Below, piece by piece: positions 1 through 64,000 of a stretch of 64,000 nt of DNA. This stretch comes from a virus. Its lineage: Duplodnaviria; Caudoviricetes. Where the stretch lies: IMG/VR virus record IMGVR_UViG_3300017963_000189; one strand, given 5' to 3'. Numbering within the stretch: the stretch's first letter is position 1; every line of letters starts with the position of its first letter. The position numbers were made by a program, and so were the translations under genes. A model generated the notes under the pieces. The model was not told where the DNA came from. It made no database searches and saw only the letters and a program-made list of their open reading frames with translations.

Positions 1-266
1 AACTCTTTTGCAACTTCTTTACCTTTGTCGGTCAAGTAAGCAACGTTATCGTCAGGGTTTCCATTTCCCTCATTATCCATTACCACAACCAACTCTTTCT
101 TTACCAAACTACCCAAAACACCTTTATATTCTTCCATTCCAAATTCATTACCGGTTTCCAATCCCTCTTGTAAAGCAAAAACCCACGGCACTGCATCCAA
201 ACCAGACTCATACTCGTTGTTTATTAAGTTTTCAATCATTTTCTTTTCGTTGTTGGTTAATGACAT
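1..266 (-). CDS. Small acidic hypothetical early protein, possible winged-helix (partial; runs off window edge; not in ORF track)
   Basis: Manual translation from ATG at 266: MSLTNNEKKMIENLINNEYESGLDAVPWVFALQEGLETGNEFGMEEYKGVLGSLVKKELVVVMDNEGNGNPDDNVAYLTDKGKEVAKE, no stop before base 1. SD AAGGAG upstream. YLTDKG resembles a wHTH wing end. Confidence 0.75.
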   Translation of the reverse strand, partial: MSLTNNEKKMIENLINNEYESGLDAVPWVFALQEGLETGNEFGMEEYKGVLGSLVKKELVVVMDNEGNGNPDDNVAYLTDKGKEVAKE

Positions 267-302
267 TTTATTCTCCTTTGGTTTCTCTCTCAATTACAAT
301 AC

Positions 303-342
303 AAATATACAACATTTCAGAGTAAAAGTCAACTGTTTTCTG
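303..342 (-). promoter_or_regulatory. Early (host sigma70-type) promoter
   Basis: Minus strand TTGACT-17 nt-TATATT (327-332 and 304-309). 37/40 nt identical to 40304-40343. Confidence 0.8.
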
Positions 343-352
343 GTTTTTTTTC

Positions 353-388
353 AAAAAAAAACCCACTCCAAAAAATGAAGTGGGTTTT
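353..388 (-). terminator. Intrinsic terminator after tail sheath
   Basis: Minus strand ACCCACUUCA-UUUUU-UGGAGUGGGU stem (one G-U pair) followed by a U-run, about 20 nt after the sheath stop. Confidence 0.8.
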
Positions 389-409
389 AGTAAAAATATC
401 AACTAAATA

Positions 410-2734
410 TTATTCAGGAAAAGTCGCCCCTGTTGGAAGTACGTTAAAATCAAGAATGATAAATTCAGCAGTTTTAGCAGGTTGTAAATAAATTTGACCA
501 TAAAGTTGATTACGATCAATTACATCCGCAGTATTGTTTGTATCGTCCATCACAACTTTAAAAGCGTACAATCCAGCTCTATTTTGTACAGATTCCAAAT
601 ATGGATTAGCAATATTTAAGAATCTATTTCGTGTCGCCGTGACGTTTTGTTCGAATACCAAATAACGTGAAGAACTCGCAATAAATTTCTTCAACGCAAT
701 AAGTAATCTACGTACATTTACACGATCAAGAGCAGAAGCTTTCGCTTGTAATGTCTTTTGACCCCACGCAACCACACCTTGTCCTGGGAATGTAGCAATA
801 GGATTAACACGCGCGTTGTATAATGTGTCTCGTTCAGTATGTGTCAATCTTGTGTACGCTGCGGTAGCAGATGTTATTCCACCACGATTCAAACCAGCAG
901 GAGCAAACCATTCTTCACTTATTTTGTCATTAAAAGCGTAAACACCAGTCATAACAACAGAAGGTGGCGCCCATTCAGGTTTGTTCGTATTTGGATCAAC
1001 TATTTTGACCCACGGATAATAAGTAGCAGCATAGTTGGTATCAAGAGCGGTTACTTCACTAACTTGTTCAGAAATACCATCAGTTAAACCAACCGTATCC
1101 ATAATATAGAAACAGTCTCCACGTTCTTCACAAGTATTGATTACATAGTTAGAAACATAAGAATGATACTTTTTAAGAATACCAGGTACAACAATCATAT
1201 TAATATCAACTTCATCAGGATTAGCTATAGCATCAATAGCTTTTTTGTAAGATAAACTACCCCCAGTACCACTATTAGTACAATCAAATCTTTGAGTGTT
1301 ATCAGAAGTTATTGATTCACCTTTAGCTACAGCAATTCTTAAATCAAGACCATCACTACCACCTTGAAAACCAAGAGCAAATTTACGTGTAGCGGTATTT
1401 GAACTCCAAGTTGAACCGGTAGCACTATAAGTAATAACATCAGAATAATTACTAAGATTAAATCTTCCGTTACTACCAGTAGAAGTTGTATATCCCTGAG
1501 CAGCTCCTTGTTGACCACCAATTTCAGCATGATATGTAAGATTATCACCAACACTAAAATCAACACCACGATATGCTCTTGTATTCGTTTCGCCATTAAT
1601 TGTTTGTGTAGTAGCAAAACTCATTGATGGGAAATTAGTAGCACCAGCATTAATAGGTACTTTATATCCTTGAAATCCCATTGGAACGACACCTTTTGGA
1701 AATGACGTTGTTGAAAGTTCAACACGAATATATGCAGATTTATTTGGCCAGTCACCTTCGTACACAAGTTTAGATTCCCCACCTATTGTACGATAATACG
1801 CTTTCGTATCACCGATCAATCTTGGAAGATAGTTTACACTATCAGGATCTAATGTAGCATTATTAAAGGTTTCTAATACTACTGGACGAGCATCAGTATC
1901 ACCCCACTCACGTACAACTACACTAAATTGACCATAATCAGAATTAGCAACTTCATCTGCTGGTTTAACATCAAAAATACCAACCTTAATTTCTTTGTTA
2001 GATATAATACCATCACCCAATGTATGAAACTTAAACAATGAATAATATTGAGCATCGCTCGCTGTTGGATGTGTACCTACATTTTGGGATTCAATCCAAG
2101 GCGTAGATGCATTAACATATCCATCCGCGCTCATAGAAACCGCCCCATTAGCTGGCCAGCTTGTTCCTATAACTATTGACATTGTGTTGGTATTGGCAAT
2201 ACTCGCACTTTGAAATGTTGGAAAGTTATACACAACTTCAGCAGGAACGTCACCAGTTAAAACATTAGTAAGATACTTTTCTTTTCTTGAATCAAGTGAT
2301 GCTGAGTATGTAACACTATTGAGATAAAGTGCAAAATCACCAATAGTTCCCGATACAGAAGCCGTTGATAACGCACTCTCGTCAGTACTACCGGATGCTC
2401 CAATAACAGCAATGATTTTATCACTATATATACCCGTTCCATCAATAGAAAGAGTAAAAAACCTTCTTGCATAACTTTGAGTACCAAGCACTCTAACAAT
2501 CGTTACAATACCCGCACTCTTTAAATATTCTTGGACAGTATAAGGTGTATAATAAGTTCCACTTCCAAATTTAGTAGAAAACTCATTTTGGGATGTCACT
2601 TGAACAGGTATAAATGCTGGGCCTTTTTCAGTTGGCCCAATTACAGCCGCACCAATCGCGGAAACACCTTCCGCAAGAAATGACAAATCCTTTTCTTGAG
2701 TAAATACACCAGGAGATACGATTTTTTCAGCCAT
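410..2734 (-). CDS. gp18: Tail sheath protein (T4 gp18-like)
   Basis: 774 aa; N-terminal SPGVFTQEKD; C-terminal sheath motifs PPSVVMTG, WFAPAGLNRGGI, WGQKTLQ, LDRVNVRRLL, PAKTAEFI. SD GGAG. Confidence 0.95.
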   Translation of the reverse strand: MAEKIVSPGVFTQEKDLSFLAEGVSAIGAAVIGPTEKGPAFIPVQVTSQNEFSTKFGSGTYYTPYTVQEYLKSAGIVTIVRVLGTQSYARRFFTLSIDGTGIYSDKIIAVIGASGSTDESALSTASVSGTIGDFALYLNSVTYSASLDSRKEKYLTNVLTGDVPAEVVYNFPTFQSASIANTNTMSIVIGTSWPANGAVSMSADGYVNASTPWIESQNVGTHPTASDAQYYSLFKFHTLGDGIISNKEIKVGIFDVKPADEVANSDYGQFSVVVREWGDTDARPVVLETFNNATLDPDSVNYLPRLIGDTKAYYRTIGGESKLVYEGDWPNKSAYIRVELSTTSFPKGVVPMGFQGYKVPINAGATNFPSMSFATTQTINGETNTRAYRGVDFSVGDNLTYHAEIGGQQGAAQGYTTSTGSNGRFNLSNYSDVITYSATGSTWSSNTATRKFALGFQGGSDGLDLRIAVAKGESITSDNTQRFDCTNSGTGGSLSYKKAIDAIANPDEVDINMIVVPGILKKYHSYVSNYVINTCEERGDCFYIMDTVGLTDGISEQVSEVTALDTNYAATYYPWVKIVDPNTNKPEWAPPSVVMTGVYAFNDKISEEWFAPAGLNRGGITSATAAYTRLTHTERDTLYNARVNPIATFPGQGVVAWGQKTLQAKASALDRVNVRRLLIALKKFIASSSRYLVFEQNVTATRNRFLNIANPYLESVQNRAGLYAFKVVMDDTNNTADVIDRNQLYGQIYLQPAKTAEFIILDFNVLPTGATFPE

Positions 2735-2790
2735 TTAATTTCTCCTATTTGAATTAAAAATGTATTAGTTTCAGATTAAAATTTTACATA

Positions 2791-2818
2791 TATAAATATA
2801 ATGAAATTTCCGAAACGT
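2791..2818 (-). promoter_or_regulatory. Candidate late promoter (ACGTTTCG-N12-TATTTATA)
   Basis: Both elements with identical 12-nt spacing recur at 3178-3205 and 43378-43405. Confidence 0.6.
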
Positions 2819-2843
2819 TCAGGTCACCTTGTTTATTATAGGT

Positions 2844-3137
2844 TTAACCTTGATTTTGTTCAGAAGGAGTAAATAAACCTGTATCCACATTTAATGAACC
2901 TATACCATATTTTTTATTTAATTCGTCTAAATGTGTTCTTTCAGTTTGTTTGATCTCGTCATAACGTTCTAATAATTTGTCTTTCGCCTCAATTAAATTG
3001 TCAAGGGCGTCACGGACATCATTTATTTGAAGTTCAACTTGTCCTACCTGAACTACGATTTCTTGATAATTGTTACGTAAATCTTTGACCTTTGTAACTT
3101 CCTCTTCTGAAACCTTGATAGCTTGTTTTTCTGCCAT
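2844..3137 (-). CDS. Coiled-coil hypothetical protein upstream of sheath
   Basis: 97 aa heptad-rich, ending LNKKYGIGSLNVDTGLFTP; strong SD AAGGAG; own promoter motif. Confidence 0.8.
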   Translation of the reverse strand: MAEKQAIKVSEEEVTKVKDLRNNYQEIVVQVGQVELQINDVRDALDNLIEAKDKLLERYDEIKQTERTHLDELNKKYGIGSLNVDTGLFTPSEQNQG

Positions 3138-3177
3138 TTTTCTTTCTCCTTGTTTTTGTTAAATGTTAAAATGTATA

Positions 3178-3205
3178 TATAAATATATAGAAATTTCCGA
3201 AACGT
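3178..3205 (-). promoter_or_regulatory. Candidate late promoter (ACGTTTCG-N12-TATTTATA)
   Basis: Minus strand CACGTTTCGGAAATTTCTATATATTTATATATAC, near-identical to the 2791-2818 copy. Confidence 0.6.
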
Positions 3206-3210
3206 GCTAA

Positions 3211-4986
3211 TTAACCACCTATCATAGGCATTATTTTCGGCCCTACAAATTTCACACGATCATCTTTGTAATATAATGAATATGTACTAACTCCGTCATG
3301 TTCTAAATTAAAATTATGAAATTCACTTATAGATTCATCATTATTATTTGATACATAATTATGTGTTTGGTTAGAATTGTTACCACTTTCAGCATCAAGA
3401 TAATCAGTATATGATGAAGAATGAAAAAAATGTCCAGCCGAATAATATGTTCCCTTTCCAGCAGCTGAAGCACCAGGAGTAACAAACTTGTGAAATGTAC
3501 CATCACGGCTTGTTTGTATACTTCCATAAAGTTGACTTCCCGCACCATCACCAACCGTTATCAGGGATGCTGTAGCAGTTGATAAAGCCGAACCACTTAT
3601 CCACTTGTGTTCATATAATCTATATAATGAATCTGATGAATGTCTAACTCTGATGTGATATATAACATTCCCTCTATTATCACACGCTAATCCGCCCATA
3701 ATCGCTCTATCATGTGATGGATAGTTAGTTGTCGGTGATGCTTGTTGTACAAAATCAAATGTACTACTTGCTATATCCCATTGAGTAAACCATACAACCG
3801 TACCAGTTGCTTGATCACAACCATAATATAGTATTTTATTATCTTTTCTATTGAAACAAATAGCTCCATACCATTTACGAGTTTTATTCGTTGTACCAGA
3901 TAAAAATGACCACGAATCACCGTTGTCTTGTGATCTCCAAAATCCTATTTCATATGTAGATGTTCCAGATTCTGCTTGTACAAACAATTCTCCATTATCT
4001 GCTTTGACTAAACCTACTCCATTTCCGCCCCATGTACCTATACCACTTGATAAGTTTATTTCAGCTCCCCACGTATAACCATGATCCGTAGATTTGTGAC
4101 ATATTATTTTATTACTAACATTTCTTGTTCTACTTACCATAACTAAATCACCATTGTCCGCAGTAACTATATTTTGATAATCGAGATATGTTGTTCCGGT
4201 CACAATAGTTGCGAATGAAGATGTAGCAAAACTATCTCCTTGTCCTATTATTACTCTCAATCTCCATGTAGTTCTTTCGCCATGGATGGCGACCAAATTA
4301 CCATTCGCTGCTCTCGTTATCATTGGTTGAAGCGGATAATACATAGCCACAACATTTGTAGTCGTGTATAATAATATTGACGGGTCAATTACAACAGGAT
4401 ATACTGCATTATCTAACCAAGTCGGATCAACAGAATACCTGAATATGTCTTTATCTTTTCCTTGTATCTTCTTTGTTGTTATTTCTAAATTAGCATCAGT
4501 TCTACTTCCACTAGCATCAACTAAAAACGGTACTTGGATTTTACAATATTCCTCTTGTATTATTCCATTTTTATCATCGTCGCCCAAAACTATTATATCA
4601 CCATTGCTTTGGGTGGCGAACGCTATACTGCCAGATACATCGTATGAAGATGATACAATGTAATCTATCTCGTTCCACGGTGGGCGAAATGGTAAAATGT
4701 ATGATTCTTTGAACTTACTTCCACTCGTTTCATATTCCAACGGCCCATAATTCAACCTATAATCATCTAACTTATTGATTACATTATGTGGTAAATCAGG
4801 TAACAATGTAAGTGAACAACTATTTGGAAATTCAATCGTATGTTCAGGTGTCTCGTCTACTTTATCATGTATCTTTATTTTCGCCCGACCATAGTTTATC
4901 TTGTGTTGATACTTACTTGTTACTTCATCGTCCTCAATCATGGATTGAAATGTATTTTCTGGTGTGTATATCCCTTTTCTACTCAT
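3211..4986 (-). CDS. Virion protein: Rhs/WapA-like N-terminal module plus BNR/Asp-box (sialidase-fold) beta-propeller
   Basis: WLDNAVYPVVIDPS motif at about aa 190-203; Asp-boxes HKSTDHGYTW and WRSQDNGDSW. Confidence 0.6.
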   Translation of the reverse strand: MSRKGIYTPENTFQSMIEDDEVTSKYQHKINYGRAKIKIHDKVDETPEHTIEFPNSCSLTLLPDLPHNVINKLDDYRLNYGPLEYETSGSKFKESYILPFRPPWNEIDYIVSSSYDVSGSIAFATQSNGDIIVLGDDDKNGIIQEEYCKIQVPFLVDASGSRTDANLEITTKKIQGKDKDIFRYSVDPTWLDNAVYPVVIDPSILLYTTTNVVAMYYPLQPMITRAANGNLVAIHGERTTWRLRVIIGQGDSFATSSFATIVTGTTYLDYQNIVTADNGDLVMVSRTRNVSNKIICHKSTDHGYTWGAEINLSSGIGTWGGNGVGLVKADNGELFVQAESGTSTYEIGFWRSQDNGDSWSFLSGTTNKTRKWYGAICFNRKDNKILYYGCDQATGTVVWFTQWDIASSTFDFVQQASPTTNYPSHDRAIMGGLACDNRGNVIYHIRVRHSSDSLYRLYEHKWISGSALSTATASLITVGDGAGSQLYGSIQTSRDGTFHKFVTPGASAAGKGTYYSAGHFFHSSSYTDYLDAESGNNSNQTHNYVSNNNDESISEFHNFNLEHDGVSTYSLYYKDDRVKFVGPKIMPMIGG

Positions 4987-4996
4987 TTACTACCTC

Positions 4997-6511
4997 TTAA
5001 AATGTCATTTTTAAATTAACTGATAATCCCATACATTGTTTCGATTCCGATATATGTACTCTAATATAATCATCTTCAATAAAAGTTATCGTTCCACCCG
5101 GAGTACCTGTTGTCCATCCTGCATTACTAGCACTTATAATACTTTCATTAAGCTCTGTTGTATCATTCTTTTCTGCTCGTATCATACAACTTCCGGATAC
5201 AGTCGTAACTCTAATTTCATCAAATGTAAATCCATCAGGAACTACTATTGGTGGCGTAATACCATCGTAAGCACTTCCTTGATATACAACAGGAATATTT
5301 ACTCGTCTACTATATGTTGACGCACTAAAAGCACCATGTACTCTCAATAAACTTCCACTACTATCAGTTAAATTCGGCCCCATGACTATTCCACCATCAT
5401 GTTCTATCGTCATTCGTGTTTGTCGTGAATTGTCTTCAGTATAAAAAACCATAGCTTGTTCATTAGAACCAACTCGTTTTCCATAAATACCACAATTAGC
5501 AGAAGTGGAAATAAAATGTATTCCAGCAGAAGAACCTACAACTGAATTATTATTAATAACTCGTATTCCATGTATATTTCCTACATCAGTATGATAACCA
5601 GGATTATTAAAAACAAGATCGAGCATAGATGAACCACTATTACGTATATACACAGCATTTGTAGTAATCGCTGATCTAAACGCTGCTAAAATAGTGTTAT
5701 CTGCGGAACCAGAATAAACATGAAGTGAATAAGTTGGATTTGTAATTCCTATTCCTACGTGTTGTTTTTTATTAATCGTCATAGCGTGTGATAAACTACC
5801 CGCATTGGCGGTAAAAAATTCTAATTTAGCATCACCATGAGCTTCTCCCAATGTTTTTGCGTTAATTTTTGCGTAAACTCCTTGAGTAGCACCTTCATTA
5901 TCAGCATTCCAAAATCGTATGTCACCATATACAGATTCTCCTGCTTGATTGTCTTGAGCTCCCATTAAAAATAGTGACGCGGATTCTCCAACAGTCGCAC
6001 CAGTTTGAACTCTAATACCGGTATCAGTTATACCATTATATAGATGTAATTTATCTTTAGGGCTGGTTATTCCTATACCCACATTATAAGTAGTATCATC
6101 TAACCAAACCATTGATGATTCATCAGTTTTCCAAATAGATGCTGATGTTTGTAAATTACCGGTTATATTATCTCCATTTCCATAAAAATTAGAAGCAGAT
6201 ATATCTCCCCAAACATGAAAAAGTTTAGCCGGCTCAGTTGTTCCTATACCAACAAATCCGGTTGGTTCATCCCATGTTTGTAAAACACCATTATCAACCA
6301 ATATATTTATTGTTCTATTAGTCAAATCCCACTTGATACCATCATTAAGACCGGTTTCGATAGTATATTCGCCTCCCGCTGCAGCATCATCTCCTATTTG
6401 AATACTTCCACTTATTGTTAATTCATCTGATGGATCTGTTGTTCCTATTCCTACTTTTCCAGGTACTCTAAAATCTTGTTTTCTTAATGAGGCACTTCCA
6501 CTTACTGCCAT
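4997..6511 (-). CDS. Tail fibre-like protein with GIGT repeats
   Basis: 504 aa; repeated VGIGTTxP / VGIGITxP units; shares the ASxFYGNGDNITGNLxTSASIW module with the 3172-aa fibre. Confidence 0.75.
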   Translation of the reverse strand: MAVSGSASLRKQDFRVPGKVGIGTTDPSDELTISGSIQIGDDAAAGGEYTIETGLNDGIKWDLTNRTINILVDNGVLQTWDEPTGFVGIGTTEPAKLFHVWGDISASNFYGNGDNITGNLQTSASIWKTDESSMVWLDDTTYNVGIGITSPKDKLHLYNGITDTGIRVQTGATVGESASLFLMGAQDNQAGESVYGDIRFWNADNEGATQGVYAKINAKTLGEAHGDAKLEFFTANAGSLSHAMTINKKQHVGIGITNPTYSLHVYSGSADNTILAAFRSAITTNAVYIRNSGSSMLDLVFNNPGYHTDVGNIHGIRVINNNSVVGSSAGIHFISTSANCGIYGKRVGSNEQAMVFYTEDNSRQTRMTIEHDGGIVMGPNLTDSSGSLLRVHGAFSASTYSRRVNIPVVYQGSAYDGITPPIVVPDGFTFDEIRVTTVSGSCMIRAEKNDTTELNESIISASNAGWTTGTPGGTITFIEDDYIRVHISESKQCMGLSVNLKMTF

Positions 6512-6513
6512 TG

Positions 6514-8268
6514 TTATACTCCTGTTATATTAAATCGTGAATATCCTACTATACTTTCTCTATTTGTTGTATCTTGTTCCATTAGTGATACATATAAATA
6601 ACTTCCACCCGTATAATGAGCTGATTGACTTATTGATCCCGTAAACTCTAATTTTATTCTCGCCGTTGATCCTACACTTGAAAATGTGTGATCTACATCG
6701 GCTAAATAATCATAATTCTCATATGTAGTTCCACCATCATTACTTACTTTTATATATAAATCGGCTCCGGATGCAGTATATAAATCTGCCGTTGCATTCC
6801 CTACATAAATAGAGCCAATATTTACATTTTGTGGTAATGTGAAATCTCCAAATGTTATACTCCCTGTCTCACATAAACCCATTCCATCTGGCCATTTGTC
6901 TCTTGAATATGACCTAAAACCATCATCATTATATGTAGAAAACAACCAATATTCTTCTCCATCTTCATCAGTAGTCAAAGTGAGATTCGCACCATATGAA
7001 GCAAAAAATTCATTGCCATCCGATTCATATGACACAACTTGACCACCACCACCAGTACGTATGTCGCCAGTTCCATACCCATTTGTATAATATATTGGAT
7101 CACCAACCATTACCATATTTATTTGATCTATCCAACCCATGTACGCTAAATGATTTCTATCAGGCATTACAAAAATGAATTTGTCTTTCAATGTTGGATG
7201 TTCTTGATAACTACCATAATATACTTCTTTTGCTTGTGGAACATATCTTACTTCGGCTTTATTTAATGAATTAATATGTGATCGTATTACTTTACCCTCT
7301 TGACCCCAAACAAACGGCCCTCCAGGTACAGCTCCTGTCACAAAACTATTATCAACATATAAAAATCTTCCTATAAACCCCGGACACAACATTTCAAATG
7401 AATTTCCGGTTCTACTATTATCACTTCCAGTTTTCATAAGAATTGTACCCATATTATAATGATCATTTGATATTCCTAAATCCGTTGTCCTAAAACAAAT
7501 CGTTTGAGCACCAACTACAGATGAAGATGGTTGTGAAGCACTTTGAACTAAAATTGTATCTCCATCACGCAACCATGAACCTATTACCCAATCCTCTTTT
7601 GGATAATATCTCATATGACCATATCTCATGTCTGTTACTCTGTTTGTCGCCAATAAATCGTCGCTCGATGAATCTTGTGTGTTCCACTTCGTTGTATAAT
7701 TATAATCACCTGTGTCATAATGACCCAAATACAACCAATCTCCGGCGACGGCGAGCCCGTTGTAATACGGGTAACCGGGTGAATCATGACTTATCCCATG
7801 TCCTGTTGTCGTTATCGTATCTACTTTCGTTATACTACTCGTATCACTAAAATCATATTTGGCTATACCTGCAGACCCATATCGTCCTACATACGCTTGA
7901 TACCTCTCCCTATCAACCGCAATAGAGTTTTGTGTGTTAGCTCCTATTGGAACAGAATCCCAATATAAAATACTCATACTTCCTGCAGTTTTCATTTTAC
8001 GAACACAAAATCCATCGCCCCAACCCGCACTTACTACTAAATCGCCAGTCGAATTTGGAGTTGGATCAGGAATAGTATGAACTAAATCAGGATTTATCGT
8101 TCTCGTACCTTTTAATGTAGACGCACCTTCATAAAAATCAAAATTATCAGTTCTAAAATTAAATCCAACTTGTATATGATTTCCACGATGAAAATTCCAT
8201 ATAGTATTTTCACCTGCTATTGCTTGTGCTTTCTCGTTTATATAATATGTCGTTGATTTTAATCCCAT
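6514..8268 (-). CDS. Tail-associated beta-propeller-like protein, paralog A
   Basis: 584 aa; collinear motifs with 8269-9960; C-terminal KVSNDGGTTY module. Confidence 0.65.
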   Translation of the reverse strand: MGLKSTTYYINEKAQAIAGENTIWNFHRGNHIQVGFNFRTDNFDFYEGASTLKGTRTINPDLVHTIPDPTPNSTGDLVVSAGWGDGFCVRKMKTAGSMSILYWDSVPIGANTQNSIAVDRERYQAYVGRYGSAGIAKYDFSDTSSITKVDTITTTGHGISHDSPGYPYYNGLAVAGDWLYLGHYDTGDYNYTTKWNTQDSSSDDLLATNRVTDMRYGHMRYYPKEDWVIGSWLRDGDTILVQSASQPSSSVVGAQTICFRTTDLGISNDHYNMGTILMKTGSDNSRTGNSFEMLCPGFIGRFLYVDNSFVTGAVPGGPFVWGQEGKVIRSHINSLNKAEVRYVPQAKEVYYGSYQEHPTLKDKFIFVMPDRNHLAYMGWIDQINMVMVGDPIYYTNGYGTGDIRTGGGGQVVSYESDGNEFFASYGANLTLTTDEDGEEYWLFSTYNDDGFRSYSRDKWPDGMGLCETGSITFGDFTLPQNVNIGSIYVGNATADLYTASGADLYIKVSNDGGTTYENYDYLADVDHTFSSVGSTARIKLEFTGSISQSAHYTGGSYLYVSLMEQDTTNRESIVGYSRFNITGV

Positions 8269-9960
8269 TTATACACCTACTATCTTTTTCACCACTACAT
8301 TCTTTTGTGTTTCTTTTTCTTCCTTGTCAAATCCACGTATAACTACAACTATTCTCTTGAGTGATAATAAATACGGCCCACGTTTGCCCGACCCTTGTAA
8401 TACAAACTTTACACGAACCGTGTTTCCCCTCGTGTTGAATCTTCTTATTCCCTCTTTACGCCAATCATATGCTTGATAATGATTTCCACCATCATTACTT
8501 ACAAATACCTTGAAATATGTGTCGTCACCGGGTTCAAATACCATATTTGCTATTTTATTTATTTGTATTGATGAAATATTCGTTTCATCTTCAAGTTGAA
8601 AATCACCAAAAACAATATTTCCTTGTGATACAAGTTCCAAAAAATTAGGAAAATTATTTATATCATACGATATAAACGCACTACCATCACCATCATAACC
8701 ACCTAATACCCAATATTCAGTTCCCTCAGATGCTTGAACTTTATGATATGGATGTGGACACCAAGTATATGTAAAATTAAGAGCATTTGGCCCCGTTGTC
8801 GGTTGTGTCGTCGTTGTTCCTTTTTTTCTATATCCATACGCATTTATAGGCCCAACTCCTACCCAATTTTGATTCTCTACATCTATCCAACCAAAATTTC
8901 TACCTGTCCAAGTTGCGTAATTTCTAACTATAGGCATATCACTTCCATATACCGGATGTTTTTTAGCATGTATACCCTCAATAAACAATAATACTGTTCT
9001 CCATCTAGCATCAGTATTGTACCTTGTACCAGCTTCTAACAAAGTTGGAACATTCGTTGTTCCTTCAATACAAGCACTTATATCTACTTTACAAAATCTT
9101 CCATAATTGGTTGATATTATCATAATATTTGGATCGTCGTTATCAGGCACCCATAAATGTGTATATGTATCATTTCCGCCCATTATACTATCAGTTCTTA
9201 CTTGAAATGCGGACGCGGTTACTTCAGATGGATCGGCTTCCGCATAAGAAGCTGTAGCACTTGGATTTACTACCACTCTCAACATAGCATCCGCCCTTGA
9301 CACATAATAAAGTCGATCATGTTCTGCATCATACCAACAATGACCATATCTATGACTATTTATTTGATTTTTTACCGTTAAATTTTCAGCAGTTTCACTT
9401 GGAATGTGCCAACGAAATACCGTTGTAGTTCCTTTATCATCAGGACATATATAAAGATAGTCGCCAACTACCTCTAATCCACTATGATATGTATATCCAA
9501 CTTCATCACTCGGCAAACCATTTCCTGCTTCCGTTAAAACCTCAACCGATAAACTCGATGTATCACTATAATCTATTCGTCCTATATTATCATATACCCA
9601 ATTTCCAAAATAAAAATGTTTCCTTACAGGATCTACAGCACAACTTGGATAATACGCATAACCGTTCATCGGTGTACTATTATTGTAAACAACAGTAAAA
9701 GTACCATCGTCATTCAATCGTCTTATCCCTACTCCATCAGAATATCCAGCACAAAATATAAGATTTCCATCAACTTTTACACTATCTTGTGACAATCCAC
9801 GATCACCACTCCCTGCTCCACCGCGGCTTGTCCAATTATTATCCTTTATATTCCACTCTAAACCTATATGTGTTCGCCAAACAAACTCAAAATATACATC
9901 TTGTTTACTTACAACTTGTTCATTTTGTCCTAACTCAAAACTTTTTATCTTTACTGCCAT
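8269..9960 (-). CDS. Tail-associated beta-propeller-like protein, paralog B
   Basis: 563 aa; AGYSDG, DYSDTSS, GLEVVGDYLY, EYW, FGDF and VSNDGG motifs all shared with paralog A. Confidence 0.65.
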   Translation of the reverse strand: MAVKIKSFELGQNEQVVSKQDVYFEFVWRTHIGLEWNIKDNNWTSRGGAGSGDRGLSQDSVKVDGNLIFCAGYSDGVGIRRLNDDGTFTVVYNNSTPMNGYAYYPSCAVDPVRKHFYFGNWVYDNIGRIDYSDTSSLSVEVLTEAGNGLPSDEVGYTYHSGLEVVGDYLYICPDDKGTTTVFRWHIPSETAENLTVKNQINSHRYGHCWYDAEHDRLYYVSRADAMLRVVVNPSATASYAEADPSEVTASAFQVRTDSIMGGNDTYTHLWVPDNDDPNIMIISTNYGRFCKVDISACIEGTTNVPTLLEAGTRYNTDARWRTVLLFIEGIHAKKHPVYGSDMPIVRNYATWTGRNFGWIDVENQNWVGVGPINAYGYRKKGTTTTQPTTGPNALNFTYTWCPHPYHKVQASEGTEYWVLGGYDGDGSAFISYDINNFPNFLELVSQGNIVFGDFQLEDETNISSIQINKIANMVFEPGDDTYFKVFVSNDGGNHYQAYDWRKEGIRRFNTRGNTVRVKFVLQGSGKRGPYLLSLKRIVVVIRGFDKEEKETQKNVVVKKIVGV

Positions 9961-9963
9961 AAC

Positions 9964-10254
9964 TTACTCTCCAAGAACCGGTCTACTTCCAGATATTCCT
10001 TCTATCGCATCTTCTAACGCATTTATTGTATTTTGATGTACAAATTCAAATTCATTGAAATTATTTTCAATCGCGTCAGCTATATCAATTTCATATCCCT
10101 TTCCATCCATCCAATCTTGTAAATTTTGAATCCTTACCTGAAGAGCAACATCAAGTCCTCTGTCGCCACGAAAACGTTCCCTCTCACTTCGTTGAATCTT
10201 CACTTCATCATTTATTCTATTCCATTCTTCCATAAGTAAATCTAAATCACTCAT
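9964..10254 (-). CDS. Acidic helical hypothetical protein
   Basis: 96 aa ORF with SD AGGAG, tightly packed in the operon. Confidence 0.7.
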   Translation of the reverse strand: MSDLDLLMEEWNRINDEVKIQRSERERFRGDRGLDVALQVRIQNLQDWMDGKGYEIDIADAIENNFNEFEFVHQNTINALEDAIEGISGSRPVLGE

Positions 10255-10266
10255 ATAAAACTCCTA

Positions 10267-13131
10267 TTATGTATTTGTTACAACATATACCCAAAATTGA
10301 TGATATTTCTCTAAATCGGCCTCCGGGATCGCATACATATATGAATTTGCACGACCACTATAAATTTCTGTAGCAGCAGCTTCATCTAAATCTCCCTCAA
10401 CAAGTTCAGCATCTTTCTTTATCGTTACACTCGCAAATCGTCTATCATTTGGTACATCGTATTGTATATAATAATGTTCAGTCATATTCACAACCTCAAG
10501 ATTTGTTACATCGGCTACTTGACCGGATGAAGATGCTGCGGCAGTAGCAGCGGTTGATCTTTTACCTGCTTTCAACGCATATACTCTATAATCTAAACTT
10601 CCACTTATTGTAAATGAGTTGTCTATTATAGTCATTGGATCAGTTATACTATCTTCTTTTACTAAACCAACTAAACTATACGCATTATGAGCTCCACCTT
10701 CCGCTCTCCAAACTTCGTATTCATTTATTCCAAGTGTCGCTGAAGCAGAAAAGGACACACTAAATGTATCAGTATTATCAGTTAATGTTACACTTGTTGG
10801 AGCATTTGGAACACTTTGAGATATGTCGCCATAAATAGCTGATCCAGAAAGAAATCCATTTGTGATAAGATTACCTGTACTTGCATTCAATGACATACAA
10901 GGTACAGTACCATACGACCAAATAAAACCTCTATCAGTTCCACTGGACATTATATTAGCTATATAATAACTTGATACTTCACCATGCATATATGTAGCAC
11001 CAGTTTGCATATGAATTCCATATACGGTCGGTGGATTACTCCACAAACCTAAACCATATGTTGTATTAGCACCAATTTGAATTATTCCGGCAACCGAAAG
11101 TGCACGATTAGGAACAGTATTTATACCTACATTTCCACCAAATGTCGCACCATTACTTGCTGAGAAAACGGACGCACTTACCATATTCCATACGTGTAAT
11201 GAATGACTATTTGCTAATTGTAAGTTTGGATCACTCGTTCCTATTCCTACATAACTTCCGGTAACTCTAAGTGTGTAGTCGCCAAATGTTCCCATTGTTA
11301 CGGTGTCCTCGGCTTCAACGGATAAAATAGGAATACCACTTATATCATTTACCTCAAATAATGTACCAACAAATGAATCTCTTACTTGGAATAATGAACC
11401 TTGACTACCCTCTATATTCAATACGGTCGAACCACTTGAATAAACATGAAGTGGATATGAAGGCACAGTTCCTATTCCAACTCCATAACTATGTGACGCA
11501 TATAACATACTTGATGAAATAAATCCGGTTGCTCCATCAATACGTAATGTTTCGCCTTGTGTCGTATATACTCTCGTGTCAACGTCACCACTCGTAGAAT
11601 CACCAAGAATAACTGAGTCGCCATTGTTTATCTGCATTAGATTTGATCCTGCAGAATAAAAATGATGTTGTGTAGATGTCATTCTATGATATGTGTTTGT
11701 CGGCCCATCCCAAGCACGAAGATATTCATTTACAAGTATGTCGCCATTTACACTTAAATGATATGTTCCTCGTGTAGTATTGATCCCAACTTTACCTTCA
11801 ACCTCTAACGATGAAGCTGATACAACAGAACCAGACAACCATATTTGTGATTTTCTAAATCGAGCTATTTCAGTATTATCGGAATAAATATTAACTTCAT
11901 GACCATTTCCAGTATCACCGGCTCTTATTTGTAACTCACCATTTTGTGCTATTGATTGAATAGAATGAAATACAGAATTATTTGATTCAAAATAAATAGC
12001 ATTTGTATCGGTGGTATCTTGACTTTCTATTCTTAGTGCAGTTGAACCCGTCGAATACACATGAAGTTGTGAAACGGGCGTTGCTGTTCCTATTCCTAAT
12101 CTTCCTGCTCTATCTAATATCATTCGATACGCAGCACCTGCAACGGCCCATGAAATTTTATTCCATGTTCCACTACCCATTTGTAATTCATCTGTAGCAA
12201 GACCGGTCGCTACCCACAATGTTGTTCCACTTGCATTCCTTATCCTATATCCTTGTGTATTGTCAACAACTATATATCCATCACGCACTTCTAATTTATC
12301 AATAGGATTGTCCGTTCCAATACCTACATTACCATTCGCATCTATTCTCATTCGTTCATTTGTATGTCCTGCAGTATAAAATCGTATCACTCCACTGGCA
12401 TGGCGGGCTAATATAGATAATCCACCAGAAAGATTTTCCTCAGTCGCTAAAATTCCACCATCTTGTACATACGCACCAGCCGTAGTATATCCAGTTCCAA
12501 GAGTTATTATTCTACATGATGAATCAATAGAACCAGCATTTGATGTAATAAGTTGTGAACTTACAGTTGTTCCAGCATTAGGATTGTTCACCATCAGTTG
12601 TGTATTACCATCTTGACTTTTTTCTACGTGAACAAACATAGACGGATTCGTTGTACCAATACCTACATTACCATTTCCACTAACAAACATATATTCGTCA
12701 CCAATTTGTAATAAATCGTCAGCTCCACTTCCACTTATATTGAGTTTTACCGTTCCTGGCGAAGAATTTCCTATTCCTACATAACTACCGGTTACAAATA
12801 ATGTATATTTATTATATGTTCCTGCTATAACAGTGTCTGTGGCTTGAACTTCTAATATTGGAAGTCCAGATTGATCGTTGACCTCAAATAAAGTTCCTAC
12901 AAATGAATCTTGTACAGAAAATAATGTTCCTTGACTTCCCTCTACATTGAATATAGTTGATCCGCTTGAATATATGTGTAAAGGATATGACGGATTTGTA
13001 CCAATACCAACGTCACCACTTCCACTTATTATCAGGTCGCCACTACTCGCGGAAATGATTGAATCTATTTCACCATCAGTCCTAAACCTTATCGATCCCG
13101 ATCTCGGGACTATAAATACGTCTGTCGCCAC
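10267..13131 (-). CDS. Tail fibre/adhesin with GIGT repeats and C-terminal Fn3-like domain
   Basis: 954 aa, GTG start with SD GGAG; duplicated ~80-aa module (PSYPLHxYSSGST...FEVNDxSGxPIL); C-terminal VPNAPTSVTLT...YEVWRA...YRVYA pattern typical of Fn3. Confidence 0.75.
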   Translation of the reverse strand: MATDVFIVPRSGSIRFRTDGEIDSIISASSGDLIISGSGDVGIGTNPSYPLHIYSSGSTIFNVEGSQGTLFSVQDSFVGTLFEVNDQSGLPILEVQATDTVIAGTYNKYTLFVTGSYVGIGNSSPGTVKLNISGSGADDLLQIGDEYMFVSGNGNVGIGTTNPSMFVHVEKSQDGNTQLMVNNPNAGTTVSSQLITSNAGSIDSSCRIITLGTGYTTAGAYVQDGGILATEENLSGGLSILARHASGVIRFYTAGHTNERMRIDANGNVGIGTDNPIDKLEVRDGYIVVDNTQGYRIRNASGTTLWVATGLATDELQMGSGTWNKISWAVAGAAYRMILDRAGRLGIGTATPVSQLHVYSTGSTALRIESQDTTDTNAIYFESNNSVFHSIQSIAQNGELQIRAGDTGNGHEVNIYSDNTEIARFRKSQIWLSGSVVSASSLEVEGKVGINTTRGTYHLSVNGDILVNEYLRAWDGPTNTYHRMTSTQHHFYSAGSNLMQINNGDSVILGDSTSGDVDTRVYTTQGETLRIDGATGFISSSMLYASHSYGVGIGTVPSYPLHVYSSGSTVLNIEGSQGSLFQVRDSFVGTLFEVNDISGIPILSVEAEDTVTMGTFGDYTLRVTGSYVGIGTSDPNLQLANSHSLHVWNMVSASVFSASNGATFGGNVGINTVPNRALSVAGIIQIGANTTYGLGLWSNPPTVYGIHMQTGATYMHGEVSSYYIANIMSSGTDRGFIWSYGTVPCMSLNASTGNLITNGFLSGSAIYGDISQSVPNAPTSVTLTDNTDTFSVSFSASATLGINEYEVWRAEGGAHNAYSLVGLVKEDSITDPMTIIDNSFTISGSLDYRVYALKAGKRSTAATAAASSSGQVADVTNLEVVNMTEHYYIQYDVPNDRRFASVTIKKDAELVEGDLDEAAATEIYSGRANSYMYAIPEADLEKYHQFWVYVVTNT

Positions 13132-13158
13132 TTAATTTCTCCAATTATACCTTGTAAG

Positions 13159-13166
13159 TATAAATA
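13159..13166 (-). promoter_or_regulatory. TATTTATA late-promoter core
   Basis: Intergenic TATTTATA about 28 nt before the GTG at 13131. Confidence 0.5.
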
Positions 13167-13169
13167 TTA

Positions 13170-13901
13170 TTATTTACCAAATCTACCCCTTGTTGATAAA
13201 TAATTCTCATATATTTCTTCATCACTCAATACTCTATCATAAAATAAAACTTGTCCAATAGCACCATTTGGAACATATGCATTATCCCTACCAAAATATG
13301 TTACTCCAGAACCATTATCCACTTGTTTTACGTGCGCACAAGTGTCAGGATTTTCAACTCTTATATTTCCATCTACATACATCTTTATACCTTCAGTAGA
13401 TGAAAGTGTAATCGTATGATGTCTCCAAGTACCATTAGGATGTGATACCGGAAATGGATCAAGAGCTGTTGGATAATAACTTCCGGTTCCGGTTACATCC
13501 ATACGCATCGTTATTCTATTTATTGAACCTCCACTATTTACAACACTAACCCAAAAAAGATTTCCATTTACTCCAGTTATCATTTGATGATACGCATCAG
13601 TTGGAATTGTACCACCACCTGCCGACCCATCGCGGCGCCACCAATATTGTAAAGTAAAATCAGTTGTAGCTTGAGTAATAGGCCCATTAGTAGAATTTCT
13701 AATTTGAGTTGGATGTGTACCATCAAATATAATACGATCTTCCGTATCAAATTGACTATGACTTACTTGTGCATCAAACTTAGCATTATTGACTTTATCA
13801 TACCAATAATCACTTCCACTTACCCAACTTTGGCGATCTTCCCAATCCATACACCAAACTAAACCACTTTGTATTATTCTTCCGCCACCAAATCCGCTCA
13901 T
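13170..13901 (-). CDS. LamG/concanavalin-like (Laminin_G_3) protein
   Basis: FTLQYWWR...WRHHTIT...KMYVDG...IGQVLFYDRVLSDEEI pattern. Confidence 0.8.
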   Translation of the reverse strand: MSGFGGGRIIQSGLVWCMDWEDRQSWVSGSDYWYDKVNNAKFDAQVSHSQFDTEDRIIFDGTHPTQIRNSTNGPITQATTDFTLQYWWRRDGSAGGGTIPTDAYHQMITGVNGNLFWVSVVNSGGSINRITMRMDVTGTGSYYPTALDPFPVSHPNGTWRHHTITLSSTEGIKMYVDGNIRVENPDTCAHVKQVDNGSGVTYFGRDNAYVPNGAIGQVLFYDRVLSDEEIYENYLSTRGRFGK

Positions 13902-15388
13902 TTTCCAAACCTCGATCTTTCACTACTAAAATTATTCCTTATTTCATCAGAATTTAAAGCTCGTTGATATATCCTTACTATAGCAATACTTCCGCTAAAT
14001 ACAGCCGCTGCTGCAGCATCAGGTACAGTAGCACTATATCTAAAAGCACCTATATACAATGGATTTGTTGTATCGGCACTTCCACTCAATGCTGGATCTG
14101 ATATTTCCGGTCCAGCTTCTTGACCATCAACATAAAATGACATTGTTGTATCACTCCTAACACCAACCGTATGATACCAAGTATCTAATGACGCGGACGC
14201 AATAGAATATACTTGTTGTGTCGTGTTTTCCGCATCAGCAATAGCGAATCGTAATGCTTCAGAACTATGATGTCCTATAAACCATTCATTTGTTCCGGCT
14301 AACGCACCAGTATTCCACAAACCTAATATAACAAAATGATAGTTTGACAAATCTTTACCTATTGACCATACTTCGGCAGTAAAATCCCCTTCATCAAAAT
14401 GTAAATCAGGTATATCATCCCTCAAAACTACCGCATAACTATTAGCACCATCTATTTGAAACGCATTGTTATTCCAAATCGCAGCTCCATCCCTAAATGA
14501 TGCTGATATTGTTGTGTCTACTAAATTATATACATCATTACCACTTTCAGGATAACTTTCAGAATTAGCAGCATCAATATGGAATACTAAACTTTCTGTA
14601 ACATAAACAACTTCACTCACATCATTTATACTCATATATCTTCCTTTTGTCGCCAGATAGTTTGTCGTCCTTTCTTCCTCACTCAAAATCCTATTGTATA
14701 CCTTCAATCCACTCGTCTTTCCCTCAAACCATTTATTTGGGGCAGCAAGACCGGTATTCGTTCCTTTCTCCTTTCCAAGTTGTATATCATTTGTCGCCCG
14801 TCCTACGCCAGACCACGAGGCAAACGTGGCGACATCAAACGCTATTGTTCCTTGTAACTCATTGTCAATGTATAATGACATCGTTCCATTTACCATGTCA
14901 CGAGATAATACGCCTTGATGCCATTCACCTTTAGAAACAATCGTCTCAATAGAACGATATGTCGCTCCATATAAACCACCTGCATCCTGAATTAATGACG
15001 CAACTACCCCCGCATTATCAGTTAAAGGAACTGGAAGCGTCCCAGTTACATAACATGCCCCAACCGTTGGACGTGACCACGTTCCTGCAGTTCCTAAATA
15101 TCCAAACATACCTGCTGATTCAGATTGAAATGTGTCAATGTTGAACCAACACTCTATCGTCGAATCTGAGCGATGCCAGAGCGCGTTATCCCACTCTATT
15201 TTGTCGTCCACACCATCAAATTGAAAATAACTTCCGGTTAATTGTGGATTTCCACTTATATCACCATTGTAATTTCCTGCTAAGTCAACCATCGTTGAAC
15301 TACCACTTACATAACTCTTACGATTATAAGTGTCGGCATATAATACTAATCCATTTGTCACGGTTCTTGGATTATGATAAAAACTCAT
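13898..15388 (-). CDS. Double LamG-domain protein
   Basis: Two repeats of TxExWF...WxH/Q...xYxDG/N...xYNRxLSxEE; both start with GLVLYxD / SLVFHID cap motifs. Confidence 0.8.
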   Translation of the reverse strand: MSFYHNPRTVTNGLVLYADTYNRKSYVSGSSTMVDLAGNYNGDISGNPQLTGSYFQFDGVDDKIEWDNALWHRSDSTIECWFNIDTFQSESAGMFGYLGTAGTWSRPTVGACYVTGTLPVPLTDNAGVVASLIQDAGGLYGATYRSIETIVSKGEWHQGVLSRDMVNGTMSLYIDNELQGTIAFDVATFASWSGVGRATNDIQLGKEKGTNTGLAAPNKWFEGKTSGLKVYNRILSEEERTTNYLATKGRYMSINDVSEVVYVTESLVFHIDAANSESYPESGNDVYNLVDTTISASFRDGAAIWNNNAFQIDGANSYAVVLRDDIPDLHFDEGDFTAEVWSIGKDLSNYHFVILGLWNTGALAGTNEWFIGHHSSEALRFAIADAENTTQQVYSIASASLDTWYHTVGVRSDTTMSFYVDGQEAGPEISDPALSGSADTTNPLYIGAFRYSATVPDAAAAAVFSGSIAIVRIYQRALNSDEIRNNFSSERSRFGK

Positions 15389-17883
15389 TAGTCAGTAAAC
15401 TCCCATTTTAACGCATCGTAATTTTTTCTTATTTCGCCATCATCCAATGTCTTACCATATACTAATACGGCTCCAACTCTCGTTTTCACAAATTGTTCGG
15501 CATATGAATACCATTGCCATCTACCAAATCTCATTGGTTCAGTATTTTGTATGTCTGGCGATGGTATTGTGTTCCAAGCAAAATTCACCGTACTTTGTGA
15601 TGTTTGATACTCTCCATCTAAATATAATTTCATATCGTCACCATCCCATGTATATGTCATACTGTGCCAGGAACCTGTATCTATAGCTTTACTTCTCATT
15701 GTTATCTTGTATGCATCTATCTCGTTTTCCCAACACAATTCTTCTTTATCAAGTATAATAGCATTTTTCCACAAATCACAATTATAAATAAATTTATCAT
15801 CTATATACACACCATAAGGAAAATTACTTATCATTTGTTTAGGCTCTTGACCAGCGGCATATGTATAAGTAGCTAATTGATTCCATTCGTGATCAAATCG
15901 TCTTATGTGTCGCCCATCATCAAATATATAAAATGTATTTGTATCTTTATCAAACTTTATATGATATGGATCATTGTTTGTCGTTTCATCCACATATTCT
16001 AAATCCTTTGTGAATCGTTGTATTCTATGTGTTGTGTAATCACACGTATAAACATAACTTTCGCTTATAGCAACACCCGCAATATTCGTAAATTCATGTA
16101 ATCCCGTTCCGGCAGCAGGCGCTTCAGATTGTGAAATACCTTTGTAAACACCAGATCCAGTTAATCCTAATGTAACCATACTATCTACGTGTACTTTTTT
16201 GATCCTATAATTGTTTTGATCGGCGACAAACGCCCATCGATTCTCCCAATCGATGTCGAAGTCCCGGGGATCGTGCCAACCATTCGTCGTTTTACTAGCA
16301 GCTCCATCCCAACTCTCAGTTACACCTACTGTTGCCCAACCATTCCAACGACCCTTCAAAAATCCATCGCCATCTTTGTTACTCCACCAAATAAATCCAG
16401 TTGGTTCAGTCGCTCCCTCAGGCATAAAAAATCTCGGCTCTTGATAACATCCATTCCACGGATCATCTAATGCTGGTGTACCAGTATGTGTTCCATTTCC
16501 AACCTCATGAAAATTACCATGTTCCGTTTGACGAAACACTCTCCATTGATCACTACGATTGCTTATCATAACATGACTTCCACTCGCATAAATAGATTTC
16601 GGAGCATACGAATACCAACCATTACCCTTTGTAGGCATTAATTGTATCGTCCCAGATATTTGTAATGTCGTTTTATCAAGTTTTACTACTTTATATACAC
16701 CATCGGCCGTTGTATAAAAAATATGTTTATCAGTTACAGATATACCTATCGGCCTACTTGATACTGCTGTTGCATTTAATGATTGTGTATGATTTACATA
16801 TCTTAGTTGTTTATCATATATTGAAATCCTCTCATTATTATAATCAGCTACATAAATATATTCTTGATCACAAGCTATTCCCCACGGGTCACTAAATTGA
16901 TGTTGTCCACTTCCAAGAGAACCCGTTGACATAAGTAAAGAACAAGAATCTTGTGATAACTTGTGAATAGAATCCCATCCTGCACTTGTAGCATAAACAA
17001 ATGATCCAGTCGATAAAGGTAATTTATCTATACAAACACCAGTTGTCGTGTTGATATGAGAAGCTGATACTCCAGCTGCTCCATAATTTCCGCCCCATTT
17101 TCTGTCTTGACATATCCAACCAGTCAATCCATTATACGCATTTGATCTATTTGCACGATATACAAATTCATCGTTAAAATCAACATCATATCCATACACA
17201 TTATTCGCCAATGGATCGCCACTTGGATAGTTCCACCGATACATTCTTGATCCAACACTTGATTTATATTGATCAGCATCATACCAACCCATCCAAGCAT
17301 CATATAATCCAATAACAAGAAATGAAGCACTATCCATCGCCATTCCACGTGCATAAGTACATGGATCAGTATGTTGAATTGAATATGACCATTTTGTATA
17401 TGTTGGTTGCATTGTGTCAGCATCAAAAAATATAATCCCATTGTGATTATTACTTACATTACAATGAGCTATTCCATAACTTCCAGATACGGCTATACCG
17501 TATGGAGCATGGATTGCTTGCGGCATTACATACAATACTAAATGATTTGTACCCGTTAAAAAAAGATTGAATTGATTTCCTTTTTCAAATATATATCCAT
17601 CATTACTATCGGCTTTAAACCATACCGTCATTGAATATGAACCAGTTCTTGGATTTAAGGCATATGAATCTATTGATCCTATTTCAGCAGTTCCTAATGT
17701 ATCAAATGTTCGTCGGCGACCCTTTACCTCAACTTGTGAACTACTTACTACATATGTTATTTGTCCACTTCCAAGAGAATCTTCCCATGTGTCGCCACCA
17801 TTATACCCTTGTATGTTAAACCCATGTACAAAATATTTTAATTGATCGCCAACTATTGGCTTTAATCCATAATATGTACTCAT
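15388..17883 (-). CDS. LamG domain split by an NHL-repeat beta-propeller
   Basis: N-half YSMTVWFKAD; NHL repeats QFSDPWGIACDQEYIYVADYNNERI and EFTNIAGVAISESYVYTCDYTTHRI; C-half WHSMTYTWDGDDMKLYLDG...VLVYGKTLDDGEI. Confidence 0.75.
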   Translation of the reverse strand: MSTYYGLKPIVGDQLKYFVHGFNIQGYNGGDTWEDSLGSGQITYVVSSSQVEVKGRRRTFDTLGTAEIGSIDSYALNPRTGSYSMTVWFKADSNDGYIFEKGNQFNLFLTGTNHLVLYVMPQAIHAPYGIAVSGSYGIAHCNVSNNHNGIIFFDADTMQPTYTKWSYSIQHTDPCTYARGMAMDSASFLVIGLYDAWMGWYDADQYKSSVGSRMYRWNYPSGDPLANNVYGYDVDFNDEFVYRANRSNAYNGLTGWICQDRKWGGNYGAAGVSASHINTTTGVCIDKLPLSTGSFVYATSAGWDSIHKLSQDSCSLLMSTGSLGSGQHQFSDPWGIACDQEYIYVADYNNERISIYDKQLRYVNHTQSLNATAVSSRPIGISVTDKHIFYTTADGVYKVVKLDKTTLQISGTIQLMPTKGNGWYSYAPKSIYASGSHVMISNRSDQWRVFRQTEHGNFHEVGNGTHTGTPALDDPWNGCYQEPRFFMPEGATEPTGFIWWSNKDGDGFLKGRWNGWATVGVTESWDGAASKTTNGWHDPRDFDIDWENRWAFVADQNNYRIKKVHVDSMVTLGLTGSGVYKGISQSEAPAAGTGLHEFTNIAGVAISESYVYTCDYTTHRIQRFTKDLEYVDETTNNDPYHIKFDKDTNTFYIFDDGRHIRRFDHEWNQLATYTYAAGQEPKQMISNFPYGVYIDDKFIYNCDLWKNAIILDKEELCWENEIDAYKITMRSKAIDTGSWHSMTYTWDGDDMKLYLDGEYQTSQSTVNFAWNTIPSPDIQNTEPMRFGRWQWYSYAEQFVKTRVGAVLVYGKTLDDGEIRKNYDALKWEFTD

Positions 17884-20800
17884 TTATCTCTTGTACTCCA
17901 CATTTAATTTCTTTATATCCTTTCTTTCGCCATATACTACATAATAATACTCTGGCTTTCTCCTATCAAACCAACTCTTGTTCTTTATCTCTATTCTCCT
18001 ACTTGTCGCCGAAACTACATAAAGATTTTGTGGACGACCAATCGGTGTTAGAGTCACTGTTATAGAATCTTCGTCAACTAAGTTATACCAATAGTTAGGT
18101 AACTCAATAATGTTCCCTCTCGTCTTGCCTCGATAATATATACCATACTCAGGACCTTCAAGTGATCCATAACGTAATCTATGTCCAGGTTTTGTTGGAT
18201 GTCCAATGTCAAATGATTTAGCTTCAGCAAAAAATGTTCCACTAACATGAACATCACCGAATCGAGAAATATATCCATCACTGGCAGTCCAATACGCATT
18301 ATCAGCCGTTACATTTGTAAGATTTGAACCATTACCATAATACGTTGAGGCAGAAACATCACCGGTGACGTTCAAACTTCCACTTATATTTACACTCGAT
18401 GTAAATTGAGAACTCAAACCGGCATTCTCAATAAATAAACCATGTCTATCAGCTTGAGCGTCTTGAAATCCTAACCATATACTATTATCATTGTTATTAG
18501 TTAGTCTGTTTGCCGTTGAAGTTCCAGCACCAATTACAAATGTGTTTTCACTTGAACCTATTTCAATAAATTTACCAGCAATCAAAAATGTATCAGGATA
18601 AGCATTAGTTACAAGATTATCTTGTCCACCAAGAACAACACCATCAATACCACCTTGTATTGTATTACGTATACCACCAATTATCGTGACGGCATACGGA
18701 TCGCCTATCATATTAGCACCATACGCACCAAGAACAGCACAATTAAATGCTCCATCACCAAATCTATTTTGTTCTCCACCAAGAATGATAGAATAGTCAG
18801 ATGAACCAGATAATTCTTGTGCGTCTCCACCAATAATCACAGAATAATTAGAATCATTTAAAATACCACTTTCAACACCTAACATTACAGCAAGATAAGA
18901 ACCAGAAATTGTAGCACCAAGTGCGTTAGCAAAAGTATAAGCTGAATTATTTATAAGTAACGTATCACCAAATGCGAATACTTCAGAATTATTACTCGTT
19001 ATATTATTATCAAATCCTGCAATCAAACCATTCGAAAAATCACTAACATAATGATTTGAACCAACAATCAAACTTCCAAAAACATCGTCCACTATTCCGG
19101 TTGTATTGTCAGCAAAATCACATACAATAGAGCCCCATATCCTACTTGCTGTTTTAGCAGCTGTAAATGGATTTAATACCACAATAGAACCGGTAATGTC
19201 TTGAACAGTTAATGGAATGTCAGTTGATGGATTGCGTCTTCCAATAATAACAAGAGATTCTTCAAGTCCGGTTACATTACTTTGATATTTACCGGCGATA
19301 AGTACAGAATTATTAACATCGAGACTTCCTGTTATTGTAACATCACTCACACGTTCAATGTGACCATCAGCAAATGAACCGGTCCACAATCCACCTTCAC
19401 CCGGTGATATGTTTGTAAGTCCAGATCCATCACCAATAAAAGATGAAGCACTAACTTGTCCAGTAAACCAAGAATTATCATAACTTATTAACGCAGCAAC
19501 TACATCATTTTCAGCAAATCTATGTTCACCACCATTAGGCACATTATACCAAAAATCATTTGTTGTAAATCCATTTCCAATGTATCTTAGTGACGCACCC
19601 GGTGATCCAGCAGCAACATTCGTCATAATAAATCGTGATGCTCTAACACTTCCACTAACCTCTAACTTTTGTGTTGGATTAGTCATTCCAATACCAACGT
19701 TACCGGTTAAACCAGATCCCCAGCGACCAGGTTGTAAGATTAGATCAGCACTTTGAGTTGCTTCCATATAACCATATGTACCATTGTAACCAATAGCCAT
19801 AAATTCAGTATCAGTTGGATCACCTATTCTAAAATACGCATCAGATGTAACACCATATGAACGAAGTTTCATATATTGTGTTCCAGCTTTTGTCGCATCA
19901 AAAATAAATCCACGAGTAGTTGTGTCGCCAGAACCACTAAACATCCAATAATCATCGTCAGCATTTTCAACGAATTTTATAGTCATTTGTTGTGGCGATG
20001 CATTAAGAGTCAAATCACCACTACTATTTAATAATAATCTCGCCGTTCCAGATCCAGCTCCAGTTGTCGCACCACTCCTAATACCAAATATACCATTATC
20101 ATTCATTATGTTATATGTATGAACACTCGATTCTAAGAAAAATCGAGCACTATCAGTATTATCATTTGTGTCGGGACTAAGAACTAATCCGTTTGCTCCG
20201 GCAGCAGTTATATCTAATGTAGTTGATGGAGTAGCTGTATTTATTCCTACATTACTAAATCTATGTATGTCGCCACCCGAAGCAGTCCAATATCCTTGTG
20301 ATAAACCACTAAGTTGTGAACCATCACCATAAAAACGGGACGCAGATACGTCACTCCAAACATGAAGTGAAGCGGTTCCGACAGCAGGTTGAGCCGTTCC
20401 TATTCCAACATTACTACCGGTAACCACAAGAGCATTAGTGTTGAATTTTCCGGCGACAACTCGATCATCGTCAAATACCTCTAATATAGGTAATCCACTT
20501 ATATCACTTACAGCAAATAAACTTCCACTCAATTCATCTAATACTTGGAATAGAGCACCATTTTGACCCTCAACTAAAAAGGCTCTACTTCCGGTATCTT
20601 GTGAATAAACATGAAGTTTAGCATCAACACTACTTCCACTTACACCAATACCAACAGAATTTGATCCACTATTCAACCATACTACTGACGCACTCTCTTG
20701 CCAGATTGACGCAGATAAGGCGACATTTGGATCGGTTGAAGTTCCTGCATTCTCAGCATATGACGCTGTTACAGCAAATAAAGATGTGCTCGATGAAATA

Positions 20801-23800
20801 GCAACACTCGCACTATCAGCGTTATCCGCATAAAGAGCATGACTTGATGAAACAACACCAGTCACATTAGCTCCATCGCCATAGAAAGCTGATGCTGAAA
20901 CATTTTCCCAAACGTGTAGTGATTCTTGTGGCGAAGTTGTATTTATACCAACACTTCCGGAAAATGTCGAAATACCACTTTCTTGTACACGAAATCTATC
21001 AATTAAATCACTATCCTCAACAACCAATAAGGCTGCGGTAGTAGCACCAGCTCTAATCAAAACCGCCGTTGTTTCAGACGTATTTTGAGTGAAATATGCT
21101 CCATACGAATCTTGACCACCAAAATAACTTTGATCAGCAAATATAGTTTGTGTCGCACGAATATCACCGGTTACGTCTAATTCATACGAAGGTGTAGTAT
21201 CTCCTATACCAACTTTATTTTTGAAATAATTTACTGTTTCACCAAATTCAACCCAACGATTAGCAGCAGTTGAAAATGGAAATAAACCAAGTTGAATTGA
21301 ATATGAAGCGTTGGCAGCCCAGTGTTCTGCGTCTCGACCTTCCCAACGAATTACTCCGGTTTCACCCTCAGAAGCAGAAAATTCGAAATCAACTAAATTC
21401 AAATCAGGATTTTCAATCATCATTCCAGTAATACCGGTTCTACTTTGTAATCTTATTCGTGTCGTACCAAGTGTGTCGCCAGTTTGTTCAATCACAAATT
21501 CATTATCAGCAGTTGTAAGATGGGTAGAATCTTGTATCTTCAATGTTCCAGAAATATGGACATCACTGACTCGTTTGATGTATCCGTCAGAACCAGTCCA
21601 ATATGAACCACTACCAATAGGTGTATCTATTCCAGTAAGATTACTTCCATCACCAAAATAAGTTGAAGCAGAAACAATAGATGCGGAAACCGGACCATCA
21701 ACAATAAGACTTCCACTTATATTTACACTCGATGTAAATTGAGAAATTAATCCGGCACTCTCAATGAATAGTCCATGTCTATCAGCTTGAGCGTCTTGAA
21801 ATCCTAACCATATACTATTATTGTTATTATTTGTTAATCTGTTGCTCGTTGATGTACCGGAACCTATTACAAATGTATTTCCACCTGATCCAATTTCAAC
21901 AAACTTACCTGCAATCAAAAATGTATCAGGATACGCATCAGTTACAAAGTTGTCTTGACCACCAAGTATAACCCCATCTATACCACCTGCCATAGCATTA
22001 CGTATACCACCAATTATTACATTACTATACGCACCACCATCCATTTGTCCTGCATATGCACCAATTATGGCATTATTTTGAGTACCGTCGCCAATTTGAT
22101 TTTGTTCTCCACCAAGAATAACAGAATAATCAGACGAACCACTTATTGTATTCGCATCCCCAGCATAAATACCAGCATAATTTGTATCATTTATTGTATG
22201 ATTTATTCCTATCGCTACAGAATCCGCCGATCCAGACATAATAATTGTATCACCAAGTGCGAAAACAACATCCGATTGATAAATTTCATTATATTGTCCA
22301 GCAACAAATAATCCACCATTATCACTTGCGGGACTTACGGCTTTATTATATAATCCAACAATAAAACTATCAGTAGTGCTATCTATTGTATGAGCTAAAC
22401 CTGCAATAAACGAGTTTCCAATATTTTTGACTTCGGACGCACCATATAATTGAATAATACTTGAATTAATATTACTTGCTGATATATCACCAGCTGCAGG
22501 AGCGGAATTTTTATAATCTCCACCCGCATCAAACATTACTAAACTTGATGTTATTTGTGTCGCGTAAAATGGACTGAATTGTGGAATATAATTTCTATCT
22601 CGGCCAAACAATAACATATTTTTGTTTAAGTTAGAATCTATTGAACCTGTTATTCCATTATTCCCAAGAATAAAATTAGTTTGAGTGTAGGAATTGTTAC
22701 TCGCATCAAAACTACCAGTTACTTGTACTCTACTACTTCTTTCAATATATCCGGCTTGACTTCCCGTCCAATATGAACCACTACCAACAGGAATAGGTAA
22801 GTTTGTAAGATTCGCACCATCACCATAAAATGCTGAAGCCGTTACATTACCCCAAACATGAAGTTTATCAACAGGAGCTGTTGTTCCAATTCCTATATTA
22901 TGTGAATTATTTATATATAAATCTTCACCATCATTTGCTCCCAAAACAAGTGGATTATTTGTTCGGCCATACAATTTAATTGCTCTATTTCCTAACCCAT
23001 CATCTAGCGCTACTATTTGTGATATTGTTCCGGTATTATCTCCTAAACTTACTAAAACGATTCCACCACCGGCATTTCTTTTTACAATAAGTGGAAGGCC
23101 AGTATCAGATATTGAAAGAGAACCTGTTATTTCATGAGTATTAGCTACCGCATTTCCAAGTTTTGTTGAACCGGCTACATCAAGTATTGCTTGTGGATCG
23201 GTAGTTCCTATACCTACATTTCCACCACGTTTGAACGCTACACGACCGGTCGTTCCATCATGAAATAATAGTTGTGTTCCATCACTCGTTTCTGCTGGAT
23301 TTAATATAGCCCATGTCAATGAACCAGTTCTATAAAAACGTAGTTGATCTTGTCCACCTGCATCACAATCTACTCCAATCATTGCACTCGTATTTATATT
23401 CGCATGAACATATAAATCGTTTTGTGGATTTGTCGTTCCTATACCCACATAACCCAATCTATGTATTTCATTCGCAGCACTCATTGTCCAATAAGCATTC
23501 TCAGCCCATGAAGCTGATGTAGCAAATGAAGCATAACTTGATGAAATTACTCCAGTTACATTTGCTCCATCACCGTAAAAGCGGGACGCTGATACATCAC
23601 TCCAAACGTGTAATGATGAAGTTCCTACCGCATGACTATCCGTTCCAATACCTACATTTGAAGTTGAACTTGAAACACTAAGTATAGCGTCACCAACCTT
23701 CAACAATGAATCAAACGGAGCAATACCTTGAATCTCAAGTTGTGATTTTGGAACAGTCGTACCAATACCAACATATCTACTAAAAGGTATTCTCATTACT

Positions 23801-26800
23801 TCAGTACCAGATACAGTAAATGAAAAATATGATCCACCACCACCAGAACTCAACGCCATATAATCATTTGATTGTATGTTAGCACCATTTCCACCGTCGC
23901 CAAGATCGGCAAATGTAAGTGTTGGTGTAGCAGACGCATCAAGTTTTATGAATCCATTTCCACTATTATCTTTAGCAATAATTGTTCCACTCACGTGAGC
24001 ATTTCCAAGAACATGAAGTGCTTCAGTTGGATTTTGAACTCCTATTCCAACAAGATCAGATGTATCATTCAAAAATACATCATTTCCATTCTTTTGCCAG
24101 ATTGAAGCTGATGTAGCAAGATTACCAGTTATGTTATCTCCATTTCCATAAAAAGCAGAAGCAGTTACATCGTTCCAAACATGAAGTCCACCCGCACCAC
24201 CGACAGGTGATGTCGTTCCAATACCTACTTCATTCAAGAAATATGAACGGCTACCACTTTGTTGTATTGATCCAGTAAATGAATGTATATCACTTGCATC
24301 GTCGCCAAACTTAGTCGATCCACTTGAATATAAAATCGACGATGAAAAATATGTCGTTTGTATCTCGTTGGCGAAAAGAACGCCGTATATAGTTGCGTCA
24401 CCGTTTACCACAAGTCCACCATCTATCGACATCGACTGATCAACCTGTATGTTGGACGCTGTTATTCTTGGAGTTATTATGTTGGACGCTGTTATGAATC
24501 CCTTTACCGTAATAGCATCCTCAAATTGAGCATCACTCGATGAAATACTTGTCCACACATGAAACTTAGCTACAGGTTCTGCAGTTCCTATACCTATATT
24601 GCTTCCGGTCGTGAATACAAGAAACGGTTGATTGTCGTCCAGGGACGCTTCACCTACTTGTTCCATATCTCCACCAGTTAAAAAGGCGAACTTGAACTTT
24701 CCACCATCCGAATCATCTACTCCATGCGCCCAAGATATGTCATTGTTGTTGTAATAACTTATCAACATATTTCCACGAGAATCACCGGATTCAAAATATG
24801 AGTTGTGAATCGATAATCTTGTGTCACCTGCAGAAGCACTATCTATTATCATGTGAGCGTTTCCACCGGAAATATGAAGTCTCGCTTTTGGTGAAGTATT
24901 TCCAACTCCAACATAACGAGCAGTATCTACAAGAAATACCGTATTTAATCCATCACTACCTGTCCAAGTGTTTGAAGCACCATCAATACCACTCGTTCCG
25001 GAAGTTCCTGCGGAACCAGTAGGCCCAGCAGAACCAGTAGGCCCAGTAATTCCACTTGTACCTGAAGTTCCATTTATACCTGAAGTTCCACTTGTACCTG
25101 ACGCACCACTCGTTCTACGTTTAAATTGACCACTACCACTATCCCAAACTACAAAGTCGCCAAGACCTTCATTCGATTGTATATTCCTCAAACCTAATGA
25201 ACCACTAACATCTACGCTCGACGTTATAACCATATCTTGACCACTATTATTCAAAAAGAGTCCATATACATTAGCAGCAGATGTTGGACGAAAAGCTAAC
25301 CAAATACTATTATTATTATCATTTACTAATCTATTTGCTGCTGAATTTCCGGATCCAATTACAAATGTATTTCCACCTGATCCAATTTCAACAAACTTAC
25401 CTGCAATCAAAAATGTATCAGGATAATCGTCAGTTACAAGATTGTCTTGACCACCAAGTATAACTCCATCTATACCACCAGCTATAACATTACGTATACC
25501 ACCAATAATAACTGATCCATATGCGCCACCATCAATTTGACCTTGAAATGCAGAAATAATAGAATTATTTCCCGATCCACCACCAATTTGACCTTGTTCA
25601 CCACCGATAATTGTTGAATAATCACAACCACCACTTATTTGACTTGAATCTCCAACAAAAAGACCTGATCCCCACTCACTGTCCATAAAATGATTATATC
25701 CACCAATAATAGCTGCATCACCAGATCCAGAAGATATGGATGAATCAGATAACATAAATACTGCATATGCTCCATGAAGTTTATTTCCGTATCCCCCAAC
25801 CCAAACAGTTTGATTATAATTGCTAGATAAACTATAAAGTTCATTTGATTGACCAAAAATAAAACTACCATCACCTAAACGATATACATTATTTGTATCT
25901 CCACCTACAAATGAAGCTCCAATAGAATCAATACTTCCTCTACCGTATTGTTGAACAATACTGGCAACAATATTACTTGCTGAAAGAGCTCCTGCAGCTG
26001 GAGCTGAACCTTTATAATCTCCACCAGCATCAAACATTATTAAACTTGATGTATTTTTTGTAGAATAAAATGGACTGTATTGTGGAACATAATTTACATC
26101 TCGACCAAACAATAAAATATTTTTTCCAAGATATGTACTTATTGATTCATTTAATAAAGCAGCATTCCCAAGAATAAAATTATTTTGAGCATAAGAATTA
26201 TCACTTACATCAAAACTACCGGTAACTTTTACATTACCTACTCTTTCAATATAACCAGTAAATGAACCCGTCCACAACGAACCACTACCAACAGGAATAG
26301 AAAGATTTGTAAGTCCAGATCCATCACCAGTGAAAGATGAAGCTGATACATCACCGTCAACATTCAAACTTCCACTAATATTTACACTTGATGTAAATTG
26401 AGAACTCAAACCTGCATTTTCAATAAACAATCCATGTCTATCAATCGCAGTTGATCGGCGAAAACCTAACCATATACTATCAGTATGAGTGTTTATTAAT
26501 TTATTTGACGAGTTAAAACCGCGACCTAATACAATAGCATTATTAACACCATCTATTGTAATATATCTACCCATAATCATACTGGAATTTGCTCCACCGA
26601 TTATCCTATTGTAATCTCCACCAATAATTACATTATACGCTCCAGCATCCAAATGATTATCAAATCCAGCTATTATAGCATTTCCATAAGTACCATTATT
26701 TATTGATGAAAAATTAGAAGAATATATACCACTACTATATGCGTTGTCGCCAATCGTACTTGAATCACTACCAACAACTGCTACTAAATTTGAACCTGAA

Positions 26801-27402
26801 ATACTAACATTTTCTCCACCAACAATAGCAGAACTATCTACACTATCTATTATTGAATGTGCTCTACCAGTAACAATATTAAAGTCAGCATCATTTCTTA
26901 AAAGATGATCATCCCCTACTACTACATTATAATCAGAACTACTAATAGTTGAATTATATGTCATTAATAAAAGATTAGATATATTATTAATTTTATTTGC
27001 GTCGCCACCAACAATACTAAAACTCAAATATCCTGTTACCGTATTATCAACACCTACTACAATAGAACCTTGTTTAACTCCATTTACATTGTGATCTTGA
27101 CCAATTATTGCAGCATTTTGAATACCATCTCCGGTTATAGTATGACCTGTACCTACTATTAACTCTTTTGATACATCAAAACTTCCGGTAATTGATAAAC
27201 TTCCGGATATGTTCACTGATCCACTTGTAAGTGAATTTGTTGTAAGTACCGTAACAATTTCATCCACACTACCACTTTTATGTATGTATACCTTTCCATC
27301 ATACGTATTTATGGCTAATTCACCTAACTCTAATGATGAAGTTGTTGGAAGTTTGCCAGGAATGGCGCTGCGGATGTGCCTGATAAGATGTTGTCTTGGC
27401 AT
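17884..27402 (-). CDS. Giant long tail fibre/adhesin (3172 aa)
   Basis: N-terminus RSAIPGKLP...LGELAINTYDGK resembles T4 gp37 N-terminal GELAIN motif; four YadA-like beta-roll blocks (S/AxIxGGxxN); GIGT repeats; short TSG/GPT collagen-like linker; C-terminal KSFDIGHP...RLRYGSLEGPEYG chaperone-like domain. Confidence 0.85.
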   Translation of the reverse strand: MPRQHLIRHIRSAIPGKLPTTSSLELGELAINTYDGKVYIHKSGSVDEIVTVLTTNSLTSGSVNISGSLSITGSFDVSKELIVGTGHTITGDGIQNAAIIGQDHNVNGVKQGSIVVGVDNTVTGYLSFSIVGGDANKINNISNLLLMTYNSTISSSDYNVVVGDDHLLRNDADFNIVTGRAHSIIDSVDSSAIVGGENVSISGSNLVAVVGSDSSTIGDNAYSSGIYSSNFSSINNGTYGNAIIAGFDNHLDAGAYNVIIGGDYNRIIGGANSSMIMGRYITIDGVNNAIVLGRGFNSSNKLINTHTDSIWLGFRRSTAIDRHGLFIENAGLSSQFTSSVNISGSLNVDGDVSASSFTGDGSGLTNLSIPVGSGSLWTGSFTGYIERVGNVKVTGSFDVSDNSYAQNNFILGNAALLNESISTYLGKNILLFGRDVNYVPQYSPFYSTKNTSSLIMFDAGGDYKGSAPAAGALSASNIVASIVQQYGRGSIDSIGASFVGGDTNNVYRLGDGSFIFGQSNELYSLSSNYNQTVWVGGYGNKLHGAYAVFMLSDSSISSGSGDAAIIGGYNHFMDSEWGSGLFVGDSSQISGGCDYSTIIGGEQGQIGGGSGNNSIISAFQGQIDGGAYGSVIIGGIRNVIAGGIDGVILGGQDNLVTDDYPDTFLIAGKFVEIGSGGNTFVIGSGNSAANRLVNDNNNSIWLAFRPTSAANVYGLFLNNSGQDMVITSSVDVSGSLGLRNIQSNEGLGDFVVWDSGSGQFKRRTSGASGTSGTSGINGTSGTSGITGPTGSAGPTGSAGTSGTSGIDGASNTWTGSDGLNTVFLVDTARYVGVGNTSPKARLHISGGNAHMIIDSASAGDTRLSIHNSYFESGDSRGNMLISYYNNNDISWAHGVDDSDGGKFKFAFLTGGDMEQVGEASLDDNQPFLVFTTGSNIGIGTAEPVAKFHVWTSISSSDAQFEDAITVKGFITASNIITPRITASNIQVDQSMSIDGGLVVNGDATIYGVLFANEIQTTYFSSSILYSSGSTKFGDDASDIHSFTGSIQQSGSRSYFLNEVGIGTTSPVGGAGGLHVWNDVTASAFYGNGDNITGNLATSASIWQKNGNDVFLNDTSDLVGIGVQNPTEALHVLGNAHVSGTIIAKDNSGNGFIKLDASATPTLTFADLGDGGNGANIQSNDYMALSSGGGGSYFSFTVSGTEVMRIPFSRYVGIGTTVPKSQLEIQGIAPFDSLLKVGDAILSVSSSTSNVGIGTDSHAVGTSSLHVWSDVSASRFYGDGANVTGVISSSYASFATSASWAENAYWTMSAANEIHRLGYVGIGTTNPQNDLYVHANINTSAMIGVDCDAGGQDQLRFYRTGSLTWAILNPAETSDGTQLLFHDGTTGRVAFKRGGNVGIGTTDPQAILDVAGSTKLGNAVANTHEITGSLSISDTGLPLIVKRNAGGGIVLVSLGDNTGTISQIVALDDGLGNRAIKLYGRTNNPLVLGANDGEDLYINNSHNIGIGTTAPVDKLHVWGNVTASAFYGDGANLTNLPIPVGSGSYWTGSQAGYIERSSRVQVTGSFDASNNSYTQTNFILGNNGITGSIDSNLNKNMLLFGRDRNYIPQFSPFYATQITSSLVMFDAGGDYKNSAPAAGDISASNINSSIIQLYGASEVKNIGNSFIAGLAHTIDSTTDSFIVGLYNKAVSPASDNGGLFVAGQYNEIYQSDVVFALGDTIIMSGSADSVAIGINHTINDTNYAGIYAGDANTISGSSDYSVILGGEQNQIGDGTQNNAIIGAYAGQMDGGAYSNVIIGGIRNAMAGGIDGVILGGQDNFVTDAYPDTFLIAGKFVEIGSGGNTFVIGSGTSTSNRLTNNNNNSIWLGFQDAQADRHGLFIESAGLISQFTSSVNISGSLIVDGPVSASIVSASTYFGDGSNLTGIDTPIGSGSYWTGSDGYIKRVSDVHISGTLKIQDSTHLTTADNEFVIEQTGDTLGTTRIRLQSRTGITGMMIENPDLNLVDFEFSASEGETGVIRWEGRDAEHWAANASYSIQLGLFPFSTAANRWVEFGETVNYFKNKVGIGDTTPSYELDVTGDIRATQTIFADQSYFGGQDSYGAYFTQNTSETTAVLIRAGATTAALLVVEDSDLIDRFRVQESGISTFSGSVGINTTSPQESLHVWENVSASAFYGDGANVTGVVSSSHALYADNADSASVAISSSTSLFAVTASYAENAGTSTDPNVALSASIWQESASVVWLNSGSNSVGIGVSGSSVDAKLHVYSQDTGSRAFLVEGQNGALFQVLDELSGSLFAVSDISGLPILEVFDDDRVVAGKFNTNALVVTGSNVGIGTAQPAVGTASLHVWSDVSASRFYGDGSQLSGLSQGYWTASGGDIHRFSNVGINTATPSTTLDITAAGANGLVLSPDTNDNTDSARFFLESSVHTYNIMNDNGIFGIRSGATTGAGSGTARLLLNSSGDLTLNASPQQMTIKFVENADDDYWMFSGSGDTTTRGFIFDATKAGTQYMKLRSYGVTSDAYFRIGDPTDTEFMAIGYNGTYGYMEATQSADLILQPGRWGSGLTGNVGIGMTNPTQKLEVSGSVRASRFIMTNVAAGSPGASLRYIGNGFTTNDFWYNVPNGGEHRFAENDVVAALISYDNSWFTGQVSASSFIGDGSGLTNISPGEGGLWTGSFADGHIERVSDVTITGSLDVNNSVLIAGKYQSNVTGLEESLVIIGRRNPSTDIPLTVQDITGSIVVLNPFTAAKTASRIWGSIVCDFADNTTGIVDDVFGSLIVGSNHYVSDFSNGLIAGFDNNITSNNSEVFAFGDTLLINNSAYTFANALGATISGSYLAVMLGVESGILNDSNYSVIIGGDAQELSGSSDYSIILGGEQNRFGDGAFNCAVLGAYGANMIGDPYAVTIIGGIRNTIQGGIDGVVLGGQDNLVTNAYPDTFLIAGKFIEIGSSENTFVIGAGTSTANRLTNNNDNSIWLGFQDAQADRHGLFIENAGLSSQFTSSVNISGSLNVTGDVSASTYYGNGSNLTNVTADNAYWTASDGYISRFGDVHVSGTFFAEAKSFDIGHPTKPGHRLRYGSLEGPEYGIYYRGKTRGNIIELPNYWYNLVDEDSITVTLTPIGRPQNLYVVSATSRRIEIKNKSWFDRRKPEYYYVVYGERKDIKKLNVEYKR
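21866..21933. repeat. 68-nt perfect direct repeat, copy 1 (within giant fibre)
   Basis: ATTACAAATGTATTTCCACCTGATCCAATTTCAACAAACTTACCTGCAATCAAAAATGTATCAGGATA identical to 25358-25425. Confidence 0.9.
25358..25425. repeat. 68-nt perfect direct repeat, copy 2
   Basis: Identical to 21866-21933. Confidence 0.9.
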
Positions 27403-27462
27403 CTGCCTTTCTCCTAAATGCTATATAGCTGTTTTCGTTGTTGTGGTATATACCACGTCGAA

Positions 27463-27470
27463 TATAAATA
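27463..27470 (-). promoter_or_regulatory. TATTTATA late-promoter core upstream of giant fibre
   Basis: Intergenic TATATTTATA about 60 nt upstream of ATG 27402. Confidence 0.55.
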
Positions 27471-27487
27471 TATAAGAAATGAAAAAG

Positions 27488-30400
27488 TTAGAACGTTCCA
27501 CCATCTACGGAGAGATACCCAAATGAACCCGTTACAGTAACATCGAAACTACCGGTCACCTTTACATTACTATTACGAGAAATACTTCCATCACCTTCAA
27601 TAGTCCAAACAGCAGAACCAGTCTCAATGTTTGTAAGTTTTTGAGCAACAGAAGCACTAAAATCACTAACATCTATATTTTCAACTAAACCTTCATAATT
27701 ACTTGCGGATATTTCATTCCAAACGTGTAAGTCGGCTCCAGGTGTAGTTGTACCAATACCTACTCGATCATAATTTATTGTAGTAAAAGTTTTTTGAGAA
27801 CTAAATGCGGCATATTCAAAATCATTACCATCGTTACCATATGTAAAAAGAAATCCACTACCAGAATTAAATTCCTCAACTAAAACTTGACCAATGTTAT
27901 CGCCACTATCTATGGCTCTAAAATATGATTCACTTGTTACAACATTGAGATTAGTATCAACTATGTTGTATGCTACATCAGTTACTCCAGTCCCATCATT
28001 CCAATAACTAAAACCGGTAAGGATGTCGCCATTTTCTAATTGTACTACGTCACCATAATCCCAATACCATTCATCATCATCCGTTACTTTTCCAGTTCTT
28101 TTTTGAATTAATATACTTCCAGTTGGATCAATGATAGCGGCGTACCATTCGTCCCGTGTATCATATTCTAATGCGTATGATAATACTACATTTCCATTTG
28201 TTAAGCTTGTCGCCGTTAAGTTGTATAAATACCAACCCTCAGGATCCACACGAGAATCAACGGCTGTTCTTTCTTTTACTACACTTCCTGTTGGATCAAT
28301 TATTTTATAATAATACTCAGGACTATTGTAATAAATAAGTATAACATTACCATTATTAAATGTAACAGGATAATGTTTAGTGGTTGAATTATATGTATCT
28401 ATTATGGATTTTGTTACATAGCATTCACTTGGAGTTGAACCACTTGTATTGATAATAGCATACTCAGTTCGGGCACCCAATCCACCTTCAGTGTTTTGAT
28501 ATAAAAGTAAAATATTACCATCATTTAATAATGTGCTTCCGAGCGCGTTTGAACGGGAAGGCGACCATTGAACTGTCTTTAAAATCGTTCCATTTGAATC
28601 TATTTGTACATATTTTGAATCTCGTAATGCTCCACCACCAGAATATTGATTCCAATAAAATATATGCGCTTTACTTCCGGATACAATTATATCTTGATAA
28701 TCTGCTTGAGCACTTGCAGTAAAAGTTAATATCGAAGATGATAAACTTCCAGTAGCATCAAATATACAATATTGTCCACTCGCATTATTATGTTCCCATG
28801 AATGTATTATTTTCCCATCAGAAAATTTTCCAATAGCATGATGTGAATAAAATGTCGATGTTTGTACAAGTGATTGTGTCGTTATATTATTAACATAACT
28901 CGTATCAAATGGAGTGAATAACATTCTATCAGTATCACCGTAAAACTCACTTACATCTACTCCATCTACGGTGTCACCGTCTCTAAACTTGAGATTACCA
29001 CTTATTTGTACTTCACTATAACGAGAAATGGACATACTGTCATATGAACCAGTCCAAAATGAATCTCCAAGACTTGCACTTGCACTCGTTCCACTTGTAC
29101 CACTCGTACCATCATTTCCAGGTAATCCATCCGTACCACTCGTACCAGATGTTCCATCAGACCCACCACTTCTACGTTTGAACTCACCACTACCAGAATC
29201 CCAAACTAAGAAATCACTTAATCCTTGATCTATACTCGCAGAAGCAAAAAACGCGGACGCTGTTACGTCTCCAACCGCATGAATTCCAAAACTCGCTGAA
29301 ATTGAACCAGTTATATTTAATCCATAAAGTTGACCAATTCCATCTGAATTATTTATCCACCATTTTTTACCAGTTCCTAAATTTCTACCACCAATTTGAC
29401 GACCTGTTAAATATGTTGCTTCAGTTTCGCTTGTAAGAATATCTAAATAAGTTATCGCGATTCCACTTGCAGATTTTAAATGAGTACCTGCAACCGCTTG
29501 ATTAAAATTAATAATTATATCTTCTCTTTGTGTCGGAATGGTAAATCCCAATGGATCAGATTGAGATATTGCAAGTATATCAATTAAAGCTCCACTCACA
29601 ATTAAACTTCCTGATATATTTACTTGACCAAAACGTTCAATATGACCATCACCAAATGAACCAGTCCAAAGTCCACCAATACCTGGCGCAACAGTTTGAG
29701 CAAATGATGCTGTTATAGAAGTCAATGCATGACTTGATGTAATAGATGTGTCCGCAAACGATGAACTTATTGTCCATTCAGCAAATGAAGATGATAATGT
29801 ATTGTCAGCAAATGATGAACTTATTGACCACTCAGCATGTGATGCTGTCGGTGTACTTTCCGCAAACGATGAACTAATTGACCAATTAGCATGTGATGCG
29901 GTTGGTGTACTTTCGGCGAACGATGAACTTATTGACCATAATGTTGAACTCGCAGATACAGCTTGACTTGAACTTTCAACCCAACTTGCAGTTCCATATA
30001 ATCTATTATCAGATCCACTGAGATATAAACTACCACTTATCTTTACATTACTATCTCTACTTATCGTTCCATCGTCATTGAGTGTCCATAATGTAGATCC
30101 TGTTTGTAAATTATTTATTTGTGTCGCCACACTTGACGAAAATTCAGAAATATCCACTCCATCAACTGTATCTAAATCTCGTAAAACAATATTTCCCGAT
30201 ACAATTAATCCTTGAAATGTACCTATTCCTGTATAATTAGAAATATTAAATTTTGTTGTTGTTACTGACAAACCATAATCATAAAGTGTTCCAACAATAC
30301 CTGAATCATCTATCACAATTTGATATTCGGTATCAATAAATTCATCTCTGTAATCTTTATAAATTGTTCCACGCGGATAAATCGTAGTTGAATATGTGTT

Positions 30401-31651
30401 AACTCCACTTGATGATTGAGCCAAAATATAATCGTTAAATATTATTGGAACATTTATCTGCGAGAATCCATTACCTTCAGCAACATAAAATGATCCAGAA
30501 ACAATTACATCACCTACTCTTTCAATATGACCATCAGCAAATGAACCAGTCCACAATCCACCTTCACCGGCATTTAAAGCATAAGATGCTGTTATGGCCG
30601 TTGACGCTTGACTTGATGATATAGCGGTATCAGCAAATGATGAACTAATTGACCAATCACTATATGAAGATGATAAAGAATTTTCAGCAAATGAAGCACT
30701 TATAGAACGATCACTATATGATGAACTTTCAGCCCAACTTGCAGTTCCATACATCCTATTATCAGATCCACTTATATAAAAACTACCACTAACTTTTACG
30801 TCACCAAATCTCTCAATATGACCGTCAATACTTGATGTCCAATATGTATTAAGAGCATAAGATGCGGTAGTAGCATATGATGAACTTATAGCCCAATCAG
30901 CATGACTTGCAGAACTTATCGTTCCAAGAACAACACTTGCTGTTTGAGAATAACTTGAACTTTCAGCCCAACTCGCAGTACCATATACTCTATTATCCGA
31001 TCCACTAATATATAAACTTCCACTAATTTTTACGTCACCATAATGAGATATTGAACCATCCGCACTCGATGTCCATTGTGAAATTGTTCCACTAATAGAA
31101 CTACTTGGAATGGCTCCAGGATCAGCAAGAGTTAATCCCGTATATTTATATACCGTTACACTATATGGAGTTGGATAAGAACCACTCGCAGCATCAGCAA
31201 CGTGAAGAACACCCGTCTTGTAATCAAATATCCAACTTATCGCATCAGTTTTGAAAATTTGACTTCCTGAAGCATCATAAAGTTTTACTTCATACGATGA
31301 ACCATATTTATCACTTATAAAGTCGCCAATGAAATAACTCTGGGATGCTTCGTTGACCAACCAACCACTATTTATTGAGTCAGTTCCTGGTGTAAATCCA
31401 CTACCAGAAATAAAATAAAAGGCTTGATCGTTGAATGTTGGATCGGCAGTTAACGTGAATTGTTCGTAATATTCAGCATATCCGGATGTGATAGCAGACG
31501 CGGAATCCGTAGGAATAGTATTCATCCACACTTCGCGCATATGTGTGTTGATCGTATCTTTCCCTATCTCTTGAAAGAAATTCCTGTCAGGAGTCGTAAA
31601 TCTTTTATTAATTAAAGTCTTAAATGACTTGTCAGTTTTATTTAAAGCCAC
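27488..31651 (-). CDS. Large tail fibre/structural protein with Ser-rich 9-residue repeats
   Basis: 1387 aa, GTG start; SSS(F/Y)A(E/D)xx repeats; W(T/S)xSxDGxIxR...SGS connector modules shared with the giant fibre; propeller-like C-terminal region. Confidence 0.75.
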   Translation of the reverse strand: MALNKTDKSFKTLINKRFTTPDRNFFQEIGKDTINTHMREVWMNTIPTDSASAITSGYAEYYEQFTLTADPTFNDQAFYFISGSGFTPGTDSINSGWLVNEASQSYFIGDFISDKYGSSYEVKLYDASGSQIFKTDAISWIFDYKTGVLHVADAASGSYPTPYSVTVYKYTGLTLADPGAIPSSSISGTISQWTSSADGSISHYGDVKISGSLYISGSDNRVYGTASWAESSSYSQTASVVLGTISSASHADWAISSSYATTASYALNTYWTSSIDGHIERFGDVKVSGSFYISGSDNRMYGTASWAESSSYSDRSISASFAENSLSSSYSDWSISSSFADTAISSSQASTAITASYALNAGEGGLWTGSFADGHIERVGDVIVSGSFYVAEGNGFSQINVPIIFNDYILAQSSSGVNTYSTTIYPRGTIYKDYRDEFIDTEYQIVIDDSGIVGTLYDYGLSVTTTKFNISNYTGIGTFQGLIVSGNIVLRDLDTVDGVDISEFSSSVATQINNLQTGSTLWTLNDDGTISRDSNVKISGSLYLSGSDNRLYGTASWVESSSQAVSASSTLWSISSSFAESTPTASHANWSISSSFAESTPTASHAEWSISSSFADNTLSSSFAEWTISSSFADTSITSSHALTSITASFAQTVAPGIGGLWTGSFGDGHIERFGQVNISGSLIVSGALIDILAISQSDPLGFTIPTQREDIIINFNQAVAGTHLKSASGIAITYLDILTSETEATYLTGRQIGGRNLGTGKKWWINNSDGIGQLYGLNITGSISASFGIHAVGDVTASAFFASASIDQGLSDFLVWDSGSGEFKRRSGGSDGTSGTSGTDGLPGNDGTSGTSGTSASASLGDSFWTGSYDSMSISRYSEVQISGNLKFRDGDTVDGVDVSEFYGDTDRMLFTPFDTSYVNNITTQSLVQTSTFYSHHAIGKFSDGKIIHSWEHNNASGQYCIFDATGSLSSSILTFTASAQADYQDIIVSGSKAHIFYWNQYSGGGALRDSKYVQIDSNGTILKTVQWSPSRSNALGSTLLNDGNILLLYQNTEGGLGARTEYAIINTSGSTPSECYVTKSIIDTYNSTTKHYPVTFNNGNVILIYYNSPEYYYKIIDPTGSVVKERTAVDSRVDPEGWYLYNLTATSLTNGNVVLSYALEYDTRDEWYAAIIDPTGSILIQKRTGKVTDDDEWYWDYGDVVQLENGDILTGFSYWNDGTGVTDVAYNIVDTNLNVVTSESYFRAIDSGDNIGQVLVEEFNSGSGFLFTYGNDGNDFEYAAFSSQKTFTTINYDRVGIGTTTPGADLHVWNEISASNYEGLVENIDVSDFSASVAQKLTNIETGSAVWTIEGDGSISRNSNVKVTGSFDVTVTGSFGYLSVDGGTF
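29700..29980 (-). repeat. 27-nt coding tandem repeat (ISSSFAExx units)
   Basis: Repeated GATGAAC(T/TA)ATTG units on + strand; protein SISSSFAESTPTASHANWSISSSFAESTPTASHAEWSISSSFAD. Boundaries approximate. Confidence 0.75.
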
Positions 31652-31664
31652 TTACTTATCTCCA

Positions 31665-33374
31665 TTATCCATTATCAAATGTCACGGTTAATTGTGTCAA
31701 ATAATCCGTATTCGATGTATCATTAAATCTTACCATTAAAACTAATGGATTACTATTCGTTGTTTGTTTACCACTTGGCAATCCCCACGTTATAGTATCT
31801 CCACTTACCGCACCATTCCTTATTCCATATATACTACCACTGTCGTCGCCAACCTCGCGTCCTAAATCATAAATACTCGACCCACTTTCGTTGGCGAGAA
31901 CGAAAGCCATTTGTAAATCATCACTGCCAGACCAAACACCTACTATGTCACTCAATCCACTAAAACCATTCCTCGCAATTACTATCGTTCCATTCTCGTT
32001 AGCATTTGTCGGTGTAAATGGACGATAATAAAACTGCTCCCCATCAGTAAATAAAACTCCACCATAACTACCCCACTTACCACTTATCAAACGACCATTA
32101 TTTACTTCCAAACGACCATCTATAAGCGTTTGTTGATTGTTCCATGAACCGGAATCAATAGCAAACCAACGTTTATCTTCATCGTCAAAATATTCCAGTA
32201 ACACAGTACTTCTCGTCAAATATGTATTTATTGGACGATAACCAATATTTACATTAGCACTCGTTACATCACTTTTACCATCTTTTCTCAATCTCACATT
32301 AAATGTTCCTAAATCATTATATGAAGTCTTTACATCATTACTCAATGTTATTGATTGTGTTACCGTCAAATCCCATGAATGTGTAGGAACAGTCAATGAT
32401 GAAGTTGACACCGTCGTATTTGAGAAATACGAACTTTGTATTCTCGATTCATCACCATTACTATAAATAGGATTGTACAAATCTTGACCTACATAATTTA
32501 CATCAAATTGTGTTGTCCTACCATAATAATGCATTCCACTCATATATTTCCACGCAGGAGTCAACGAAGATGTATATGGATTTGTGGCAAATGACTGATT
32601 TGGAAAATGATCAGCATTCGTTCCTACAAAATACATCGTTGTTACATCACTCTCTCCTGCACTATTGTCCGCTAACATCTTATATCTATATGATCCCGTA
32701 CTAACAAATGTTCCTGTTATCTCAGCATTTACTTTCAACCAAATGTTACTATATGTCGATATATCTGTTATATTTATTCCACCTGTCGCCCCAACTCCAC
32801 TCGATAAGGCTCTCTCACCAAATGAAATGAAGTTTTGTTGACTTCCACTTGATACTGAAGCAGACACTCCACCAACTATACTGGCGAAACTGGCAGAAGT
32901 TCCACCAGTAAATGTATCACTTTGATCAGGTGATACTAATACAATAGCATTAGCAGAATCATCGTTTGATAATGTTGTTAAATTATCACCTGGTGACGCA
33001 AATGAATACCACGATCCACTTGTTAACCCAGCAGAAAGATAACCACTAAATAAACTTGGCGAACTTAAAGTTAAATCTTGTCCCGTTAACGCTTCGGGAC
33101 TACTTGGAGCTATTTGTAATAATAATTCATTTACATCGTCAAACGCATTTGGTATTCTCGTATCAGGTGTCCAATAACTAAAATATCCATCCGTATAAGT
33201 TCCGTCATCTGGATTTCCTATTGTACCACTACCTTGTATCGCAACCACATTCAACGCATCGGCTATCGACATCGAAGGATTTAGGGCGCCAATGTTATAC
33301 CCGCCTGCGGTCGGTATACCTGCTTGTAAATCACTTCCACTTACTCTTAATTGTTTTGGATATATTAGTGCCAT
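31665..33374 (-). CDS. Putative structural (tail/baseplate-associated) protein
   Basis: 569 aa, S/G/T-rich beta-type composition; GNPDDGTYTDGYF...DDVNELL motif; located in the fibre operon. Confidence 0.6.
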   Translation of the reverse strand: MALIYPKQLRVSGSDLQAGIPTAGGYNIGALNPSMSIADALNVVAIQGSGTIGNPDDGTYTDGYFSYWTPDTRIPNAFDDVNELLLQIAPSSPEALTGQDLTLSSPSLFSGYLSAGLTSGSWYSFASPGDNLTTLSNDDSANAIVLVSPDQSDTFTGGTSASFASIVGGVSASVSSGSQQNFISFGERALSSGVGATGGINITDISTYSNIWLKVNAEITGTFVSTGSYRYKMLADNSAGESDVTTMYFVGTNADHFPNQSFATNPYTSSLTPAWKYMSGMHYYGRTTQFDVNYVGQDLYNPIYSNGDESRIQSSYFSNTTVSTSSLTVPTHSWDLTVTQSITLSNDVKTSYNDLGTFNVRLRKDGKSDVTSANVNIGYRPINTYLTRSTVLLEYFDDEDKRWFAIDSGSWNNQQTLIDGRLEVNNGRLISGKWGSYGGVLFTDGEQFYYRPFTPTNANENGTIVIARNGFSGLSDIVGVWSGSDDLQMAFVLANESGSSIYDLGREVGDDSGSIYGIRNGAVSGDTITWGLPSGKQTTNSNPLVLMVRFNDTSNTDYLTQLTVTFDNG

Positions 33375-33721
33375 TATTTCTCAAATACCCTTTTCTTGTT
33401 GTGTACCCATTTATCCATTTGATAAATAAATCCACCATTTTCTTTTTCAATTATTTCTAATCCATAAATAGGCTCTTTTCCTGGCGTCCCAGCAAAAAAT
33501 AGTCCATTATTATCTCTATCTAAATCACTTTCACCAGGTTTTAACAAGTCTGATAGCTTAGTCCAACCAATGAGATTTATTTTATTCATTGATTCAAGTC
33601 GCCATTGTTCCCACTTTTTATCAATAATATTATTCGGGGCATGCGACCACGCTAATTCGCCCATCGCCATGTCGGTTTCCGCATTGGATACTTCCTTTAA
33701 TAATTTCTTTAAACTAATCAT
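33374..33721 (-). CDS. Small protein with class A leader MISLKKLLKE (putative head cargo)
   Basis: 115 aa; leader nearly identical to adjacent ORF and to 55686-56045. Confidence 0.7.
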   Translation of the reverse strand: MISLKKLLKEVSNAETDMAMGELAWSHAPNNIIDKKWEQWRLESMNKINLIGWTKLSDLLKPGESDLDRDNNGLFFAGTPGKEPIYGLEIIEKENGGFIYQMDKWVHNKKRVFEK

Positions 33722-34080
33722 TAATATTCTATCTTTTTCATTACAAATTTATATTTTGGATTTTTTCTTTCTACTTTCTTTACATATTTCTCAGGTACAT
33801 CAACATTAGATAACCCTAACATAAATGTATCTGTATCTTGATACCGTTCCCAAGCAATATATCCCTTTCTACTATCTAATGGAATATCTAACCATTGAGA
33901 TAAATGTAAATGTAATGTTTTCCACGCATCGTCAACAACATATAAATCTCCGTTAGGCATACTCATTCCTCTCAACCCAGGTTCCATTCTTCTAATAGAT
34001 TTAGGGTTTTTATATACGTCAAATTCATCGAAAATTTGACCAATTAAATCTTCTTTTATTAATTTTTTTAACTTAATCAT
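33721..34080 (-). CDS. Small protein with class A leader MIKLKKLIKE (putative head cargo)
   Basis: 119 aa; start/stop overlaps with both neighbours. Confidence 0.7.
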   Translation of the reverse strand: MIKLKKLIKEDLIGQIFDEFDVYKNPKSIRRMEPGLRGMSMPNGDLYVVDDAWKTLHLHLSQWLDIPLDSRKGYIAWERYQDTDTFMLGLSNVDVPEKYVKKVERKNPKYKFVMKKIEY

Positions 34081-35357
34081 TCAAATTTACCCCACGTTAC
34101 TATTTCATCGTCACTCGTTAGCGCGTATCCTAAACTACCGGTGTCGGCGATAACTACAAACGCACTTCCACTTTGTTTTATTGTAAAAGCATCATGTTCC
34201 ATATATTGACCATTTATAAATACCAAAAAATCATCTTCGTCAGTTGGAGTCATTGTAGATGTACTCGGTAAATCAGATGGAATTGACGCTGTGTATACAT
34301 TTGGATAAGTTACTATTGATTCTCCTACACTTGAACTCACCACCGTTGATCCCACCGTTGTAAATGATGAATATACTGCTAATTTATTTTGGTAATTCAC
34401 TTGATGTTGTAATTTCAATATTTTAGCATCAACCATATCCGATATTGTTTGATTACCACTTACTGCTGGTTGTTTTCTTGACGAAACAATAATCTTTTCA
34501 CAAAATGGATCAGGTTGTGTTACACTCAATACGTCTACTTCCGTTTCCGTATCTAAAATTATTTGTTGTGTTGTATACGTCTTTTGAGTTGTTATTAAGT
34601 CATTCGCCTCTTCCGGAATCAAAAATCCTTGTATATCTAAAGTAAAATTAGACCTAACCATTCTACCCTTTTCCGTACTCAACTCCGTATTCATGTCAAA
34701 ATTGTCGATCTTAGCTTTAAACTTAAACTTTTCATCGTCGCCCCAATAATCGCCCTCGGCGAACTGCATTTGCTCAACAATCTTGTTCATTTGGGTTACA
34801 AACGATGTCCATATAATACACTCATACGTTATAATAACATAGTCCGGTACAACAATGTTATACATTTCATATGTTGGTTTTATATTATTTTTTAACGAAA
34901 ATCTATCATACTTGTTATGTTCGTTTGACCACTTTTTAGGAAAATAATGAACTAAATTCCGGTCAACCTTGTCAATAGGTATATTATCATCACGACCTAC
35001 ATTTGTACGACGGTACATTACAATAGGTGCTATGATCTTCCCTTTACGATCACGTAAATAACCATCCTTTTGAGATGAAACCCACATCTCAGGATCGCCA
35101 TATTTGATCGGAACATCTATCAATATTCCATTCTCTAATACTCTCGGTTTTATTATATTTTTAAAGTAAAAAATTATCGCTTCATCAATGTCTTGTAAAC
35201 CAATGGAAATATCTTTAAATGTATCATCACTTCGTTTTATTTGTTCTTCGCGTTTTTCACGAGCGGGTTTACCAGAATACCTGAGTGTTCCGTCAAAATT
35301 TTCCCTTCTTGTTCTTGGCAAAGGTTTTTGTCTTTTAGGTGTGTTACTAATAGCCAT
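34077..35357 (-). CDS. gp15: Tail completion/terminator-like protein (gp15-like), paralog 2 with C-terminal extension
   Basis: LQDIDEAI.FYF, VP.KYGDPE.W, QKDGY.RD.KGK, PDY..TYE..IWTSFVTQMN motifs; position after neck genes; extra ~150-aa C-terminus (FLVFINGQYME). Confidence 0.6.
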   Translation of the reverse strand: MAISNTPKRQKPLPRTRRENFDGTLRYSGKPAREKREEQIKRSDDTFKDISIGLQDIDEAIIFYFKNIIKPRVLENGILIDVPIKYGDPEMWVSSQKDGYLRDRKGKIIAPIVMYRRTNVGRDDNIPIDKVDRNLVHYFPKKWSNEHNKYDRFSLKNNIKPTYEMYNIVVPDYVIITYECIIWTSFVTQMNKIVEQMQFAEGDYWGDDEKFKFKAKIDNFDMNTELSTEKGRMVRSNFTLDIQGFLIPEEANDLITTQKTYTTQQIILDTETEVDVLSVTQPDPFCEKIIVSSRKQPAVSGNQTISDMVDAKILKLQHQVNYQNKLAVYSSFTTVGSTVVSSSVGESIVTYPNVYTASIPSDLPSTSTMTPTDEDDFLVFINGQYMEHDAFTIKQSGSAFVVIADTGSLGYALTSDDEIVTWGKFE

Positions 35358-36202
35358 TATTTCATATCCTCAGCACTTACAACAGTTTCTACTCCAAGAA
35401 CTACTTGTTGTTTTGTTCGTGTCTTTTGTGTCGTTACTAAATCGTCATATGTTTCCGGTATCAAGAATCCATTTATCAATAATGTAAAGTTTGACCTTAC
35501 TAATCGACCTTTCTCCGTATTCACATCTACATTTTGATCAAATGAATCTATCTTTGACCTAAATTTATATTTGTTTTTGTCGCCCCAATAGGCGCCTTCA
35601 CTGTATACAAGCTGTTCCACTATCGAATTCATTTGGGTTACAAATGATGTCCAAATTATACTCTCATATGTCACAGTTATATAGTCAGGTTGGATCACGG
35701 TGAAAACCTCATATTCCTTTTTCCTGTCTATACCGGTCAATAACGAAAATCGATCATATGAATTTTTCTTAGACCACTTTTTAGGAAATTGGTGTACTAT
35801 ATTCCTATCCGTTTTGTCCACGGGCATCCCGTCGTCACGAGCAATGTTCGTCCTACGTACCATTATGATTGGCGAAATCATTTTACCCTTCTTGTCTCGT
35901 ACATACCCATCCTTTTGTGTCGCTCGCCATAACTCCGGATCGCCGTACTTCACCGGTACGTCAATGATTTCTTCATTCTCAATGACAGTTGGTTTTATGA
36001 CATTCTTGAAATAAAATAGGATCGCCTCGTCAATGTCTTGAAGTTTTATGGATACATTTTTGAATGTATCATCACTTCTCTTGACTTGTTCTTCTCTTCG
36101 GTGGGGCACAGGTGGATTGTCTATGTCTTTGTGATATTCGTGCTCGCCCAAACGAGTCTTGACTAAAGGATTTTGTCTTTTTGGAGTTTTATCAATCGCC
36201 AT
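35357..36202 (-). CDS. gp15: Tail completion/terminator-like protein (gp15-like), paralog 1
   Basis: 281 aa; same motifs as 34077-35357 across its full length. Confidence 0.6.
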   Translation of the reverse strand: MAIDKTPKRQNPLVKTRLGEHEYHKDIDNPPVPHRREEQVKRSDDTFKNVSIKLQDIDEAILFYFKNVIKPTVIENEEIIDVPVKYGDPELWRATQKDGYVRDKKGKMISPIIMVRRTNIARDDGMPVDKTDRNIVHQFPKKWSKKNSYDRFSLLTGIDRKKEYEVFTVIQPDYITVTYESIIWTSFVTQMNSIVEQLVYSEGAYWGDKNKYKFRSKIDSFDQNVDVNTEKGRLVRSNFTLLINGFLIPETYDDLVTTQKTRTKQQVVLGVETVVSAEDMK

Positions 36203-36214
36203 GTTGTCTCTCCA

Positions 36215-36697
36215 TTATATTCTTTCATTCCTGTCACCTACCCTTACATTCTCAATTTGTAATTTGTCTCGTTGAGTCATTGCAGCGGTAGCAACGATGG
36301 AAAAGTTTTTATATACTTGTCCACCAATGAGTTGATTTTCTACTACGGTGTTAATCTCAAAATACGCTTCATTAAACTCAACAATGTCGCCGGTTTCAGG
36401 ATAAAATCCCCTATCAGCTATCATTTCACGATGAAATGCTAATGTTATTGATTGATCGACAACAGGACCAAATCCTTCAGTTGAATCAGTTGTTTGATCT
36501 TCACGGGAAATTAAACAGCCAATTTGAATACCTTTCGTGTATGTCTTTGTGACTGATTCACCGTATATATTATCTTCACTTTCTGTACTAATCTTATATA
36601 CTATAACGGGAGTTTGGATAATCCTATTCAATAGTTCATTACTATAAGAATTAAATAATTTTATATCCCGCCTACGATTGAATAATGGTTTTACCAT
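36215..36697 (-). CDS. gp14: Neck/head-closure protein (gp14-like)
   Basis: 160 aa; ENIYGES-type motif (DNIYGES), FYPETGDIVEFNEAYFEI; follows gp13-like gene. Confidence 0.6.
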   Translation of the reverse strand: MVKPLFNRRRDIKLFNSYSNELLNRIIQTPVIVYKISTESEDNIYGESVTKTYTKGIQIGCLISREDQTTDSTEGFGPVVDQSITLAFHREMIADRGFYPETGDIVEFNEAYFEINTVVENQLIGGQVYKNFSIVATAAMTQRDKLQIENVRVGDRNERI

Positions 36698-36716
36698 TCT
36701 AATCTCCCTTTAAAAA

Positions 36717-37919
36717 TTAAGCAACATATATACCATGTTCAAACGGAACATTCTTTAAACTACTTATCATGGCTTCCTCTTGAGCCGTCTTTTTCTCCCA
36801 CTGGCTTTGCATACTTGCATCTTCTAATGTCTCGCGAAGTTGTGTAATTAAAGCTTCTTTTTCAGTTTGTGCTTCACTTCTCATTGTTTCACCATCAAGT
36901 GTTACCTCAGCATTTGGAATAGGAATTTGTTGATACTTTGACCTAATCATACCTAATGTCTCTTTAGCACAAGCAAGTGCGTATGTCCTAATCCATTGTA
37001 AACCAGGTTGATTCAAACTACTATAAGGCATATCTTGATAACCAATATTTGAAAAGTCGCCTTGTGTTTGTGATCCGGTTGATTGTGAATATTCTTCCTC
37101 ACTTGATCCACTTGGCGTTTGAATAACGTTATTATCTCTATCCTCAACAAAAATATATTCAAACCATAAATTGAATGTAGATGTCGGTCTTGGAAATAAT
37201 CTTAGTTGATTGTTGACTATCTCAAATGAATACGCTGAACGTCTTATTTGATCATTTAATTCAACACTTTGTACCCTCAATAAATCTTCATAAATAGGAA
37301 ATAAAACATATTCAATAGCTGGTTGCCATCCGCCCCAACCGAATTCATCCATCAAATTGTTTCTCGCCAGTCCGGTCTCTACAAATGGATCATAATAACG
37401 AGATACCGCTGGGCGACCTTCATGAAATACCCTCTTGATTTCTATCGCTTTTCCATCAACATTGTCAGCAGCCCATTGATTCAAATCGTAATTTTGACCT
37501 TGTGCTTGCGATACTTCAACAGATCCTTTTCGCCAGGTTATGTTTCCACCCGCTCCAGCTTCAGCACCATACTCGTGTGCTAATCTGATGATTTGATTTA
37601 ATCCGGTAGATGTTATATTCTTTTGAGTTAGATTTACGTTTTTATCCAACCCTTGAGCAGCTAACCTGTTTTCTCGTATGTTGAATTGATTGACCTGGTT
37701 CGCGAAGTCACTTACCGCTTGTTCGTATGCTGCATAAAAATTGTAGTCCGTCATTTCGATTTCTACAACAGGAAATCCTAATCTACGAGCCGACCACTTG
37801 GCGAAATTTGGCGCGTCCTCTTGAAACTTTGGATCATTGTCATACAATCCAAAAGGTGTACTACCTGATACCGCTCCGGGAGTATCTTCCCATACTGGAG
37901 CTTCTTCAAATACTGCCAT
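36717..37919 (-). CDS. gp13: Neck/head-tail adaptor protein (gp13-like)
   Basis: 400 aa; RRLGFPVVEIEM, WIRTYALACAKETLGMIRSKY, VTLDGETMRSEA..EKEAL motifs. Confidence 0.75.
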   Translation of the reverse strand: MAVFEEAPVWEDTPGAVSGSTPFGLYDNDPKFQEDAPNFAKWSARRLGFPVVEIEMTDYNFYAAYEQAVSDFANQVNQFNIRENRLAAQGLDKNVNLTQKNITSTGLNQIIRLAHEYGAEAGAGGNITWRKGSVEVSQAQGQNYDLNQWAADNVDGKAIEIKRVFHEGRPAVSRYYDPFVETGLARNNLMDEFGWGGWQPAIEYVLFPIYEDLLRVQSVELNDQIRRSAYSFEIVNNQLRLFPRPTSTFNLWFEYIFVEDRDNNVIQTPSGSSEEEYSQSTGSQTQGDFSNIGYQDMPYSSLNQPGLQWIRTYALACAKETLGMIRSKYQQIPIPNAEVTLDGETMRSEAQTEKEALITQLRETLEDASMQSQWEKKTAQEEAMISSLKNVPFEHGIYVA

Positions 37920-37953
37920 TTATCCTCTCCTATAATGAATGTTTCTTTACACA

Positions 37954-37961
37954 TATAAATA
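37954..37961 (-). promoter_or_regulatory. TATTTATA late-promoter core for neck operon
   Basis: About 35 nt upstream of ATG 37919. Confidence 0.55.
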
Positions 37962-38071
37962 TAAAAGATTAGGAAAATTAGGTAAGTTGTAAGGTGTGTA
38001 TTTTTTAAGCTGTTCCCTGACCCCGTTAGTAGTTTTACTATCTTCGGACAATAAAGTTCCCAACTTTTTTA

Positions 38072-38079
38072 TATTTATA
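38072..38079 (+). promoter_or_regulatory. TATTTATA core on + strand for the T5orf172-like gene
   Basis: ATATTTATATATAC 20 nt upstream of the only + strand gene; the motif flips with the gene. Confidence 0.55.
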
Positions 38080-38099
38080 TATACTAACGGAGAAATAAT

Positions 38100-38414
38100 A
38101 TGAGTTATATTTATCTAATAAAATGTGAAGTAGATGAAACTATATTGTATAAAATAGGATATTCTAAAGATGTGAAAAGACGATTGAAAGAGTTAAAAAC
38201 AAGTAATCCTAACCCTCTTGAGATTGTCGCCACTTTCGAAACTAAACATAATCGAAAACTTGAAACATCATTCCATAACTATTATAAACATAAAAATGTC
38301 AATGGTGAATGGTTTTCACTATCATCAAATGAAGTCGAAAGATTTTTGGAAAATTGTCGCCAAATGGAAAGAAATTTTGATATAATGGTGAAAATGGGAA
38401 ATCCTTTTGTGTAA
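38100..38414 (+). CDS. T5orf172/MUG113-like GIY-YIG-family nuclease domain protein
   Basis: YIYLIK...YKIGYS....RRLKEL.TSNP..L....E..FH......GEWF; SD GGAG. Confidence 0.85.
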   Translation: MSYIYLIKCEVDETILYKIGYSKDVKRRLKELKTSNPNPLEIVATFETKHNRKLETSFHNYYKHKNVNGEWFSLSSNEVERFLENCRQMERNFDIMVKMGNPFV

Positions 38415-38417
38415 AAT

Positions 38418-38445
38418 AAAAAACCCGACCGAAGTCGGGTTCTTT
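38418..38445. terminator. Bidirectional intrinsic terminator
   Basis: AACCCGAC-CGAA-GTCGGGTT stem (cUUCGg loop on minus strand) with A-run and T-run flanks, between convergent genes. Confidence 0.8.
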
Positions 38446-38457
38446 AAAAATTAAATA

Positions 38458-39066
38458 TTAACCTGCATCATCGAAAAATTCAAATGATATTGATGTGGTT
38501 AAATAACTAAATGCTCTATCTTGACTTCTATCTCCACTAAAAGTATTATATACTATACATTTATATGTATAGAAATTCATACTTTGTAATCCCCAACTTG
38601 AAGATACCGTTAATATCGGATTATCCGAATACACAGAATGAATCACCGTTGAACCATTTTTAATTTCATGTTTATATTTAACGGCTTCATTTTTCCAAGA
38701 AGATGAAATTGCATTAACACTTAAAGTTTGACCAATTTGACGCATAATACCATTAGATTGTTGTATAGAAGATTGATACGTTGCTTTCCCAACCTCAATA
38801 GCAAATTCATTTAAAATCGTTGTACCTGCACTATCAGTTACTCTACAAAAATTTAAACCACCTTGAAAACAATAATCTTTTAATTCGTCCGGTACATTAA
38901 GATTTGTTGAACTTATTTCACCAATTTGTAAAGAAAATCCAGGATCCCTAAAAATTTTTAGTTTAATACTTCCAAATATTAAATTCCAAATCTCAGGAAT
39001 ATCAGTATCATTTAAAACTTTATCATGTACTTGAGTAAATGTGTTGGCCCCAGAAAATATTTTCAT
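38458..39066 (-). CDS. Hypothetical protein (probable start MKIFSGA at 39066)
   Basis: SD AGGAG precedes ATG 39066; the track's longer start lacks an SD. Confidence 0.65.
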   Translation of the reverse strand: MKIFSGANTFTQVHDKVLNDTDIPEIWNLIFGSIKLKIFRDPGFSLQIGEISSTNLNVPDELKDYCFQGGLNFCRVTDSAGTTILNEFAIEVGKATYQSSIQQSNGIMRQIGQTLSVNAISSSWKNEAVKYKHEIKNGSTVIHSVYSDNPILTVSSSWGLQSMNFYTYKCIVYNTFSGDRSQDRAFSYLTTSISFEFFDDAG

Positions 39067-39172
39067 TAAATTTCTCCTAATTAAAATTATATTATAATAA
39101 AATATAAGAACCTTTTCCACCTATAAGTATTGATATATATGTAAATAAAACAACAATATATACATATAAGCC

Positions 39173-39202
39173 AAAAAACCCGACTCAAATTAATGAGTCG
39201 GG
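39173..39202 (-). terminator. Intrinsic terminator closing the early cassette
   Basis: CCCGACTCA/TGAGTCGGG 9-bp stem followed by U6 on minus strand. Confidence 0.8.
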
Positions 39203-39225
39203 CTTAGTTTTAAATTCTCCTTGTT

Positions 39226-39558
39226 TTATAAAGATTCTCCATTAAAAGTAATACCAAAATTCAAATCATCACTATGACTTAATTCTTCGGGCATTTCCAA
39301 TCCATCATCCTTGACAGATTTTTCGAATAAAAACCATTCGTGATATAAACCACTACCATAAAGTATTCTACTTACATTGTGTGACCCAAATATGTTCGGT
39401 CTATCAACCATGTATCGTATGACCGCATATTTCTTCGCACTCAGTATACCCTTTTCACCGGATTCAAAATTCGCTATTGATGCGTAATCTTTAACTAAAA
39501 CAGTTCCGTCACCATTTCCGGTATCTACAAGTTCAAAATCTAAAAATTTAATTCTCAT
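39226..39558 (-). CDS. Hypothetical early protein (probable start MRIKF at 39558)
   Basis: 110 aa; second gene of the sigma70 cassette. Confidence 0.6.
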   Translation of the reverse strand: MRIKFLDFELVDTGNGDGTVLVKDYASIANFESGEKGILSAKKYAVIRYMVDRPNIFGSHNVSRILYGSGLYHEWFLFEKSVKDDGLEMPEELSHSDDLNFGITFNGESL

Positions 39559-39574
39559 AACTTTTTCCTTTATT

Positions 39575-40258
39575 TTAAGAAAGTTCACTTTTTACATAAT
39601 TCTCAAACCATTTTTCCCATTCTTCATTTACTTCATAATAACGAGTATCAAGTGAATCCCATTCAGAAGTATTATAAGGATGTCCATAATTTTCATTATA
39701 ATTTTCTTCAGTACCAGATCCATCACAATTTGAACAAGTTACATATTCATCATTTTCAGGATCATCATAATCAGCCATTTCACCAGATCCACCACACTCA
39801 TAACAATAATCTTCAGTATATTCTTCGTCGTCTATTTCAACTTTAAAATCTTTCACAACATTATAAACTTTTTCAGTCAGATCATTGACACCTGGCAAAG
39901 CAAATTCATTCATTAATTCAGCTATTTCTTCGTGAAGAGCAATTTGTTCACCATGACTATGACCAAAACCACCTCTATAACTTCCATCGTCGTCGCGAGA
40001 AGCATAACCATTATCGTAATACTGCATATGTCCACCATTACAAACTTGTTGGTTGAACTTTCCAAGTAAAATGACCATAACGGCGAAGTCACCATACTTT
40101 TCTCTTGTCCATTCAATCATCGAAGTATAAGAATTTACTTCTTTATTTTTATCATCTTGCCATTCGTTATAGGCTAAATCAAGTATCGTTTGCCAGTAAC
40201 CATCTTCTTTATTAAAGTTTTCTTTTACGTCTTTTGAAAGTTTTTCTAACTTAGTCAT
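39575..40258 (-). CDS. DMP19/DUF4375-like acidic protein with inserted DnaJ-type Zn finger
   Basis: Start ATG 40258 with SD AAGGAG; QVCNGGHMQYYDNG and WDSLDTRYY motifs; CYECGGSG and CSNCDGSG; very acidic. Confidence 0.65.
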   Translation of the reverse strand: MTKLEKLSKDVKENFNKEDGYWQTILDLAYNEWQDDKNKEVNSYTSMIEWTREKYGDFAVMVILLGKFNQQVCNGGHMQYYDNGYASRDDDGSYRGGFGHSHGEQIALHEEIAELMNEFALPGVNDLTEKVYNVVKDFKVEIDDEEYTEDYCYECGGSGEMADYDDPENDEYVTCSNCDGSGTEENYNENYGHPYNTSEWDSLDTRYYEVNEEWEKWFENYVKSELS

Positions 40259-40303
40259 AACTTTACTCCTTTTAAGGTTTTTTCTTTTCTCAATCAACAT
40301 TAT

Positions 40304-40343
40304 AAATATACGAAATTTCAGAGTAAATGTCAACTGTTTTCTG
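40304..40343 (-). promoter_or_regulatory. Early sigma70-type promoter
   Basis: TTGACA (40328-40333)-17 nt-TATATT (40305-40310); 37/40 identical to 303-342. Confidence 0.85.
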
Positions 40344-40363
40344 TTTTTTTTTCACTTTTTTTC

Positions 40364-40395
40364 AAAAAAAAAACCCGACTACCGAAGTAGTCGGG
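40364..40395 (-). terminator. Intrinsic terminator after major capsid gene
   Basis: CCCGACTAC-UUCG-GTAGTCGGG 9-bp stem followed by U10. Confidence 0.9.
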
Positions 40396-40460
40396 CTTTC
40401 ATCAGCGTTTAAATTAAGAATTTAACAGCTTATTGTTAATCTTTATTCTAAGAATTCAGA

Positions 40461-42098
40461 TTAAACTTGATCAATATGACCCACATATATCTTCCCGTAA
40501 AATTCTGGCCTTACGATTTTCTTCGCGTAACGAGTCATAACGCCTCTGCGAGGAGTAAAATTATCAGGATCATAAATCAATGGAGTCATAATAAGTGGAA
40601 TGTAAGGTGAATACACAGCACCAGTTTCCAAGAAATTACTTCCTCTAAATCCGACCAAAGCGATATTTTCAGTAAGGTAAGGATTTTTGTAAACGGTGAA
40701 ACGTGAATTCAACATACCAACTTTTTGTACACCCATTGCGAATGATTGTTGGTTTCCATCAGTATCAGCAGCATATCCAGGAATAGATTCAATAACGGTA
40801 GCAACGTCAGGACTAACAACGATGAAGTTAGCTCCACCGCGAAGTGTTAATTGATGAATTTTGTTACTTACTTTTTGAATCTTATTTCCAAGAGTTTGAT
40901 ACCATTCATTCTTTGTACCAGTATGAGAACCAGCATCATAGAAATTGGTTTTACCATTGTTAATTTCATATCCAGGAAGAGCTGACCAGTAATCAGTAGT
41001 AATAGCGTTAGAAATAAGCATGTCAAGGATTTCTAAGTCAATTTCCATTCCAATATATTCACTCAAGAGAGCAGTTAACTCAGCTTCAGCGTCAATAGAG
41101 TGATATGCGTTCAAGTCTTGAGCCAATTCAGGAGTCCAAATAGCTTTCAACTTACGAGTTTTGGCGACGATAGGTTCTTGAGCAACCGACAAGTCGATTT
41201 CAGGAATATCAAGTTTAACAAGACTTCCAGACTCAGAAGTATCTTCGAAGTCACCACGAGTATCAGCAGTAGGTTGTTTGTGATAACGAATATCATATTC
41301 ACTTGCTGAGAAGTTAGCGAATGCAGCAGCACTACCAGAAACGATCCATCTTACTGTAGCACCAACTTGAGTTGTGTAAGCAGACAAATAAGATTGAATA
41401 CCACTACCACTAACAGAAAAAGCACGAACACCTTCGACATCAAGGTCAGATAAGTTACCAGTGTTATATGAAAGAGCGAAAAGTGTACCGGCAGCCATAG
41501 AAGCACTAATATGACCATCGTCAAAACCAACATCAGCCCATGTGACAGAAGCAGTAGCGAAAGCGTCACCACTTGGAGTAGTATCAAGATCAGCAGTTCC
41601 GCCATATCCATAATCATTAATTGAGTATCCGAAACGTCCACCACCGTAAAGACCACCAGTAGCTTCATCAGTCGTTCCAGGAGTTTTACCACCACCAGTT
41701 CCACCAAAAACAGATTGATTTTGGGTAAAACCAGGTTGTGTACCACTACCATACTTAAAGTCAATGTAAAATACAAGACCGGATGGTAAGTTCATAGGTT
41801 GAATCGATACGAATTCTTTAGCGGCAACTTCACCGAAAATTCTACGTACCAAAGGAAGAGCGACACCAGACCATTGTTCAGCACCACTACCACCAGTTTG
41901 AGAAACTTCGTCCAATAATTGGCGAGCTTGATTCTCTAATAGAATAGCCATTCCATAAATTTCATGTTCTTCGTTCATACCATCAAGAAGACCTGTTGGC
42001 TCCCATTTTTTCACGAGTCCACGAGTTTGCTCTAAAAGAGCATCATATGGATTTTGACCTTCCATTAATTTGTTTAAATTAAATAAGGTTTTACTCAT
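40461..42098 (-). CDS. gp23: Major capsid protein (T4 gp23-like)
   Basis: 545 aa; IQPMNLPSGLVFY, TRKLKAIWTPELAQDLNAYH, YSPYIPL, PRRGVMTRYA motifs. Confidence 0.97.
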   Translation of the reverse strand: MSKTLFNLNKLMEGQNPYDALLEQTRGLVKKWEPTGLLDGMNEEHEIYGMAILLENQARQLLDEVSQTGGSGAEQWSGVALPLVRRIFGEVAAKEFVSIQPMNLPSGLVFYIDFKYGSGTQPGFTQNQSVFGGTGGGKTPGTTDEATGGLYGGGRFGYSINDYGYGGTADLDTTPSGDAFATASVTWADVGFDDGHISASMAAGTLFALSYNTGNLSDLDVEGVRAFSVSGSGIQSYLSAYTTQVGATVRWIVSGSAAAFANFSASEYDIRYHKQPTADTRGDFEDTSESGSLVKLDIPEIDLSVAQEPIVAKTRKLKAIWTPELAQDLNAYHSIDAEAELTALLSEYIGMEIDLEILDMLISNAITTDYWSALPGYEINNGKTNFYDAGSHTGTKNEWYQTLGNKIQKVSNKIHQLTLRGGANFIVVSPDVATVIESIPGYAADTDGNQQSFAMGVQKVGMLNSRFTVYKNPYLTENIALVGFRGSNFLETGAVYSPYIPLIMTPLIYDPDNFTPRRGVMTRYAKKIVRPEFYGKIYVGHIDQV

Positions 42099-42128
42099 TT
42101 TATTTCTCCATAATCATTTTAATTATCA

Positions 42129-43250
42129 TTACTTTTTGTTGTGATTAATAAGTTTGTGAATGCGGCTTTTCACTTCATTATCTTCATTGACGATTTGTTC
42201 TTTATCAACTTTCTTTTCAGAATCAGTTGATTGAACAACAGAAGAAGCACCTTCAACTAAACGTTGTGTTCTTTTGTTTTCTTTCTTTTCGCCAACCGCA
42301 AGGTTTTCCATAAGTGTAGCAAAAATAAGTTTTACTTCACGTACATTCTTAGCACGATCAAAATTCTCAATGACTTTAACCTTGGCTTTGTTGTCAAGAT
42401 TATAACCACGAAATACTTTATTCGTGAAAAGAAGTTTTGCATTCAAAATGTTCGTTTCGTTAATGACTTTACGTTGTTTTTTGATTGCAGATACAGCTTC
42501 ACCAAGTTGAGCTTTAAGTTCAGCTATTTGATTTTCAAGAGCAGCAATTTGTCCAGGATAATCGATTTCATCAGCTTCATCAACAAGACCTTCTAAGTCT
42601 AATTCTTCATCGTCCTCAACTTCATCTTCAACTTCAGGTTCTACTTCAACTTCAGGTTCTACATCAACTTCAGGTTCCGCTTCAACTTCGGCTTCAGGTT
42701 CAACTTCAATGTCAAGTTCTTCATCTTCGTCGTCGTCTTCTGTTACTTCCATTTCCATTTCATCTTCCGGTTCCATTTCCATTTCTACCTCGTCGTCAAC
42801 TTCAACTTCATCGTCGGCTTCTTCTTCTAATTCACTAATAACGGAATCAAGATCAAAATCCTCGTCCAACTCAACATCTTCAGTCAATCCAGAATCTTCT
42901 TGAGCTTTTTCACCAGCTTTAACTTCAGTTTCACCACCAGGATCTTCAGTAGTTTCTTCAGAAGAGGCTTTTGAAGGCTCTTTGTTATCACCTTGTCCAA
43001 TATCAGACGAATCTGCAACTTCCTCTAAAGATTCATCTTCAGTGAGACCGGAATCTTCTTGAGCCATTTCAAATTCTTCCTCTAATTCGACATCTTCCTC
43101 AACTTCATCCATCTCGGATTGAATTTTTTTGGTGATGACAGAATGAATTTGCGGTTCAAACGCTTCTTCAAGAGCAGCTTTAGCTTGTGCTACAGCCATT
43201 TCTCTCATAGCTTTTGCGTCTGCAATCGCTTCTTTAATTAAATTACTCAT
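42129..43250 (-). CDS. gp22: Prohead scaffold/core protein (gp22-like); probable start MSNLIKE at 43250
   Basis: Extremely acidic with EPEVEV repeats and a duplicated AQEDSGLTED; coiled-coil C-terminus; directly upstream of MCP; SD GGAG before 43250. Confidence 0.8.
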   Translation of the reverse strand: MSNLIKEAIADAKAMREMAVAQAKAALEEAFEPQIHSVITKKIQSEMDEVEEDVELEEEFEMAQEDSGLTEDESLEEVADSSDIGQGDNKEPSKASSEETTEDPGGETEVKAGEKAQEDSGLTEDVELDEDFDLDSVISELEEEADDEVEVDDEVEMEMEPEDEMEMEVTEDDDEDEELDIEVEPEAEVEAEPEVDVEPEVEVEPEVEDEVEDDEELDLEGLVDEADEIDYPGQIAALENQIAELKAQLGEAVSAIKKQRKVINETNILNAKLLFTNKVFRGYNLDNKAKVKVIENFDRAKNVREVKLIFATLMENLAVGEKKENKRTQRLVEGASSVVQSTDSEKKVDKEQIVNEDNEVKSRIHKLINHNKK

Positions 43251-43377
43251 TACGTTTCTCCAATATTTTAATATGGAATTTAACACTATTCGGTGAGTGT
43301 CAATGACATTATAATAGTTACTACGTGACGTTATATAAGATAACGTATTTAGGTAGGTCTGATTTTTTCAAATCATA

Positions 43378-43405
43378 TATAAATATATAGAAAAAAGCGA
43401 AACGT
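43378..43405 (-). promoter_or_regulatory. Candidate late promoter (ACGTTTCG-N12-TATTTATA) for scaffold-capsid operon
   Basis: Same two elements and 12-nt spacing as 2791-2818 and 3178-3205. Confidence 0.6.
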
Positions 43406-43425
43406 GCCATTTTTCACGTTCCGCT
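43390..43425 (-). terminator. Intrinsic terminator overlapping the late promoter
   Basis: Minus strand AGCGGAACGUG-8 nt-CACGUUUCGCU (11 bp with one G-U pair) followed by a U-run. Confidence 0.65.
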
Positions 43426-43445
43426 AAAGAAAATAAAGAAACTTT

Positions 43446-43769
43446 TTATTTTAAAGAGTCCGTTTTAGAAATATTACCTTTACCAATAGTACCTTTTACT
43501 ACTACAGCGTTTCCTTTAGGAGTTATTTCTAAACCCTTTGGTTTTACGTGATGAATAACTATATCACTTTTCTTTTTCGCCAATCCTTTTTTCATGGCGG
43601 CCATGATCGCGTCCTCTTTTGATTTCGCTAACCAAATGTTCTTGTCCTTCGTCTTTGAAGAATCTAATGGAAGTTTTACATCACTTGTAGTTCCATGATA
43701 CAGCGTCGCTTCGTTTAAAAATTTATTAACTTCCTCTTTAATGATTTCTTTGAGTCTTTCCATTTTCAC
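43446..43769 (-). CDS. Class B leader plus ADP-ribosyltransferase-fold (Tpt1/KptA-like) small domain
   Basis: Leader KMERLKEIIKEEVNKFLNE then ATLYHGT...IWLAKSKEDAI...IVIHHV; GTG start with SD GGAG. Confidence 0.55.
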   Translation of the reverse strand: MKMERLKEIIKEEVNKFLNEATLYHGTTSDVKLPLDSSKTKDKNIWLAKSKEDAIMAAMKKGLAKKKSDIVIHHVKPKGLEITPKGNAVVVKGTIGKGNISKTDSLK

Positions 43770-43782
43770 TTTATTTCTCCAA

Positions 43783-44025
43783 TTATAATGATTGTCGCCG
43801 TGTCTCGTGTCTCTGACGAGCCTTAGCTTTAGAAAGTTTGTCTCGTTTGATTGCAGATGGTTTTGTGTATTGTTGTGTCTTTTGTATGTCCAACATTAAC
43901 TCACTATCTTTTATTATTCTCTTTAATTTCTTTAACGCATACTCTAAGGCTCGATCCTTATCAATCTTTTTATTTAATTCAACATAATAACCTCTTAACC
44001 GTATGTTATCTACATTCTCTGGCAT
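43783..44025 (-). CDS. rpsU: Phage-encoded ribosomal protein bS21 homolog
   Basis: LEYALKKLKR...ELMLDIQKTQQYTKPSAIKR..KAKARQR matches the bS21 pattern (LExALRRFKR...xYEKPSxKR). Start placed at ATG 44025 after SD AGGAGGT; alternative start 44058. Confidence 0.8.
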   Translation of the reverse strand: MPENVDNIRLRGYYVELNKKIDKDRALEYALKKLKRIIKDSELMLDIQKTQQYTKPSAIKRDKLSKAKARQRHETRRQSL

Positions 44026-44069
44026 AATACCTCCTGTTGTTTTGCTTCTTTGTGACATTTATATTACCT

Positions 44070-44372
44070 TTATTTTTTTAATCCTCGTGCTAATTCACGA
44101 TAAAATTTTGCTATTTTTTGAGCAGCCATAATGTCAAGAGACGCAAAAGCATCATGATAATCACTACTTTTAGGCTCCCTACTCGGCAACGCAGCAATTA
44201 ATTTTTCTTTCATTTCATCAGTATCATTTTGATCTAATAAATCAGTTACTGATACTATATCGTCAGCTATTCTTAATAAATAACTACTCACCACTCCAGC
44301 TACTCTATCAACTTTATCTTCCGTTATTAGAGTATTCTCATTTAAAATCTTGTTCCATTGTTCTTTTTTCAT
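44070..44372 (-). CDS. Class C leader (MKKEQWNKILNENTLITE) helical cargo protein
   Basis: 100 aa; leader shared with 51160-51414 and 51424-51633. Confidence 0.7.
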   Translation of the reverse strand: MKKEQWNKILNENTLITEDKVDRVAGVVSSYLLRIADDIVSVTDLLDQNDTDEMKEKLIAALPSREPKSSDYHDAFASLDIMAAQKIAKFYRELARGLKK

Positions 44373-44373
44373 A

Positions 44374-45243
44374 TTATTTCACCTTGTTATATTCTCTCTC
44401 TTGAACAGAATCACCTAATACATAAGTGTTAAACAATACTTCTAATCCCGTTCCAGTTTTAAACTGAGCATTTAAGAACTTGTCTTTTTTGACAAACTTT
44501 TCCATTTTTTTCTTATCAAATTTAGCAGCTTCACTCAATCGACCAATGACTTTTGTCAAAGAGTTTGTTGGTACTTCCACTTCAAACAAACCAACATCCC
44601 CACCACCAACAGTCGCCATATTATCATTGATTTCATAAATCTTTACACTACCATTTCCTCTTGTTATTTCAGTATTAACTTTCTTAACATATCTTGGAGT
44701 TGGATTGTGTTTTCTAATGACATTCATATTGACTTTCGCCCGATCACCTTGATATAAAGTTGTGTCGGCGTTTGCGGTAACAGGTGGAGCTTCTTCAGCA
44801 ATCGAAGCAATCTCAAAATACCTGTTGAGAATATGACCCATATCTTCATATAAGGACGCCATACGATCTTGATGTTCTTGGACGGCAGACGCTACCTTAC
44901 CAAATTCACCGGAAAAGGTTTTCAATTCTTTCATATTTCGTTGAATAGTTACACCGTCAAACCAATCGTTAGCACCTTCGATTGTGTATTGTTCGGCGAA
45001 CGTAGCTATTTCACTTAACGATTTCGCTAAATCGACAAGATTTCCTTCACGATAAATCATTTTACCAAGTTTATTATATTCCTTAATAGAATTCATTATA
45101 CGTTCTTTTACATCAGCAGGAATTTCTTGTTTTTGTTCGAAATAGTTTTCCTCAATTAATTCTTTTCTCATTTCTTCTCTTGCTTCAAAATCTTTTTGTT
45201 CTTCTTTAGAAAAGAAATGATCTACTAATTTCTTTTTCGCCAT
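44374..45243 (-). CDS. Multi-module putative head protein
   Basis: 289 aa; helical core (DWFDGVTIQRNMKEL...YEDMGHILNRYFEI), then an SH3-like module and a basic tail, separated by IAEE and RLSE. Confidence 0.65.
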   Translation of the reverse strand: MAKKKLVDHFFSKEEQKDFEAREEMRKELIEENYFEQKQEIPADVKERIMNSIKEYNKLGKMIYREGNLVDLAKSLSEIATFAEQYTIEGANDWFDGVTIQRNMKELKTFSGEFGKVASAVQEHQDRMASLYEDMGHILNRYFEIASIAEEAPPVTANADTTLYQGDRAKVNMNVIRKHNPTPRYVKKVNTEITRGNGSVKIYEINDNMATVGGGDVGLFEVEVPTNSLTKVIGRLSEAAKFDKKKMEKFVKKDKFLNAQFKTGTGLEVLFNTYVLGDSVQEREYNKVK

Positions 45244-45286
45244 TTTATTACTCCCTTTATTTATTTACATTTTTTTCTTGACTTTT

Positions 45287-47098
45287 TCACTTTTTTTTCG
45301 TAAATTTCTTGATTTTCCCTTTTAAAATATTAACTAATTTATCTATATCTTCCTCAGTTTTTATCTTTTTCTTTGTTCCATATAATAACTCGGCATCAGA
45401 TCGTCCTCTCTTATCAGTACCAACAACCGCTATTTCTACCTCAACAATATTACCATATATTGATACATCCAACACAGTTTTCCAATCATCCGATTGTATA
45501 GATGTCCCTTTACCAGGAACTAAAGTTAAATTCCAACCTCTTTTTCCATAACGTCTAATTTTATTGTCTAATGTCTTTAGTTTTTTATCTAAAAGAGTAC
45601 CTATTCTTCTTTCACTTAATTCATTTTCTTCTGTTACTAATGTATTCTCTTTTAACTTATTTGGTTTAAACTGTATTCGTTGTCTCATTTTTCCTGGATA
45701 TGGTTCTAATTCAAGTGTATAACTACCATCATTGTTTTTATGTAACCACACACCATCATGTCCAGTCCCCAAACCAAAACCAGCTTTATTTAATTTAGCA
45801 ACCAACTTACCAGCATTCTTTAATGTCAATTCACCTTTAGATACCACTACTTCACCATCACCATTATCAGCAACATATTTAGACGCTTCATTCATCATTA
45901 TTTCTTTCACTACACTACGAATAACTTCTTTTATTTCGCCCATCATCATTTCATCATGGCGAAAATCTATGTACGCTTCCATACTTGGTTGATCATCAAT
46001 TTCACCGGATTGAATGTACATCAATGTATCTTTAGCTAATTCCTTCATTTCCTTAGCGTTATATTTATACTTTTTCTTAGCATACTTGAGTCCATCTTTT
46101 ACCATATCCTTGTCAGATTTGATTTCATTCACTCCCTCTCTGCGGGCTTTCTCTCCAGCAGATGCTTGAGCAAAATGTTTGTATTGTTTTTTAGTCATTC
46201 CACCTTTTTTACCACCTTTTTCTCCAGCACTGGCTTTAGCAAAATGTTTGTATTGTTTTGGAGTCATTTTTTCGTCAAGTATGTCGCCTTCTTTTAACTC
46301 GGATAAATCGGGCGCGTATATCATTTGAAACTTTGATCCAGGATTTTTTATCCGGTCTGCTTTCATCCTCGTCAAACAAGTATTCTTGGACGCAATACAT
46401 TGTACCACTCCATCACGAGTATATCCGTATTCAGCGTCAGTTGGTAAATCAGTTACAGTATTTTCCTCAACACTCTCTTTTATAGTTTTCAACATATCAA
46501 CAGGAATTACCATTTCACTACCCTTCATATGTCCAGTCAATATTTCAACATCGGCTAATTTGTCAGTCGAATAATTCATAATTCTTCCAGTGTCGCCTTT
46601 CAAACTTGTAAAGTTCTTAAAAAATTGTTTTGGAATATATTTCGATGTTACTTTATATATTTTTACTTTATCTCCGATACCTTCATTCATTGTACTCTCC
46701 TTTACAAGTAAATCTGCATTGTTGATATATCCTTTTTCTTTTCCAACTTTTACTATAGCGTACCCGCTCGCTGGAGCTTCGTCACTTACTTTACCCATTT
46801 TACCTTTATGTTTTCCATACATTACTTTAACTTTCGATCCAACAGGTATTTCACTATCAGGATATTCCTTAGAATAGTTTATCCAACCTTCATTTACACT
46901 CTCAGGAACTTCCTCAGGTAATCCCTTATGTTTTGTCTTAGCAAACTTTTCAGTATCCTTGTCTTTCATTGTTTTAGCAATACCTTTGATTTTATCCTGC
47001 AACGCCTTAGGAAGTTTACCCATTTCTAACTCACCCTTTTCATAGGCATGTACCATACCCATTAATCGTTGCTGCGATTTACTCACTGCTGGACACAT
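45287..47098 (-). CDS. Putative polyprotein of about 7 small basic modules
   Basis: 603 aa; modules bounded by SVNE, TMNE, SVEE, ILDE, GVNE, MMNE, ELSE; includes two KOW/SH3-like units and an N-terminal PAVSKSQQRLMGMVHA module. Confidence 0.7.
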   Translation of the reverse strand: MCPAVSKSQQRLMGMVHAYEKGELEMGKLPKALQDKIKGIAKTMKDKDTEKFAKTKHKGLPEEVPESVNEGWINYSKEYPDSEIPVGSKVKVMYGKHKGKMGKVSDEAPASGYAIVKVGKEKGYINNADLLVKESTMNEGIGDKVKIYKVTSKYIPKQFFKNFTSLKGDTGRIMNYSTDKLADVEILTGHMKGSEMVIPVDMLKTIKESVEENTVTDLPTDAEYGYTRDGVVQCIASKNTCLTRMKADRIKNPGSKFQMIYAPDLSELKEGDILDEKMTPKQYKHFAKASAGEKGGKKGGMTKKQYKHFAQASAGEKARREGVNEIKSDKDMVKDGLKYAKKKYKYNAKEMKELAKDTLMYIQSGEIDDQPSMEAYIDFRHDEMMMGEIKEVIRSVVKEIMMNEASKYVADNGDGEVVVSKGELTLKNAGKLVAKLNKAGFGLGTGHDGVWLHKNNDGSYTLELEPYPGKMRQRIQFKPNKLKENTLVTEENELSERRIGTLLDKKLKTLDNKIRRYGKRGWNLTLVPGKGTSIQSDDWKTVLDVSIYGNIVEVEIAVVGTDKRGRSDAELLYGTKKKIKTEEDIDKLVNILKGKIKKFTKKK

Positions 47099-47111
47099 AT
47101 TTTATCTCCTA

Positions 47112-47672
47112 TTATCTTACACTATTTACAAGTTTATACGCTTGTTTCAACGCTTTAGCTGCGTGTTTAGCACTTTGAAATACTTCGTAATCTTCACCAA
47201 TGTTTACCAACTCATTCAATCCATCTTCAACATCGGCTAATAGATTTTTGTAGTATTTGTAATCAGGTTTTTCTTTCTCTTGTAATGGCTGTCCTTGTTC
47301 ATCAAGAAATTTTTCGCCTTTTTCATTAAATTGTCCAGGAAGTCCTTTAAACTCAAAATTATCTTCCCTTTTTGGCGACAATCCTACAACTTGACCCACT
47401 GGTAATAAACTTGAAATCATTACCATTCCTTCATCTAACTTTTCTTTTTTAGATGTTTTGTTTTCACCTACATTTTCTTTTAAAGGTTGTATTACATCAA
47501 TAGGTACAACAATCGTAGCACCTTTCCATTCACCATCTAACATTTTAATGGTTACAGAATCTTCAGGTTGAACTACTCCAGAATCACCTACAAATTTTTT
47601 AAAAGTGCTTCCCGAAATCTTCCCTTTGGCGCGATGAATTTTTACTTTATCACCGGGTTTAAATTTAGCCAT
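47112..47672 (-). CDS. Three-module putative cargo protein (KOW/SH3-like + LDE-bounded repeat + helical)
   Basis: 186 aa; N-terminal module similar to a module of the 603-aa ORF; middle module duplicated in 47686-48375. Confidence 0.7.
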   Translation of the reverse strand: MAKFKPGDKVKIHRAKGKISGSTFKKFVGDSGVVQPEDSVTIKMLDGEWKGATIVVPIDVIQPLKENVGENKTSKKEKLDEGMVMISSLLPVGQVVGLSPKREDNFEFKGLPGQFNEKGEKFLDEQGQPLQEKEKPDYKYYKNLLADVEDGLNELVNIGEDYEVFQSAKHAAKALKQAYKLVNSVR

Positions 47673-47685
47673 TTAATTTCTCCAT

Positions 47686-48375
47686 TTATTTAAAAGGTTG
47701 TATCTTTCCTAATTTTGACATTTCTTTTTCAAATGCTTTAAAAGCATCTTCAACTGTTTTTTCAATTTTCTTCGGATCGGCTTCTTTCATTTTGATAGTC
47801 CACGTATGATCATTACCAAAACCAAAACTAACTTGATAATAATCCCAAAGTTTTGTTATTCGAACAGGAAAATATGTATTTATTATATTTTTTGGACGAG
47901 GGCTTAAATATTCAGTATCCCTTTTTTCGTTTATAGTTTCTTCCTCAATCTTATTACCCATTTCATCTAATACCTTTACGCCTTCTTCGTTGAATTGACC
48001 AGGTAATCCCTTAAACTCAAAATTGTCTTTTCGTTCTGGCATTAAACCAATGACACCACCAACAGGTAAAAGGCTCGACATCATTACCATACCTTCATCA
48101 AGTTTTTGCTTACTTTCACTTACAACTTTTTTCGCAGCAGCAAGCACATCTTTTTGATTTGTTTCAATCTCCTTTACAGCAGCTACAAAGAATTTTTGAG
48201 CGACACCCTTTTCACTCTTAGCTTTTTTCTTCGCTTCCTCATACATATCAAGAAACATCTGTGACGCTTCTTTTTTGTCTTTAGCTTTCTCAATACTCTT
48301 TGCACGAATTGTCCAATCTTTAGTCAATTTTGCTACAGTAGCAATATCTTTAAAGAATCCTTCATCTAATTTCAT
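47686..48375 (-). CDS. Three-module putative cargo protein
   Basis: 229 aa; MKLDE start; shares the LDEGMVM...FEFKGLPGQFNE...LDE module with 47112-47672. Confidence 0.7.
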   Translation of the reverse strand: MKLDEGFFKDIATVAKLTKDWTIRAKSIEKAKDKKEASQMFLDMYEEAKKKAKSEKGVAQKFFVAAVKEIETNQKDVLAAAKKVVSESKQKLDEGMVMMSSLLPVGGVIGLMPERKDNFEFKGLPGQFNEEGVKVLDEMGNKIEEETINEKRDTEYLSPRPKNIINTYFPVRITKLWDYYQVSFGFGNDHTWTIKMKEADPKKIEKTVEDAFKAFEKEMSKLGKIQPFK

Positions 48376-48388
48376 TTTATATCTCCTA

Positions 48389-48694
48389 TTATAAATTTTC
48401 TATTTTTAACGCGGCTTTCCGTAGCGCCATTGTGATTTCTTCTAATAATATTTTATGAGCTTCATCAAAATTCTCTGGGCTAACATATTTACGAATATGA
48501 TCTTGACCCTTTGTAATACCACTTAAACCAGCTTTATGATTACCTATAAGAGCAACAACAATCGCGTCAGCCAACCAAGCAAGTGCTCGTTTGTCTATTA
48601 CTTCATTTACTTCATCTTTCATTTCTTGAAGGCGATAATCTCTCCATTTGAAACTCATATCGGTATATGTTTTTGCTTTCTTTTTATCTCTCAT
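48389..48694 (-). CDS. Small putative cargo protein
   Basis: 101 aa; KWRDYRLQEMKDEVNE leader followed by a helical body. Confidence 0.65.
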   Translation of the reverse strand: MRDKKKAKTYTDMSFKWRDYRLQEMKDEVNEVIDKRALAWLADAIVVALIGNHKAGLSGITKGQDHIRKYVSPENFDEAHKILLEEITMALRKAALKIENL

Positions 48695-48698
48695 TGAA

Positions 48699-48914
48699 TT
48701 ACCCCTTATATTTTTTCTTCAATACATAAGCAACAAAAATTAACCATAACGGAACGATCAACGCGAACGGCCATCCAAATACGGCAGCAAGAAGTCCGCC
48801 ACCCGCAATCAATCCACACAACATTACAATCGTTTTCCAATGTTTGAATGAATATTCTTGAGCATCCTTGATCCACTCATTCCACTTTACCAAAAATTTT
48901 TCCCAAAAATTCAT
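48699..48914 (-). CDS. Small two-TM membrane protein
   Basis: 71 aa; hydrophobic TIVMLCGLIAGGGLLAAVFGWPFALIVPLWLIFVAYVL with basic C-terminal tail. Confidence 0.7.
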   Translation of the reverse strand: MNFWEKFLVKWNEWIKDAQEYSFKHWKTIVMLCGLIAGGGLLAAVFGWPFALIVPLWLIFVAYVLKKKYKG

Positions 48915-48916
48915 TT

Positions 48917-49525
48917 TTATTCTCCCATATCTATAAGAATATCAGTTACGATTTCTTGTACTTTACAATATTTGTTTACACATACTTGACCATACTTATC
49001 AACACTTTCTTGAATAGGTTTCATAAACGCACCGTGTGTCGATGGATTACTTACCATATCAAAAGCAATCAACTCAAAATCGTCTTGGACGACCGCACCA
49101 TGTTCAGCAGATTCTTGAACCGATCCCAACCCACGAGAAGAAATACCTACAAGAATACCACCTTTCAATAATTCTTGAAGAATTTTTCCTGCAGGAGTAT
49201 TCAACACTTCTATTGTACCGATTAAGTCTTTACCTTCCCAATGCATTTCAACTATATTATGACTTACATTAGCTAAGTTTACGACAGAAGAATCGGGATG
49301 ATCTAACTCACCCAATGCTCGTTTTTCGCCAATCAACTGTTCATATTTTTTCGCTTCCCTGGCGAGAATAGGTTGTGGATATACACGACCATTTTGATTT
49401 TGTGCTTCTGCTCGTTGTAATATACCCTTGATCAAAATCTTACCATTGTGTACTTTCATTGATTCTCGTATTACACCACCCGCTATTTCTAAAGGCATAT
49501 ACTCCGCTAATATCTGCTTATTCAT
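48917..49525 (-). CDS. gp21: Prohead core protease (T4 gp21-like)
   Basis: NQNGRVYP, LGELDHP, VSHNI, GISSRGLGS, DFELIAFDMVSNPS motifs. Confidence 0.95.
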   Translation of the reverse strand: MNKQILAEYMPLEIAGGVIRESMKVHNGKILIKGILQRAEAQNQNGRVYPQPILAREAKKYEQLIGEKRALGELDHPDSSVVNLANVSHNIVEMHWEGKDLIGTIEVLNTPAGKILQELLKGGILVGISSRGLGSVQESAEHGAVVQDDFELIAFDMVSNPSTHGAFMKPIQESVDKYGQVCVNKYCKVQEIVTDILIDMGE

Positions 49526-49541
49526 TCTTTATTCTCCACTA

Positions 49542-50198
49542 TTATTTTATAGGTTTTTTCAAATTTTTCAAGGCTTCTTGTTTCGCTTTAATATCGTTTT
49601 CTAAATCTTTTATTGTAGAATTTAAATCACTTTTATTTGATTCAAGAGCAGTATACCAACTACCTTTTTTACCAATTTTTTCAAGAGATTCATTCCGTGT
49701 ACGAGCATATACAGCAAACAAAGGAGTTCCCATACTATTGCCTTCCATATCACTTTGATATATCAAAAATAATTTTTCAGGAACTACTTTTGGATCAATC
49801 TCAACTAATTCATCATCAGAAAAACTATATCTATAAACATTTCCTTTCTTTCCATTAAATAAATATACATCTCCGTAATCTTTATTCCTTTTCGCTTGAG
49901 AAAATAAAGATTTGATTTTATTTCCCGCAAATTCTACATACCAATCGGCTAATACACCAACTTCTTTCGGCTTTCTTGTTCTTGGATTACCATAATTTTT
50001 CCAATTATCCATAGTCCAATCTGATACATCCAAGTTAGGAGTATTCTTTAGAGCATCCAAAAATTTATCTCTATTTTTCAAAGTAAGTTTGACGGCTTTC
50101 TTACCATATTTCTTAAAAAACGCACCACCAACATTTTCATTCAATAAAAAATTTTGAACTTCCTCTTTAATTATTTCATTCAATCTTGAACGTTTCAT
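49542..50198 (-). CDS. Class B leader (MKRSRLNEIIKEEVQNFLLNE) cargo protein
   Basis: 218 aa; basic globular body with C-terminal coiled coil. Confidence 0.7.
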   Translation of the reverse strand: MKRSRLNEIIKEEVQNFLLNENVGGAFFKKYGKKAVKLTLKNRDKFLDALKNTPNLDVSDWTMDNWKNYGNPRTRKPKEVGVLADWYVEFAGNKIKSLFSQAKRNKDYGDVYLFNGKKGNVYRYSFSDDELVEIDPKVVPEKLFLIYQSDMEGNSMGTPLFAVYARTRNESLEKIGKKGSWYTALESNKSDLNSTIKDLENDIKAKQEALKNLKKPIK

Positions 50199-50207
50199 TT
50201 TTTCTCC

Positions 50208-50585
50208 TTATACCCACATTTGACGTTTCTTAAATAAATCAAAAAAGACGGCAGCAATCTCGGCTCGTATTATATCTTTAATCTCTGCAAAATCTTTTCT
50301 ACTCAATGCTTCATCTAATCTTTGTTGTTGTAATTGTCTTTCCTCATAAAGAATAAGTAAATTGTTGTCTAACTCCGCTACCGTCTTATTTTTATCATAC
50401 CATGTAAAACCATGCACCTCTTTTTCTTCGTCAGTATATTTTACTTTCATTCTTTTAAGTTGTTTAAGAGCTTCTGCTTTGTCTTTTACTCTAATAAATA
50501 CTTTACCTTGAGAAGGCAATCCCTTAAACTCTTTTATCATTTCTTCACGAATAATTTCTTTTATTCTATCTTTTGAAATTTTCAT
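50208..50585 (-). CDS. Class B leader (MKISKDRIKEIIREEMIKE) two-module protein
   Basis: 125 aa; second module after QRLDE (ALSRKDFAEIKDIIRAE...KKRQMWV). Confidence 0.7.
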   Translation of the reverse strand: MKISKDRIKEIIREEMIKEFKGLPSQGKVFIRVKDKAEALKQLKRMKVKYTDEEKEVHGFTWYDKNKTVAELDNNLLILYEERQLQQQRLDEALSRKDFAEIKDIIRAEIAAVFFDLFKKRQMWV

Positions 50586-50589
50586 ATCT

Positions 50590-51153
50590 TTACCTTATCT
50601 TTTTGGCGGCCGCATTCATTTTACCTGAATCCAACACTTGTTGTATCAAATGATATGTATCTAATGGATTAGCATATCCAAGTTTTTTATGTTCCGTACT
50701 TAAAAAATCTAATATGTCTTTCCTTACTTGATTTAGTGTTTCGCCAGTGAAATGTAATTCATTGACCCTCTCACCACCTAAATTATCCTCACCAGGTTCC
50801 TCAGTCAAATCTATTAAATCCCACGACATAGGCCAGTTGTATTTTATGTTCTTTATCTTTTCACCACTTAATCGGGCTGCTTCATCTCGTTTCATTGTCG
50901 TTGTCGGTGTGTGAATGTTTCCACCTTTGTAATACTCGCCCGTTGTCTTTCGTTGTAATAAATAATATTTATTCTTATCAACATCAATACTATTTGGAGT
51001 CATTTGTTGCCCAACTGGCTTTATCGCTTCTTGTCTAATTTTAGGATTAAGAAGTTCTTTCATTTTTATAGGATTTTCATTCAATCTATAATATGTTGAA
51101 CGATCATACGCATCCTCTTTTCCTAACATTTTATACCAAAGTTTTTTATCCAT
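50590..51153 (-). CDS. Class C-like leader multi-module protein
   Basis: 187 aa; MDKKLWYKML leader; internal RLNE, IRQE, DLTE, RVNE. Confidence 0.65.
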   Translation of the reverse strand: MDKKLWYKMLGKEDAYDRSTYYRLNENPIKMKELLNPKIRQEAIKPVGQQMTPNSIDVDKNKYYLLQRKTTGEYYKGGNIHTPTTTMKRDEAARLSGEKIKNIKYNWPMSWDLIDLTEEPGEDNLGGERVNELHFTGETLNQVRKDILDFLSTEHKKLGYANPLDTYHLIQQVLDSGKMNAAAKKIR

Positions 51154-51159
51154 TTCGTT

Positions 51160-51414
51160 TTATCCCTTTTGAGCATCCATTATACGAGCCCTTACCCATT
51201 CTTGTAATTCTCTAAGCATTAACAACTTGATCATTTTATGATCATATGGTACATTCACTCTTTTTTTGATAAAATCCATTTGTTTCATTTCAGCTTTAAC
51301 CGCAGCATTTATCACTTTATTTAGAACTTCTTTAGCAGCTTTCGCATCATGATTTTTATCTTCACTAACTAAAGTGTTTTCATTTAATATTTTGTTCCAA
51401 GTTTTTTTATCCAT
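51160..51414 (-). CDS. Class C leader (MDKKTWNKILNENTLVSE) cargo protein
   Basis: 84 aa; first 15 aa identical to 51424-51633. Confidence 0.75.
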   Translation of the reverse strand: MDKKTWNKILNENTLVSEDKNHDAKAAKEVLNKVINAAVKAEMKQMDFIKKRVNVPYDHKMIKLLMLRELQEWVRARIMDAQKG

Positions 51415-51423
51415 GATTCTTCC

Positions 51424-51633
51424 TTAAAAAGTAATTTCAATTTTCTTAGGCTTATTTTTCATTTTTTTTATTAACGCAACTAACTTATCATATAATTTTT
51501 GATCGTGATCGTGTTTTTTATCAGATGTATTATTAAAAATAATAACTGTACCTTGATAAGACGCAACAAAATCATTCCCACCTTCATTTAAAGTATTTTC
51601 ATTTAAAATTTTATTCCAAGTTTTCTTATCCAT
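51424..51633 (-). CDS. Class C leader (MDKKTWNKILNENTLNE) cargo protein
   Basis: 69 aa; body unrelated to the neighbour that shares its leader. Confidence 0.75.
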   Translation of the reverse strand: MDKKTWNKILNENTLNEGGNDFVASYQGTVIIFNNTSDKKHDHDQKLYDKLVALIKKMKNKPKKIEITF

Positions 51634-52757
51634 TAGAATCTCCGTATCTTATTAATGATCCTTGTCATTTTTTCATTTATCTTGTTCAAGGCTCTATGAG
51701 TATTTTTCCAATATTTTTGTGAATCAATTCCGGTCTCTTGTTTCAAACGAAGATTCAAGTCAATCGTTTTTTCTATCGATTCAAGTTGATTTCTTACGTC
51801 TCTAATGGCGACACCGATTTTTTGTTTGTTGTTCATTGTATCATCGTCACGATAATTTTGATAAGCTCCACGGCGACCCTCTTTGACCACTTTTATTACT
51901 TGACCAGAAGAATCTTCTACAGATATTTTAGCCCCTTTGTTATCCTTTTTCATCACACTAATAACATCGTCTATCTCTTTGTGATCAGTTGTATGAAATT
52001 GATCCACTACCTTATTATTCTTTATAGCAACTATTGAATAACTTTTTCTCGCTTCATTTACACTTTCATTCGTTGATCCCATATATGATTTTATTTCATT
52101 TAAAAAATAAGTTAAATCGGACAACTCAGCTAATCCCCAACTCTCATTTCGCCGTCTCGCTAAATTTAACTTTTTAATATAAGAATCTAACTTTTTCATC
52201 ATTCCTTTTTTGTCGGCTTTCGCTTCATTTATAATACCTTCCTCTAACTTGTCGCCACCACCGGTAAATGGACGCTTACCACCAAAATTACCAAAATCTT
52301 GTTTATCAGATTGAGTTACTTCTTGATATAATTCAATCGTTATTTCTTCATTCAATCCACTTCTTACTTTCATTTCAGCAAACTTCTTACGATATACTAA
52401 TGATTCTTTACGAGCATTTGCTAAATCTTCCCAATCCCGATCCTCAGGATCATTTACAAGTTTATATCCAAGTTGTTGTGAAATTTCCCTTGTCCTATCC
52501 TTCAAACTCTTGGCGAAAGCATATGGAGTTTGGTATCCATCTTGACCGCCCATGGCAGTTACTGAACTCACTTCGTCAAGTTCTTCATCTTTTCGTTTAT
52601 CACACGTTTCATTCTTTTCACATTTCTCACACGGCGTTCCACATTCGCCAATATCACATTTATCTTTTTCCTCGTCCTCAATGTCAAATTGATCCATTTC
52701 TTGTTCAATCATTGTTCGTATCAATTCACGAATATCACTTTCATTTAAATTAGCCAT
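51633..52757 (-). CDS. Putative polyprotein (probable start MANLNE at 52757)
   Basis: SD AAGGAG before 52757; class B-like leader; Cys cluster; modules bounded by ELDE, GLNE, IINE, SVNE, VVKE; C-terminal coiled-coil module QKIG...YWKNT. Confidence 0.7.
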   Translation of the reverse strand: MANLNESDIRELIRTMIEQEMDQFDIEDEEKDKCDIGECGTPCEKCEKNETCDKRKDEELDEVSSVTAMGGQDGYQTPYAFAKSLKDRTREISQQLGYKLVNDPEDRDWEDLANARKESLVYRKKFAEMKVRSGLNEEITIELYQEVTQSDKQDFGNFGGKRPFTGGGDKLEEGIINEAKADKKGMMKKLDSYIKKLNLARRRNESWGLAELSDLTYFLNEIKSYMGSTNESVNEARKSYSIVAIKNNKVVDQFHTTDHKEIDDVISVMKKDNKGAKISVEDSSGQVIKVVKEGRRGAYQNYRDDDTMNNKQKIGVAIRDVRNQLESIEKTIDLNLRLKQETGIDSQKYWKNTHRALNKINEKMTRIINKIRRF

Positions 52758-53667
52758 TGACTTTCTCCTTGTTAGGACAATCAACAACTTTTTTGACTTC
52801 TTTCAATAACTCAAAATATCTCATAAGTTGAACAAGTTGTTCTTCACTTACTACTTTACCACGTTTTAGTTTTTCAATGTTTGGTATAACACCTTCAACT
52901 TTTATTTGAGTCGCCTTATCTTCTATTTTAGGAATAAGTTGTGTTACTTCATCATTCACTCTATCAACTTCAGCATCAACGTATTCACGGAATTGATTTG
53001 TGTTTGACACATTATAGATATATTCACGAAGTAAGTTCTTTTGAGCAGAATCTAAACCATCGTATTTCTCATTGAATTTTTCAGTCATAGTTTTATATGT
53101 GATCAATCTCAAATCTTCAGTCATCTTCTTATATTCTTCGATAGCTTTATCATTTTCACTAACTTCAGGTTTAGTAGGTTGAGTTTGTGTTCCAATGATA
53201 TGTTCTATAAGAGTTGATTGACATTGAACTTTTTCGGCAGGTGGCAACTCACCATCTTCAGATGTAGCTGCTTCGAAAAGCTGATATATGGATGCTAAAT
53301 TTTTGTAATTAGGTAATTTACTCCTAAAAAATTCATCCACATTATAATTTTCTTTAATCTCTTTAATAAGATTATATTTTTCTTTACGTAAAGATGTATT
53401 GTTGATCTTCTTACGAGAATCAATAGATTCACTAATTAAATCTTTTGCTCGATTTTCAGATTGAAATTTGGTTTCCATTAATCCTTTGTATAAAGACAAC
53501 TCTTTAGATAATGGTTTTCCATTTCCATAATATCTTTTAATCAACTTTATCGCAAACGATTCATCGTTATCTTTACTTTCGTTTAACGCATCCGCAGTAG
53601 TTTGTCTTACTAAAAGCTCAAATAATAGTCCCGTGTTTTTGAACTTAGAATGTTTGATTCTTTTCAT
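52750..53667 (-). CDS. Helical protein downstream of portal (possible prohead core/assembly factor)
   Basis: About 305 aa starting MKRIKHSKFKNTGLLFELLVRQ; own TATTTATA motif upstream. Confidence 0.7.
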   Translation of the reverse strand: MKRIKHSKFKNTGLLFELLVRQTTADALNESKDNDESFAIKLIKRYYGNGKPLSKELSLYKGLMETKFQSENRAKDLISESIDSRKKINNTSLRKEKYNLIKEIKENYNVDEFFRSKLPNYKNLASIYQLFEAATSEDGELPPAEKVQCQSTLIEHIIGTQTQPTKPEVSENDKAIEEYKKMTEDLRLITYKTMTEKFNEKYDGLDSAQKNLLREYIYNVSNTNQFREYVDAEVDRVNDEVTQLIPKIEDKATQIKVEGVIPNIEKLKRGKVVSEEQLVQLMRYFELLKEVKKVVDCPNKEKVNG

Positions 53668-53718
53668 CAATATTCCCCTTATCAGATTTTTTCTTCTAAT
53701 AAATCATATTCTATCACA

Positions 53719-53726
53719 TATAAATA
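53719..53726 (-). promoter_or_regulatory. TATTTATA late-promoter core
   Basis: Intergenic between portal stop and next gene. Confidence 0.5.
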
Positions 53727-53741
53727 TAATATAATTTTCTT

Positions 53742-55616
53742 TTACTCTTTATTTTCTTCAATTTCGTCGCCAGAACCACTATTTTCGGTTATTTCTTGTC
53801 CTTCATCAACAAAATAGTTTTCTAACTTCTTAAAATCCACTTCCGTGATAACTTTTTTTGTTGTTAATATTTCTTTACCAAAAGCAGCTTCAGCTTTCCG
53901 TTTATTTCTTTGTAAATGTTTCTTTTTATTGGCGTCATATCCAACATCTTGATCCAATTTCATAATGTTTTGATAATCTTTTTTACCTATTGGATCATCA
54001 CCAAATGGATCATCTTTTTTTCTTGTTCGAGCATTCCCGCTTTTACGACCATCTTCCGACGGCTTCACAGGAACATATTCTTTTTCTTCATCGAATTGTA
54101 AATTAAAGTTTTTATTCTCACCAAATTGATCAGGATTACTTCCACCAAAACCTTGATCACTTTCAGCGGGATCATTACCCTCGTCCTCAATTTGTTGTAA
54201 TCTATAAACTCTCTTTTGATCGTCAATGACACCTTTCTTTTCTTCGGCGATTTCATCTTCCGTCATCTTCCATACATTTTTGTAAATCCAATTATCACTC
54301 AACATTTTCAAATCTTTTATATCTCTCGCCAAACTTGTTTTTGAATTCCAAATCTCGATTTTTTCTTGTTCGTAAATCGTAGATGGATTTGTTAACTCAA
54401 TCTCAAAATCAACTAAATCATTACCCTCAAATCCTTGAATGTATAAATGAACAAGGGCGACCTTTGTAAGCTCAGATACGATAATTTTTTGAATTCTCTC
54501 TATCGTTCGAGCAAATCGAACATCCTCAGCAGCCAACGTCGCTTTTCCACCGACTTCTTCCTCATATCCCAAGAACGCTTTAGGAATTTTAAGGGCAGCC
54601 ATTAACTTGTTTCTCAAGTATTCAATATCATCTATTTGACCATCATTTGACAAACCACTCAAAGAATCAATGTCAGTTCCACTATCCCCACCACGAACAG
54701 GAAGATAAAAATCTTCCGTCATATTTTGAAGATTGAACTTTAAGTTATATTCGCCAGTTTGTGGATCAATGTAAGGAACTTTCTTAACTTGTGAAATAAT
54801 CTTTTTCATGTAGGCGTCAACTTCATTCGGAGCAATATTTCCTACATCAACTTTAAAAATTCTTCGTTCAGGAGCTCTCATGATTCTATGAATCAACATA
54901 GCATCTTCCATAAGAATTAATTGTTTCCAAACCCTACGACCTGGCTCAATCATTGATTTTCCATATGGTAAAAAGTTTGAATCAGTCATCATTCTAAAAT
55001 GAGCAACTTCAAACATTTCCAATTCAGCCTTTCCGCTCGGCCCCTCAACTACAAATTGAACCGCAGTTGGTTTATTTGGATCAGCACCTTCCACACGTTT
55101 TACATCATAAACAGGTAATGGTAAAACATTCACTACTCCAAACTTTTCTGCTAACTCTAATTGTAAATAATAATCACCATATTTACACATTCCCCTTATC
55201 CATGTTGGTAAGGTGAATTCTACATTCATAATATCATAAAATAAATTCTCTAACACTTTTCTTACATTAGAACTTCCAGCTTTAATTCTAATCATGTCGC
55301 CCATTTCATTCTTCGTTGTCGTTTCTTCAGAATAAATGTCAAGTGCTGACGCTATGATCGAATCACTGTCCATAACTTCATAATCACGAAATAACTGCAG
55401 ACGCTGTGCTTCCATTCCATATAACGCTTGTTGTTGACGAAGGGCGTAATTAACGGTTGAATACATCCTCGTGAATTTATCATTACGATGTGTCAAACCA
55501 AATCGTTGTATTTGCCCAGTATCAACAACCTTGAGTTGTTTTCCACCAATATTGCGAATAACAACATCGGAAGAAAACATCTTTTTTAATTGTGCAAATA
55601 ATTTGTTGTCTGCCAT
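53742..55616 (-). CDS. gp20: Portal vertex protein (T4 gp20-like)
   Basis: LMEDAMLIHRIMRAPERRIFKVDVGN, EDFYLPVRGG, IDDIEYL..KL..ALKIPKAFL motifs. Confidence 0.97.
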   Translation of the reverse strand: MADNKLFAQLKKMFSSDVVIRNIGGKQLKVVDTGQIQRFGLTHRNDKFTRMYSTVNYALRQQQALYGMEAQRLQLFRDYEVMDSDSIIASALDIYSEETTTKNEMGDMIRIKAGSSNVRKVLENLFYDIMNVEFTLPTWIRGMCKYGDYYLQLELAEKFGVVNVLPLPVYDVKRVEGADPNKPTAVQFVVEGPSGKAELEMFEVAHFRMMTDSNFLPYGKSMIEPGRRVWKQLILMEDAMLIHRIMRAPERRIFKVDVGNIAPNEVDAYMKKIISQVKKVPYIDPQTGEYNLKFNLQNMTEDFYLPVRGGDSGTDIDSLSGLSNDGQIDDIEYLRNKLMAALKIPKAFLGYEEEVGGKATLAAEDVRFARTIERIQKIIVSELTKVALVHLYIQGFEGNDLVDFEIELTNPSTIYEQEKIEIWNSKTSLARDIKDLKMLSDNWIYKNVWKMTEDEIAEEKKGVIDDQKRVYRLQQIEDEGNDPAESDQGFGGSNPDQFGENKNFNLQFDEEKEYVPVKPSEDGRKSGNARTRKKDDPFGDDPIGKKDYQNIMKLDQDVGYDANKKKHLQRNKRKAEAAFGKEILTTKKVITEVDFKKLENYFVDEGQEITENSGSGDEIEENKE

Positions 55617-55652
55617 TTTTTATCCTTTTCTATTATATCTAACTATCCTACA

Positions 55653-55660
55653 TATAAATA
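55653..55660 (-). promoter_or_regulatory. TATTTATA late-promoter core for portal
   Basis: About 37 nt upstream of portal ATG. Confidence 0.5.
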
Positions 55661-55685
55661 TTTATTTATCAAATATTTGTTTTTT

Positions 55686-56045
55686 TTATATGTCCACTAC
55701 TTTTGTTCCGGGTTTCGGCTTAAATCCAACTTTTTTCATTACAGTTATAATCGTCAACTCTAATATATCACCTTTTTCTTTTAATATACCTACAAGATTT
55801 AGTTTTGTCCTTGAATCTCGTATAAGAATATAATCTCCAACATTTATGTTGTCGCCAATTAATTCCCGACTTATCGGCTCAATCGCTCTCTGAGCAACCG
55901 CAAGAATCTCCTTGTCAGTAATTTCCTCAGCGTGTCTAAATTGACGCTGACCGGCATGAACAGTCTTGTCTAACTCAATCGTTACATTGATCTTGCGAGA
56001 TACTTTACCAATAGATTTTTCCATAAGTTGTTTTAGTTTTATCAT
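55686..56045 (-). CDS. Class A leader plus DUF4258-like (BECR RNase-fold) domain
   Basis: MIKLKQLME leader; KTVHAGQRQFRH..EITDKEI...LTIITV pattern. Confidence 0.5.
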   Translation of the reverse strand: MIKLKQLMEKSIGKVSRKINVTIELDKTVHAGQRQFRHAEEITDKEILAVAQRAIEPISRELIGDNINVGDYILIRDSRTKLNLVGILKEKGDILELTIITVMKKVGFKPKPGTKVVDI

Positions 56046-56926
56046 AATCCCGTAGCACCTTCACCTTTTTTCCAACCTTGTTTCGCCCGAATGGCGAAAA
56101 GAAGTTGACCCATAAGTTTTTTATCGGCTTCAGTTGATGTCTTTTTCGCTTTAAGAGCAGCAACTTGTTTTTTAAGTTGTCCAATGGTTTTATCGGCATG
56201 TTGTCCCGTACTCTTTACATCTACATCACCTTCCCATTTTTCCATCAATACCTCTCTAACCACTTTGCGAATCATTTCTTTCAATTCACTTTTCTTCATG
56301 GTTATTTCTCCCAAATGATCTTTTAATATAAGGGCATATTTTGACCAATCTTTAGGTAAAATCATACTCTTATCTTTTGGTTGTCCTTTTAACACCTTTA
56401 TTCCATCTGGCGTAAACAACATAAGTTTTTTAGATTTTGGTAATTGTCCAATAATACCTTTTCCACTAAGAAAGTTTTTTGTTAACTCTTTCTTTTGATC
56501 TTGTGGAATGGGCATTTTTTCTATTCTAAAATCTATTCCATCAATACCCTTTTCATCATAGTCGCCGTGTGGCAATTCACATATCAAACTTTCATTCACA
56601 ATACTTTCTCCTATATTTCCAACAAACCCAATTTTCCAAGGCGTTGGCGAATATTCACTCCATTTTGACTTGTCTACCTCAACATCAAACATCTTTCCCA
56701 TAAATGTAAATCGACCCGCTAACTTGTCGATTGTTCCCGTTTTCGCCGAGTTCGCGATCTTCTTTATGATGTTTTTGTATTTTGGTACTTCGTCTGGCGA
56801 TTTTTTCAAGGCTTCATATACTTTCTTCCAAATCTTACCAAACTCTTGTAAGGTTTTCCGGTCTTCTGGTAAATTGACAGTCCCTCTATCAACCTGAACC
56901 TTGACCTTTTCTAATAATTTTTCCAT
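56042..56926 (-). CDS. Three-module putative polyprotein with internal restart
   Basis: 294 aa; boundaries IVNE, HLGE, VLME; internal SD plus ATG at 56299. Confidence 0.7.
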   Translation of the reverse strand: MEKLLEKVKVQVDRGTVNLPEDRKTLQEFGKIWKKVYEALKKSPDEVPKYKNIIKKIANSAKTGTIDKLAGRFTFMGKMFDVEVDKSKWSEYSPTPWKIGFVGNIGESIVNESLICELPHGDYDEKGIDGIDFRIEKMPIPQDQKKELTKNFLSGKGIIGQLPKSKKLMLFTPDGIKVLKGQPKDKSMILPKDWSKYALILKDHLGEITMKKSELKEMIRKVVREVLMEKWEGDVDVKSTGQHADKTIGQLKKQVAALKAKKTSTEADKKLMGQLLFAIRAKQGWKKGEGATGL

Positions 56927-57090
56927 TACTTACTTTCTATCCCTAAAATGTTTTGTACATCTATTAAAGGAATGTCTAAAATCTTTGTAAGTGATTCCAC
57001 ACTAAGTTCCTTATCTTTATAAATAGTTTCCACTTCCAATTTAACCTTTTCTTCCACTTCCGTGACATTTTCCTTTACTTGATCGGCCAT
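56926..57090 (-). CDS. 54-aa acidic protein with possible HTH (below ORF-track cutoff)
   Basis: MADQVKENVTEVEEKVKLEVETIYKDKELSVESLTKILDIPLIDVQNILGIESK; AAGGGG SD; TAATG overlap with next gene; fills the gap exactly. Confidence 0.7.
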   Translation of the reverse strand: MADQVKENVTEVEEKVKLEVETIYKDKELSVESLTKILDIPLIDVQNILGIESK

Positions 57091-57101
57091 CGTAATTCCC
57101 C

Positions 57102-57377
57102 TTACTTCATTCCCATTGATTTTCGTTTTCTCATTGAAATTCTTCGTTTTCTATTTATTTGTGATTTTTTCGCCTTTCGTTTCTTGGCGGCTTTCCTCTG
57201 CGCGATCTTTCGCCTCATTTTCTCGCCCGCTGACATTTTTTTGTACTTACCACCTACTACCTTGAAGCCCTTTTTGGGTTTCTTCCGACGTATCTTCTTA
57301 CCCTTGCGGATTACATACTTGTACGCCTCACCTAAAATTTCCTCGTCTATGTCCTCTAATATATCAAATAGTTTCAT
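57102..57377 (-). CDS. gp68: Prohead core protein gp68-like (acidic leader + K/R-rich body)
   Basis: MKLFDILEDIDEEILGE then IRKGKKIRRK...GFKVVGG...MSAGEKMRRK...RKRRISMRKRKSMG. Confidence 0.65.
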   Translation of the reverse strand: MKLFDILEDIDEEILGEAYKYVIRKGKKIRRKKPKKGFKVVGGKYKKMSAGEKMRRKIAQRKAAKKRKAKKSQINRKRRISMRKRKSMGMK

Positions 57378-57378
57378 A

Positions 57379-59010
57379 TTAATAAAATTGTTTTAAACTA
57401 ATTACTTCTTTTCCAATGTCCATTTCATTAGGATCACGAGTTATTATTCCTGGCTTGTAAACACCTAAATCTAACTCAGATTTTCCTATCCTATCTAACG
57501 CCATCTTAGTCAACTCAATCCCTTCACTTCTTAGCCGTAACGCTGTGTCCCTGACCCATAATAAAATACCTAACGACATTACTAAATCGTCATTTCGTCC
57601 ACTTTGAGCCTCAGCTTTACCGTGATTCCAAATGAATACCTTTAATTCATTTATCAATCGTTGAGAATAAATTTTGAAGGCATTATCTTCATTATTATTA
57701 TCCTCAAAATATCTTTCTATTTTAGCAATTAATAGGGCTCTATTTCTATGTGTTGTGGCGAAACCTGGTTTCATCTTTTTCATGTCACGATTTATTTTGT
57801 TGTTTATGTTTCGCATCGAATCAACATATTGTAAATCGTTACTTGAGTAAAATAAGTTTTGATAATTTATATCAATAAGTTCTTGAATAGTATCCCAACC
57901 GACATTCTCACGTTCAACAACGATCAAAGCGTTGTTGTATTCCACTCCAACGGCAGCAAGGAGTCTACCATATTCACGAGTGTTAGCTTGACCTTTATAC
58001 TCAGCAACCTGAGTTAAACTTTCCGCATCAAATACATGGAACGCGGAATAATCACTCCCGTCGCCTCGAGCAACGTCAGCAGCTATAATGTAAGAACGAG
58101 AATAATCGGGATATTCCCAAATCCATAACCCTTTATCAATAGAACGTTTTTCATTAGGCTCTCTTACAAAAGAATCTTCATAAAATTTCAATGTCATAAG
58201 ATCAACAACATTATTACCTGAAGCAAGAAAGTCAGCATCACATTCCTGAGAGGCAAGTCTTACACCTAAATCAACATCTTGTTTGTCTCTCCATTTTTGA
58301 TCTCTTTCCGGATGAACAGTCCATTTCAATGAAATAGTTTCGAAATTATTTTTCTTTTCTGTAGCGTCACTCCACATATCATAAAACCAATTACCCATAC
58401 CGTTAGGAGTTGATAATACAATACAATCTCCACCAGTATCAAGAGTTGATTTAGCAGCACCCCAGATTTCAACGATGTCACGAACGAACGCAGCTTCATC
58501 AATAATAAGAAGTGACAATGCTTCAGAACGACCAGCAGTTGGCGAACTTGAGACAGCTTTTATTTGTGATCCATTTTTAAAGGCAAGAGACATTTTGTTA
58601 TCTTCCAATGTTTGAGTTTTTAACCAACTTGGAAGTCCATCATACATAACTCTTACTTTTGTTATTAAGTTTTTCGCCACTTCCTTTTTCGTGGCGATTA
58701 CCAATATGTTTTGATCCTCGTTGAATAACATTAACCATAACGCGTAGGCAGCAGTCAACGTCGATAATCCTAACTGACGTGACTTTAAAATAATAGTATA
58801 AGCAGCTTCCTCAGTCCCACGATTACGAGCAAATACATTCGTACAATCCTCTTGAAATGGATATAAAATGAACGGTACTTTCCCACGTTTCGGATGTTGA
58901 ATAATACAATACTTCTTAAAGAAATAATTAGCTTCCCGAGCACAATGTTTATACTCACCAGCTATTATTTGTTTTAATGTCTTTTTCTTTACAGGTAATT
59001 GTTGTACCAT
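57379..59010 (-). CDS. terL: Terminase large subunit (T4 gp17-like)
   Basis: Walker A region LKSRQLGLST, Walker B LIIDEAAF, nuclease motifs ADVARGDGSDYSA and NDDLVMS. Confidence 0.97.
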   Translation of the reverse strand: MVQQLPVKKKTLKQIIAGEYKHCAREANYFFKKYCIIQHPKRGKVPFILYPFQEDCTNVFARNRGTEEAAYTIILKSRQLGLSTLTAAYALWLMLFNEDQNILVIATKKEVAKNLITKVRVMYDGLPSWLKTQTLEDNKMSLAFKNGSQIKAVSSSPTAGRSEALSLLIIDEAAFVRDIVEIWGAAKSTLDTGGDCIVLSTPNGMGNWFYDMWSDATEKKNNFETISLKWTVHPERDQKWRDKQDVDLGVRLASQECDADFLASGNNVVDLMTLKFYEDSFVREPNEKRSIDKGLWIWEYPDYSRSYIIAADVARGDGSDYSAFHVFDAESLTQVAEYKGQANTREYGRLLAAVGVEYNNALIVVERENVGWDTIQELIDINYQNLFYSSNDLQYVDSMRNINNKINRDMKKMKPGFATTHRNRALLIAKIERYFEDNNNEDNAFKIYSQRLINELKVFIWNHGKAEAQSGRNDDLVMSLGILLWVRDTALRLRSEGIELTKMALDRIGKSELDLGVYKPGIITRDPNEMDIGKEVISLKQFY

Positions 59011-59019
59011 TTCATTCTC

Positions 59020-59406
59020 TTATTTCAATAATAATACGGCTGCTACTACTAAAATTAGTCCACCACCACGAGTTACCCACAACTCAAGATTTTGTTTTTG
59101 TATCTTCCTATTCAATAGGGCAATTTGTTCTTTTCTCATTTCAAGTTGTTCGTCTTTCTTCGTCACAATCGAGTCACACAACATATTCGCTTGTGTTAAA
59201 TCGCTCACTTCCATTTGAAATAAACTCATTCGTTGTTCATACATCGTATTCAATGTATCACAATCATCAAGGGCTTGTTCAAGTTCCTTTGTTGTTTCTT
59301 GAATGTAATTCCAATCTTCTTTCGCCACTTTTAATGAATCATCTTGAGCAAATACGATTGAAGATGTCATTAAAATAGTCAAAATAAATATAATCGATAA
59401 CCTCAT
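59020..59406 (-). CDS. Signal peptide + coiled coil + C-terminal TM protein (spanin-like)
   Basis: MRLSIIFILTILMTSSIVFA/QDD, heptad coil with two Cys, C-terminal hydrophobic helix. Confidence 0.55.
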   Translation of the reverse strand: MRLSIIFILTILMTSSIVFAQDDSLKVAKEDWNYIQETTKELEQALDDCDTLNTMYEQRMSLFQMEVSDLTQANMLCDSIVTKKDEQLEMRKEQIALLNRKIQKQNLELWVTRGGGLILVVAAVLLLK

Positions 59407-59408
59407 GA

Positions 59409-59735
59409 TTAACTCCCATTCTTTTTATTATACTTATCGAAGATGTTTTTCATCTTCTCTCTCTTGTCACTCAAATCAACCTTTTGAGATTTCTTCTTTT
59501 TAATTTCCTTATCTAACTTCTTTCCCTCTTTTGAAGTGGCGTCGGCAGAATCTAAATGTTTCTTCCGCTTGTCCTCTAAATCCTTGATCTCTTTTTCCTT
59601 TTCGCCAATCTTGTCCTCTAACGCTGCAACCTTCTCGTCGGTTTTGTCCTTCGATGTTAAAACATACAAAGCAACAGCTCCAACTATCGCCAGAGCGCCA
59701 AGAATCCACTTCCACGCGGTTTTTAACCAACTCAT
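59409..59735 (-). CDS. N-terminal TM + coiled-coil protein (i-spanin/Rz-like)
   Basis: WKWILGALAIVGAVALYVLT followed by a K/E-rich coil. Confidence 0.55.
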   Translation of the reverse strand: MSWLKTAWKWILGALAIVGAVALYVLTSKDKTDEKVAALEDKIGEKEKEIKDLEDKRKKHLDSADATSKEGKKLDKEIKKKKSQKVDLSDKREKMKNIFDKYNKKNGS

Positions 59736-59753
59736 AACTTTTCCCCTTTCTTT

Positions 59754-60431
59754 TTATAAGGATTTTTTAGTTGAACCAGTTTGTGCTATTCGTTTCTTGG
59801 CAACTTTACGAGAAATTGTACCAGGAACTTCATTAAACATAACAAATTTAAGCTCTTCGCGAACCAACTTACGTACATAATTCTCAACTTTTTCTTGAGC
59901 AAGAATTTGATCACGTTTTTTAGCTTTCAAGCGTTGTGTTGGATTGTGTTCAGGTTCACCAGCAGCTTGAGAAACAGGTTCTAATGTTTCCTCAACAGCT
60001 TCTTCACCACTACCACCTTCACCTTTTGCTTTCCATTCGGCATCAACATCAGCAAAAAAGGTTTTCTTTTCTTCGTCACTCATTTGACCTAAATTACGGC
60101 CACCAAGTTTTTCTTTGAAAAACTTTTGGTATTCGGTTTCTTCTTGTAAAACTTCTTTGATAAGTTCTACAAGTTGTGTTCTTGTCATCTTCATTGTGTT
60201 TTCTCCTTGTTTATTTTCAGCTAATCCCACTATATTTACGTGCGGGATTGTTATATTATTTATTAAATATTGAGGCTTCCCTGTAAAATCTTTAGTCCTC
60301 TTTGCGATACGGCCAACTTTCTCTTTACTCTTTTCGGCTTTCGATCCAGCTACCATCGGGCTTGCCCCGTAATCAATGTAGTATTTTACCTTGTCGCCTT
60401 TTTTGTACATCTTTTTAGTTTTTTCTGCCAT
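59754..60431 (-). CDS. Putative polyprotein with internal restart
   Basis: 225 aa; KOW-like N-terminal module; internal SD plus ATG at 60194 giving MKMTRTQLVELIKEVLQE; YQKFFK...EKKTFF..VDAEW module. Confidence 0.7.
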   Translation of the reverse strand: MAEKTKKMYKKGDKVKYYIDYGASPMVAGSKAEKSKEKVGRIAKRTKDFTGKPQYLINNITIPHVNIVGLAENKQGENTMKMTRTQLVELIKEVLQEETEYQKFFKEKLGGRNLGQMSDEEKKTFFADVDAEWKAKGEGGSGEEAVEETLEPVSQAAGEPEHNPTQRLKAKKRDQILAQEKVENYVRKLVREELKFVMFNEVPGTISRKVAKKRIAQTGSTKKSL

Positions 60432-60441
60432 TGTATTACTC

Positions 60442-60969
60442 CTATCTTACCAATTCATGATCTTTACAATATTTTATTAATTTTTGTATATCTTCATCAG
60501 GAAAATCTTTACCATATACATTTCCTGCTCTACCTTTTCTTAAAAAATTCTCAAACCCTTTGTCCACTCGACCTTGAGCAGCTTGAACAGCAAGAGCAAC
60601 ATAATTCCTCTCCGCATCGTCTAAAAGATTTCCATTACTCAATACAAAATTTCTCAACTCAGGATACGCATCTTCATAAAACTTTCCTTGTGTCTTGAAA
60701 CTAATGTTTGGTTTTTTCTCAGGTTCCTTTTGACCTGGCTCACCTTTTTCCTTTTCCTTCTCTTGTTCGGCTTCCTCGCGATCTTCCTCTTTTTCTTCCT
60801 CATGATCAAATCGTTGTTTACTCAAATCTAACTTTTGTTGTTGTATGTCAGCTTTCTGTTTCGCAATGTCCTCTTTGTCCTTATCGATTTTTTCTTTTTC
60901 ATCTTCAGGTTGTTCCATAATCCTATTTATTTCTTCTATAATGATTTCCCTTATTCTTTGTATATCCAT
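60442..60969 (-). CDS. Class B leader (MDIQRIREIIIEEINRIME) protein
   Basis: 175 aa; charged coil plus globular C-terminus. Confidence 0.7.
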   Translation of the reverse strand: MDIQRIREIIIEEINRIMEQPEDEKEKIDKDKEDIAKQKADIQQQKLDLSKQRFDHEEEKEEDREEAEQEKEKEKGEPGQKEPEKKPNISFKTQGKFYEDAYPELRNFVLSNGNLLDDAERNYVALAVQAAQGRVDKGFENFLRKGRAGNVYGKDFPDEDIQKLIKYCKDHELVR

Positions 60970-60973
60970 TTTA

Positions 60974-61243
60974 TTATTCCCCTATTTGAGATTTTATTAA
61001 CATCGCAATTACAACTCCCAAAAGTCCAGCAAGTAAACCCCACACACCGGATTTAACTTGTAGTTTAGTTATCTCTCTTTCTAACTCATTTAATTTCGGT
61101 ACTATATCATCCTCTATCTTTTCCCTTATCTTGTCAACTTCTTTACGGAGTCGCCGTAAAGTTTCTATAACATATATCTTGTATCTGCCCCAACTCTTAT
61201 CATCATTCTCGACATTTCCAAGATCGCCAAATTTTTCATCCAT
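60974..61243 (-). CDS. Coiled coil + C-terminal TM protein (XhlA/holin-accessory-like)
   Basis: 89 aa; heptads then GVWGLLAGLLGVVIAMLI. Confidence 0.55.
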   Translation of the reverse strand: MDEKFGDLGNVENDDKSWGRYKIYVIETLRRLRKEVDKIREKIEDDIVPKLNELEREITKLQVKSGVWGLLAGLLGVVIAMLIKSQIGE

Positions 61244-61253
61244 GTTTCACCTT

Positions 61254-61526
61254 TTATTTTGCACTTTTGTTGAAAATACTATCTGCAGCAAATCCTACTC
61301 CAAATGAAGCAACCCATCCTAAACCACCACTGGCAACTAACGCTCCAAACGCTACTATAGCAGCTATCACCGTTACTACAGATTCTTTTAAATGAGTTTT
61401 AAAATATGTTTTAATATCGGCTAAAGTTTCACCTTTGATTTTTCTTTTCGCAAAGTGTGAAATAACACCTAATAACATAATAAAAAAGTTTAATAATACA
61501 TACCAAAATGTATATTCACCAAACAT
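61254..61526 (-). CDS. Holin-like three-TM membrane protein
   Basis: 90 aa; three hydrophobic segments with short charged loops and basic C-terminus. Confidence 0.55.
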   Translation of the reverse strand: MFGEYTFWYVLLNFFIMLLGVISHFAKRKIKGETLADIKTYFKTHLKESVVTVIAAIVAFGALVASGGLGWVASFGVGFAADSIFNKSAK

Positions 61527-62110
61527 TAATCCTCTCCCTCTTTAAGTTTATCTAACTCTTTATTCACTTCCTCAAGTTCTTTTTCCCAAAATTTGATCAA
61601 ATCATTTATATCAACATCCATCTTTTTCACTTCACCTTCAGATGTTACATATTCCAAACATCCCTTTTCTTTCATTTGTTTTATGTAACTCTCAATCTCA
61701 AGTTTAGAATCTTCATAAAATCCATTTTTCTTGTTATTCATATACTTTTCTTGATAACCAATAAAAGTACCCTCTTTCTCCATCTGGGCGTCCCGATCAA
61801 GTAAACATTGTAAACAAAACCCAAACTTATAATATACTTCAGTATCCTTTGACCTTTTACCCATTATTCCACTACATTTTGGGCAAAACAATGGTACTCT
61901 TACATCAGAAAACTTTGGAATACTTCTTACGATTCCATCTTTCATTTCCCACTCTTTACCATATTCATCTGTCCATGTGTCGCCTTCTTCGTGGCGCTCT
62001 TCTACCTTATCATAACCTATTTGAATCTTCTTGTCCGCTACACCGTGTAACGTCTCTTGAATCTTCTTTGGTTTTATGTAACCCATAGGCCTTAAACTTG
62101 ACTTCGCCAT
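61526..62110 (-). CDS. Zn-finger hypothetical protein
   Basis: 194 aa; CPKC...CLQC; SD AGGAGG. Confidence 0.75.
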   Translation of the reverse strand: MAKSSLRPMGYIKPKKIQETLHGVADKKIQIGYDKVEERHEEGDTWTDEYGKEWEMKDGIVRSIPKFSDVRVPLFCPKCSGIMGKRSKDTEVYYKFGFCLQCLLDRDAQMEKEGTFIGYQEKYMNNKKNGFYEDSKLEIESYIKQMKEKGCLEYVTSEGEVKKMDVDINDLIKFWEKELEEVNKELDKLKEGED

Positions 62111-62118
62111 ACTGCCTC

Positions 62119-62628
62119 CTATAATTTATTTTTTATCAAATTTTTTAATTTTATTCTCGTCTCTACCAAACCAAATTCTTTGGCTAATTTTATAGCTTCC
62201 GGTTCATCAGCCAAACCACTTTTTACAAGTTTTGTATAATACTCAGGATCTTCCACTAAATGATCAATGGCAATCTCTTTAGCAGCTTCAGGATCAGGAG
62301 TATGTTCCATTTCTACCGCAATACCAACTTTTAGTTGTTTTGGACAAACCTTTTCTTCAGGTGTCCCGCTTCCTTTACCACCAGGTATTATATCTTCTCT
62401 CGTCAAATGTTTTGGGAATGGAAACATCGGCTTACCACCAGCAGCTTTATTTTTTGGAGCATATTTATTCCATAATTTCTCAGCAACTTTCTTGTCCACT
62501 TGTCCTAATAAGCTGTGTATCTTCTTTTGAACTTCATTCCCTTTTCGCCATTGATGTCCACTCGCCGTATGATCATAATACCAATTATGACCCTTCATTA
62601 ACGATTCTAATTCTTGAGCAACTCCCAT
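62119..62628 (-). CDS. Two-module protein with DUF5661-like domain
   Basis: IPGG...QLKVGIAVEMEHT.D...AKEIAIDHLVEDPEYY..L after LTRE; N-terminal GHNWYY module. Confidence 0.65.
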   Translation of the reverse strand: MGVAQELESLMKGHNWYYDHTASGHQWRKGNEVQKKIHSLLGQVDKKVAEKLWNKYAPKNKAAGGKPMFPFPKHLTREDIIPGGKGSGTPEEKVCPKQLKVGIAVEMEHTPDPEAAKEIAIDHLVEDPEYYTKLVKSGLADEPEAIKLAKEFGLVETRIKLKNLIKNKL

Positions 62629-62639
62629 ATCATTACTCC

Positions 62640-63113
62640 TTATATTTTACCTTCATACCCAATAGCTTTATCACCAACAACTAATTCGGCATCATCGGCA
62701 TATTTTTTATTGACAATCACTAATGTTTTTCCACCATGTTTAATTCTAAAATGAGCAACAGGTGACATAACAAAATCAATGTCCTTTTTCTTGAAAATAG
62801 CTTCTAATGGTTTTCTCATACTCATTAAAGCATTATCTTTAGCTATTTCACCAACCTTAGCAATTATCGGGTCTGTCGCCTCATTTATATTTTTATCCTC
62901 TAAAACCTCAACAATCATTTCACGAATCTCTTGACGTATCACACCCTCTTTGATTTTTTTCTTCGCCGCTGGCCACTCTTTCTTGATACGATTGAAAAAT
63001 TCACTTCTCTTGTCGCCTAATTGAACAGGTGATTTCACTTCGTATTCGTCCATAAGAGCTTTGAAAAACTCCCGGTACGCTTGTTGTAATTTACTTAACT
63101 TTACTTTCGCCAT
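62640..63113 (-). CDS. Two-module putative cargo protein with internal class B leader
   Basis: 157 aa; YREFFK...KRSEFF..IKKEW module, then IRQEIREMIVEVLEDKNINE. Confidence 0.7.
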   Translation of the reverse strand: MAKVKLSKLQQAYREFFKALMDEYEVKSPVQLGDKRSEFFNRIKKEWPAAKKKIKEGVIRQEIREMIVEVLEDKNINEATDPIIAKVGEIAKDNALMSMRKPLEAIFKKKDIDFVMSPVAHFRIKHGGKTLVIVNKKYADDAELVVGDKAIGYEGKI

Positions 63114-64000
63114 TGTTTATCTCCTTATAGCTCTTTTTATTTTTCATTTCTTCTTTATGATACCCCTTTTTGAGTCTCAAATGTTCCTTGTCAAAAATAC
63201 CCTCTTTTACACCTTTTTTCAAATAATAACCTATTGACGAAATAGCATCACTTAAAAAATCTTCGTCAAATCTCAGATAATACCTGGCTCTCTTTTTACC
63301 CAAATCTTTTTCACTTTGAATGGCGATTTGTTTTATCATATCATCTTGTTTCATACCTTTTTTGACTTTTTTATCTTTAATCAACTTTTTCGCCAATTCT
63401 TCGTGATAATATTCCTCTTTCAATATATGTTGGTATTCCTCTACAATAATCTCATAAAGTCTTTCTCTTGTGATTCCCATTTTCACATTCTCCTTTTTGA
63501 GCCGTGATTTTTCTCGGCGACCCTTATTAGTTGATTCATCCTCAAATCCACTTATCTTGCCACCTTTATGTGACGCATCCTTTCCATCACCATTTCCATA
63601 TGTACCTTTATCCCTATTGTACTTATTCAACTCTGCTCGATATTTCTTCATCTTATCTGATGATTGAAATTTCTTGTATTCATCCTTGTAATCTCGTTCT
63701 TTTTCTTCTTTCATCAACCCACGATTTACAAACCATTGTTTGTAAAATTGTGGAACATTGTTGAATTCCCTTATGGGAAATTCTTTGAGTACCGTCCAAT
63801 AGGCTTCCATTTGTAAAGATTGTCGTTCATTGTTTTGTGATGAAATAGGTACAATCTCATATTTGTCGCCAATCTTCTCGGCGCTCATCCACGAGGCAAA
63901 TGAGTTGTTTGTCTTGATCGCAATACGGTCACCATACGATTGTGTACCATATTTCTCAACCATCGCCTCATATAAAGCCTTGTCCGCATATAATTTAAAA
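63091..64000 (-). CDS. Putative polyprotein incl. HNH-like module (5' partial)
   Basis: Frame is open to the window edge (FKLYADKALYEA before the track's Met); modules bounded by LMKE, LKKE, ILKE, GVKE; internal SD plus ATG at 63480. Confidence 0.65.
   Translation of the reverse strand, partial: FKLYADKALYEAMVEKYGTQSYGDRIAIKTNNSFASWMSAEKIGDKYEIVPISSQNNERQSLQMEAYWTVLKEFPIREFNNVPQFYKQWFVNRGLMKEEKERDYKDEYKKFQSSDKMKKYRAELNKYNRDKGTYGNGDGKDASHKGGKISGFEDESTNKGRREKSRLKKENVKMGITRERLYEIIVEEYQHILKEEYYHEELAKKLIKDKKVKKGMKQDDMIKQIAIQSEKDLGKKRARYYLRFDEDFLSDAISSIGYYLKKGVKEGIFDKEHLRLKKGYHKEEMKNKKSYKEINNGESKVK

Follow-up and report, generated by a model that had tools for sequence, protein, structure and literature searches.

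Short N-terminal leaders on unrelated proteins of a T4-type phage: a candidate enlarged capsid-targeting and processing system

Three families of short leader peptides are found on otherwise unrelated proteins of a large, distant T4-type myophage. The leaders are N-terminal, are kept by selection and occur throughout the phage lineage. By analogy with T4, and with a probability of about 0.62, they constitute an enlarged capsid-targeting and processing system with enzyme cargo that is packaged and delivered with the DNA. If this is true, more than 20 unrelated proteins, including RNA- and nucleotide-handling enzymes, are loaded into the capsid, where T4 loads three small ones. A literature search found no paper that describes the three-leader system, and no expression data, virion proteomics or N-terminal protein sequences for the source phage or its cultured relatives immuto and Mel-JY01.

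The window, i.e., the whole 64,000-nt stretch that was analysed, belongs to a source phage for which 168 kb of genome sequence was examined; one protein of this phage is also encoded on a 309-kb contig. The first-pass annotation had described three leader families on about 20 ORFs. All of the ORFs and motifs it listed were found in place, on the minus strand, and the set now extends to 22 proteins plus 5 in-ORF copies (class A, n=8; class B, n=8+5; class C, n=6). Ten of the genes lie outside the window (five class A, three class B, two class C). Positions 43446-64000 hold 15 ORFs, namely 5 with N-terminal class B leaders, 5 with in-ORF class B copies, 4 of class C and 1 of class A, and class A is also found at 33374 and 33721 within the window. 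With the leaders set aside, 3 of the 22 proteins are paralogues and 19 are unrelated. Leader length up to the final L/I/V/M-x-E is 9-21 residues. As had been claimed, the [LIVM]-x-E box is present in every leader (22/22, versus 34% of other N-termini, positions 8-22). The box is frequent in the K/E/I/L-rich proteome of the source phage, which counts against capsid loading.

Class A, with the consensus MIKLKxL[LI]xE, has 10 residues, which are hydrophobic at positions 4, 7 and 8 and Glu at position 10. Its members in the window are:

33374..33721, minus strand: class A gene, 115 aa; leader MISLKKLLKE at 33692-33721 (leave-one-out score 9.5)
33721..34080, minus strand: class A gene, 119 aa; leader MIKLKKLIKE at 34051-34080 (motif and leave-one-out HMM)
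55686..56045, minus strand: class A variant gene, 119 aa; leader MIKLKQLME at 56019-56045 (weak leave-one-out score, 6.7)

Gene 33721..34080 has two paralogues outside the window. The orthologue of the variant gene in L007, a relative with an 89% identical protease, begins MIKLKRLIE. Five of the eight class A members pass a leave-one-out HMM test against shuffled proteomes. In IMG/VR contigs, leaders of classes A and B stand at the start of hundreds of ORFs that are unrelated to one another; the class A pattern matches at ORF starts in 89/92 cases, and the 233 class A ORFs at the fetched loci fall into 108 body families. Among 66 foreign MIKLKxLL N-termini, chosen irrespective of position 10, Glu-10 is present in 57 (86%), while positions 6, 9, 11 and 12 vary freely. 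The nine that do not have Glu-10 count against loading.

Class C leaders are 12-18 residues long and have the consensus MDKKxWNKILNENTL:

44070..44372, minus strand: class C gene, 100 aa; leader MKKEQWNKILNENTLITE at 44319-44372 (leave-one-out 21.1)
51160..51414, minus strand: class C gene, 84 aa; leader at 51361-51414 (leave-one-out 29.9)
51424..51633, minus strand: class C gene, 69 aa; leader at 51583-51633 (leave-one-out 30.3)
50590..51153, minus strand: class C-variant gene, 187 aa (leave-one-out 10.2)

These scores (10-30 bits) compare with 7.1 or less in shuffled proteomes. Gene 50590..51153 is split into two genes in L007, and its body, which has a class C-type leader here, has the class A-like MPIKLKKIIDE there. 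The strict class C form is limited to a few close relatives, and this also counts against loading.

Class B is a loosely defined amphipathic motif of about 20 residues, with the consensus RLKEIIKEEVxxFLNE. Its N-terminal and in-ORF copies are:

43446..43769, minus strand: class B gene, 107 aa; leader MKMERLKEIIKEEVNKFLNE at 43710-43769 (external class B HMM 16.9)
49542..50198, minus strand: class B gene, 218 aa; leader at 50136-50198, ends LLNE (external HMM 10.6)
50208..50585, minus strand: class B gene, 125 aa; leader at 50529-50585 (external HMM 12.1)
60442..60969, minus strand: class B-like gene, 175 aa; leader MDIQRIREIIIEEINRIME at 60913-60969 (pattern match)
51633..52757, minus strand: loose class B gene, 374 aa from MANLNE (SD-preceded start; pattern match)
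45287..47098, minus strand: multi-module ORF, 603 aa; in-ORF class B-like motif at 45887-45943 (pattern match)
56042..56926, minus strand: 294-aa ORF; in-ORF class B copy at 56240-56299 (GGGAG and ATG before the copy; HMM 4.7)
59754..60431, minus strand: 225-aa ORF; in-ORF class B copy at 60138-60194 (AAGGAG and ATG before the copy; HMM 3.1)
62640..63113, minus strand: 157-aa ORF; in-ORF loose class B copy at 62898-62942 (GAGG and GTG before the copy; pattern match)
63091..63963, minus strand: ORF with in-ORF class B copy at 63415-63480 (AAGGAG and ATG before the copy; external HMM 8.7); probably extends to 64020, past the window edge

Class B did not pass the leave-one-out HMM test. With an HMM made from foreign class B leaders only, 7 of 13 source-phage members rank top, including four with scores (8.7-16.9 bits) higher than any from shuffled sequences (at most 5.2), and 6/13 are unrecovered. 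A class B residue-class pattern, partly fitted to the same data, gives 10 matches versus 0.17 expected. Of 90 class B pattern matches, 60 are at ORF starts. The 8-residue core of the motif is also found in terminase N-termini of related phages and in a protein of about 560 aa from other phages; this and the loose definition of the class count against loading. The leader of 60442..60969 was recovered neither by the leave-one-out nor by the external class B HMM. In 51633..52757 the motif IRELIRTMIEQE is followed by the box GYQTPYAF, and the L007 orthologue has an N-terminal extension.

The in-ORF copies look like nested starts or gene fusions, because a ribosome-binding site and start codon precede four of the five. 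The exception, 45287..47098, has a LKENTL box and an internal Met without SD. The earlier proposal of internal address tags and of "dozens of released peptides" is not supported in its original form. The L007 orthologue of 56042..56926 carries the B motif near its C-terminus, which counts against loading.

Conservation of the leaders is at the peptide level, not the DNA level: identical residues are encoded by different codons and the upstream DNA is unrelated, and therefore there is no DNA-level repeat for recombination. Lys-rich, AT-rich gene starts are frequent in the source phage genome.

The window also contains head-assembly genes:

40461..42098, minus strand: major capsid protein, gp23 type (tblastn to T4-superfamily capsid proteins; blastp to T4 gp23)
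42129..43286, minus strand: putative gp22-type scaffold, acidic helical protein (position and composition; directly upstream of the capsid gene)
48917..49525, minus strand: prohead maturation protease, gp21 family (Pfam Peptidase_S77 PF03420, E 4.7e-30)
52750..53670, minus strand: conserved 306-aa protein between portal and leader genes (promoter-like motif upstream)
53742..55616, minus strand: portal protein, gp20 type (Pfam Portal_T4, E 1.3e-69; promoter-like motif upstream)

The protease is 36% identical to T4 gp21 (blastp) and its N-terminus displays MNKQILAE and PLE. The capsid protein has a predicted maturation site QLLDE/V (the slash marks the cut). The T4 gp23 site FLTE/A (E65/A66) aligns with QL[LVI]xE/[AV] in the source phage and 26 relatives, and this alignment of 27 sequences suggests that the predicted protease substrates of the lineage keep the L/I/V-x-E rule. 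Gene 42129..43286 may encode a gp22-type scaffold with a likely start MSNLIKE/A at 43250; a homologous N-terminus is found in Flavobacterium phage immuto, and Pfam and PHROG searches with the protein were without match. Similarly, the 306-aa protein has orthologues in L007 and immuto, and Pfam and PHROG searches gave no family for it.

The leaders travel with the protease gene. Of the class A contigs that are 40 kb or longer, 16 of 24 encode S77, as do all eight class B contigs of 43 kb or more; together these are 24/32 large carrier contigs, as compared with a match to this protease in about 5% of cultured phage records (2605/50,697). A 207-kb contig rated complete has a class A-like ORF, yet has no S77 or T4-type capsid gene, which counts against loading. 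Phages with proteases that are 89% identical carry strongly different sets of leader-bearing genes, and leader-gene fusions and splits are seen between relatives.

Every one of the 27 leader-bearing genes maps to the virion-gene region at 72-152 kb of the genome (27/27, Fisher P 9e-12). Within this region TATATTTATA, a strand-specific, promoter-like intergenic motif, is found upstream of sheath, portal, adaptor and fibre genes and of one class C gene. On the basis of this motif and of gene order, the leader-bearing genes may be expressed late.

Most leader-bearing bodies are small and basic; 16 of the 22 predicted mature bodies have a pI above 8.5, versus 25% of other proteins. Some of the predicted cargo is large, 472-576 aa after clipping, which counts against loading. 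The bearers outside the window include a CCA-adding enzyme (E 5e-64), a 5′-nucleotidase (NT5C), a P-loop kinase and a SpoT-type HD hydrolase, and orthologues of the CCA enzyme and nucleotidase in other contigs retain class A-like leaders. In the window, an ART-like effector had been proposed, and for 43446 this has gained support at the level of the fold. Pfam and NCBIfam gave no match, but the AlphaFold2 model (pLDDT 86) displays a separate leader helix at residues 3-20 that ends at the LNE box, with the body starting at residue 22, and the best Foldseek matches are Tpt1/KptA (E 1.2e-3, TM 0.56-0.59) and Arr. The modelled body is a candidate for the ADP-ribosyltransferase-type fold. The KOW-like match in 45287..47098 is below the Pfam cut-off (E 0.0055), and no RNase- or HNH-like Pfam family was present among the proteins scanned, a set that left out 44070, 51160 and 51424.

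A mechanism can be proposed as follows. The tagged proteins would be produced late, alongside the virion genes, and the amphipathic N-terminal leader would confer affinity for the assembling scaffold core. After shell closure, the gp21-family protease would cut the leader off at its terminal [L/I/V/M]-x-E box, directly behind the Glu, and the mature protein would be retained in the head and exit with the DNA at infection. The predicted cargo would comprise many small basic proteins, the ART-fold protein and the four enzymes named above.

It should also be considered that the tags mark protease-cut prohead proteins, mostly scaffold or core parts or DNA-condensing internal proteins like T4 gp22, gp67 and gp68, which are degraded or serve as filler and are not effectors. 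We regard this as rather unlikely. Class B leaders hold two to four L/I-x-E boxes each, as in proteins that are chopped up; the charged, acidic 60442 and 51633 look more like scaffold or core proteins than effectors; and many relatives retain a member of the small protein family of 50208..50585 immediately upstream of the protease, the place of T4 genes 67 and 68. The small, basic bodies would also fit. T4 gp67 has a DLIKEE...FLIE stretch that resembles class B, but hhalign profile comparison with T4 gp67, gp68 and gp22 showed no significant relation. Moreover, a CCA-adding enzyme, NT5C, a kinase, a SpoT-type HD hydrolase and an ART fold have no plausible structural role, and bearer sets that differ at 89% protease identity suit accessory cargo more than core parts.

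Alternatively, the leaders could be tags for another process, the L-x-E being incidental: a chaperone or a modifying enzyme might recognise them, or they might guide proteins into the tail or baseplate, attach them to membranes or time their degradation. The class A genes 33374 and 33721 do lie among tail and baseplate genes, the class A block outside the window has an M15 peptidase and very large, presumably structural genes as neighbours, and the complete 207-kb contig carries a class A-like ORF without S77. The T4 ip and alt genes, however, are also scattered away from the head cluster, and ten charged residues are too short for a membrane anchor or signal peptide. Retention of Glu-10 with varying flanks is what a P1-Glu protease site predicts, the layout agrees with the proven leaders of T4, and the linkage to S77 is tight. 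Thus this explanation is unlikely.

That the common N-termini have no tag function, and are duplication leftovers, recombination linkers or products of translation-start selection, is highly improbable: true paralogy does link three of the class A proteins, many gene starts are AT-rich and Lys-rich and leader modules fuse and split between relatives, but the idea is already largely refuted by the unrelated bodies (108 families), the codon differences and the conservation of Glu-10, and translation efficiency does not explain why Leu-4, Leu-7, Leu-8 and Glu-10 are kept across phages with proteases only about 50-60% identical.

The preferred reading, an enlarged T4-type targeting and processing system, can be set beside several known systems. 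Encapsulin cargo-loading peptides are short and conserved, are found on unrelated enzymes and direct them into an HK97-fold shell. They are usually C-terminal and bind the shell itself, no protease is known to clip them off, and the cargo is not known to be passed to another cell; the analogy is one of function only. To our knowledge, the propeptides of phiKZ-type phages are long and have no common short tag. In phiKZ, 201phi2-1 and SPN3US a diverged gp21-type protease clips head-internal propeptides after Glu, and many proteins are ejected into the host (PMC9026906, PMC7411985). The likeness is that propeptide loss affects many proteins inside the head, some of them from paralogous families. 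However, the cleavage motif there is S/A-x-E, as opposed to the L/I/V/M-x-E leader endings here, and the phages are of another lineage with another capsid gene set.

The nearest T4 peptide to class A is the propeptide of gp24 (MAKINELLRE), from which gp21 removes exactly the first 10 residues (PMC9958956) and which is identical to class A at 5/10 residues (M1, K3, L7, L8, E10). However, gp24 is a shell protein and not cargo, and neither the 168 kb of the source genome nor the class A ORFs yielded a paralogue of gp24. Among T4 proteins, Alt would be paralleled by the leader-bearing 43446, modelled with an ART fold.

In the capsid-targeting-sequence (CTS) system, known from IPI-III, the internal proteins of T4, and from polymorphic ip genes in T-even phages, a leader of about 10 residues is found on unrelated proteins, gp21 cuts after L/I-x-E, and the accessory cargo varies (PMC9026906, PMC3012670, PMC12373910); residues 4 and 7 serve targeting, and 8 and 10 processing (PMC9026906). 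Class A is likewise an N-terminal leader of about 10 residues common to otherwise unrelated proteins; its positions 4 and 7 are hydrophobic, position 8 is I or L and position 10 is Glu, and the phage encodes a gp21-family protease and has a variable set of predicted cargo. The part of the first-pass annotation that proposed T4-CTS-like tags for a gp21-type protease is well supported by comparison, i.e., by the protease, capsid site, layout and linkage. Differences are that three leader classes are found here versus one in T4, and that classes B and C are longer and satisfy only the L-x-E-ending rule. Bearers number at least 22 in 168 kb, versus three in T4; for T-even phages, about ten families have been reported. 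The predicted cargo goes beyond small inhibitors to sizeable enzymes. Class A has no identity to the MKTYQEFIAE of T4 IPII and IPIII beyond the residue pattern, and therefore the two would be functionally alike but not the same tag.

Three short leaders, classes A, B and C, are shared by ORFs of this distant T4-type myophage (bare numbers are the lower coordinates of ORFs), and had been read in the first-pass annotation as the tags of a capsid-targeted, protease-processed cargo system. Every ORF and motif listed there is found in its place. Class A reads MIKLKxL[LI]xE and class C MDKKxWNKILNENTL, and for class B the core is [LI]-[KR]-E-[IL]-I-[KR]-E-E, with L-N-E as the usual ending. Classes B and C have a common ending, [FI]-L-N-E followed by [NA]-T-L. 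All three families continue past the window edge in the same genome.

Leader-bearing ORFs
Class A, in the window: 33374, 33721, 55686
Class A, outside: 482-aa CCA-adding enzyme (TIGR02692, E 5e-64); NT5C-type nucleotidase; 585-aa protein; two paralogues of 33721
Class B, N-terminal, in the window: 43446, 49542, 50208, 60442 and 51633 (the last counted from its SD-preceded ATG)
Class B, in-ORF: 45287, 56042, 59754, 62640, 63091
Class B, outside: P-loop kinase (zeta/AAA type); SpoT/RelA-type HD protein; 74-aa protein
Class C, in the window: 44070, 51160, 51424; variant on 50590
Class C, outside: two small proteins adjoining the tail sheath gene

Enrichment over shuffled ORFs was assayed with leave-one-out HMMs and five shuffled proteomes. 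Each of the six class C members, at 10-30 bits, outscores the best shuffled sequence, as do five of the eight class A members. Class B scores did not exceed those of the shuffled proteomes with this model, which was hand-aligned and mis-registered for some seeds. A second class B HMM was seeded with 48 foreign N-termini only and compared with 20 shuffles. Its top seven matches in the proteome are all listed class B members; 43446, 50208, 49542 and the in-ORF copy of 63091 score 8.7-16.9 bits against a shuffle maximum of 5.2. A nine-residue pattern of residue classes gives 10 matches against 0.17 expected, a count that is an overstatement because the pattern was widened after data inspection. 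From these three results class B is judged a real but loose leader, with three to four solid members and several plausible ones; 51633, 45287, 62640, the P-loop kinase and the HD protein are recognized by the pattern alone. The expected enrichment is seen for class C, most of class A and four class B members, and fails for class B in leave-one-out scoring.

When leaders are removed, the remaining bodies are related only for 33721 and its two paralogues outside the window; the other 19 N-terminal bearers display no detectable mutual similarity, which rules out a single paralogue family. The same leader residues are encoded by varied codons (TTA/CTA/CTT/TTG, ATT/ATA/ATC, AAA/AAG, GAA/GAG) and the DNA upstream of leader genes is unrelated between genes, which rules out a DNA repeat. 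Together these properties argue that the conserved object is a peptide joined to unrelated proteins.

The 27 leader-bearing genes are all confined to 72-152 kb of the contig, the virion-gene region; the 96 genes outside it include none (Fisher P 9e-12). A strand-specific motif, TATATTTATA, written TATATTTATAT(G/A)T, is also found in this genome. Intergenic DNA makes up only 5% of the genome, and 17 of the 19 gene-strand copies of the 10-mer are intergenic. The motif sits 23-70 nt before sheath, fibre, adaptor, portal and other virion genes, as well as 5′ of a conserved 306-aa gene and of the first gene of a class C/B block outside the window.

Genes with the motif upstream, in the window
410-2734
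2844-3137
10267-13131
17884-27402
36717-37919
52750-53670 (-), the 306-aa gene, between the portal and leader genes
53742-55616

The motif, which is unlike T4's TATAAATA, probably acts as the late promoter here. Leader genes are downstream of TATATTTATA sites, and in many cases stop and start codons overlap, which makes their late co-expression a plausible prediction. Upstream of foreign class A ORFs this promoter-like motif is found in 16% of cases vs 10% of all ORFs, with no clear enrichment, and upstream of foreign class B ORFs in 5%, also not enriched.

The in-ORF class B copies had been proposed as internal address tags. However, right before four of the five stand an SD-like sequence and an in-frame start codon, ATG or GTG, against a background of 7.6% for internal in-frame starts (P 1.5e-4). 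The copies thus resemble nested translation starts, putatively at 56299, 60194, 62942 and 63480, or recent in-frame fusions that join a leader gene to its upstream neighbour, rather than mid-chain tags. Rearrangements of this kind are seen in close relatives. In one with an 89% identical protease (L007), the 50590 body stands as a gene of its own, headed by a class A-like leader. The 51633 orthologue in a close relative has gained an extra N-terminal module, and that of 56042 stops shortly past its B motif. Locus L007, the closest relative, also has a 236-aa zinc-ribbon protein (5284-5994 (+)) inserted between the 306-aa gene and the 51633 orthologue, with no equivalent in the window; it looks like a homing endonuclease.

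The window represents bases 73,798-137,797 of a 168,383-bp contig; the phage has a low GC content (0.35), and its minus strand carries nearly all genes. Because one of its proteins is found on a contig of 309,378 bp, it is probably a jumbo phage with a genome of ~300 kb. The gp23-type major capsid protein best matches those of an uncultured 484-kb phage (57%), Microcystis phage Mel-JY01 (54%), Flavobacterium phage immuto (51%) and Rhodothermus phage RM378 (39%). The portal is of T4 type (Pfam Portal_T4, E 1e-69), and the 202-aa prohead protease belongs to the gp21 family (Pfam Peptidase_S77, E 5e-30). A gp24-type vertex paralogue was not found in the 168 kb of genome, nor among class A ORFs. 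When ten neighbouring proteins were compared with PHROGs, the head-tail adaptor alone received a name, and megablast of the leader region against cultured phages gave no matches. Among the papers searched, none was found with the MIKLK leader in a phage context or with a description of these leaders, and none on immuto proteomics or on Mel-JY01.

Eighty IMG/VR loci were found via the protease. Class A ORFs are present in 25 of these; their leader is always N-terminal and their strand always that of the protease. The closest loci also have classes B and C. In the viral collection, among the matches listed, the back-translated class A pattern opens an ORF of 40 aa or longer in 89 of 92 cases. 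With a second pattern, where positions 9-10 are left free, Glu-10 is present in 57 of 66 N-terminal examples, and positions 6, 9, 11 and 12 each display at least 10 different residues, both among the matches listed. All fetched loci together have at least 233 class A ORFs in at least 108 body families, 74 of them singletons. The class B core pattern is N-terminal in 60 of 90 cases among the matches listed, and the consensus in foreign N-termini is MK[IL]TKSxLKEIIREE[IL]QxLNE. Its eight-residue core is also found in terminase N-termini and a ~560-aa protein of other phages. The large terminase encoded in the window (57379-59010 (-)) has a class B-like helix, TLKQIIAGEY, at its N-terminus, and terminases of many related phages display LKEIIREEY, immediately N-terminal to the KCA..P..F..KYC box, which is conserved. 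The helix is either of a common type, or it is a terminase element that the class B core mimics. Strict class C is limited to two close relatives. Looser forms, e.g., FLxENKL, are N-terminal on three proteins of phage immuto, which also has class B-like starts.

At a probability of about 0.6, we read the leaders as T4-style capsid targeting and processing enlarged to several tags, with predicted cleavage, packaging and injection of the bearers. The main rival is that most bearers are core or scaffold parts, with the protease link kept. That link is seen in contigs of at least 40 kb picked solely for class A, mostly fragments estimated as 16-40% complete, where Peptidase_S77 is present in 16 of 24 among the matches listed; it is present in eight of eight class B contigs of at least 43 kb among the matches listed, and ~5% of cultured phage records match the window-phage protease. 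The predicted mature bodies are basic in 16 of 22 cases. A complex prediction of the putative scaffold (42129-43286 (-), residues 13-385) with class A protein 33721 scored 0.01, with uncertain folds, and so bears on binding in neither direction. Class A bearers represent over 100 protein families in the fetched sample, including tRNA- and nucleotide-acting enzymes. It is less likely that the leaders serve a different sorting function; one exception to the protease link is a 207-kb contig, rated complete, with a class A-like ORF and neither Peptidase_S77 nor a T4-type capsid gene (five carrier contigs were searched with the window phage's capsid protein, as the Pfam Gp23 family matched on none of them and was uninformative). 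A non-functional origin is nearly excluded.

With respect to cargo, an AlphaFold2 model of 43446 (pLDDT 86) has a separate leader helix at residues 3-20 that ends at the LNE box, and the fold nearest to the modelled body is the NAD-binding fold of Tpt1/KptA and Arr. The putative ART-like assignment noted earlier is thus supported at the fold level. The KOW-like assignment has only a Pfam match below threshold, and no RNase or HNH Pfam family was present in the scanned proteins, with 44070, 51160 and 51424 outside the scan. Class A or B leaders are on several enzymes of an outside late-region block (genome 138757-152419). The block encodes an NMN-adenylyltransferase-like 932-aa protein, a SpoT-type HD protein, a P-loop kinase, a CCA-adding enzyme with an HD domain, an NT5C nucleotidase and an M15 peptidase, and may be an RNA/nucleotide repair set.

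Other proteins encoded in the window are described here.

43783-44058 (-): 91-aa ribosomal protein S21 homologue (PF01165, E 1.9e-7, above cut-off), in the head-gene block between class B and class C genes, with an N-terminal extension of ~35 residues and no leader
57102-57377 (-): 91 aa, directly downstream of terminase and absent from the first-pass list; acidic N-terminal helix MKLFDILEDIDEEILGE, in which L-x-E occurs twice, and a Lys/Arg tail that is extremely basic
51633-52787 (-): box [ST]-x(3-5)-G-Y-x-T-P-x-A-F at residues ~78-90, then a Lys-rich run
47112-47672 and 47686-48375 (-): adjacent, with a common internal module of ~55 residues, KLDEGMVM.SSLLPVG...NFEFKGLPGQFNE, and unrelated ends
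62119-62628 (-): DUF5661 protein whose C-terminal end is RIKLKNLIKNKL
38100-38414 (+): 104 aa, starting MSYIYLIKC...YKIGYS; a rare plus-strand ORF, isolated in a gap between late genes

The 57102-57377 product resembles a self-neutralised internal protein that binds DNA, with a tail reminiscent of T4 gp68 and its basic C-terminus. The GYxTPxAF-type box comes after a class B-like leader not only in 51633 but also in many small foreign proteins near the protease and in a 73-aa immuto protein; T4 gp68 has NAF and then a basic tail. The KLDEGMVM module is a fourth shared element, not previously listed. RIKLKNLIKNKL looks like a class A leader without the Glu and may be the remnant of a rearranged leader. 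By eye, the 38100-38414 product resembles a candidate GIY-YIG/T5orf172-type mobile endonuclease domain.

A more elaborate proposal, unlikely when all its parts are taken together, is that the leader classes would be separate addresses, so that cargo differs in its site within the prohead, its amount or its order of release; for instance, class A, which is gp24-like, might lead to the neighbourhood of the vertices at which the protease begins, and class B to the core of the scaffold. The CCA-adding enzyme, kinase, SpoT-type HD hydrolase, nucleotidase and Tpt1/ART-fold protein would form a preformed RNA- and nucleotide-repair kit, injected with the DNA, that undoes host tRNA- or nucleotide-directed defences ahead of phage gene expression, and nested in-frame starts would yield tagged and untagged forms of one module.

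If the enlarged capsid-targeting system is correct, clipped-tag capsid loading would not be peculiar to T4 with its three small inhibitors; a large group of environmental T4-type phages would share it as a general means of delivery that can be expanded. Injected proteins, likely anti-defence or take-over factors, could be listed from metagenomes by sequence, a short tag would be available to package foreign proteins in non-coli phages, and injection of things beyond DNA would become testable in T4-type lineages.

In T4, gp21 cleaves after L/I-x-E, the first 10 residues of IPIII are enough for head targeting, and within the leader residues 4 and 7 serve targeting and residues 8 and 10 processing (PMC9026906). 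Precisely the first 10 residues of gp24 are cleaved off (PMC9958956), and T-even phages have about ten ip families (PMC12373910). In the T4 record MKTYQEFIAE starts two genes and MAKINELLRE starts gp24. An Asp in place of Glu-10 stops processing in T4 and leaves targeting intact. Class A equals the T4 leaders in length and pattern: residues 4, 7 and 8 are hydrophobic, residue 10 is Glu, and five residues are common to class A and the gp24 peptide. The T4 gp23 maturation site FLTE|A aligns to QL[LVI]xE in the capsid proteins of the window phage and 26 relatives, which argues that the expected protease substrate motif is conserved in this lineage. T4 gp67 has a DLIKEE...FLIE stretch; hhalign of the small class B family with T4 gp67, gp68 and gp22 gave a best E of 0.043 (probability 1%), which is not significant. 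Sequence identity of the tag is not shared with T4; the protease, the leader layout and the modularity are. Tag loading was already anticipated for T4 (PMC9026906), and the gain is no new principle, but scale, multiple tag classes and enzyme cargo.

Follow-up and report, generated by a model that had tools for sequence, protein, structure and literature searches.

A T4-like phage gene encoding a string of small modules joined at putative prohead protease sites

Introduction

Does a single long gene among the head genes of a T4-like ocean phage encode one protein, or a chain of small proteins that the head-maturation protease could separate? The question is raised by a 603-aa ORF, designated P0001, located in a 64,000-nt stretch of the viral record IMGVR_UViG_3300017963_000189 (Caudoviricetes), hereafter the window. 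The original prediction, made from the letters of the window and their translations, described P0001 as a bead-string polyprotein, a strategy held to be rarely described for tailed-phage cargo. The latter remark agrees with the literature: no published description of such an architecture was found in works on DUF3008, prohead-protease polyproteins, and jumbo phages. Two related ideas are in print: virion proteins of the polyvalent type (PMC5512222), and several cuts by prohead proteases within propeptides and scaffolds (PMC10052503, PMC5694885).

Gene and genomic context

The predicted ORF of 603 aa was confirmed; a strong GGAG Shine-Dalgarno sequence lies 8 nt upstream of the ATG codon, as in neighboring genes. 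The gene is located in a T4-type head module, with a gp21-like protease gene on one side, scaffold and major capsid genes on the other, and a gp20-type portal gene upstream (Table 1). The corresponding position is likewise occupied in the relative contigs L003–L005. The protease shares 35% identity with T4 gp21, and the His, the Ser pair, and the Asp are invariant in the alignment; this protein is presumed to be the processing enzyme for P0001. The major capsid protein contains L-D-E at residues 62–64, close to the T4 gp23 maturation site, and it shares 51–57% identity with the capsid proteins of Flavobacterium phage immuto, Microcystis phage Mel-JY01, and an uncultured phage of 484 kb.

The P0001 chain has a net charge of +24. 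No peptidase or enzyme domain was found in it in Pfam or PHROGs at E 0.01, and no match to the T4 IPI/IPII/IPIII or Alt families was found in the Pfam and PHROG scans. A PDB sequence search with P0001 returned chance-level hits only (an anti-CRISPR chain, E 0.065; ribosomal protein eS21, E 0.24), and a scan of viral contigs yielded no confirmed locus.

Module composition

P0001 comprises eight modules, designated A to H, and two internal leader remnants; three of the modules are DUF3008, a KOW-like barrel, and an SH3-like unit, and the other five are unnamed. About seven basic mini-domains of 45–110 aa had been expected. The sizes were correct (49–107 aa), the count was not, and only five modules are basic, with pI of 8.8–10.2 (DUF3008, the KOW-like and SH3-like modules, the KQYKHF repeat, and module H); modules D (pI 4.8) and F (pI 5.5) are acidic, and G is neutral.

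Table 1. Features of P0001 and of the surrounding head gene cluster
Feature	Coordinates	Strand	Residues of P0001	Characteristics
P0001, whole ORF	45287..47098	-	1–603	603 aa, 15.8% K, pI 9.3, stop codon 45287–45289
Module A, DUF3008	46889..47098	-	1–70	Three helices; end VPE-SVNE; Pfam PF11450, PHROGs
Module B, KOW/SH3-like	46682..46888	-	71–139	Predicted five-stranded barrel; end LLVKE-STMNE
Module C, second SH3-like unit	46463..46681	-	140–212	Homology to ORF 47112–47672; end IKE-SVEE
Module D, acidic two-Cys (TxTDLP...)	46271..46462	-	213–276	10 relatives; end LSE-LKE-GDILDE
Module E, two basic 17-aa repeats (KQYKHFAxASAGEK)	46124..46270	-	277–325	Direct repeat; end GVNE
Module F, helical (IKSDKDM...FRHDE)	45944..46123	-	326–385	12 relatives
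Internal class A leader-like amphipathic helix	45887..45943	-	386–404	Ends with IKEVIRSVVKEIMMNE; motif shared with other ORFs
Module G, alpha/beta	45665..45886	-	405–478	Stand-alone homologues
Truncated class B leader	45611..45664	-	479–496	NKLKE/NTLVTE/ENELSE; leader match
Module H, basic alpha/beta	45290..45610	-	497–603	Stand-alone P0265
Junction tetrapeptides, last residue			70, 139, 212, 276, 325, 404, 496	SVNE, TMNE, SVEE, ILDE, GVNE, MMNE, ELSE, respectively
Major capsid protein, gp23 family	40461..42098	-		L-D-E at residues 62–64
Scaffold-like acidic protein, gp22 position	42129..43286	-		Net charge -80, 23 [LIVM]xE sites, T4 synteny
Two adjoining multi-module genes	47112..48375	-		Common LDE-bounded module; one has the SH3-like unit of P0001
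Prohead protease, T4 gp21 family (Peptidase_S77)	48917..49525	-		Pfam E 4.7e-30
Two small genes, 84 and 69 aa	51160..51633	-		Identical 15-aa class B leaders, unrelated bodies
Portal protein, gp20 family	53742..55616	-		Profile match

The PAVSKSQQRLMGMVHA module at the N-terminus (module A) was identified as Pfam DUF3008 (PF11450). Residues 4–63 aligned with profile positions 1–56 of 57 (E 4.2e-5), the score of 24.1 bits passed the gathering cut-off of 24, and three PHROGs were matched with E-values down to 5e-9.

Two KOW/SH3-like units had been proposed next, one of them homologous to the N-terminus of the neighboring ORF 47112–47672. This homology was found for module C (P0001 residues 142–216 versus residues 7–74 of that ORF, 35% identity, E 2e-9), which is also 77% identical to residues 173–245 of the relative P0002. 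For module B, the KOW profile (PF00467) was matched weakly, below its gathering score (16.9 versus 22.3 bits, E 0.0055) over 20 residues only, and the barrel is a predicted one (AlphaFold2 pLDDT 75–93). The barrel stops at residue 137, and Foldseek superposed it on the Spt5/NusG KOW and 53BP1 Tudor domains with a probability of 1.0 but E of about 4e-3 (rmsd 1.4–1.9 Å over about 50 residues). A word-based search found no short relatives of residues 71–212.

The expected 69-nt duplication in module E was recovered by a direct-repeat search as two copies, 46147–46199 and 46216–46268, 87% identical and spaced by 69 nt; Tandem Repeats Finder reported no tandem repeat over 45000–48500. The duplication is old, because both copies occur in the relatives P0002 and P0124. 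Searches of the ESM Atlas for look-alikes of modules D–F and H returned only unnamed or DUF clusters, those of module D being viral clusters of 68–70 aa.

Junction motif and predicted structure

All seven tetrapeptides proposed to separate the segments are present. P0001 contains 20 occurrences of [LIVM]-x-E, against 11.8 ± 2.8 in composition-preserving shuffles. In P0001 and 20 relatives, Glu lies within 3 residues of 45 of the 46 distinct module left boundaries, and P3 is I, V, M, or L at 44 of 45 scored junctions (the background of [LIVM]xE is 3.0% per residue), while P2 is variable, mostly N, D, or E; because a module is passed on along with the site before it, these counts do not represent independent events. 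Module D always has x-x-E before it (10 relatives), [IVM]-[NT]-E stands in front of module F in all 12 relatives, and in 163 of 204 DUF3008 homologues a [LIVM]-x-E, mostly of the form V-x-E, lies no more than 16 residues behind the domain. The pattern agrees with the T4 gp21 cleavage logo as described (PMC9026906). Retention of a hydrophobic P3 and a P1 Glu with variable P2 and flanks, next to many different modules, points to selection on the site itself. Two observations count against cleavage. The motif is short and frequent in P0001, which makes the junction sites candidate cuts, and two of the sites fall at predicted helices, MMNE close to where a long helix ends and ELSE where a helix starts.

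The whole chain was predicted by AlphaFold to form separate small folds joined by low-confidence linkers. There was no compact whole (pTM 0.38), as anticipated for independent domains; a single compact fold, named beforehand as a result that would speak against the bead string, was not obtained. Confident separate folds were obtained for A (residues 1–57, pLDDT 85–98), D (beta-beta-alpha-beta, about 65–70), F (95–98), G (54–76), and H (75–94). For modules B, C, E, and G the whole-chain model had no alignment depth; almost none exists for C and E, and C gave no confident model in either fold. Low-confidence stretches occur at or beside five of the seven junction sites. A Foldseek search of the whole-chain model against PDB returned nothing meaningful.

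Internal leaders and free forms of the modules

The proposed internal class B leader was borne out, its sequence matching the N-terminal leaders of ORFs 51424, 51160, and 44070 and the full leader of the stand-alone protein P0265. A second internal leader, of class A, lies in front of module G and adds to the original prediction; its motif is also N-terminal in ORFs 49542, 43446, and 50208. The same leaders are found at the N-termini of six or seven small neighboring genes with unrelated bodies. The T4 capsid targeting sequence likewise heads unrelated proteins (PMC9026906, PMC3012670). A short N-terminal targeting leader of the T4 style is absent from P0001: there is no [LIVM]xE before residue 60, the N-terminus is DUF3008, and leader-like sequences are internal only.

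Comparison with relatives at the orthologous locus revealed the same modules in other orders and combinations. An extra module is inserted between module F and the class A helix in P0004, P0005, and P0129, and the KOW cassette also occurs within P0009, the orthologue of ORF 51633. A putative strain variant affects the C/D junction. DUF3008 heads module strings in hundreds of metagenomic proteins of 340–1050 aa, and 1744 representatives of DUF3008-headed chains were counted. Modules A, B, G, and H also exist as stand-alone small genes. Module B carries a class A leader in P0180 and P0142, and the free forms of module G (P0191, 77 aa; P0251, 94 aa) both stop where G stops. Module H is 95–96% identical to the 131-aa P0265, which has a complete class B leader and whose gene lies in a relative's replication region, near the DNA polymerase, gp32, and UvsX genes; DNA homology of P0001 to the P0265 gene (contig L006) begins inside the class B leader. 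Mass spectrometry of virions of cyanophage S-SCSM1, purified on CsCl, revealed gp93, a stand-alone DUF3008 protein (PMC9602691).

Module shuffling, the junction motif, leader-bearing free forms, and the separate folds predicted by AlphaFold together strongly support the bead-string architecture that had been proposed.

Proposed processing and alternative explanations

At every joint stands the motif at which the head-maturation protease of this phage would cut, so one gene probably yields many small capsid proteins. We favor, with moderate confidence, the explanation that P0001 is a fusion of capsid-targeted internal proteins cut by the prohead protease into about eight pieces. Processing into many products is inferred from the gp21-type protease, the T4 precedent, and the comparative patterns, and head targeting, retention, and injection are proposed likewise. 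The chain would be made late, together with the head genes, and incorporated in the prohead interior, where the activated gp21-type protease would cut at the module junctions, behind the Glu of [LIVM]-x-E (residues 70, 139, 208/212, 276, 325, 404, and 484/490/496). The lack of a short N-terminal targeting leader weighs against such a route into the prohead. The products would be about eight proteins of 5–12 kDa and two short leader peptides. The basic pieces, like the internal proteins of T4, would remain with the packaged genome, and they would probably be carried into the host along with it; the acidic modules D and F fit poorly with a simple DNA-counter-ion role. In evolution, each module would travel as a unit with the cleavage site or leader that precedes it, so that recombination at the joints could fuse cassettes, exchange them, or set them free.

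An unlikely, though the best surviving, alternative is that P0001 is a flexible multi-domain internal or DNA-binding head protein left whole or trimmed at one or two sites, the xE motifs being linker remnants of past fusions and not working cleavage sites. Known SPN3US prohead-protease substrates mostly lose an N-terminal propeptide only (PMC10052503), and the virion RNA polymerase of phage N4 is packaged unprocessed (PMC5512222). Against this stand the hydrophobic P3 and P1 Glu, kept at 44 of 45 junctions despite variable P2, flanks, and neighbors, and the retention of internal leaders that would be useless in an uncleaved chain.

It is more doubtful still that P0001 is an assembly protein of the scaffold or core type, comparable to T4 gp22, gp67, and gp68, which is chopped so that the pieces exit the capsid and is not cargo. 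Multi-cut clearance is well known for T4 gp22 and jumbo-phage propeptides (PMC5694885), and the gene lies within the head-assembly cluster. However, P0001 is basic, unlike its strongly acidic scaffold-like neighbor 42129–43286 (+24 versus -80), its segments are predicted independently folded domains of mixed alpha/beta type that occur elsewhere as free genes, and a free DUF3008 protein is retained in cyanophage virions.

Internal translation starts, with in-frame Shine-Dalgarno sequences and ATG codons at the junctions producing the pieces in place of proteolysis, are very improbable and were rejected as a general mechanism: AAGGAG does lie 6 nt upstream of the Met137 ATG at the B/C junction, but it is a plain Lys-Glu codon pair, the other six junctions have none, and of the 25 internal in-frame ATGs just one has a Shine-Dalgarno sequence at a usable distance. 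Equally hard to credit is the idea that the long ORF is an artifact of assembly across the leader. Copies of the leader DNA do recur in the genome and the G–H join falls inside a leader, but this join is in frame, the 168-kb record has a single copy of module H, the one in P0001, and a 1261-nt unitig (45277–46537, depth about 11) spans F, G, both leaders, and H with zero differences; the two DNA runs look like one data set and may be the source sample, so the unitig is not an independent sample.

Comparison with known systems

Of the known systems, the fusion of internal proteins proposed here can be compared with the T4 internal proteins IPI, IPII, IPIII, and Alt. As in the phage encoding P0001, the protease belongs to Peptidase_S77 and the cut motif is hydrophobic-x-Glu; a short conserved leader is placed on unrelated small, mostly basic proteins, and gene content varies among relatives. 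Such cargo remains with the DNA and enters the host by injection (PMC9026906, PMC3012670). In T4 IPIII, Asp in place of Glu at P1 (Asp10) blocks the cut (PMC9026906). The differences are that each T4 internal protein has one gene, one N-terminal leader, and one mature product, whereas P0001 has about eight units in one frame, its leaders are internal or reduced to a bare site, its N-terminus is DUF3008 without a short leader, and there is no sequence similarity between them.

Polyvalent proteins, described by Iyer, Burroughs, Anand, de Souza, and Aravind in 2017 (PMC5512222), also combine many unrelated domains in one chain encoded near virion genes. They were proposed to be packaged, delivered with the DNA, and cut into functional units, and the authors themselves compared them with RNA-virus polyproteins (PMC5512222). 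With eight independently recombining modules in a head-gene context, P0001 falls within the range of 2–15 unrelated domains that defines this class. However, polyvalent proteins are large, carry mainly enzymatic and anti-defense domains, and contain an embedded peptidase (MPTase) for release, while P0001 has no peptidase or enzyme domain, its modules are small, and release is proposed to occur in trans by the prohead protease at sites of the T4 type.

Several cuts after Glu per substrate by a gp21-related protease are known for T4 gp22 and gp23, phiKZ gp175, and SPN3US gp245 (PMC10052503, PMC5694885). In these systems, the additional cuts dispose of a propeptide or scaffold, leaving a single mature protein, whereas in P0001 every segment between sites is a predicted folded module that is also a free gene. 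Core proteins of the T4 gp22/gp67/gp68 type are acidic and largely helical, in contrast to the positively charged P0001 with its mixed alpha/beta modules. In cyanophage isolates DUF3008 is a free protein of about 60–70 aa, while in P0001 it is the first of a string of modules.

Implications

More tentatively, P0001 may reflect a common grammar of capsid cargo in T4-like ocean phages, a joint reading that is possible but on the doubtful side when all of its parts are taken together. Each small cargo domain may be preceded by its own protease site or leader; leader DNA may also serve as the joint for recombination, which would let free genes, fusions, and swaps turn into one another quickly, even among strains in one sample; DUF3008 may be a general head-addressing first bead; and a single ORF may supply at least eight distinct proteins that enter the host along with the DNA.

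A simple annotation rule is suggested by these findings: a leader or [LIVM]-x-E before every module would indicate capsid cargo in uncultured T4-like phages, and anti-defense proteins may be among such cargo. For engineering, the chain suggests how nature may pack several proteins into T4-type capsids by means of a single gene. DUF3008, so far without a function, gains a testable role as a virion-interior protein. If P0001 is cut as proposed, the T4 rule of one leader and one internal protein would widen to include polyproteins as a strategy of DNA phages, and injected cargo would be shown to evolve through the shuffling of protease-bounded cassettes.

Genomic setting and leaders

The parent record of the window is an IMG/VR virus of 168,383 bp with a completeness estimate of 78%. 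The 603-aa ORF lies in a T4-type head module, and all genes nearby are on the minus strand (see the table). The prohead protease and T4 gp21 share 35% identity, and their alignment has an invariant His, Ser pair and Asp. The capsid protein has L-D-E at aa 62-64, near the T4 gp23 cut position; its nearest relatives (51%-57% identity) belong to a 484-kb uncultured phage, Microcystis phage Mel-JY01, and Flavobacterium phage immuto. The head module also contains a bS21-like ribosomal protein gene, whose position is conserved in the relative contig L003 (8398-8664); the product there has a recorded PF01165 match.

Two conserved leaders, class A and class B, both terminating in Leu-x-Glu, recur at the starts of small head-module genes, one per gene, and the bodies behind them are unrelated. 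The 603-aa chain has one internal copy of each, the class B copy being truncated, and no short leader at its own N-terminus; the candidates for its head addressing are the internal leaders or the DUF3008 module itself. A class A leader-like helix also occurs internally (aa 219-231, IRKVVREVLME/K) in the multi-module ORF that lies upstream of the portal. The 91-aa protein, a candidate for a leader-tagged head protein that condenses DNA, has a net charge of +29 and protamine-like K/R runs; these follow an acidic N-terminus in which residues 1-17 contain three [LIVM]xE sites. Two giant ORFs of the tail region are strongly poor in [LIVM]xE (5-6 per 1000 residues vs 20-60 in head-module genes).

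Features of the head module and of the 603-aa chain (pLDDT from the whole-chain model unless stated)
Feature	Position	Strand	Details
91-aa protein gene	57102-57377	-	
Multi-module ORF	56042-56926	-	
Portal, gp20 family	53742-55616	-	
Seven small genes	between portal and prohead protease	-	
Orthologue of P0009	51633-52787	-	
Prohead protease, Peptidase_S77/gp21 family	48917-49525	-	
Nine genes including the 603-aa ORF	between prohead protease and scaffold-like gene	-	
Adjacent ORFs sharing a module	47686-48375; 47112-47672	-	
603-aa ORF	45287-47098	-	
bS21-like gene	43783-44058	-	
Acidic scaffold-like gene	42129-43286	-	
Major capsid protein, gp23 family	40461-42098	-	
Giant tail ORFs	17884-27402; 27488-31651	-	3172 and 1387 aa
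Class A leader	ORFs 49542, 43446, 50208		amphipathic helix, ..RLKEIIKEEV.NFLNE/
Class B leader	ORFs 51424, 51160, 44070; variant on ORF 50590		MDKKTWNKILNE/NTL...
Module A (DUF3008)	aa 1-70		three helices, aa 1-57, pLDDT 85-98
Module B (KOW-like)	aa 71-139		second fold, pLDDT 75-93
Module C (SH3-like)	aa 140-212		
Module D	aa 213-276		pLDDT about 65-70
Module E (KQYKHF repeats)	aa 277-325		
Module F	aa 326-385		pLDDT 95-98
Internal class A leader	aa 386-404		
Module G	aa 405-478		pLDDT 54-76
Truncated class B leader	aa 479-496		
Module H	aa 497-603		pLDDT 75-94
Low confidence (pLDDT <50)	aa 58-222 (B and C, without alignment depth), 266-278, 320-323, 411-424, 480-491		

Module architecture and predicted structure

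The 603-aa chain (15.8% Lys, pI 9.3) is preceded by a GGAG box with the same spacing as in neighbouring genes. The seven tetrapeptides named in the original prediction are present and end at aa 70, 139, 212, 276, 325, 404, and 496; instead of about seven mini-domains, they accompany eight modules and two leader remnants. The basic character ascribed to the modules holds for five of them but not for the rest. The predicted DUF3008 module was recovered at aa 4-63, the KOW/SH3-like unit at aa 142-216 is homologous, as proposed, to the N-terminus of ORF 47112-47672 (E 2e-9), and the tandem duplication has the expected 69-nt spacing. ORF 47112-47672 and its neighbour 47686-48375, which begins MKLDE/G, have a common module (60% identity over 85 residues) starting directly after KLDE, and the cassette logic is the same as in the 603-aa chain. 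A weak resemblance of aa 306-395 to an anti-CRISPR chain (PDB 5uz9, E 0.065) is at chance level and is a mere lead for the acidic module F.

Structure prediction, proposed earlier as a check of the bead-string architecture, did not yield a single compact fold, the result that would have counted against that architecture. The whole-chain model had a mean pLDDT of 62.7 and pTM of 0.38, with alignment depth for A, D, and F and one row for H. Folding aa 58-222 with eight homologues of B gave a five-stranded barrel extending to aa 137, after which confidence dropped. In Foldseek this barrel matched Spt5/NusG KOW and 53BP1 Tudor domains (rmsd 1.4-1.9 A over about 50 residues) with probability 1.0 but E of about 4e-3. 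Five of the seven sites are within or beside low-confidence stretches; in the model, site 404 is where a long helix frays at its end, and site 496 is at a helix start.

Module shuffling and free-standing modules

Protein searches of 5.8 and 1.8 billion sequences gave 1744 representative matches, most of which have only DUF3008 in common with the chain. Among chains of similar length (340-1050 aa), DUF3008 is almost always N-terminal; in some chains, such as P0124, it is internal or occurs twice. About twenty closer relatives contain further modules in differing orders and combinations: A-B-C-D-E-F-G-H in the window, A-D-E-C-x-F in P0002, and A-D-x-B-y-F-z in P0004, whose gene has the corresponding position in contigs L003-L005, with the protease on one side and the scaffold on the other. 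The class A helix is a separate unit, since an extra module sits between F and the helix in P0004, P0005, and P0129. A KOW cassette with 83% identity is also found in P0009, directly before a conserved GRRGAY segment and a junction kept in the orthologous protein of the window. P0009 originates from another metagenome; the N- and C-terminal parts of the two orthologues are kept and their middle modules differ.

Module B occurs as a free 81-aa protein (P0180) with a class A leader and LKE immediately ahead of the module, and likewise behind a class A leader in P0142. Free proteins of 77 and 94 aa represent module G, their ends coinciding with its end. The clearest free-gene case is module H: P0265 (131 aa), with a complete class B leader, is 95%-96% identical to aa 481-602, and in the relative its gene adjoins genes for DNA polymerase A, gp32, and UvsX. 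DNA homology between the window and the P0265 gene begins inside the leader, with none upstream, and the genome record of the window contains no second copy of H, which indicates that a free leader-tagged gene recently joined the end of the chain by way of its leader, with the loss of the first eight codons only.

The same public run that provided a unitig of this locus yielded a second contig (depth about 6, window 46475-46537), which matches as far as the Glu208 codon (IKE) and then encodes GINE-GKTLKS in place of SVEE-NTVTDL. This hints at a co-occurring strain with a different module after C and a break exactly at the joint.

Junction sites

The chain contains 20 [LIVM]-x-E motifs vs 11.8 +/- 2.8 in shuffled sequences, several of them clustered at joints. 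Among all distinct left boundaries of the eight module families (n=46), Glu is located within 3 residues of the module start in 45, and 44 of these 45 have I, V, M, or L at P3. The 45 are not independent events, because a module and its preceding site travel together. Across these proteins, [LIVM]xE has a background rate of 3.0% per residue. At P2, N, D, and E predominate, with K, S, T, A, and Q also occurring; Glu is frequent at P5, and the P1' residue is one of G, N, I, K, V, and A. The site is retained while the upstream neighbour varies, with P1 invariant, P3 constrained, and P2 free, as a protease site, rather than a structural element, would look. In 163 of 204 DUF3008 homologues (P0011-P0121), [LIVM]-x-E, typically V-x-E, follows the domain within 16 residues, and a class A-like amphipathic helix is often the next element.

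Proposed processing and function

Most likely, the 603-aa chain unites several leader-tagged internal head proteins in one fusion, which the prohead protease would cut into about eight small proteins. The analysis documents its modular build, the junction motif, the shuffling of modules, their free forms, the family of the protease, and the separate folds. The chain would be loaded into the prohead, cleaved there by the protease into these small products, and the products would be retained in the head and then injected. Thus, of the polyprotein originally predicted, the bead-string architecture stands and the processing is inferred. Virion residence is indirectly supported by cyanophage S-SCSM1, whose free DUF3008 protein (47% identity to the chain over aa 3-75) carries a virion-protein annotation; the study behind it identified such proteins by mass spectrometry of CsCl-purified particles (PMC9602691).

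It is rather unlikely that the chain stays whole, which would leave the P3/P1 conservation at joints and the persisting internal leaders unexplained. A scaffold cleared after many cuts would agree with the known purpose of multiple cleavage (PMC5694885), but the chain is basic and made of folded domains that also occur as free genes, and a separate acidic scaffold gene adjoins, making this quite improbable. Separate products from internal translation starts are very improbable, since among the 25 in-frame ATGs Met137 alone is preceded by a Shine-Dalgarno sequence at a usable distance. Equally implausible is an assembly chimera: a single 1261-nt unitig from the public run's contigs (45277-46537, zero differences, depth about 11) runs through F, G, and H and the two leaders, and rules out a scaffolding error, although the run may be the source sample and thus not an independent one.

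A fusion cut by the prohead protease would work like the T4 internal-protein system without strict membership, since the chain lacks an N-terminal leader, has no homology to the internal proteins of T4, and would give many products from one gene. It is similar in idea to the polyvalent proteins of Iyer et al. (PMC5512222), but has no embedded peptidase or enzyme domains and is built from much smaller modules. Cleavage of one substrate at several sites by prohead proteases is known only for propeptide and scaffold clearance (PMC10052503, PMC5694885), and our literature searches found no description of folded-module strings punctuated by prohead-protease sites. The particular value of this locus is that a fusion through a leader appears to have been caught in the act, together with a hinted strain-level swap of modules at a joint.

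Follow-up and report, generated by a model that had tools for sequence, protein, structure and literature searches.

The head region of the phage studied here raises the question of whether a single open reading frame (ORF) can encode two proteins. Four of its ORFs contain an internal Shine–Dalgarno (SD) sequence followed by an ATG in the frame of the ORF. The phage is a distant T4-like virus, uncultured and known from a 168-kb genome (IMG/VR record IMGVR_UViG_3300017963_000189); the window analyzed is a 64,000-nt stretch of that genome, and coordinates refer to it. The four sites described in an earlier note (ATGs at 46690, 56299, 60194 and 63480, here junctions A, B, C and D) all lie on the minus strand, and their motifs and spacings are as claimed. 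The spacings of 6, 8, 8 and 9 nt, respectively, fall within the canonical range. An assembly or annotation artefact was ruled out, as identical fused frames occur in independent assemblies. The explanation that we favor, with somewhat better than even confidence, is that these head-region ORFs are fusions of once-separate small genes and that junctions B and C, and probably D, keep a working internal start that would give a long and a short product.

Start signals and leaders in a tightly packed genome

SD use is real in this phage: 73 of 170 true gene starts carry GGAG or better at 5–10 nt, versus 1.2–1.6% of internal ATGs. The SD–ATG spacing at true starts of this genome peaks at 7 nt. Genome-wide, 104 of 170 neighboring gene pairs overlap or lie no more than 12 nt apart, and 14 are separated by just one in-frame stop. 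Two out-of-frame overlaps, reported previously, are indeed present, and in both the last codons of the upstream gene form the SD of the next gene. These overlaps and the prohead protease of the window are as follows.

48917..49525, minus strand: T4 gp21-type prohead core serine protease (Peptidase_S77, E=4.7e-30)
52750..52770, minus strand: unfused overlap; the last codons of gene 52750-53667 (..CPNKEKVNG*) supply an out-of-frame AAGGAG to the next gene's ATG (52757)
63091..63130, minus strand: unfused overlap; the last codons of ORF D (..SYKEINNGESKVK*) supply an out-of-frame AAGGAG to the ATG of gene 62640-63113

The ATGs of junctions B, C and D each start a class B leader, in agreement with the original description, and the same leader opens separate genes at 60969, 52757, 50585, 50198 and 43763. 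This short amphipathic peptide (R-L-x-E-I-I-K-E-E-V type) opens many small head-block genes, is common to otherwise unrelated proteins and contains L-x-E and I-x-E motifs. Of the 147 ORFs with 100 aa or more, 18 begin with a class A, B or C leader. Nor is the class B helix confined to the role of an N-terminal leader, since 13 of its 29 internal contexts are without any Met; it is also found at C-termini (L009, L104).

In local RNA structure, junctions A, B and C (−5.6, −6.2 and −3.0 kcal/mol) resemble true starts (mean −4.9 kcal/mol) more than internal ATGs (mean −8.3 kcal/mol), and across the genome true starts are far less structured than internal ATGs (p=7e-31). Junction D, at −9.0 kcal/mol, is structured like an ordinary internal ATG. 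With a mean of −5.95 kcal/mol for the four sites (n=4), RNA accessibility as a start signal is only suggestive.

Conservation and decay of the internal ribosome-binding sites

The strongest comparison is available for ORF C.

59754..60431, minus strand: ORF C, 225 aa; a 79-aa N-module with its own SD and a leader-bearing C-module (..ETLEPVS..KRVKAKKRDQIL..REELKFVMF..)
60192..60208, minus strand: junction C; AAGGAG (60203-60208), 8-nt spacer, ATG (60192-60194); KQGENT followed by MKMTRTQLVELIKEV
60138..60194, minus strand: class B leader MKMTRTQLVELIKEVLQEE, the start of the ORF C C-module

The C-module of ORF C also exists alone, beginning at the junction Met, in eight database proteins of 130–144 aa and in L014, and in these stand-alone homologues the same SD and ATG serve as the true start. 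It is found in 14 fused forms as well, in which the N-modules belong to eight groups that are mutually unrelated by BLASTP. In the 11 fused DNAs that were read, GGAG-N8-ATG is kept without exception. The Gly codon of the junction is GGA in all 11, and the residue after it is E, D or G with GGAG unchanged. A control invariant Gly in the same C-module and sequences is encoded by GGT (7), GGA (4), GGC (2) and GGG (1). As GGA makes up 41% of Gly codons genome-wide and 23% of those before Glu, the chance of 11/11 GGA is 0.41^11 = 5e-5, or about 1e-7 using the dicodon rate, for DNAs that are not fully independent because the sequences are related. A tree of the C-module requires about six changes by parsimony, no fewer than with shuffled labels; the number of fusion events is not fixed by this tree because only two of its branches are well supported, and the fused junction may have had a single origin.

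At junction B, the signal is found in a different arrangement.

56042..56926, minus strand: ORF B, 294 aa; an extra N-module, a conserved "ELPH..AVILKD" module, a linker with the internal ribosome-binding site (RBS), the class B helix and module X (EKW..GWKKGEGATGL)
56297..56312, minus strand: junction B; GGGAG (56308-56312), 8-nt spacer, ATG (56297-56299); HLGEIT followed by MKKSELKEMIRKVV
56237..56299, minus strand: class B leader-like helix MKKSELKEMIRKVVREVLMEK of ORF B

The ELPH module and the helix are always fused in the lineages examined, including L009 and L104, where nothing comes after the helix. TGGAG lies 7–8 nt before the ATG in 5/5 lineages, the window included, that have the Met and a sizeable downstream module, and two lineages whose ORF ends just after the helix are without the SD. 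The linkers differ by lineage (HLGEIT, QAGEIA, WSIN, NMEDIN and WRID), such that GGAG is read in three codon registers (GE, WS/WR and MED), which argues for selection on the RNA signal and not on Glu. Module X is also found in stand-alone leader-bearing proteins. Scanning metagenomes with the alignment of ORF B gained few new lineages.

For ORF D, the comparison concerns the history of its units.

63091..64000 in the window, minus strand: ORF D, 309 aa; an N-module common to L003 and L006 and a leader-bearing C-module
63478..63495, minus strand: junction D; AAGGAG (63490-63495), 9-nt spacer, ATG (63478-63480), then leader MGITRERLYEIIVEEY to about 63421

The true start of ORF D is at window coordinate 64020, 57 nt past the window end, and the junction Met (LKKENVK followed by MGITRERLYEIIVEE) is residue 181. 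In L006, the ORF D N-module and the window genes 62640-63113 and 62119-62628 form one 685-aa ORF with GE[ND]K-MNE junctions, and the units of ORF D and gene 62640-63113 are fused in frame (SGEDK followed by MNEQTLSKLQLAYREFF). A search for homologues of similar length to the ORF D C-module detected none, and the relatives are too few for conservation at this junction to be compared; by analogy with B and C, an internal start at junction D is plausible.

Junction A and a nearby decayed junction complete the set.

45287..47098, minus strand: ORF A, a multi-module protein of 603 aa with DUF3008, KOW-like units and, at about 45949, an internal class B helix that lacks an SD
46688..46702, minus strand: junction A; AAGGAG (46697-46702), 6-nt spacer, ATG (46688-46690); LVKEST followed by MNEG, with no leader after it
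47454..47468, minus strand: decayed junction in gene 47112-47672; GENK followed by TSKKEKLDEG (ggt gaa aac aaa ACA), with SD and ATG both gone

A direct IMG/VR search for relatives of ORF A gave no match; in those found instead via the protease, the modules come in a shuffled order and junction A lacks an SD. The nearest relative of the junction, L109, keeps LLVKE..MNE and encodes K-E as AAAGAA, without an SD (gtg aaa gaa aat aaa ATG). Junction A therefore looks coincidental, and its SD most likely arose by chance, as one of the synonymous ways to encode K-E beside a conserved Met. The decayed junction has a fused counterpart in L109 with caa gga gaa aat aaa ATG, alongside a stand-alone paralogue.

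Stand-alone, fused and decayed states thus coexist among relatives at these junctions, and units that are separate elsewhere (the C-module, module X and the L006 units) are joined across an intact RBS. The proposal that the polyprotein ORFs arose from joined genes is borne out. The comparison of relatives shows this history of fusion and fission together with nucleotide-level conservation of GGAG-N7-8-ATG. The internal RBS is conserved beyond coding need at junctions B and C, but not at A, and this pattern indicates that in at least two fusions selection maintains the RBS and start codon of the downstream partner.

The internal SD and ATG could instead be mere relics of recent fusion, unused, with only the full-length protein made and perhaps later cut by the prohead protease. 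Fusion is mechanically easy where genes lie so close together, and decay is indeed seen: L003 has AAGGAA, no ATG and a different module downstream at the junction D position, and its D-type junction reads GGGGAG..ACG, with GGAG kept and the ATG lost; L002/L094 have lost the ATG of junction B and retain GGAG. Both signals are lost at 47454-47468 (GGT GAA..ACA), and the SD of junction A is not common to L109. The retention of GGAG without an ATG, or the loss of both, indicates that some lineages can do without the internal start. However, the junction C signal is invariant although synonymous sites are saturated at the control Gly of the same module, the junction B signal outlasts register-changing indels, and SD presence at junction B tracks the presence of the downstream module. 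The tendency of the SD to disappear along with the ATG, as at 47454-47468, also speaks for a start that is used. A relic is consequently an improbable account, though one to be taken seriously.

Cleavage codons, module boundaries and chance

The cleavage motif of T4-type proteases is (L/I)-x-E. The earlier note had proposed that the SD bases double as the KE/GE codons of a protease cleavage site; on this reading, they are kept for both the RBS and the Glu. The Glu is SD-encoded at all four window junctions, a gp21-type protease is present, and T4-type proteases cut after Glu (PMC9026906); in phiKZ-like phages, many head proteins are cut at S/A-x-E (PMC9026906). Nevertheless, the junctions have no conserved cleavage motif (the residues are GE, GD, GG, WS, WR and MED). 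At junction C, Glu is replaced by Asp or Gly with GGAG unchanged, and in other lineages the GGAG of junction B encodes WS, WR or MED. The P3 residues (Q, K, V, I, R and E) mostly misfit the motif, which HLGE alone among the window junctions matches, and better-fitting L-x-E and I-x-E motifs lie within the leader itself. Genome-wide, K-E is written AAGGAG in 18/352 cases and G-E is written GGAGAR in 51/224. Since the residues vary while GGAG is constant, the junction Glu is a by-product of translating GGAG, and the double role is unlikely.

GGAG might otherwise mark a pause in translation or a domain boundary, or be a hotspot at which recombination swaps modules. It always lies at module boundaries, and the downstream modules at B and the upstream modules at C are exchanged among lineages. 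In contrast, neither a pause nor recombination needs the ATG that is co-conserved with GGAG at the canonical 7–8 nt, and stand-alone genes start at the same SD and ATG, so we give this explanation little credence.

SD enrichment as such is uninformative here. In-frame internal ATGs with GGGAG or better at 5–10 nt number 7/968, compared with 13/2400 in frame +1 and 3/290 in frame +2; this is no excess genome-wide, and SD+ATG enrichment alone was dropped as evidence. Three of the seven in-frame sites, however, directly precede a class B leader. A Met followed by the leader is coupled to the SD: 3/11 internal Mets with GGAG or better, versus 5/894 others, begin the leader (Fisher p=7e-5), and in relatives the figures are 10/42 versus 8/3136 (p=2e-15; 599 de-duplicated ORFs). 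Chance SD-like strings in an A/G-rich coding strand, although they match the equal in-frame and out-of-frame rates and probably account for junction A as well as for window sites like that at 14143, are thus excluded for B and C by the leader coupling and the conservation in relatives, and are very improbable as a general account.

A proposed model for fused genes with two products

We propose that the head block is so tightly packed that an SD is usually contained in the end of the gene before it, so that stop-codon loss or a small indel joins the two genes in frame. After fusion, the old RBS would be read as a linker, giving Gly followed by Glu, Asp or Gly in the GGA-G register and Trp-Ser, Trp-Arg or Met-Glu-Asp in the others. 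Initiation at the start of the whole ORF would produce N-module–leader–C-module, and initiation at the internal SD and ATG would produce leader–C-module only. Internal initiation itself is what we infer from the conserved signals, and one fused gene probably yields a long and a short protein. The earlier claim that one ORF gives both long and restarted products gains indirect support from nucleotide conservation at B and C and does not extend to A, whose SD is not conserved in the nearest relative.

The leader may be a targeting peptide or pro-peptide like the T4 capsid targeting sequence (CTS), cut at its own L/I-x-E motifs by the S77 protease, the presumed enzyme for processing leader-bearing proteins. 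After such cleavage, the long and the short product would both end as the same mature C-module, and fusions could be tolerated. In T4, internal proteins have a CTS of 10 residues that is removed by gp21, and the CTS has been suggested to have evolved as a means of loading varied proteins (PMC9026906). As with IPI-III and Alt of T4, an S77 prohead protease is present here, and an N-terminal peptide with L/I-x-E motifs is common to unrelated bodies. Unlike the CTS, the leader differs in sequence, is longer and also occurs internally and at C-termini, and its targeting role is putative. Protease-processed multi-domain virion proteins ("polyvalent proteins" and giant-phage head proteins) likewise combine multi-module ORFs with a Glu-specific type of head protease; here, the junction Glu varies, cleavage is only predicted and the retained RBS is distinctive.

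More speculatively, and with low confidence, the class B helix could be a capsid-targeting or docking element that also works internally. In that case, N-modules without a leader of their own would enter the prohead as hitch-hikers on a downstream leader. How much hitch-hiker is made relative to plain cargo would depend on the conserved internal RBS, and the two would be cut apart in the head by the prohead protease. Combinatorial cargo loading would have its exchange points at the RBS-plus-leader units, with fusion, fission and N-module swapping as routine events.

In phage lambda, C and Nu3 are nested in-frame head genes whose long and short products share a C-terminus. In T4, an internal start at Met45 of gp21 gives the essential short form gp21s (PMC9026906), and in Mu-type protease genes (Mu I/Z) an SD lies 8 nt before the in-frame start of the scaffold (PMC4378225). 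The junctions described here resemble these cases in having an internal SD at about 8 nt and an in-frame start in a head gene. They differ in that the modules are small, accessory and leader-bearing instead of protease, scaffold or capsid, that the arrangement recurs at many junctions of one genome, that the upstream partner is freely exchanged (eight unrelated N-modules on one C-module), and that split, fused and decayed states coexist among relatives. A literature search on internal initiation and gene fusion in phages returned nothing specific.

Nested in-frame starts, which are textbook for protease and scaffold genes, would here be repeated in accessory and probably head-internal proteins. 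The comparative signature is unusually clear, with one C-module behind eight unrelated N-modules, always via an intact GGAG-N8-ATG, and RNA-level constraint is separated from the protein-level constraint proposed earlier. It offers a picture of N-terminal domain gain in which an upstream gene reads through the RBS of the next gene and the original short product is not lost. For annotation, it is a warning that such ORFs may encode two proteins. Should the leader prove to direct proteins to the head, such junctions would offer natural designs by which T4-like capsids could be loaded with fused cargo.

Head-gene setting and the four internal sites

The window corresponds to positions 73798-137797 of an IMG/VR virus record of 168 kb with an estimated completeness of 78%, and the minus strand carries almost all genes of the phage. 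The phage is distantly T4-like, and the part studied here is its head-morphogenesis block, with the following landmarks:

57379-59010, large terminase
53742-55616, portal
48917-49525, prohead protease, Peptidase_S77 of the T4 gp21 type (E=4.7e-30)

The closest cultured relatives at the DNA level are Flavobacterium phages of the genus Immutovirus and Microcystis phage Mel-JY01, with ~66% identity in the terminase and portal only. Further relatives were gathered through the terminase, an alignment of ORF B and the protease, and proteins through three database searches. Two of these relatives (L010:3199-6876 and L009:3100-5004) carry long in-frame portal inserts with intein- or homing-endonuclease-like features, and the L010 portal ORF, with two inserts, reaches at least 1227 aa.

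A few short leaders open many small genes of this phage: class A (MDKKTWNKILNENTL), class B (R-L-x-E-I-I-K-E-E-V type) and class C (MIKLKKLIKE). Simple pattern matching finds a leader at the start of 18 of the genome's 147 ORFs that are 100 aa or longer. The class C leader opens at least eight genes (window 33374-34080 and 55686-56045; G000:C1:147083-151893 in the whole genome), one class C gene having a 7-residue upstream extension (MERRSLAMIKLKKLIKE) that suggests a mis-called or alternative start. The phage clearly uses Shine-Dalgarno (SD) sequences, since GGAG or better is found 5-10 nt upstream of 73 of 170 gene starts (modal spacing 7). Neighbouring genes overlap or lie no more than 12 nt apart in 104 of 170 pairs, and a single in-frame stop separates 14. 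Four internal ATGs with an SD lie in frame within long minus-strand ORFs, named A to D, exactly as an earlier note on this DNA described:

46690, minus strand, junction A, AAGGAG-6-ATG
56299, minus strand, junction B, GGGAG-8-ATG
60194, minus strand, junction C, AAGGAG-8-ATG
63480, minus strand, junction D, AAGGAG-9-ATG

The class B leader that the same note placed directly after the ATG at B, C and D is present, and the two out-of-frame overlaps that it named (52750-52770 and 63091-63130) are real. ORF D is 309 aa long and starts at window coordinate 64020, just past the window end.

An SD with an ATG is not by itself above chance: GGGAG or better precedes 7 of 968 in-frame internal ATGs, the counts for frames +1 and +2 being 13 of 2400 and 3 of 290, respectively. 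The non-random element is the coupling of the SD to a leader. In this genome, a leader follows 3 of 11 internal Met codons with a GGAG-or-better SD versus 5 of the 894 that lack one (p=7e-5); among 599 de-duplicated ORFs of relatives, the counts are 10 of 42 versus 8 of 3136 (p=2e-15). SD-like spellings are disfavoured inside genes, because Lys-Glu is written AAGGAG in only 18 of 352 cases (5%) genome-wide and Gly-Glu as GGAGAR in 51 of 224, despite GGA making up 41% of Gly codons overall (only 23% before Glu). This rarity would fit selection against stray SDs within genes. Local RNA structure, which averages -4.9 kcal/mol at true starts and -8.3 kcal/mol at internal ATGs, is -5.6 at A, -6.2 at B, -3.0 at C and -9.0 kcal/mol at D, and lends mild support to working internal starts.

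Junctions C and B

Comparison of homologous sequences strongly supports junction C as a conserved nested start. The part of ORF C downstream of the junction (the C-module) is a stand-alone gene in the relative L014 and in eight database proteins (130-144 aa), all starting exactly at the junction Met. It also occurs in fourteen fused forms, behind eight groups of upstream N-modules that are mutually unrelated by BLASTP. This occurrence of the same module both split and fused agrees with the earlier proposal that such ORFs arose by gene fusion. The spacing between GGAG and the ATG is exactly 8 nt in 11 of 11 fused DNAs read, and GGAG is always made up of a GGA codon and the first base of the next codon; the residue after the junction Gly is Glu in eight, Asp in two and Gly in one. 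An invariant Gly elsewhere in the C-module of the same sequences is spelled GGT (7), GGA (4), GGC (2) and GGG (1), and synonymous sites are thus saturated. For GGA in all 11, the probability is ~5e-5 with the GGA rate of the whole genome and ~1e-7 with the Gly-Glu dicodon rate, for sequences that share ancestry. In a poorly resolved C-module tree, fused and stand-alone forms are interleaved with ~6 changes, from which no number of events is claimed. In three of the stand-alone genes whose DNA was read, AGGAG or AAGGAG precedes the start by 6-7 nt, and stop codons occur within the spacer or shortly before it; the distant L014 copy, in which no SD is clearly recognisable, has its ATG 4 nt past the stop of the upstream gene. 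In the L196 DNA (1-2648), genes with the homing-endonuclease-type NUMOD3 domain flank the stand-alone C-module gene on both sides.

The ORF C homologue of the relative L003 contains an extra inserted module with homology to a segment of window ORF 51633-52757. This ~55-aa module (SYSIVAIKNNKVVDQ..ISVEDSSGQVIKVVKE) occupies approximately residues 238-290 of the 374-aa window ORF, and in L003 (7804-8000) it is placed between the N-module and the leader. By homology, the two placements indicate module shuffling between different head-region genes.

Junction B is likewise supported by sequence conservation as a nested start. In every lineage examined, an ELPH..AVILKD module is followed by an IRKVVREV-type helix, after which the sequence varies: module X (the downstream part of ORF B), three other modules, a DUF4258-like neighbour gene, or nothing. 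The five lineages, the window included, that have the Met and a sizeable downstream module all carry TGGAG 7-8 nt upstream of the ATG. Their linker peptides differ (HLGEIT, QAGEIA, WSIN, NMEDIN and WRID), and GGAG is therefore read in all three codon registers. Two lineages whose ORF ends right after the helix have the Met and no SD. Of three Met-less types of junction, L002/L094 retains GGAG, and L091 and L098 have none. Module X also occurs as stand-alone proteins opening with Met and a class B leader (e.g. MKISKDRIKEII..).

Other rearrangements are seen around ORF B. In L091:2395-3099 and L102:8273-8977, the ELPH module and helix are fused in frame, with neither Met nor SD, to the DUF4258-like protein. 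This protein is the separate next gene in the window (55686-56045), and its MIKLKQLMEKS leader reads RTRDLIEAS in the fusions. The first ~100 aa of ORF B (56620-56926) lie upstream of the ELPH module, which in several relatives (L006:11912-12070, L010:2355-2510) opens its own gene (MKLITELPH) behind a separate overlapping small ORF. A second, Met-less fusion may thus be present on the N-terminal side of ORF B.

Junctions D and A and the loss of start signals

By analogy, junction D is a plausible nested start. The closest relative, L003, retains the N-module and ..SRLKKE, spelled AAG GAA, and continues into a different module with no Met; ahead of its later leader is GGGGAG-7-ACG, in which an SD is present and a start codon is missing. 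In the relative L006, the D N-module and the window genes 62640-63113 and 62119-62628 are united as one 685-aa ORF with junctions GENK/MNE, KENK/MNE and GEDK/MNE, preceded at 7-8 nt by GGAG, AAGGA and GGGAG, respectively. The overlap at 63091-63130, which had been read as the unfused state, corresponds to the third of these junctions in fused form. Database searches detected no relatives of the module downstream of D. In the L003 homologue of ORF D (2309-4201, 635 aa), the conserved N-module and the ERDYKDEYKKFQSS segment are separated by an insert of ~290 aa that on visual inspection resembles a protein kinase (..GEGGHGYAYV..DTHLGNLMIDKDGNYKFIDIG..).

At junction A, no leader follows in the window. 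L109, the nearest relative, retains DLLVKE..MNE; its spelling, gtg aaa gaa aat aaa ATG, contains no SD, and another module comes next. We take junction A for a conserved peptide junction with an SD spelling that is probably coincidental in this genome.

The SD and ATG can vanish together, as judged from window gene 47112-47672: its inner junction, GENK/TSKKEKLDEG, is spelled ggt gaa aac aaa ACA, and L109 has a fused paralogue spelled caa gga gaa aat aaa ATG in addition to a stand-alone paralogue. Internal class B helices were found in 29 contexts, 16 with a Met within 12 residues (eight of these with GGAG) and 13 Met-less; the helix is thus not confined to the role of N-terminal leader. A sub-type, GEIKE[IV]IR.VVRE, is internal and Met-less in several proteins (window 45949 region; L002:2541; L109:11612; L112:13962), with sites after DUF3008 in L112 and L143, within ORF A and at the L002 B junction. 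In L002/L004 the helix is spelled GGA GAG ATA AAA GAG, such that the GGAG of the junction SD forms its first codons after loss of the ATG segment.

Proposed fusion across ribosome-binding sites and probable nested head genes

In the proposed mechanism, stop loss or a small indel would fuse neighbouring genes across a ribosome-binding site (RBS), to which so compact a genome readily lends itself, and the linker peptide would be the translated RBS. Glu would then be frequent at junctions because the RBS is translated as GGA-Gxx or xxG-GAG, and would not be conserved when the register changes. The suggestion that the SD doubles as a cleavage codon is not supported, as Glu is not conserved (Glu, Asp or Gly at C; three registers at B). 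At B and C, nucleotide conservation, an ATG conserved together with the SD at canonical distance, and the association of the SD with a downstream module point to a working internal start. Such a start would yield a short product beside the long one, and we infer from these sequence features that both are made.

Nested in-frame starts in head genes are already established, lambda C/Nu3 being the classic case. In T4, gp21 removes a 10-residue capsid targeting sequence, and an essential short form of gp21 arises from a second start at Met45 (PMC9026906). The protease gene of Mu and Mu-like phages contains the scaffold start, which an SD precedes by 8-9 nt (PMC4378225). By analogy with T4 gp21 and its targeting sequence, the S77 protease encoded here and the L-x-E/I-x-E motifs inside the leaders suggest that the leaders may be processed. 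Unlike in T4 gp21, Mu and lambda C/Nu3, the putative nested starts here lie in several leader-bearing accessory genes of a single phage, their upstream partners are freely exchanged, and all evolutionary states are sampled.

Follow-up and report, generated by a model that had tools for sequence, protein, structure and literature searches.

We describe a short N-terminal leader that heads small proteins with unrelated bodies in an uncultured phage clade, and which is probably a T4 CTS-type propeptide for capsid targeting, carried here by small and mostly basic cargo proteins. The shared N-terminus on four genes (A, B, C and D) of the window, that is, of the whole 64,000-nucleotide stretch of phage DNA analysed here, is real and well past chance, and our results support selection on the leader at the peptide level. 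We infer docking, cleavage, packaging and injection of the leader proteins, and the leader is most likely a new sequence version of a strategy already known from that phage.

A leader shared by genes with different bodies

The leader-bearing genes of the window lie, like all genes of the region, on the minus strand:

51424-51633, minus strand: gene B, 69 aa; leader codons 1-17 (51583-51633), ending in L-N-E
51160-51414, minus strand: gene A, 84 aa; leader codons 1-18 (51361-51414), ending in V-S-E
50590-51153, minus strand: gene D, 187 aa; long 26-residue leader variant (51076-51153), ending in L-N-E
44070-44372, minus strand: gene C, 100 aa; leader codons 1-18 (44319-44372), ending in I-T-E
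45629-45661, minus strand: internal half-leader N-K-L-K-E-N-T-L-V-T-E, the second half of the leader, at residues 480-490

The half-leader sits within a 603-aa multi-module ORF (45287-47098). Two further leader copies are found just before the window in the 168-kb genome record, L205:4026-4283 and L205:4506-4994, the latter read from an internal Met. The 384-aa gene upstream ends in a stop codon that the start of B overlaps (TAATG), A follows B by 9 bases and D follows A by 6.

A preliminary description of this DNA had proposed that A and B share a 15-aa start with synonymous DNA differences and diverge completely after VSE or NE. Both ORFs were confirmed at the coordinates above, and both begin with MDKKTWNKILNENTL, 15 identical N-terminal residues. 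Of the 45 leader bases of the two genes 41 are the same, and the four changes, in codons 3, 7, 9 and 13, are all synonymous; the probability that four random changes would all be silent by chance is 0.0006-0.003. The 45 nt upstream of the two leaders are 33% identical and the 45 nt downstream 40-47% identical, values that are background for 35% GC DNA, and nucleotide identity drops from 91% in the leader to this background at a single codon. Past residue 15 one of the two proteins reads N-E-G-G and the other V-S-E-D-K. A BLASTP alignment of A with B covers residues 1-15 and nothing beyond, so that the proposed divergence is also upheld. The same description had assigned a related start to C, and we find residues 6-15 of C to be the same as in A and B, the five codon changes within this core being all silent. 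The variant on D, a detail beyond those listed earlier, reads M-D-K-K-L-W-Y-K-M-L...L-N-E.

The bodies of A and B are both basic (pI 9.9 and 9.5 respectively). AlphaFold2 models of the two proteins are of moderate confidence (mean pLDDT 68) and have a helix at residues 3-13, linked to the folded body by a stretch with pLDDT below 50 (residues 15-20 in A and 15-18 in B). At the same moderate confidence the body of A is predicted to be a helical hairpin and that of B a beta-beta-alpha-beta fold. This difference in predicted folds suggests that the bodies are unlikely to be diverged paralogues. Homology of the two bodies, which the preliminary description had named as a finding that would speak against its reading, is thus seen neither in sequence similarity nor in the predicted folds, the latter with moderate confidence. 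In Foldseek searches of these moderately confident models, B against the PDB and A against BFVD, there was no match at E <= 0.001.

Homologue searches returned none for A, one for B and three for C, and for A no relatives were found in 5.8 billion proteins. The B orthologue, P0003, occupies the same position in the relative L206, and L15, N16 and E17 of B are invariant in three homologues. The D orthologue of L206 has N-V-N-K at the boundary instead of a Glu-ending motif. Pfam and PHROGs searches with A, B, C, D and ten more leader proteins gave no family over the cut-off; a Diphtheria_C match for L083:6518-6829 was below threshold (18.7 bits against a cut-off of 25) and was set aside. DNA and protein searches with the region, B and D against deposited phage genomes gave no match, and the leader is unseen in cultured phages.

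A comparison of dN/dS between leader and body had been suggested as a check on selection. Between B and its L206 orthologue, the leader has a dN of 0.106 and a dS of 0.93 (ratio ~0.11), while the body has a dN of 0.35 and a dS of 0.90 (ratio 0.39). Between the leaders of A and B, which are paralogous, no replacement divergence is seen (dN 0) and silent sites are near saturation (dS 1.2), which indicates that their identity does not come from a recent copy. In three independent tandem pairs in relatives, the silent and replacement codon counts are 1/0, 6/3 and 8/4, silent changes being in excess in each. These results bear out the view that selection acts on the leader peptide.

The leader family and the exchange of its bodies

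Public data were searched in two ways: IMG/VR and metagenome contigs with a degenerate DNA pattern, and 1.84 billion protein representatives with a leader profile of 30 columns. The profile matched 21 representatives of 41-131 aa, always at the N-terminus (in one behind eight probably mis-called residues). Together, the profile and contig scans gave 37 distinct leader proteins, all with an N-terminal leader and all from this uncultured phage clade; most are of 41-131 aa, the two longest being of 183 and 187 aa. All of their contigs with enough flank to be placed are syntenic with the head and terminase region of the window phage. In metagenomes the loose DNA pattern mostly found gut lipoprotein signal peptides, with M-K-K-K-K-W-N-K-I-L followed by a hydrophobic run, which were removed as unrelated.

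When the leader is removed, the 37 bodies form 32 clusters without mutual similarity detectable by BLASTP or phmmer. Most bodies are of 50-100 aa, and 30 of the 37 have a pI of at least 8, the other seven being acidic or neutral. In the leader alignment M1, K3, W6 and N13 are invariant and N7, K8 and L15 nearly so. The last three leader residues are [L/I/V, rarely T]-x-E in all 37 proteins, with L-N-E the commonest form, and similarity ceases at that Glu; hydrophobic-x-Glu is a short motif that is frequent by chance in Glu- and Leu-rich proteins. The definition of the motif as L/I-x-E is taken from PMC9026906, and Val or Thr at P3 is a relaxed form undocumented for gp21. The boundary motif is invariant in the B and C orthologue sets despite leader indels of 13-14 residues.

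L082, L083 and L081 also have tandem neighbours whose leaders are nearly identical and whose bodies are unrelated, and several bodies are found with more than one leader. D consists of the 26-residue leader fused to a body that stands alone in L001, a relative whose protease is 89% identical: there a gene of 151 aa with a start of its own encodes it, and the leader heads another ORF, of 82 aa. Orthologues of the C body in three other contigs have a 31-residue leader variant. In L165 a B-type body with the long 31-residue variant is located in the slot held by C in the window, and the body of L083:6833 recurs with the short variant in P0023. Gene content also varies: A is missing from the B-D interval of L206, C is missing from L001 and D is split there. 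The preliminary description had called the leader portable, and this is what the 37 proteins in 32 body clusters, the same bodies with other leader variants and the fusion and splitting of D all indicate.

Bodies are also found inside larger proteins, as in the following gene:

62640-63113, minus strand: 157-aa protein; C-terminal module, residues 79-157, after an internal I-N-E junction (62880-62900)

A stand-alone, leader-headed gene, L082:720, has a body 71% identical to residues 79-157 of this protein, in which the I-N-E junction is preceded by a stretch like a second leader class (see below). In the 384-aa protein encoded upstream of B, residues 238-290 have a weak likeness to the B body that starts from an x-N-E motif (E 2e-4, in a single comparison).

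Leaders within one genome tend to be of one variant, as in A, B and C of the window and in the tandem pairs of L082 and L083, while orthologous bodies in other genomes bear another. The leaders may thus be in concerted evolution or may coevolve with a genome-specific docking site of the prohead core. We tentatively consider, as a possible but doubtful reading, that the evolving unit is a cargo module flanked by prohead-protease sites. Such modules would shift between stand-alone genes tagged with the leader, genes that have a leader of another class, and polyproteins of several modules.

The head module and a proposed capsid-targeting role

The leader genes are surrounded by the following head genes:

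53742-55616, minus strand: portal protein, T4 gp20-like (Portal_T4, 1.3e-69); upstream boundary of the head module
51633-52787, minus strand: head-module gene, 384 aa, upstream of B
48917-49525, minus strand: prohead protease, T4 gp21 family (Peptidase_S77, 4.7e-30)
42132-43250, minus strand: scaffold-like protein, highly acidic, just upstream of the capsid gene, which is the gp22 position; assigned from position and composition
40461-42098, minus strand: major capsid protein, T4 gp23-like (Pfam Gp23, 1.5e-79)

The protease also matches phrog_207, head maturation protease (3e-55), and the T4 gp21 structure 5JBL (9.7e-18); its catalytic His (in G-E-L-D-H-P) and Ser (in S-S-R-G-L-G-S) are present and are invariant in 12 relatives. 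It is presumably the enzyme that removes the leader. The scaffold-like protein has conserved ends in five relatives and no family match, and is presumed to be the core where the leaders or the basic cargo attach. By capsid protein, the closest named relatives are Microcystis phage Mel-JY01 and Flavobacterium phage immuto (51-54% identity). A search for terminator-like sites between the leader genes and the protease and head genes found none.

The CTS concept dates from work on T4 in the 1990s. In that phage the CTS is a leader of 10 residues, MKTYQEFIAE (PMC8442874), which suffices to load internal proteins into the prohead core (PMC9026906, PMC8442874, PMC3012670, PMC12373910). It is found on IPI, IPII, IPIII and Alt and is removed by gp21 (Mullaney and Black 1996, reviewed in PMC9026906, PMC3012670, PMC12373910), which cuts after L/I-x-E; residues 4 and 7 of the CTS serve targeting, and residues 8 and 10 processing (PMC9026906). 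The T4 internal proteins are basic (PMC8442874), and in Ip1-3 the leader is the sole shared part (PMC12373910, PMC3012670).

The likeness to the leader studied here is in several features: a short shared leader with a hydrophobic-x-Glu end, small, mostly basic and unrelated bodies, a gp21-family protease in the same head module, and genes that are polymorphic among related phages. The propeptides of IPII and IPIII are identical, as are the leaders of A and B, and the spacing W6-I9-L10-E12 here corresponds to Y4-F7-I8-E10 in T4, a match that is our own reading. The pattern hydrophobic-x-x-hydrophobic-hydrophobic-x-Glu is found in the first 22 residues of 27 of the 173 ORFs of the genome, compared with 5.3 +/- 2.2 in shuffled proteins. 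The T4-like spacing, the Glu-ending site and the enrichment of this pattern together lead us to read the leader as a CTS-type propeptide.

There are also differences from T4. Sequence homology of the leader to the CTS is undetectable, and the two have no residue in common but the Glu, so we propose the same mode of action and do not claim membership by descent. At 17-31 residues the leader is 1.7-3 times longer than the ~10 residues of the CTS, it has a second Glu-ending motif 5-14 residues past the first, and orthologous bodies swap at least four length variants of it. The head gene cluster contains most of the copies. A further comparison is with the inner-head proteins of giant phages (SPN3US, and also phiKZ and 201phi2-1), where gp53 and gp54 of SPN3US have identical first 15 residues (PMC5694885). 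These large phages have a large internal proteome and identical N-terminal 15-mers on diverged head proteins, and a diverged gp21 homologue cuts after Glu, like the cut proposed here. However, gp53 and gp54 are genuinely paralogous (34% identity) and have propeptides of more than 100 residues and an A/S-x-E motif, whereas the leaders here are short and the bodies unrelated.

The gp21-family protease and the cut motif at the leader end point to targeting and cleavage by the following route. The amphipathic N-terminal helix (M-D-K-K-x-W-[N/Y]-K-[I/L/M]-[L/F]...) would dock the new protein on the scaffolding core of the prohead. Once the shell is closed, the gp21-family protease would cut after the Glu, at E17 in B, E18 in A and C, and E26 in D. 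The mature protein, small and mostly basic, would remain in the head, from which it would probably pass into the host along with the DNA. Bodies could be quickly gained, lost and swapped among slots and phages while the leader is kept constant, and we suggest that this fast turnover is possible because the address is separable from the cargo.

Other roles for a conserved N-terminus should be weighed against this. It could be a retained helix, for oligomerisation, DNA-binding or docking to the portal or scaffold, or a propeptide that only keeps proteins inactive until it is cut. The head-module location and the conserved amphipathic helix fit these roles equally, and the genes for the T4 core proteins gp67 and gp68 are between the portal and protease genes, like A, B and D here. 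We consider this unlikely, since a retained helix leaves without explanation the invariant Glu-ending motif that stands exactly where conservation stops, within a predicted floppy linker, and the same bodies are also found behind internal cut-motif junctions without this leader. The leader might instead be the recognition tag of another enzyme, for example a radical-SAM enzyme, or of a sorting system, or an import signal for another compartment. This is improbable given that it terminates in a protease motif and that all genes with it have head and terminase genes around them; the six leader genes are all in the 168-kb record, which has no Radical_SAM match, adjacent to them or elsewhere.

Plain tandem duplication would make A, B, C and D paralogues, with bodies diverged past recognition and only the N-terminus kept. 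The adjacency of A, B and D and the recurrence of tandem pairs in relatives are what duplication would give, but we find it very improbable on several grounds: the drop in nucleotide identity at one codon, the different predicted secondary-structure classes of A and B, the 32 clusters among 37 proteins, and the recognisable homologues that individual bodies have with other leaders or with none. A leader dS of ~1.2 also means old copies whose protein is unchanged. We give least credence to conservation at the nucleic-acid level, as a translation-initiation or regulatory RNA element or a recombination linker in which the peptide is incidental. Homologous recombination between conserved ends would promote the exchange of cassettes, and exchange of this kind is observed; yet the differences concentrate at silent positions, to saturation, with the peptide unchanged, and the upstream ribosome-binding regions are unrelated.

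T4 internal proteins of the CTS type inhibit the restriction systems of the host. Should the leader work as we propose for a CTS-type propeptide, the orphan bodies would by the same token be candidate anti-defence proteins, and the leader with its Glu-ending motif would be a sequence rule for proteins that are packed in the head and probably injected, in a group of uncultured, environmentally widespread T4-like phages. The natural leader swaps would serve as a ready-made blueprint for a packaging tag in this group. The concept itself is unchanged by our results, whose worth is in the swaps of leader variants, the exchange of modules between stand-alone and internal positions and the size of the putative cargo set.

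Other leader-like starts and repeats in the region

Two other classes of leader-like starts were seen:

43446-43769, 49542-50198, 50208-50585 and 60442-60969, minus strand: second leader class; also internal in 62640-63113, residues ~58-78
33374-33721, 33721-34080 and 55686-56045: third leader class; also beyond the window end, at 73286-78096 on the scale of the window

The second class, R-L-K-E-I-I-K-E-E-V...L-N-E and variants, is found on otherwise unrelated head-module proteins and also in the relatives L001, L004 and L208. It has the identical hydrophobic/x/x/hydrophobic/hydrophobic/x/Glu spacing and a second Glu-ending motif. The third class is the decapeptide M-I-K-L-K-K-L-I-K-E, with the exact length and spacing of the T4 CTS. 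It shares the Glu-ending cut motif with the leader studied here but belongs to a different sequence family, is of 10 residues only and is partly on large enzyme-like proteins. Beyond the window it heads large proteins, one with a D-M-D-G-V nucleotidase-like motif; these may be packaged enzymes, or the N-terminus may have another meaning in them. If all three classes work, about one ORF in six would encode capsid cargo, far above T4.

In the cultured phage immuto (L207), the ORF at 18340-18567, of 75 aa and located after the protease gene, starts with W-Q-A-K-F-L-K-E-S-T-I-Q-E, and those at 10730-11731 and 11731-12030 start with ...F-L-x-E-N-K-L-T...L-L-K-E. As a cultured relative with leader-like starts, immuto could be an experimental model.

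Between C and the scaffold gene is a 91-aa gene (43783-44058) whose homologue in L208 is recorded as Ribosomal_S21, which makes it a phage bS21 gene within the head module. The head module of L208, a close relative, also has five homing-endonuclease-like genes (NUMOD3, DUF559 or GIY-YIG-type matches) between head genes, which the window lacks. Two pairs of adjacent genes have sequence in common. The products of 47112-47672 and 47686-48375 share a 119-residue module that begins at L-D-E-G-M-V-M (49% identity, E 8e-29), while the remainder of each protein differs; in L001, L004 and L208 this module heads separate small genes. Those of 34077-35357 and 35357-36202 are paralogues, 62% identical over the first 275 residues (E 5e-129), the former having an extra C-terminal part of ~150 residues.

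The motif TATAAATA is found at 25 sites in the window, compared with 10.5 +/- 3.3 expected, for example at 53719-53726, 55653-55660, 43378-43385 and 40301-40308. Several copies precede minus-strand head genes, in the short gaps there, and read T-A-T-T-T-A-T-A on the coding strand; TATAAATA may be a late-promoter motif.
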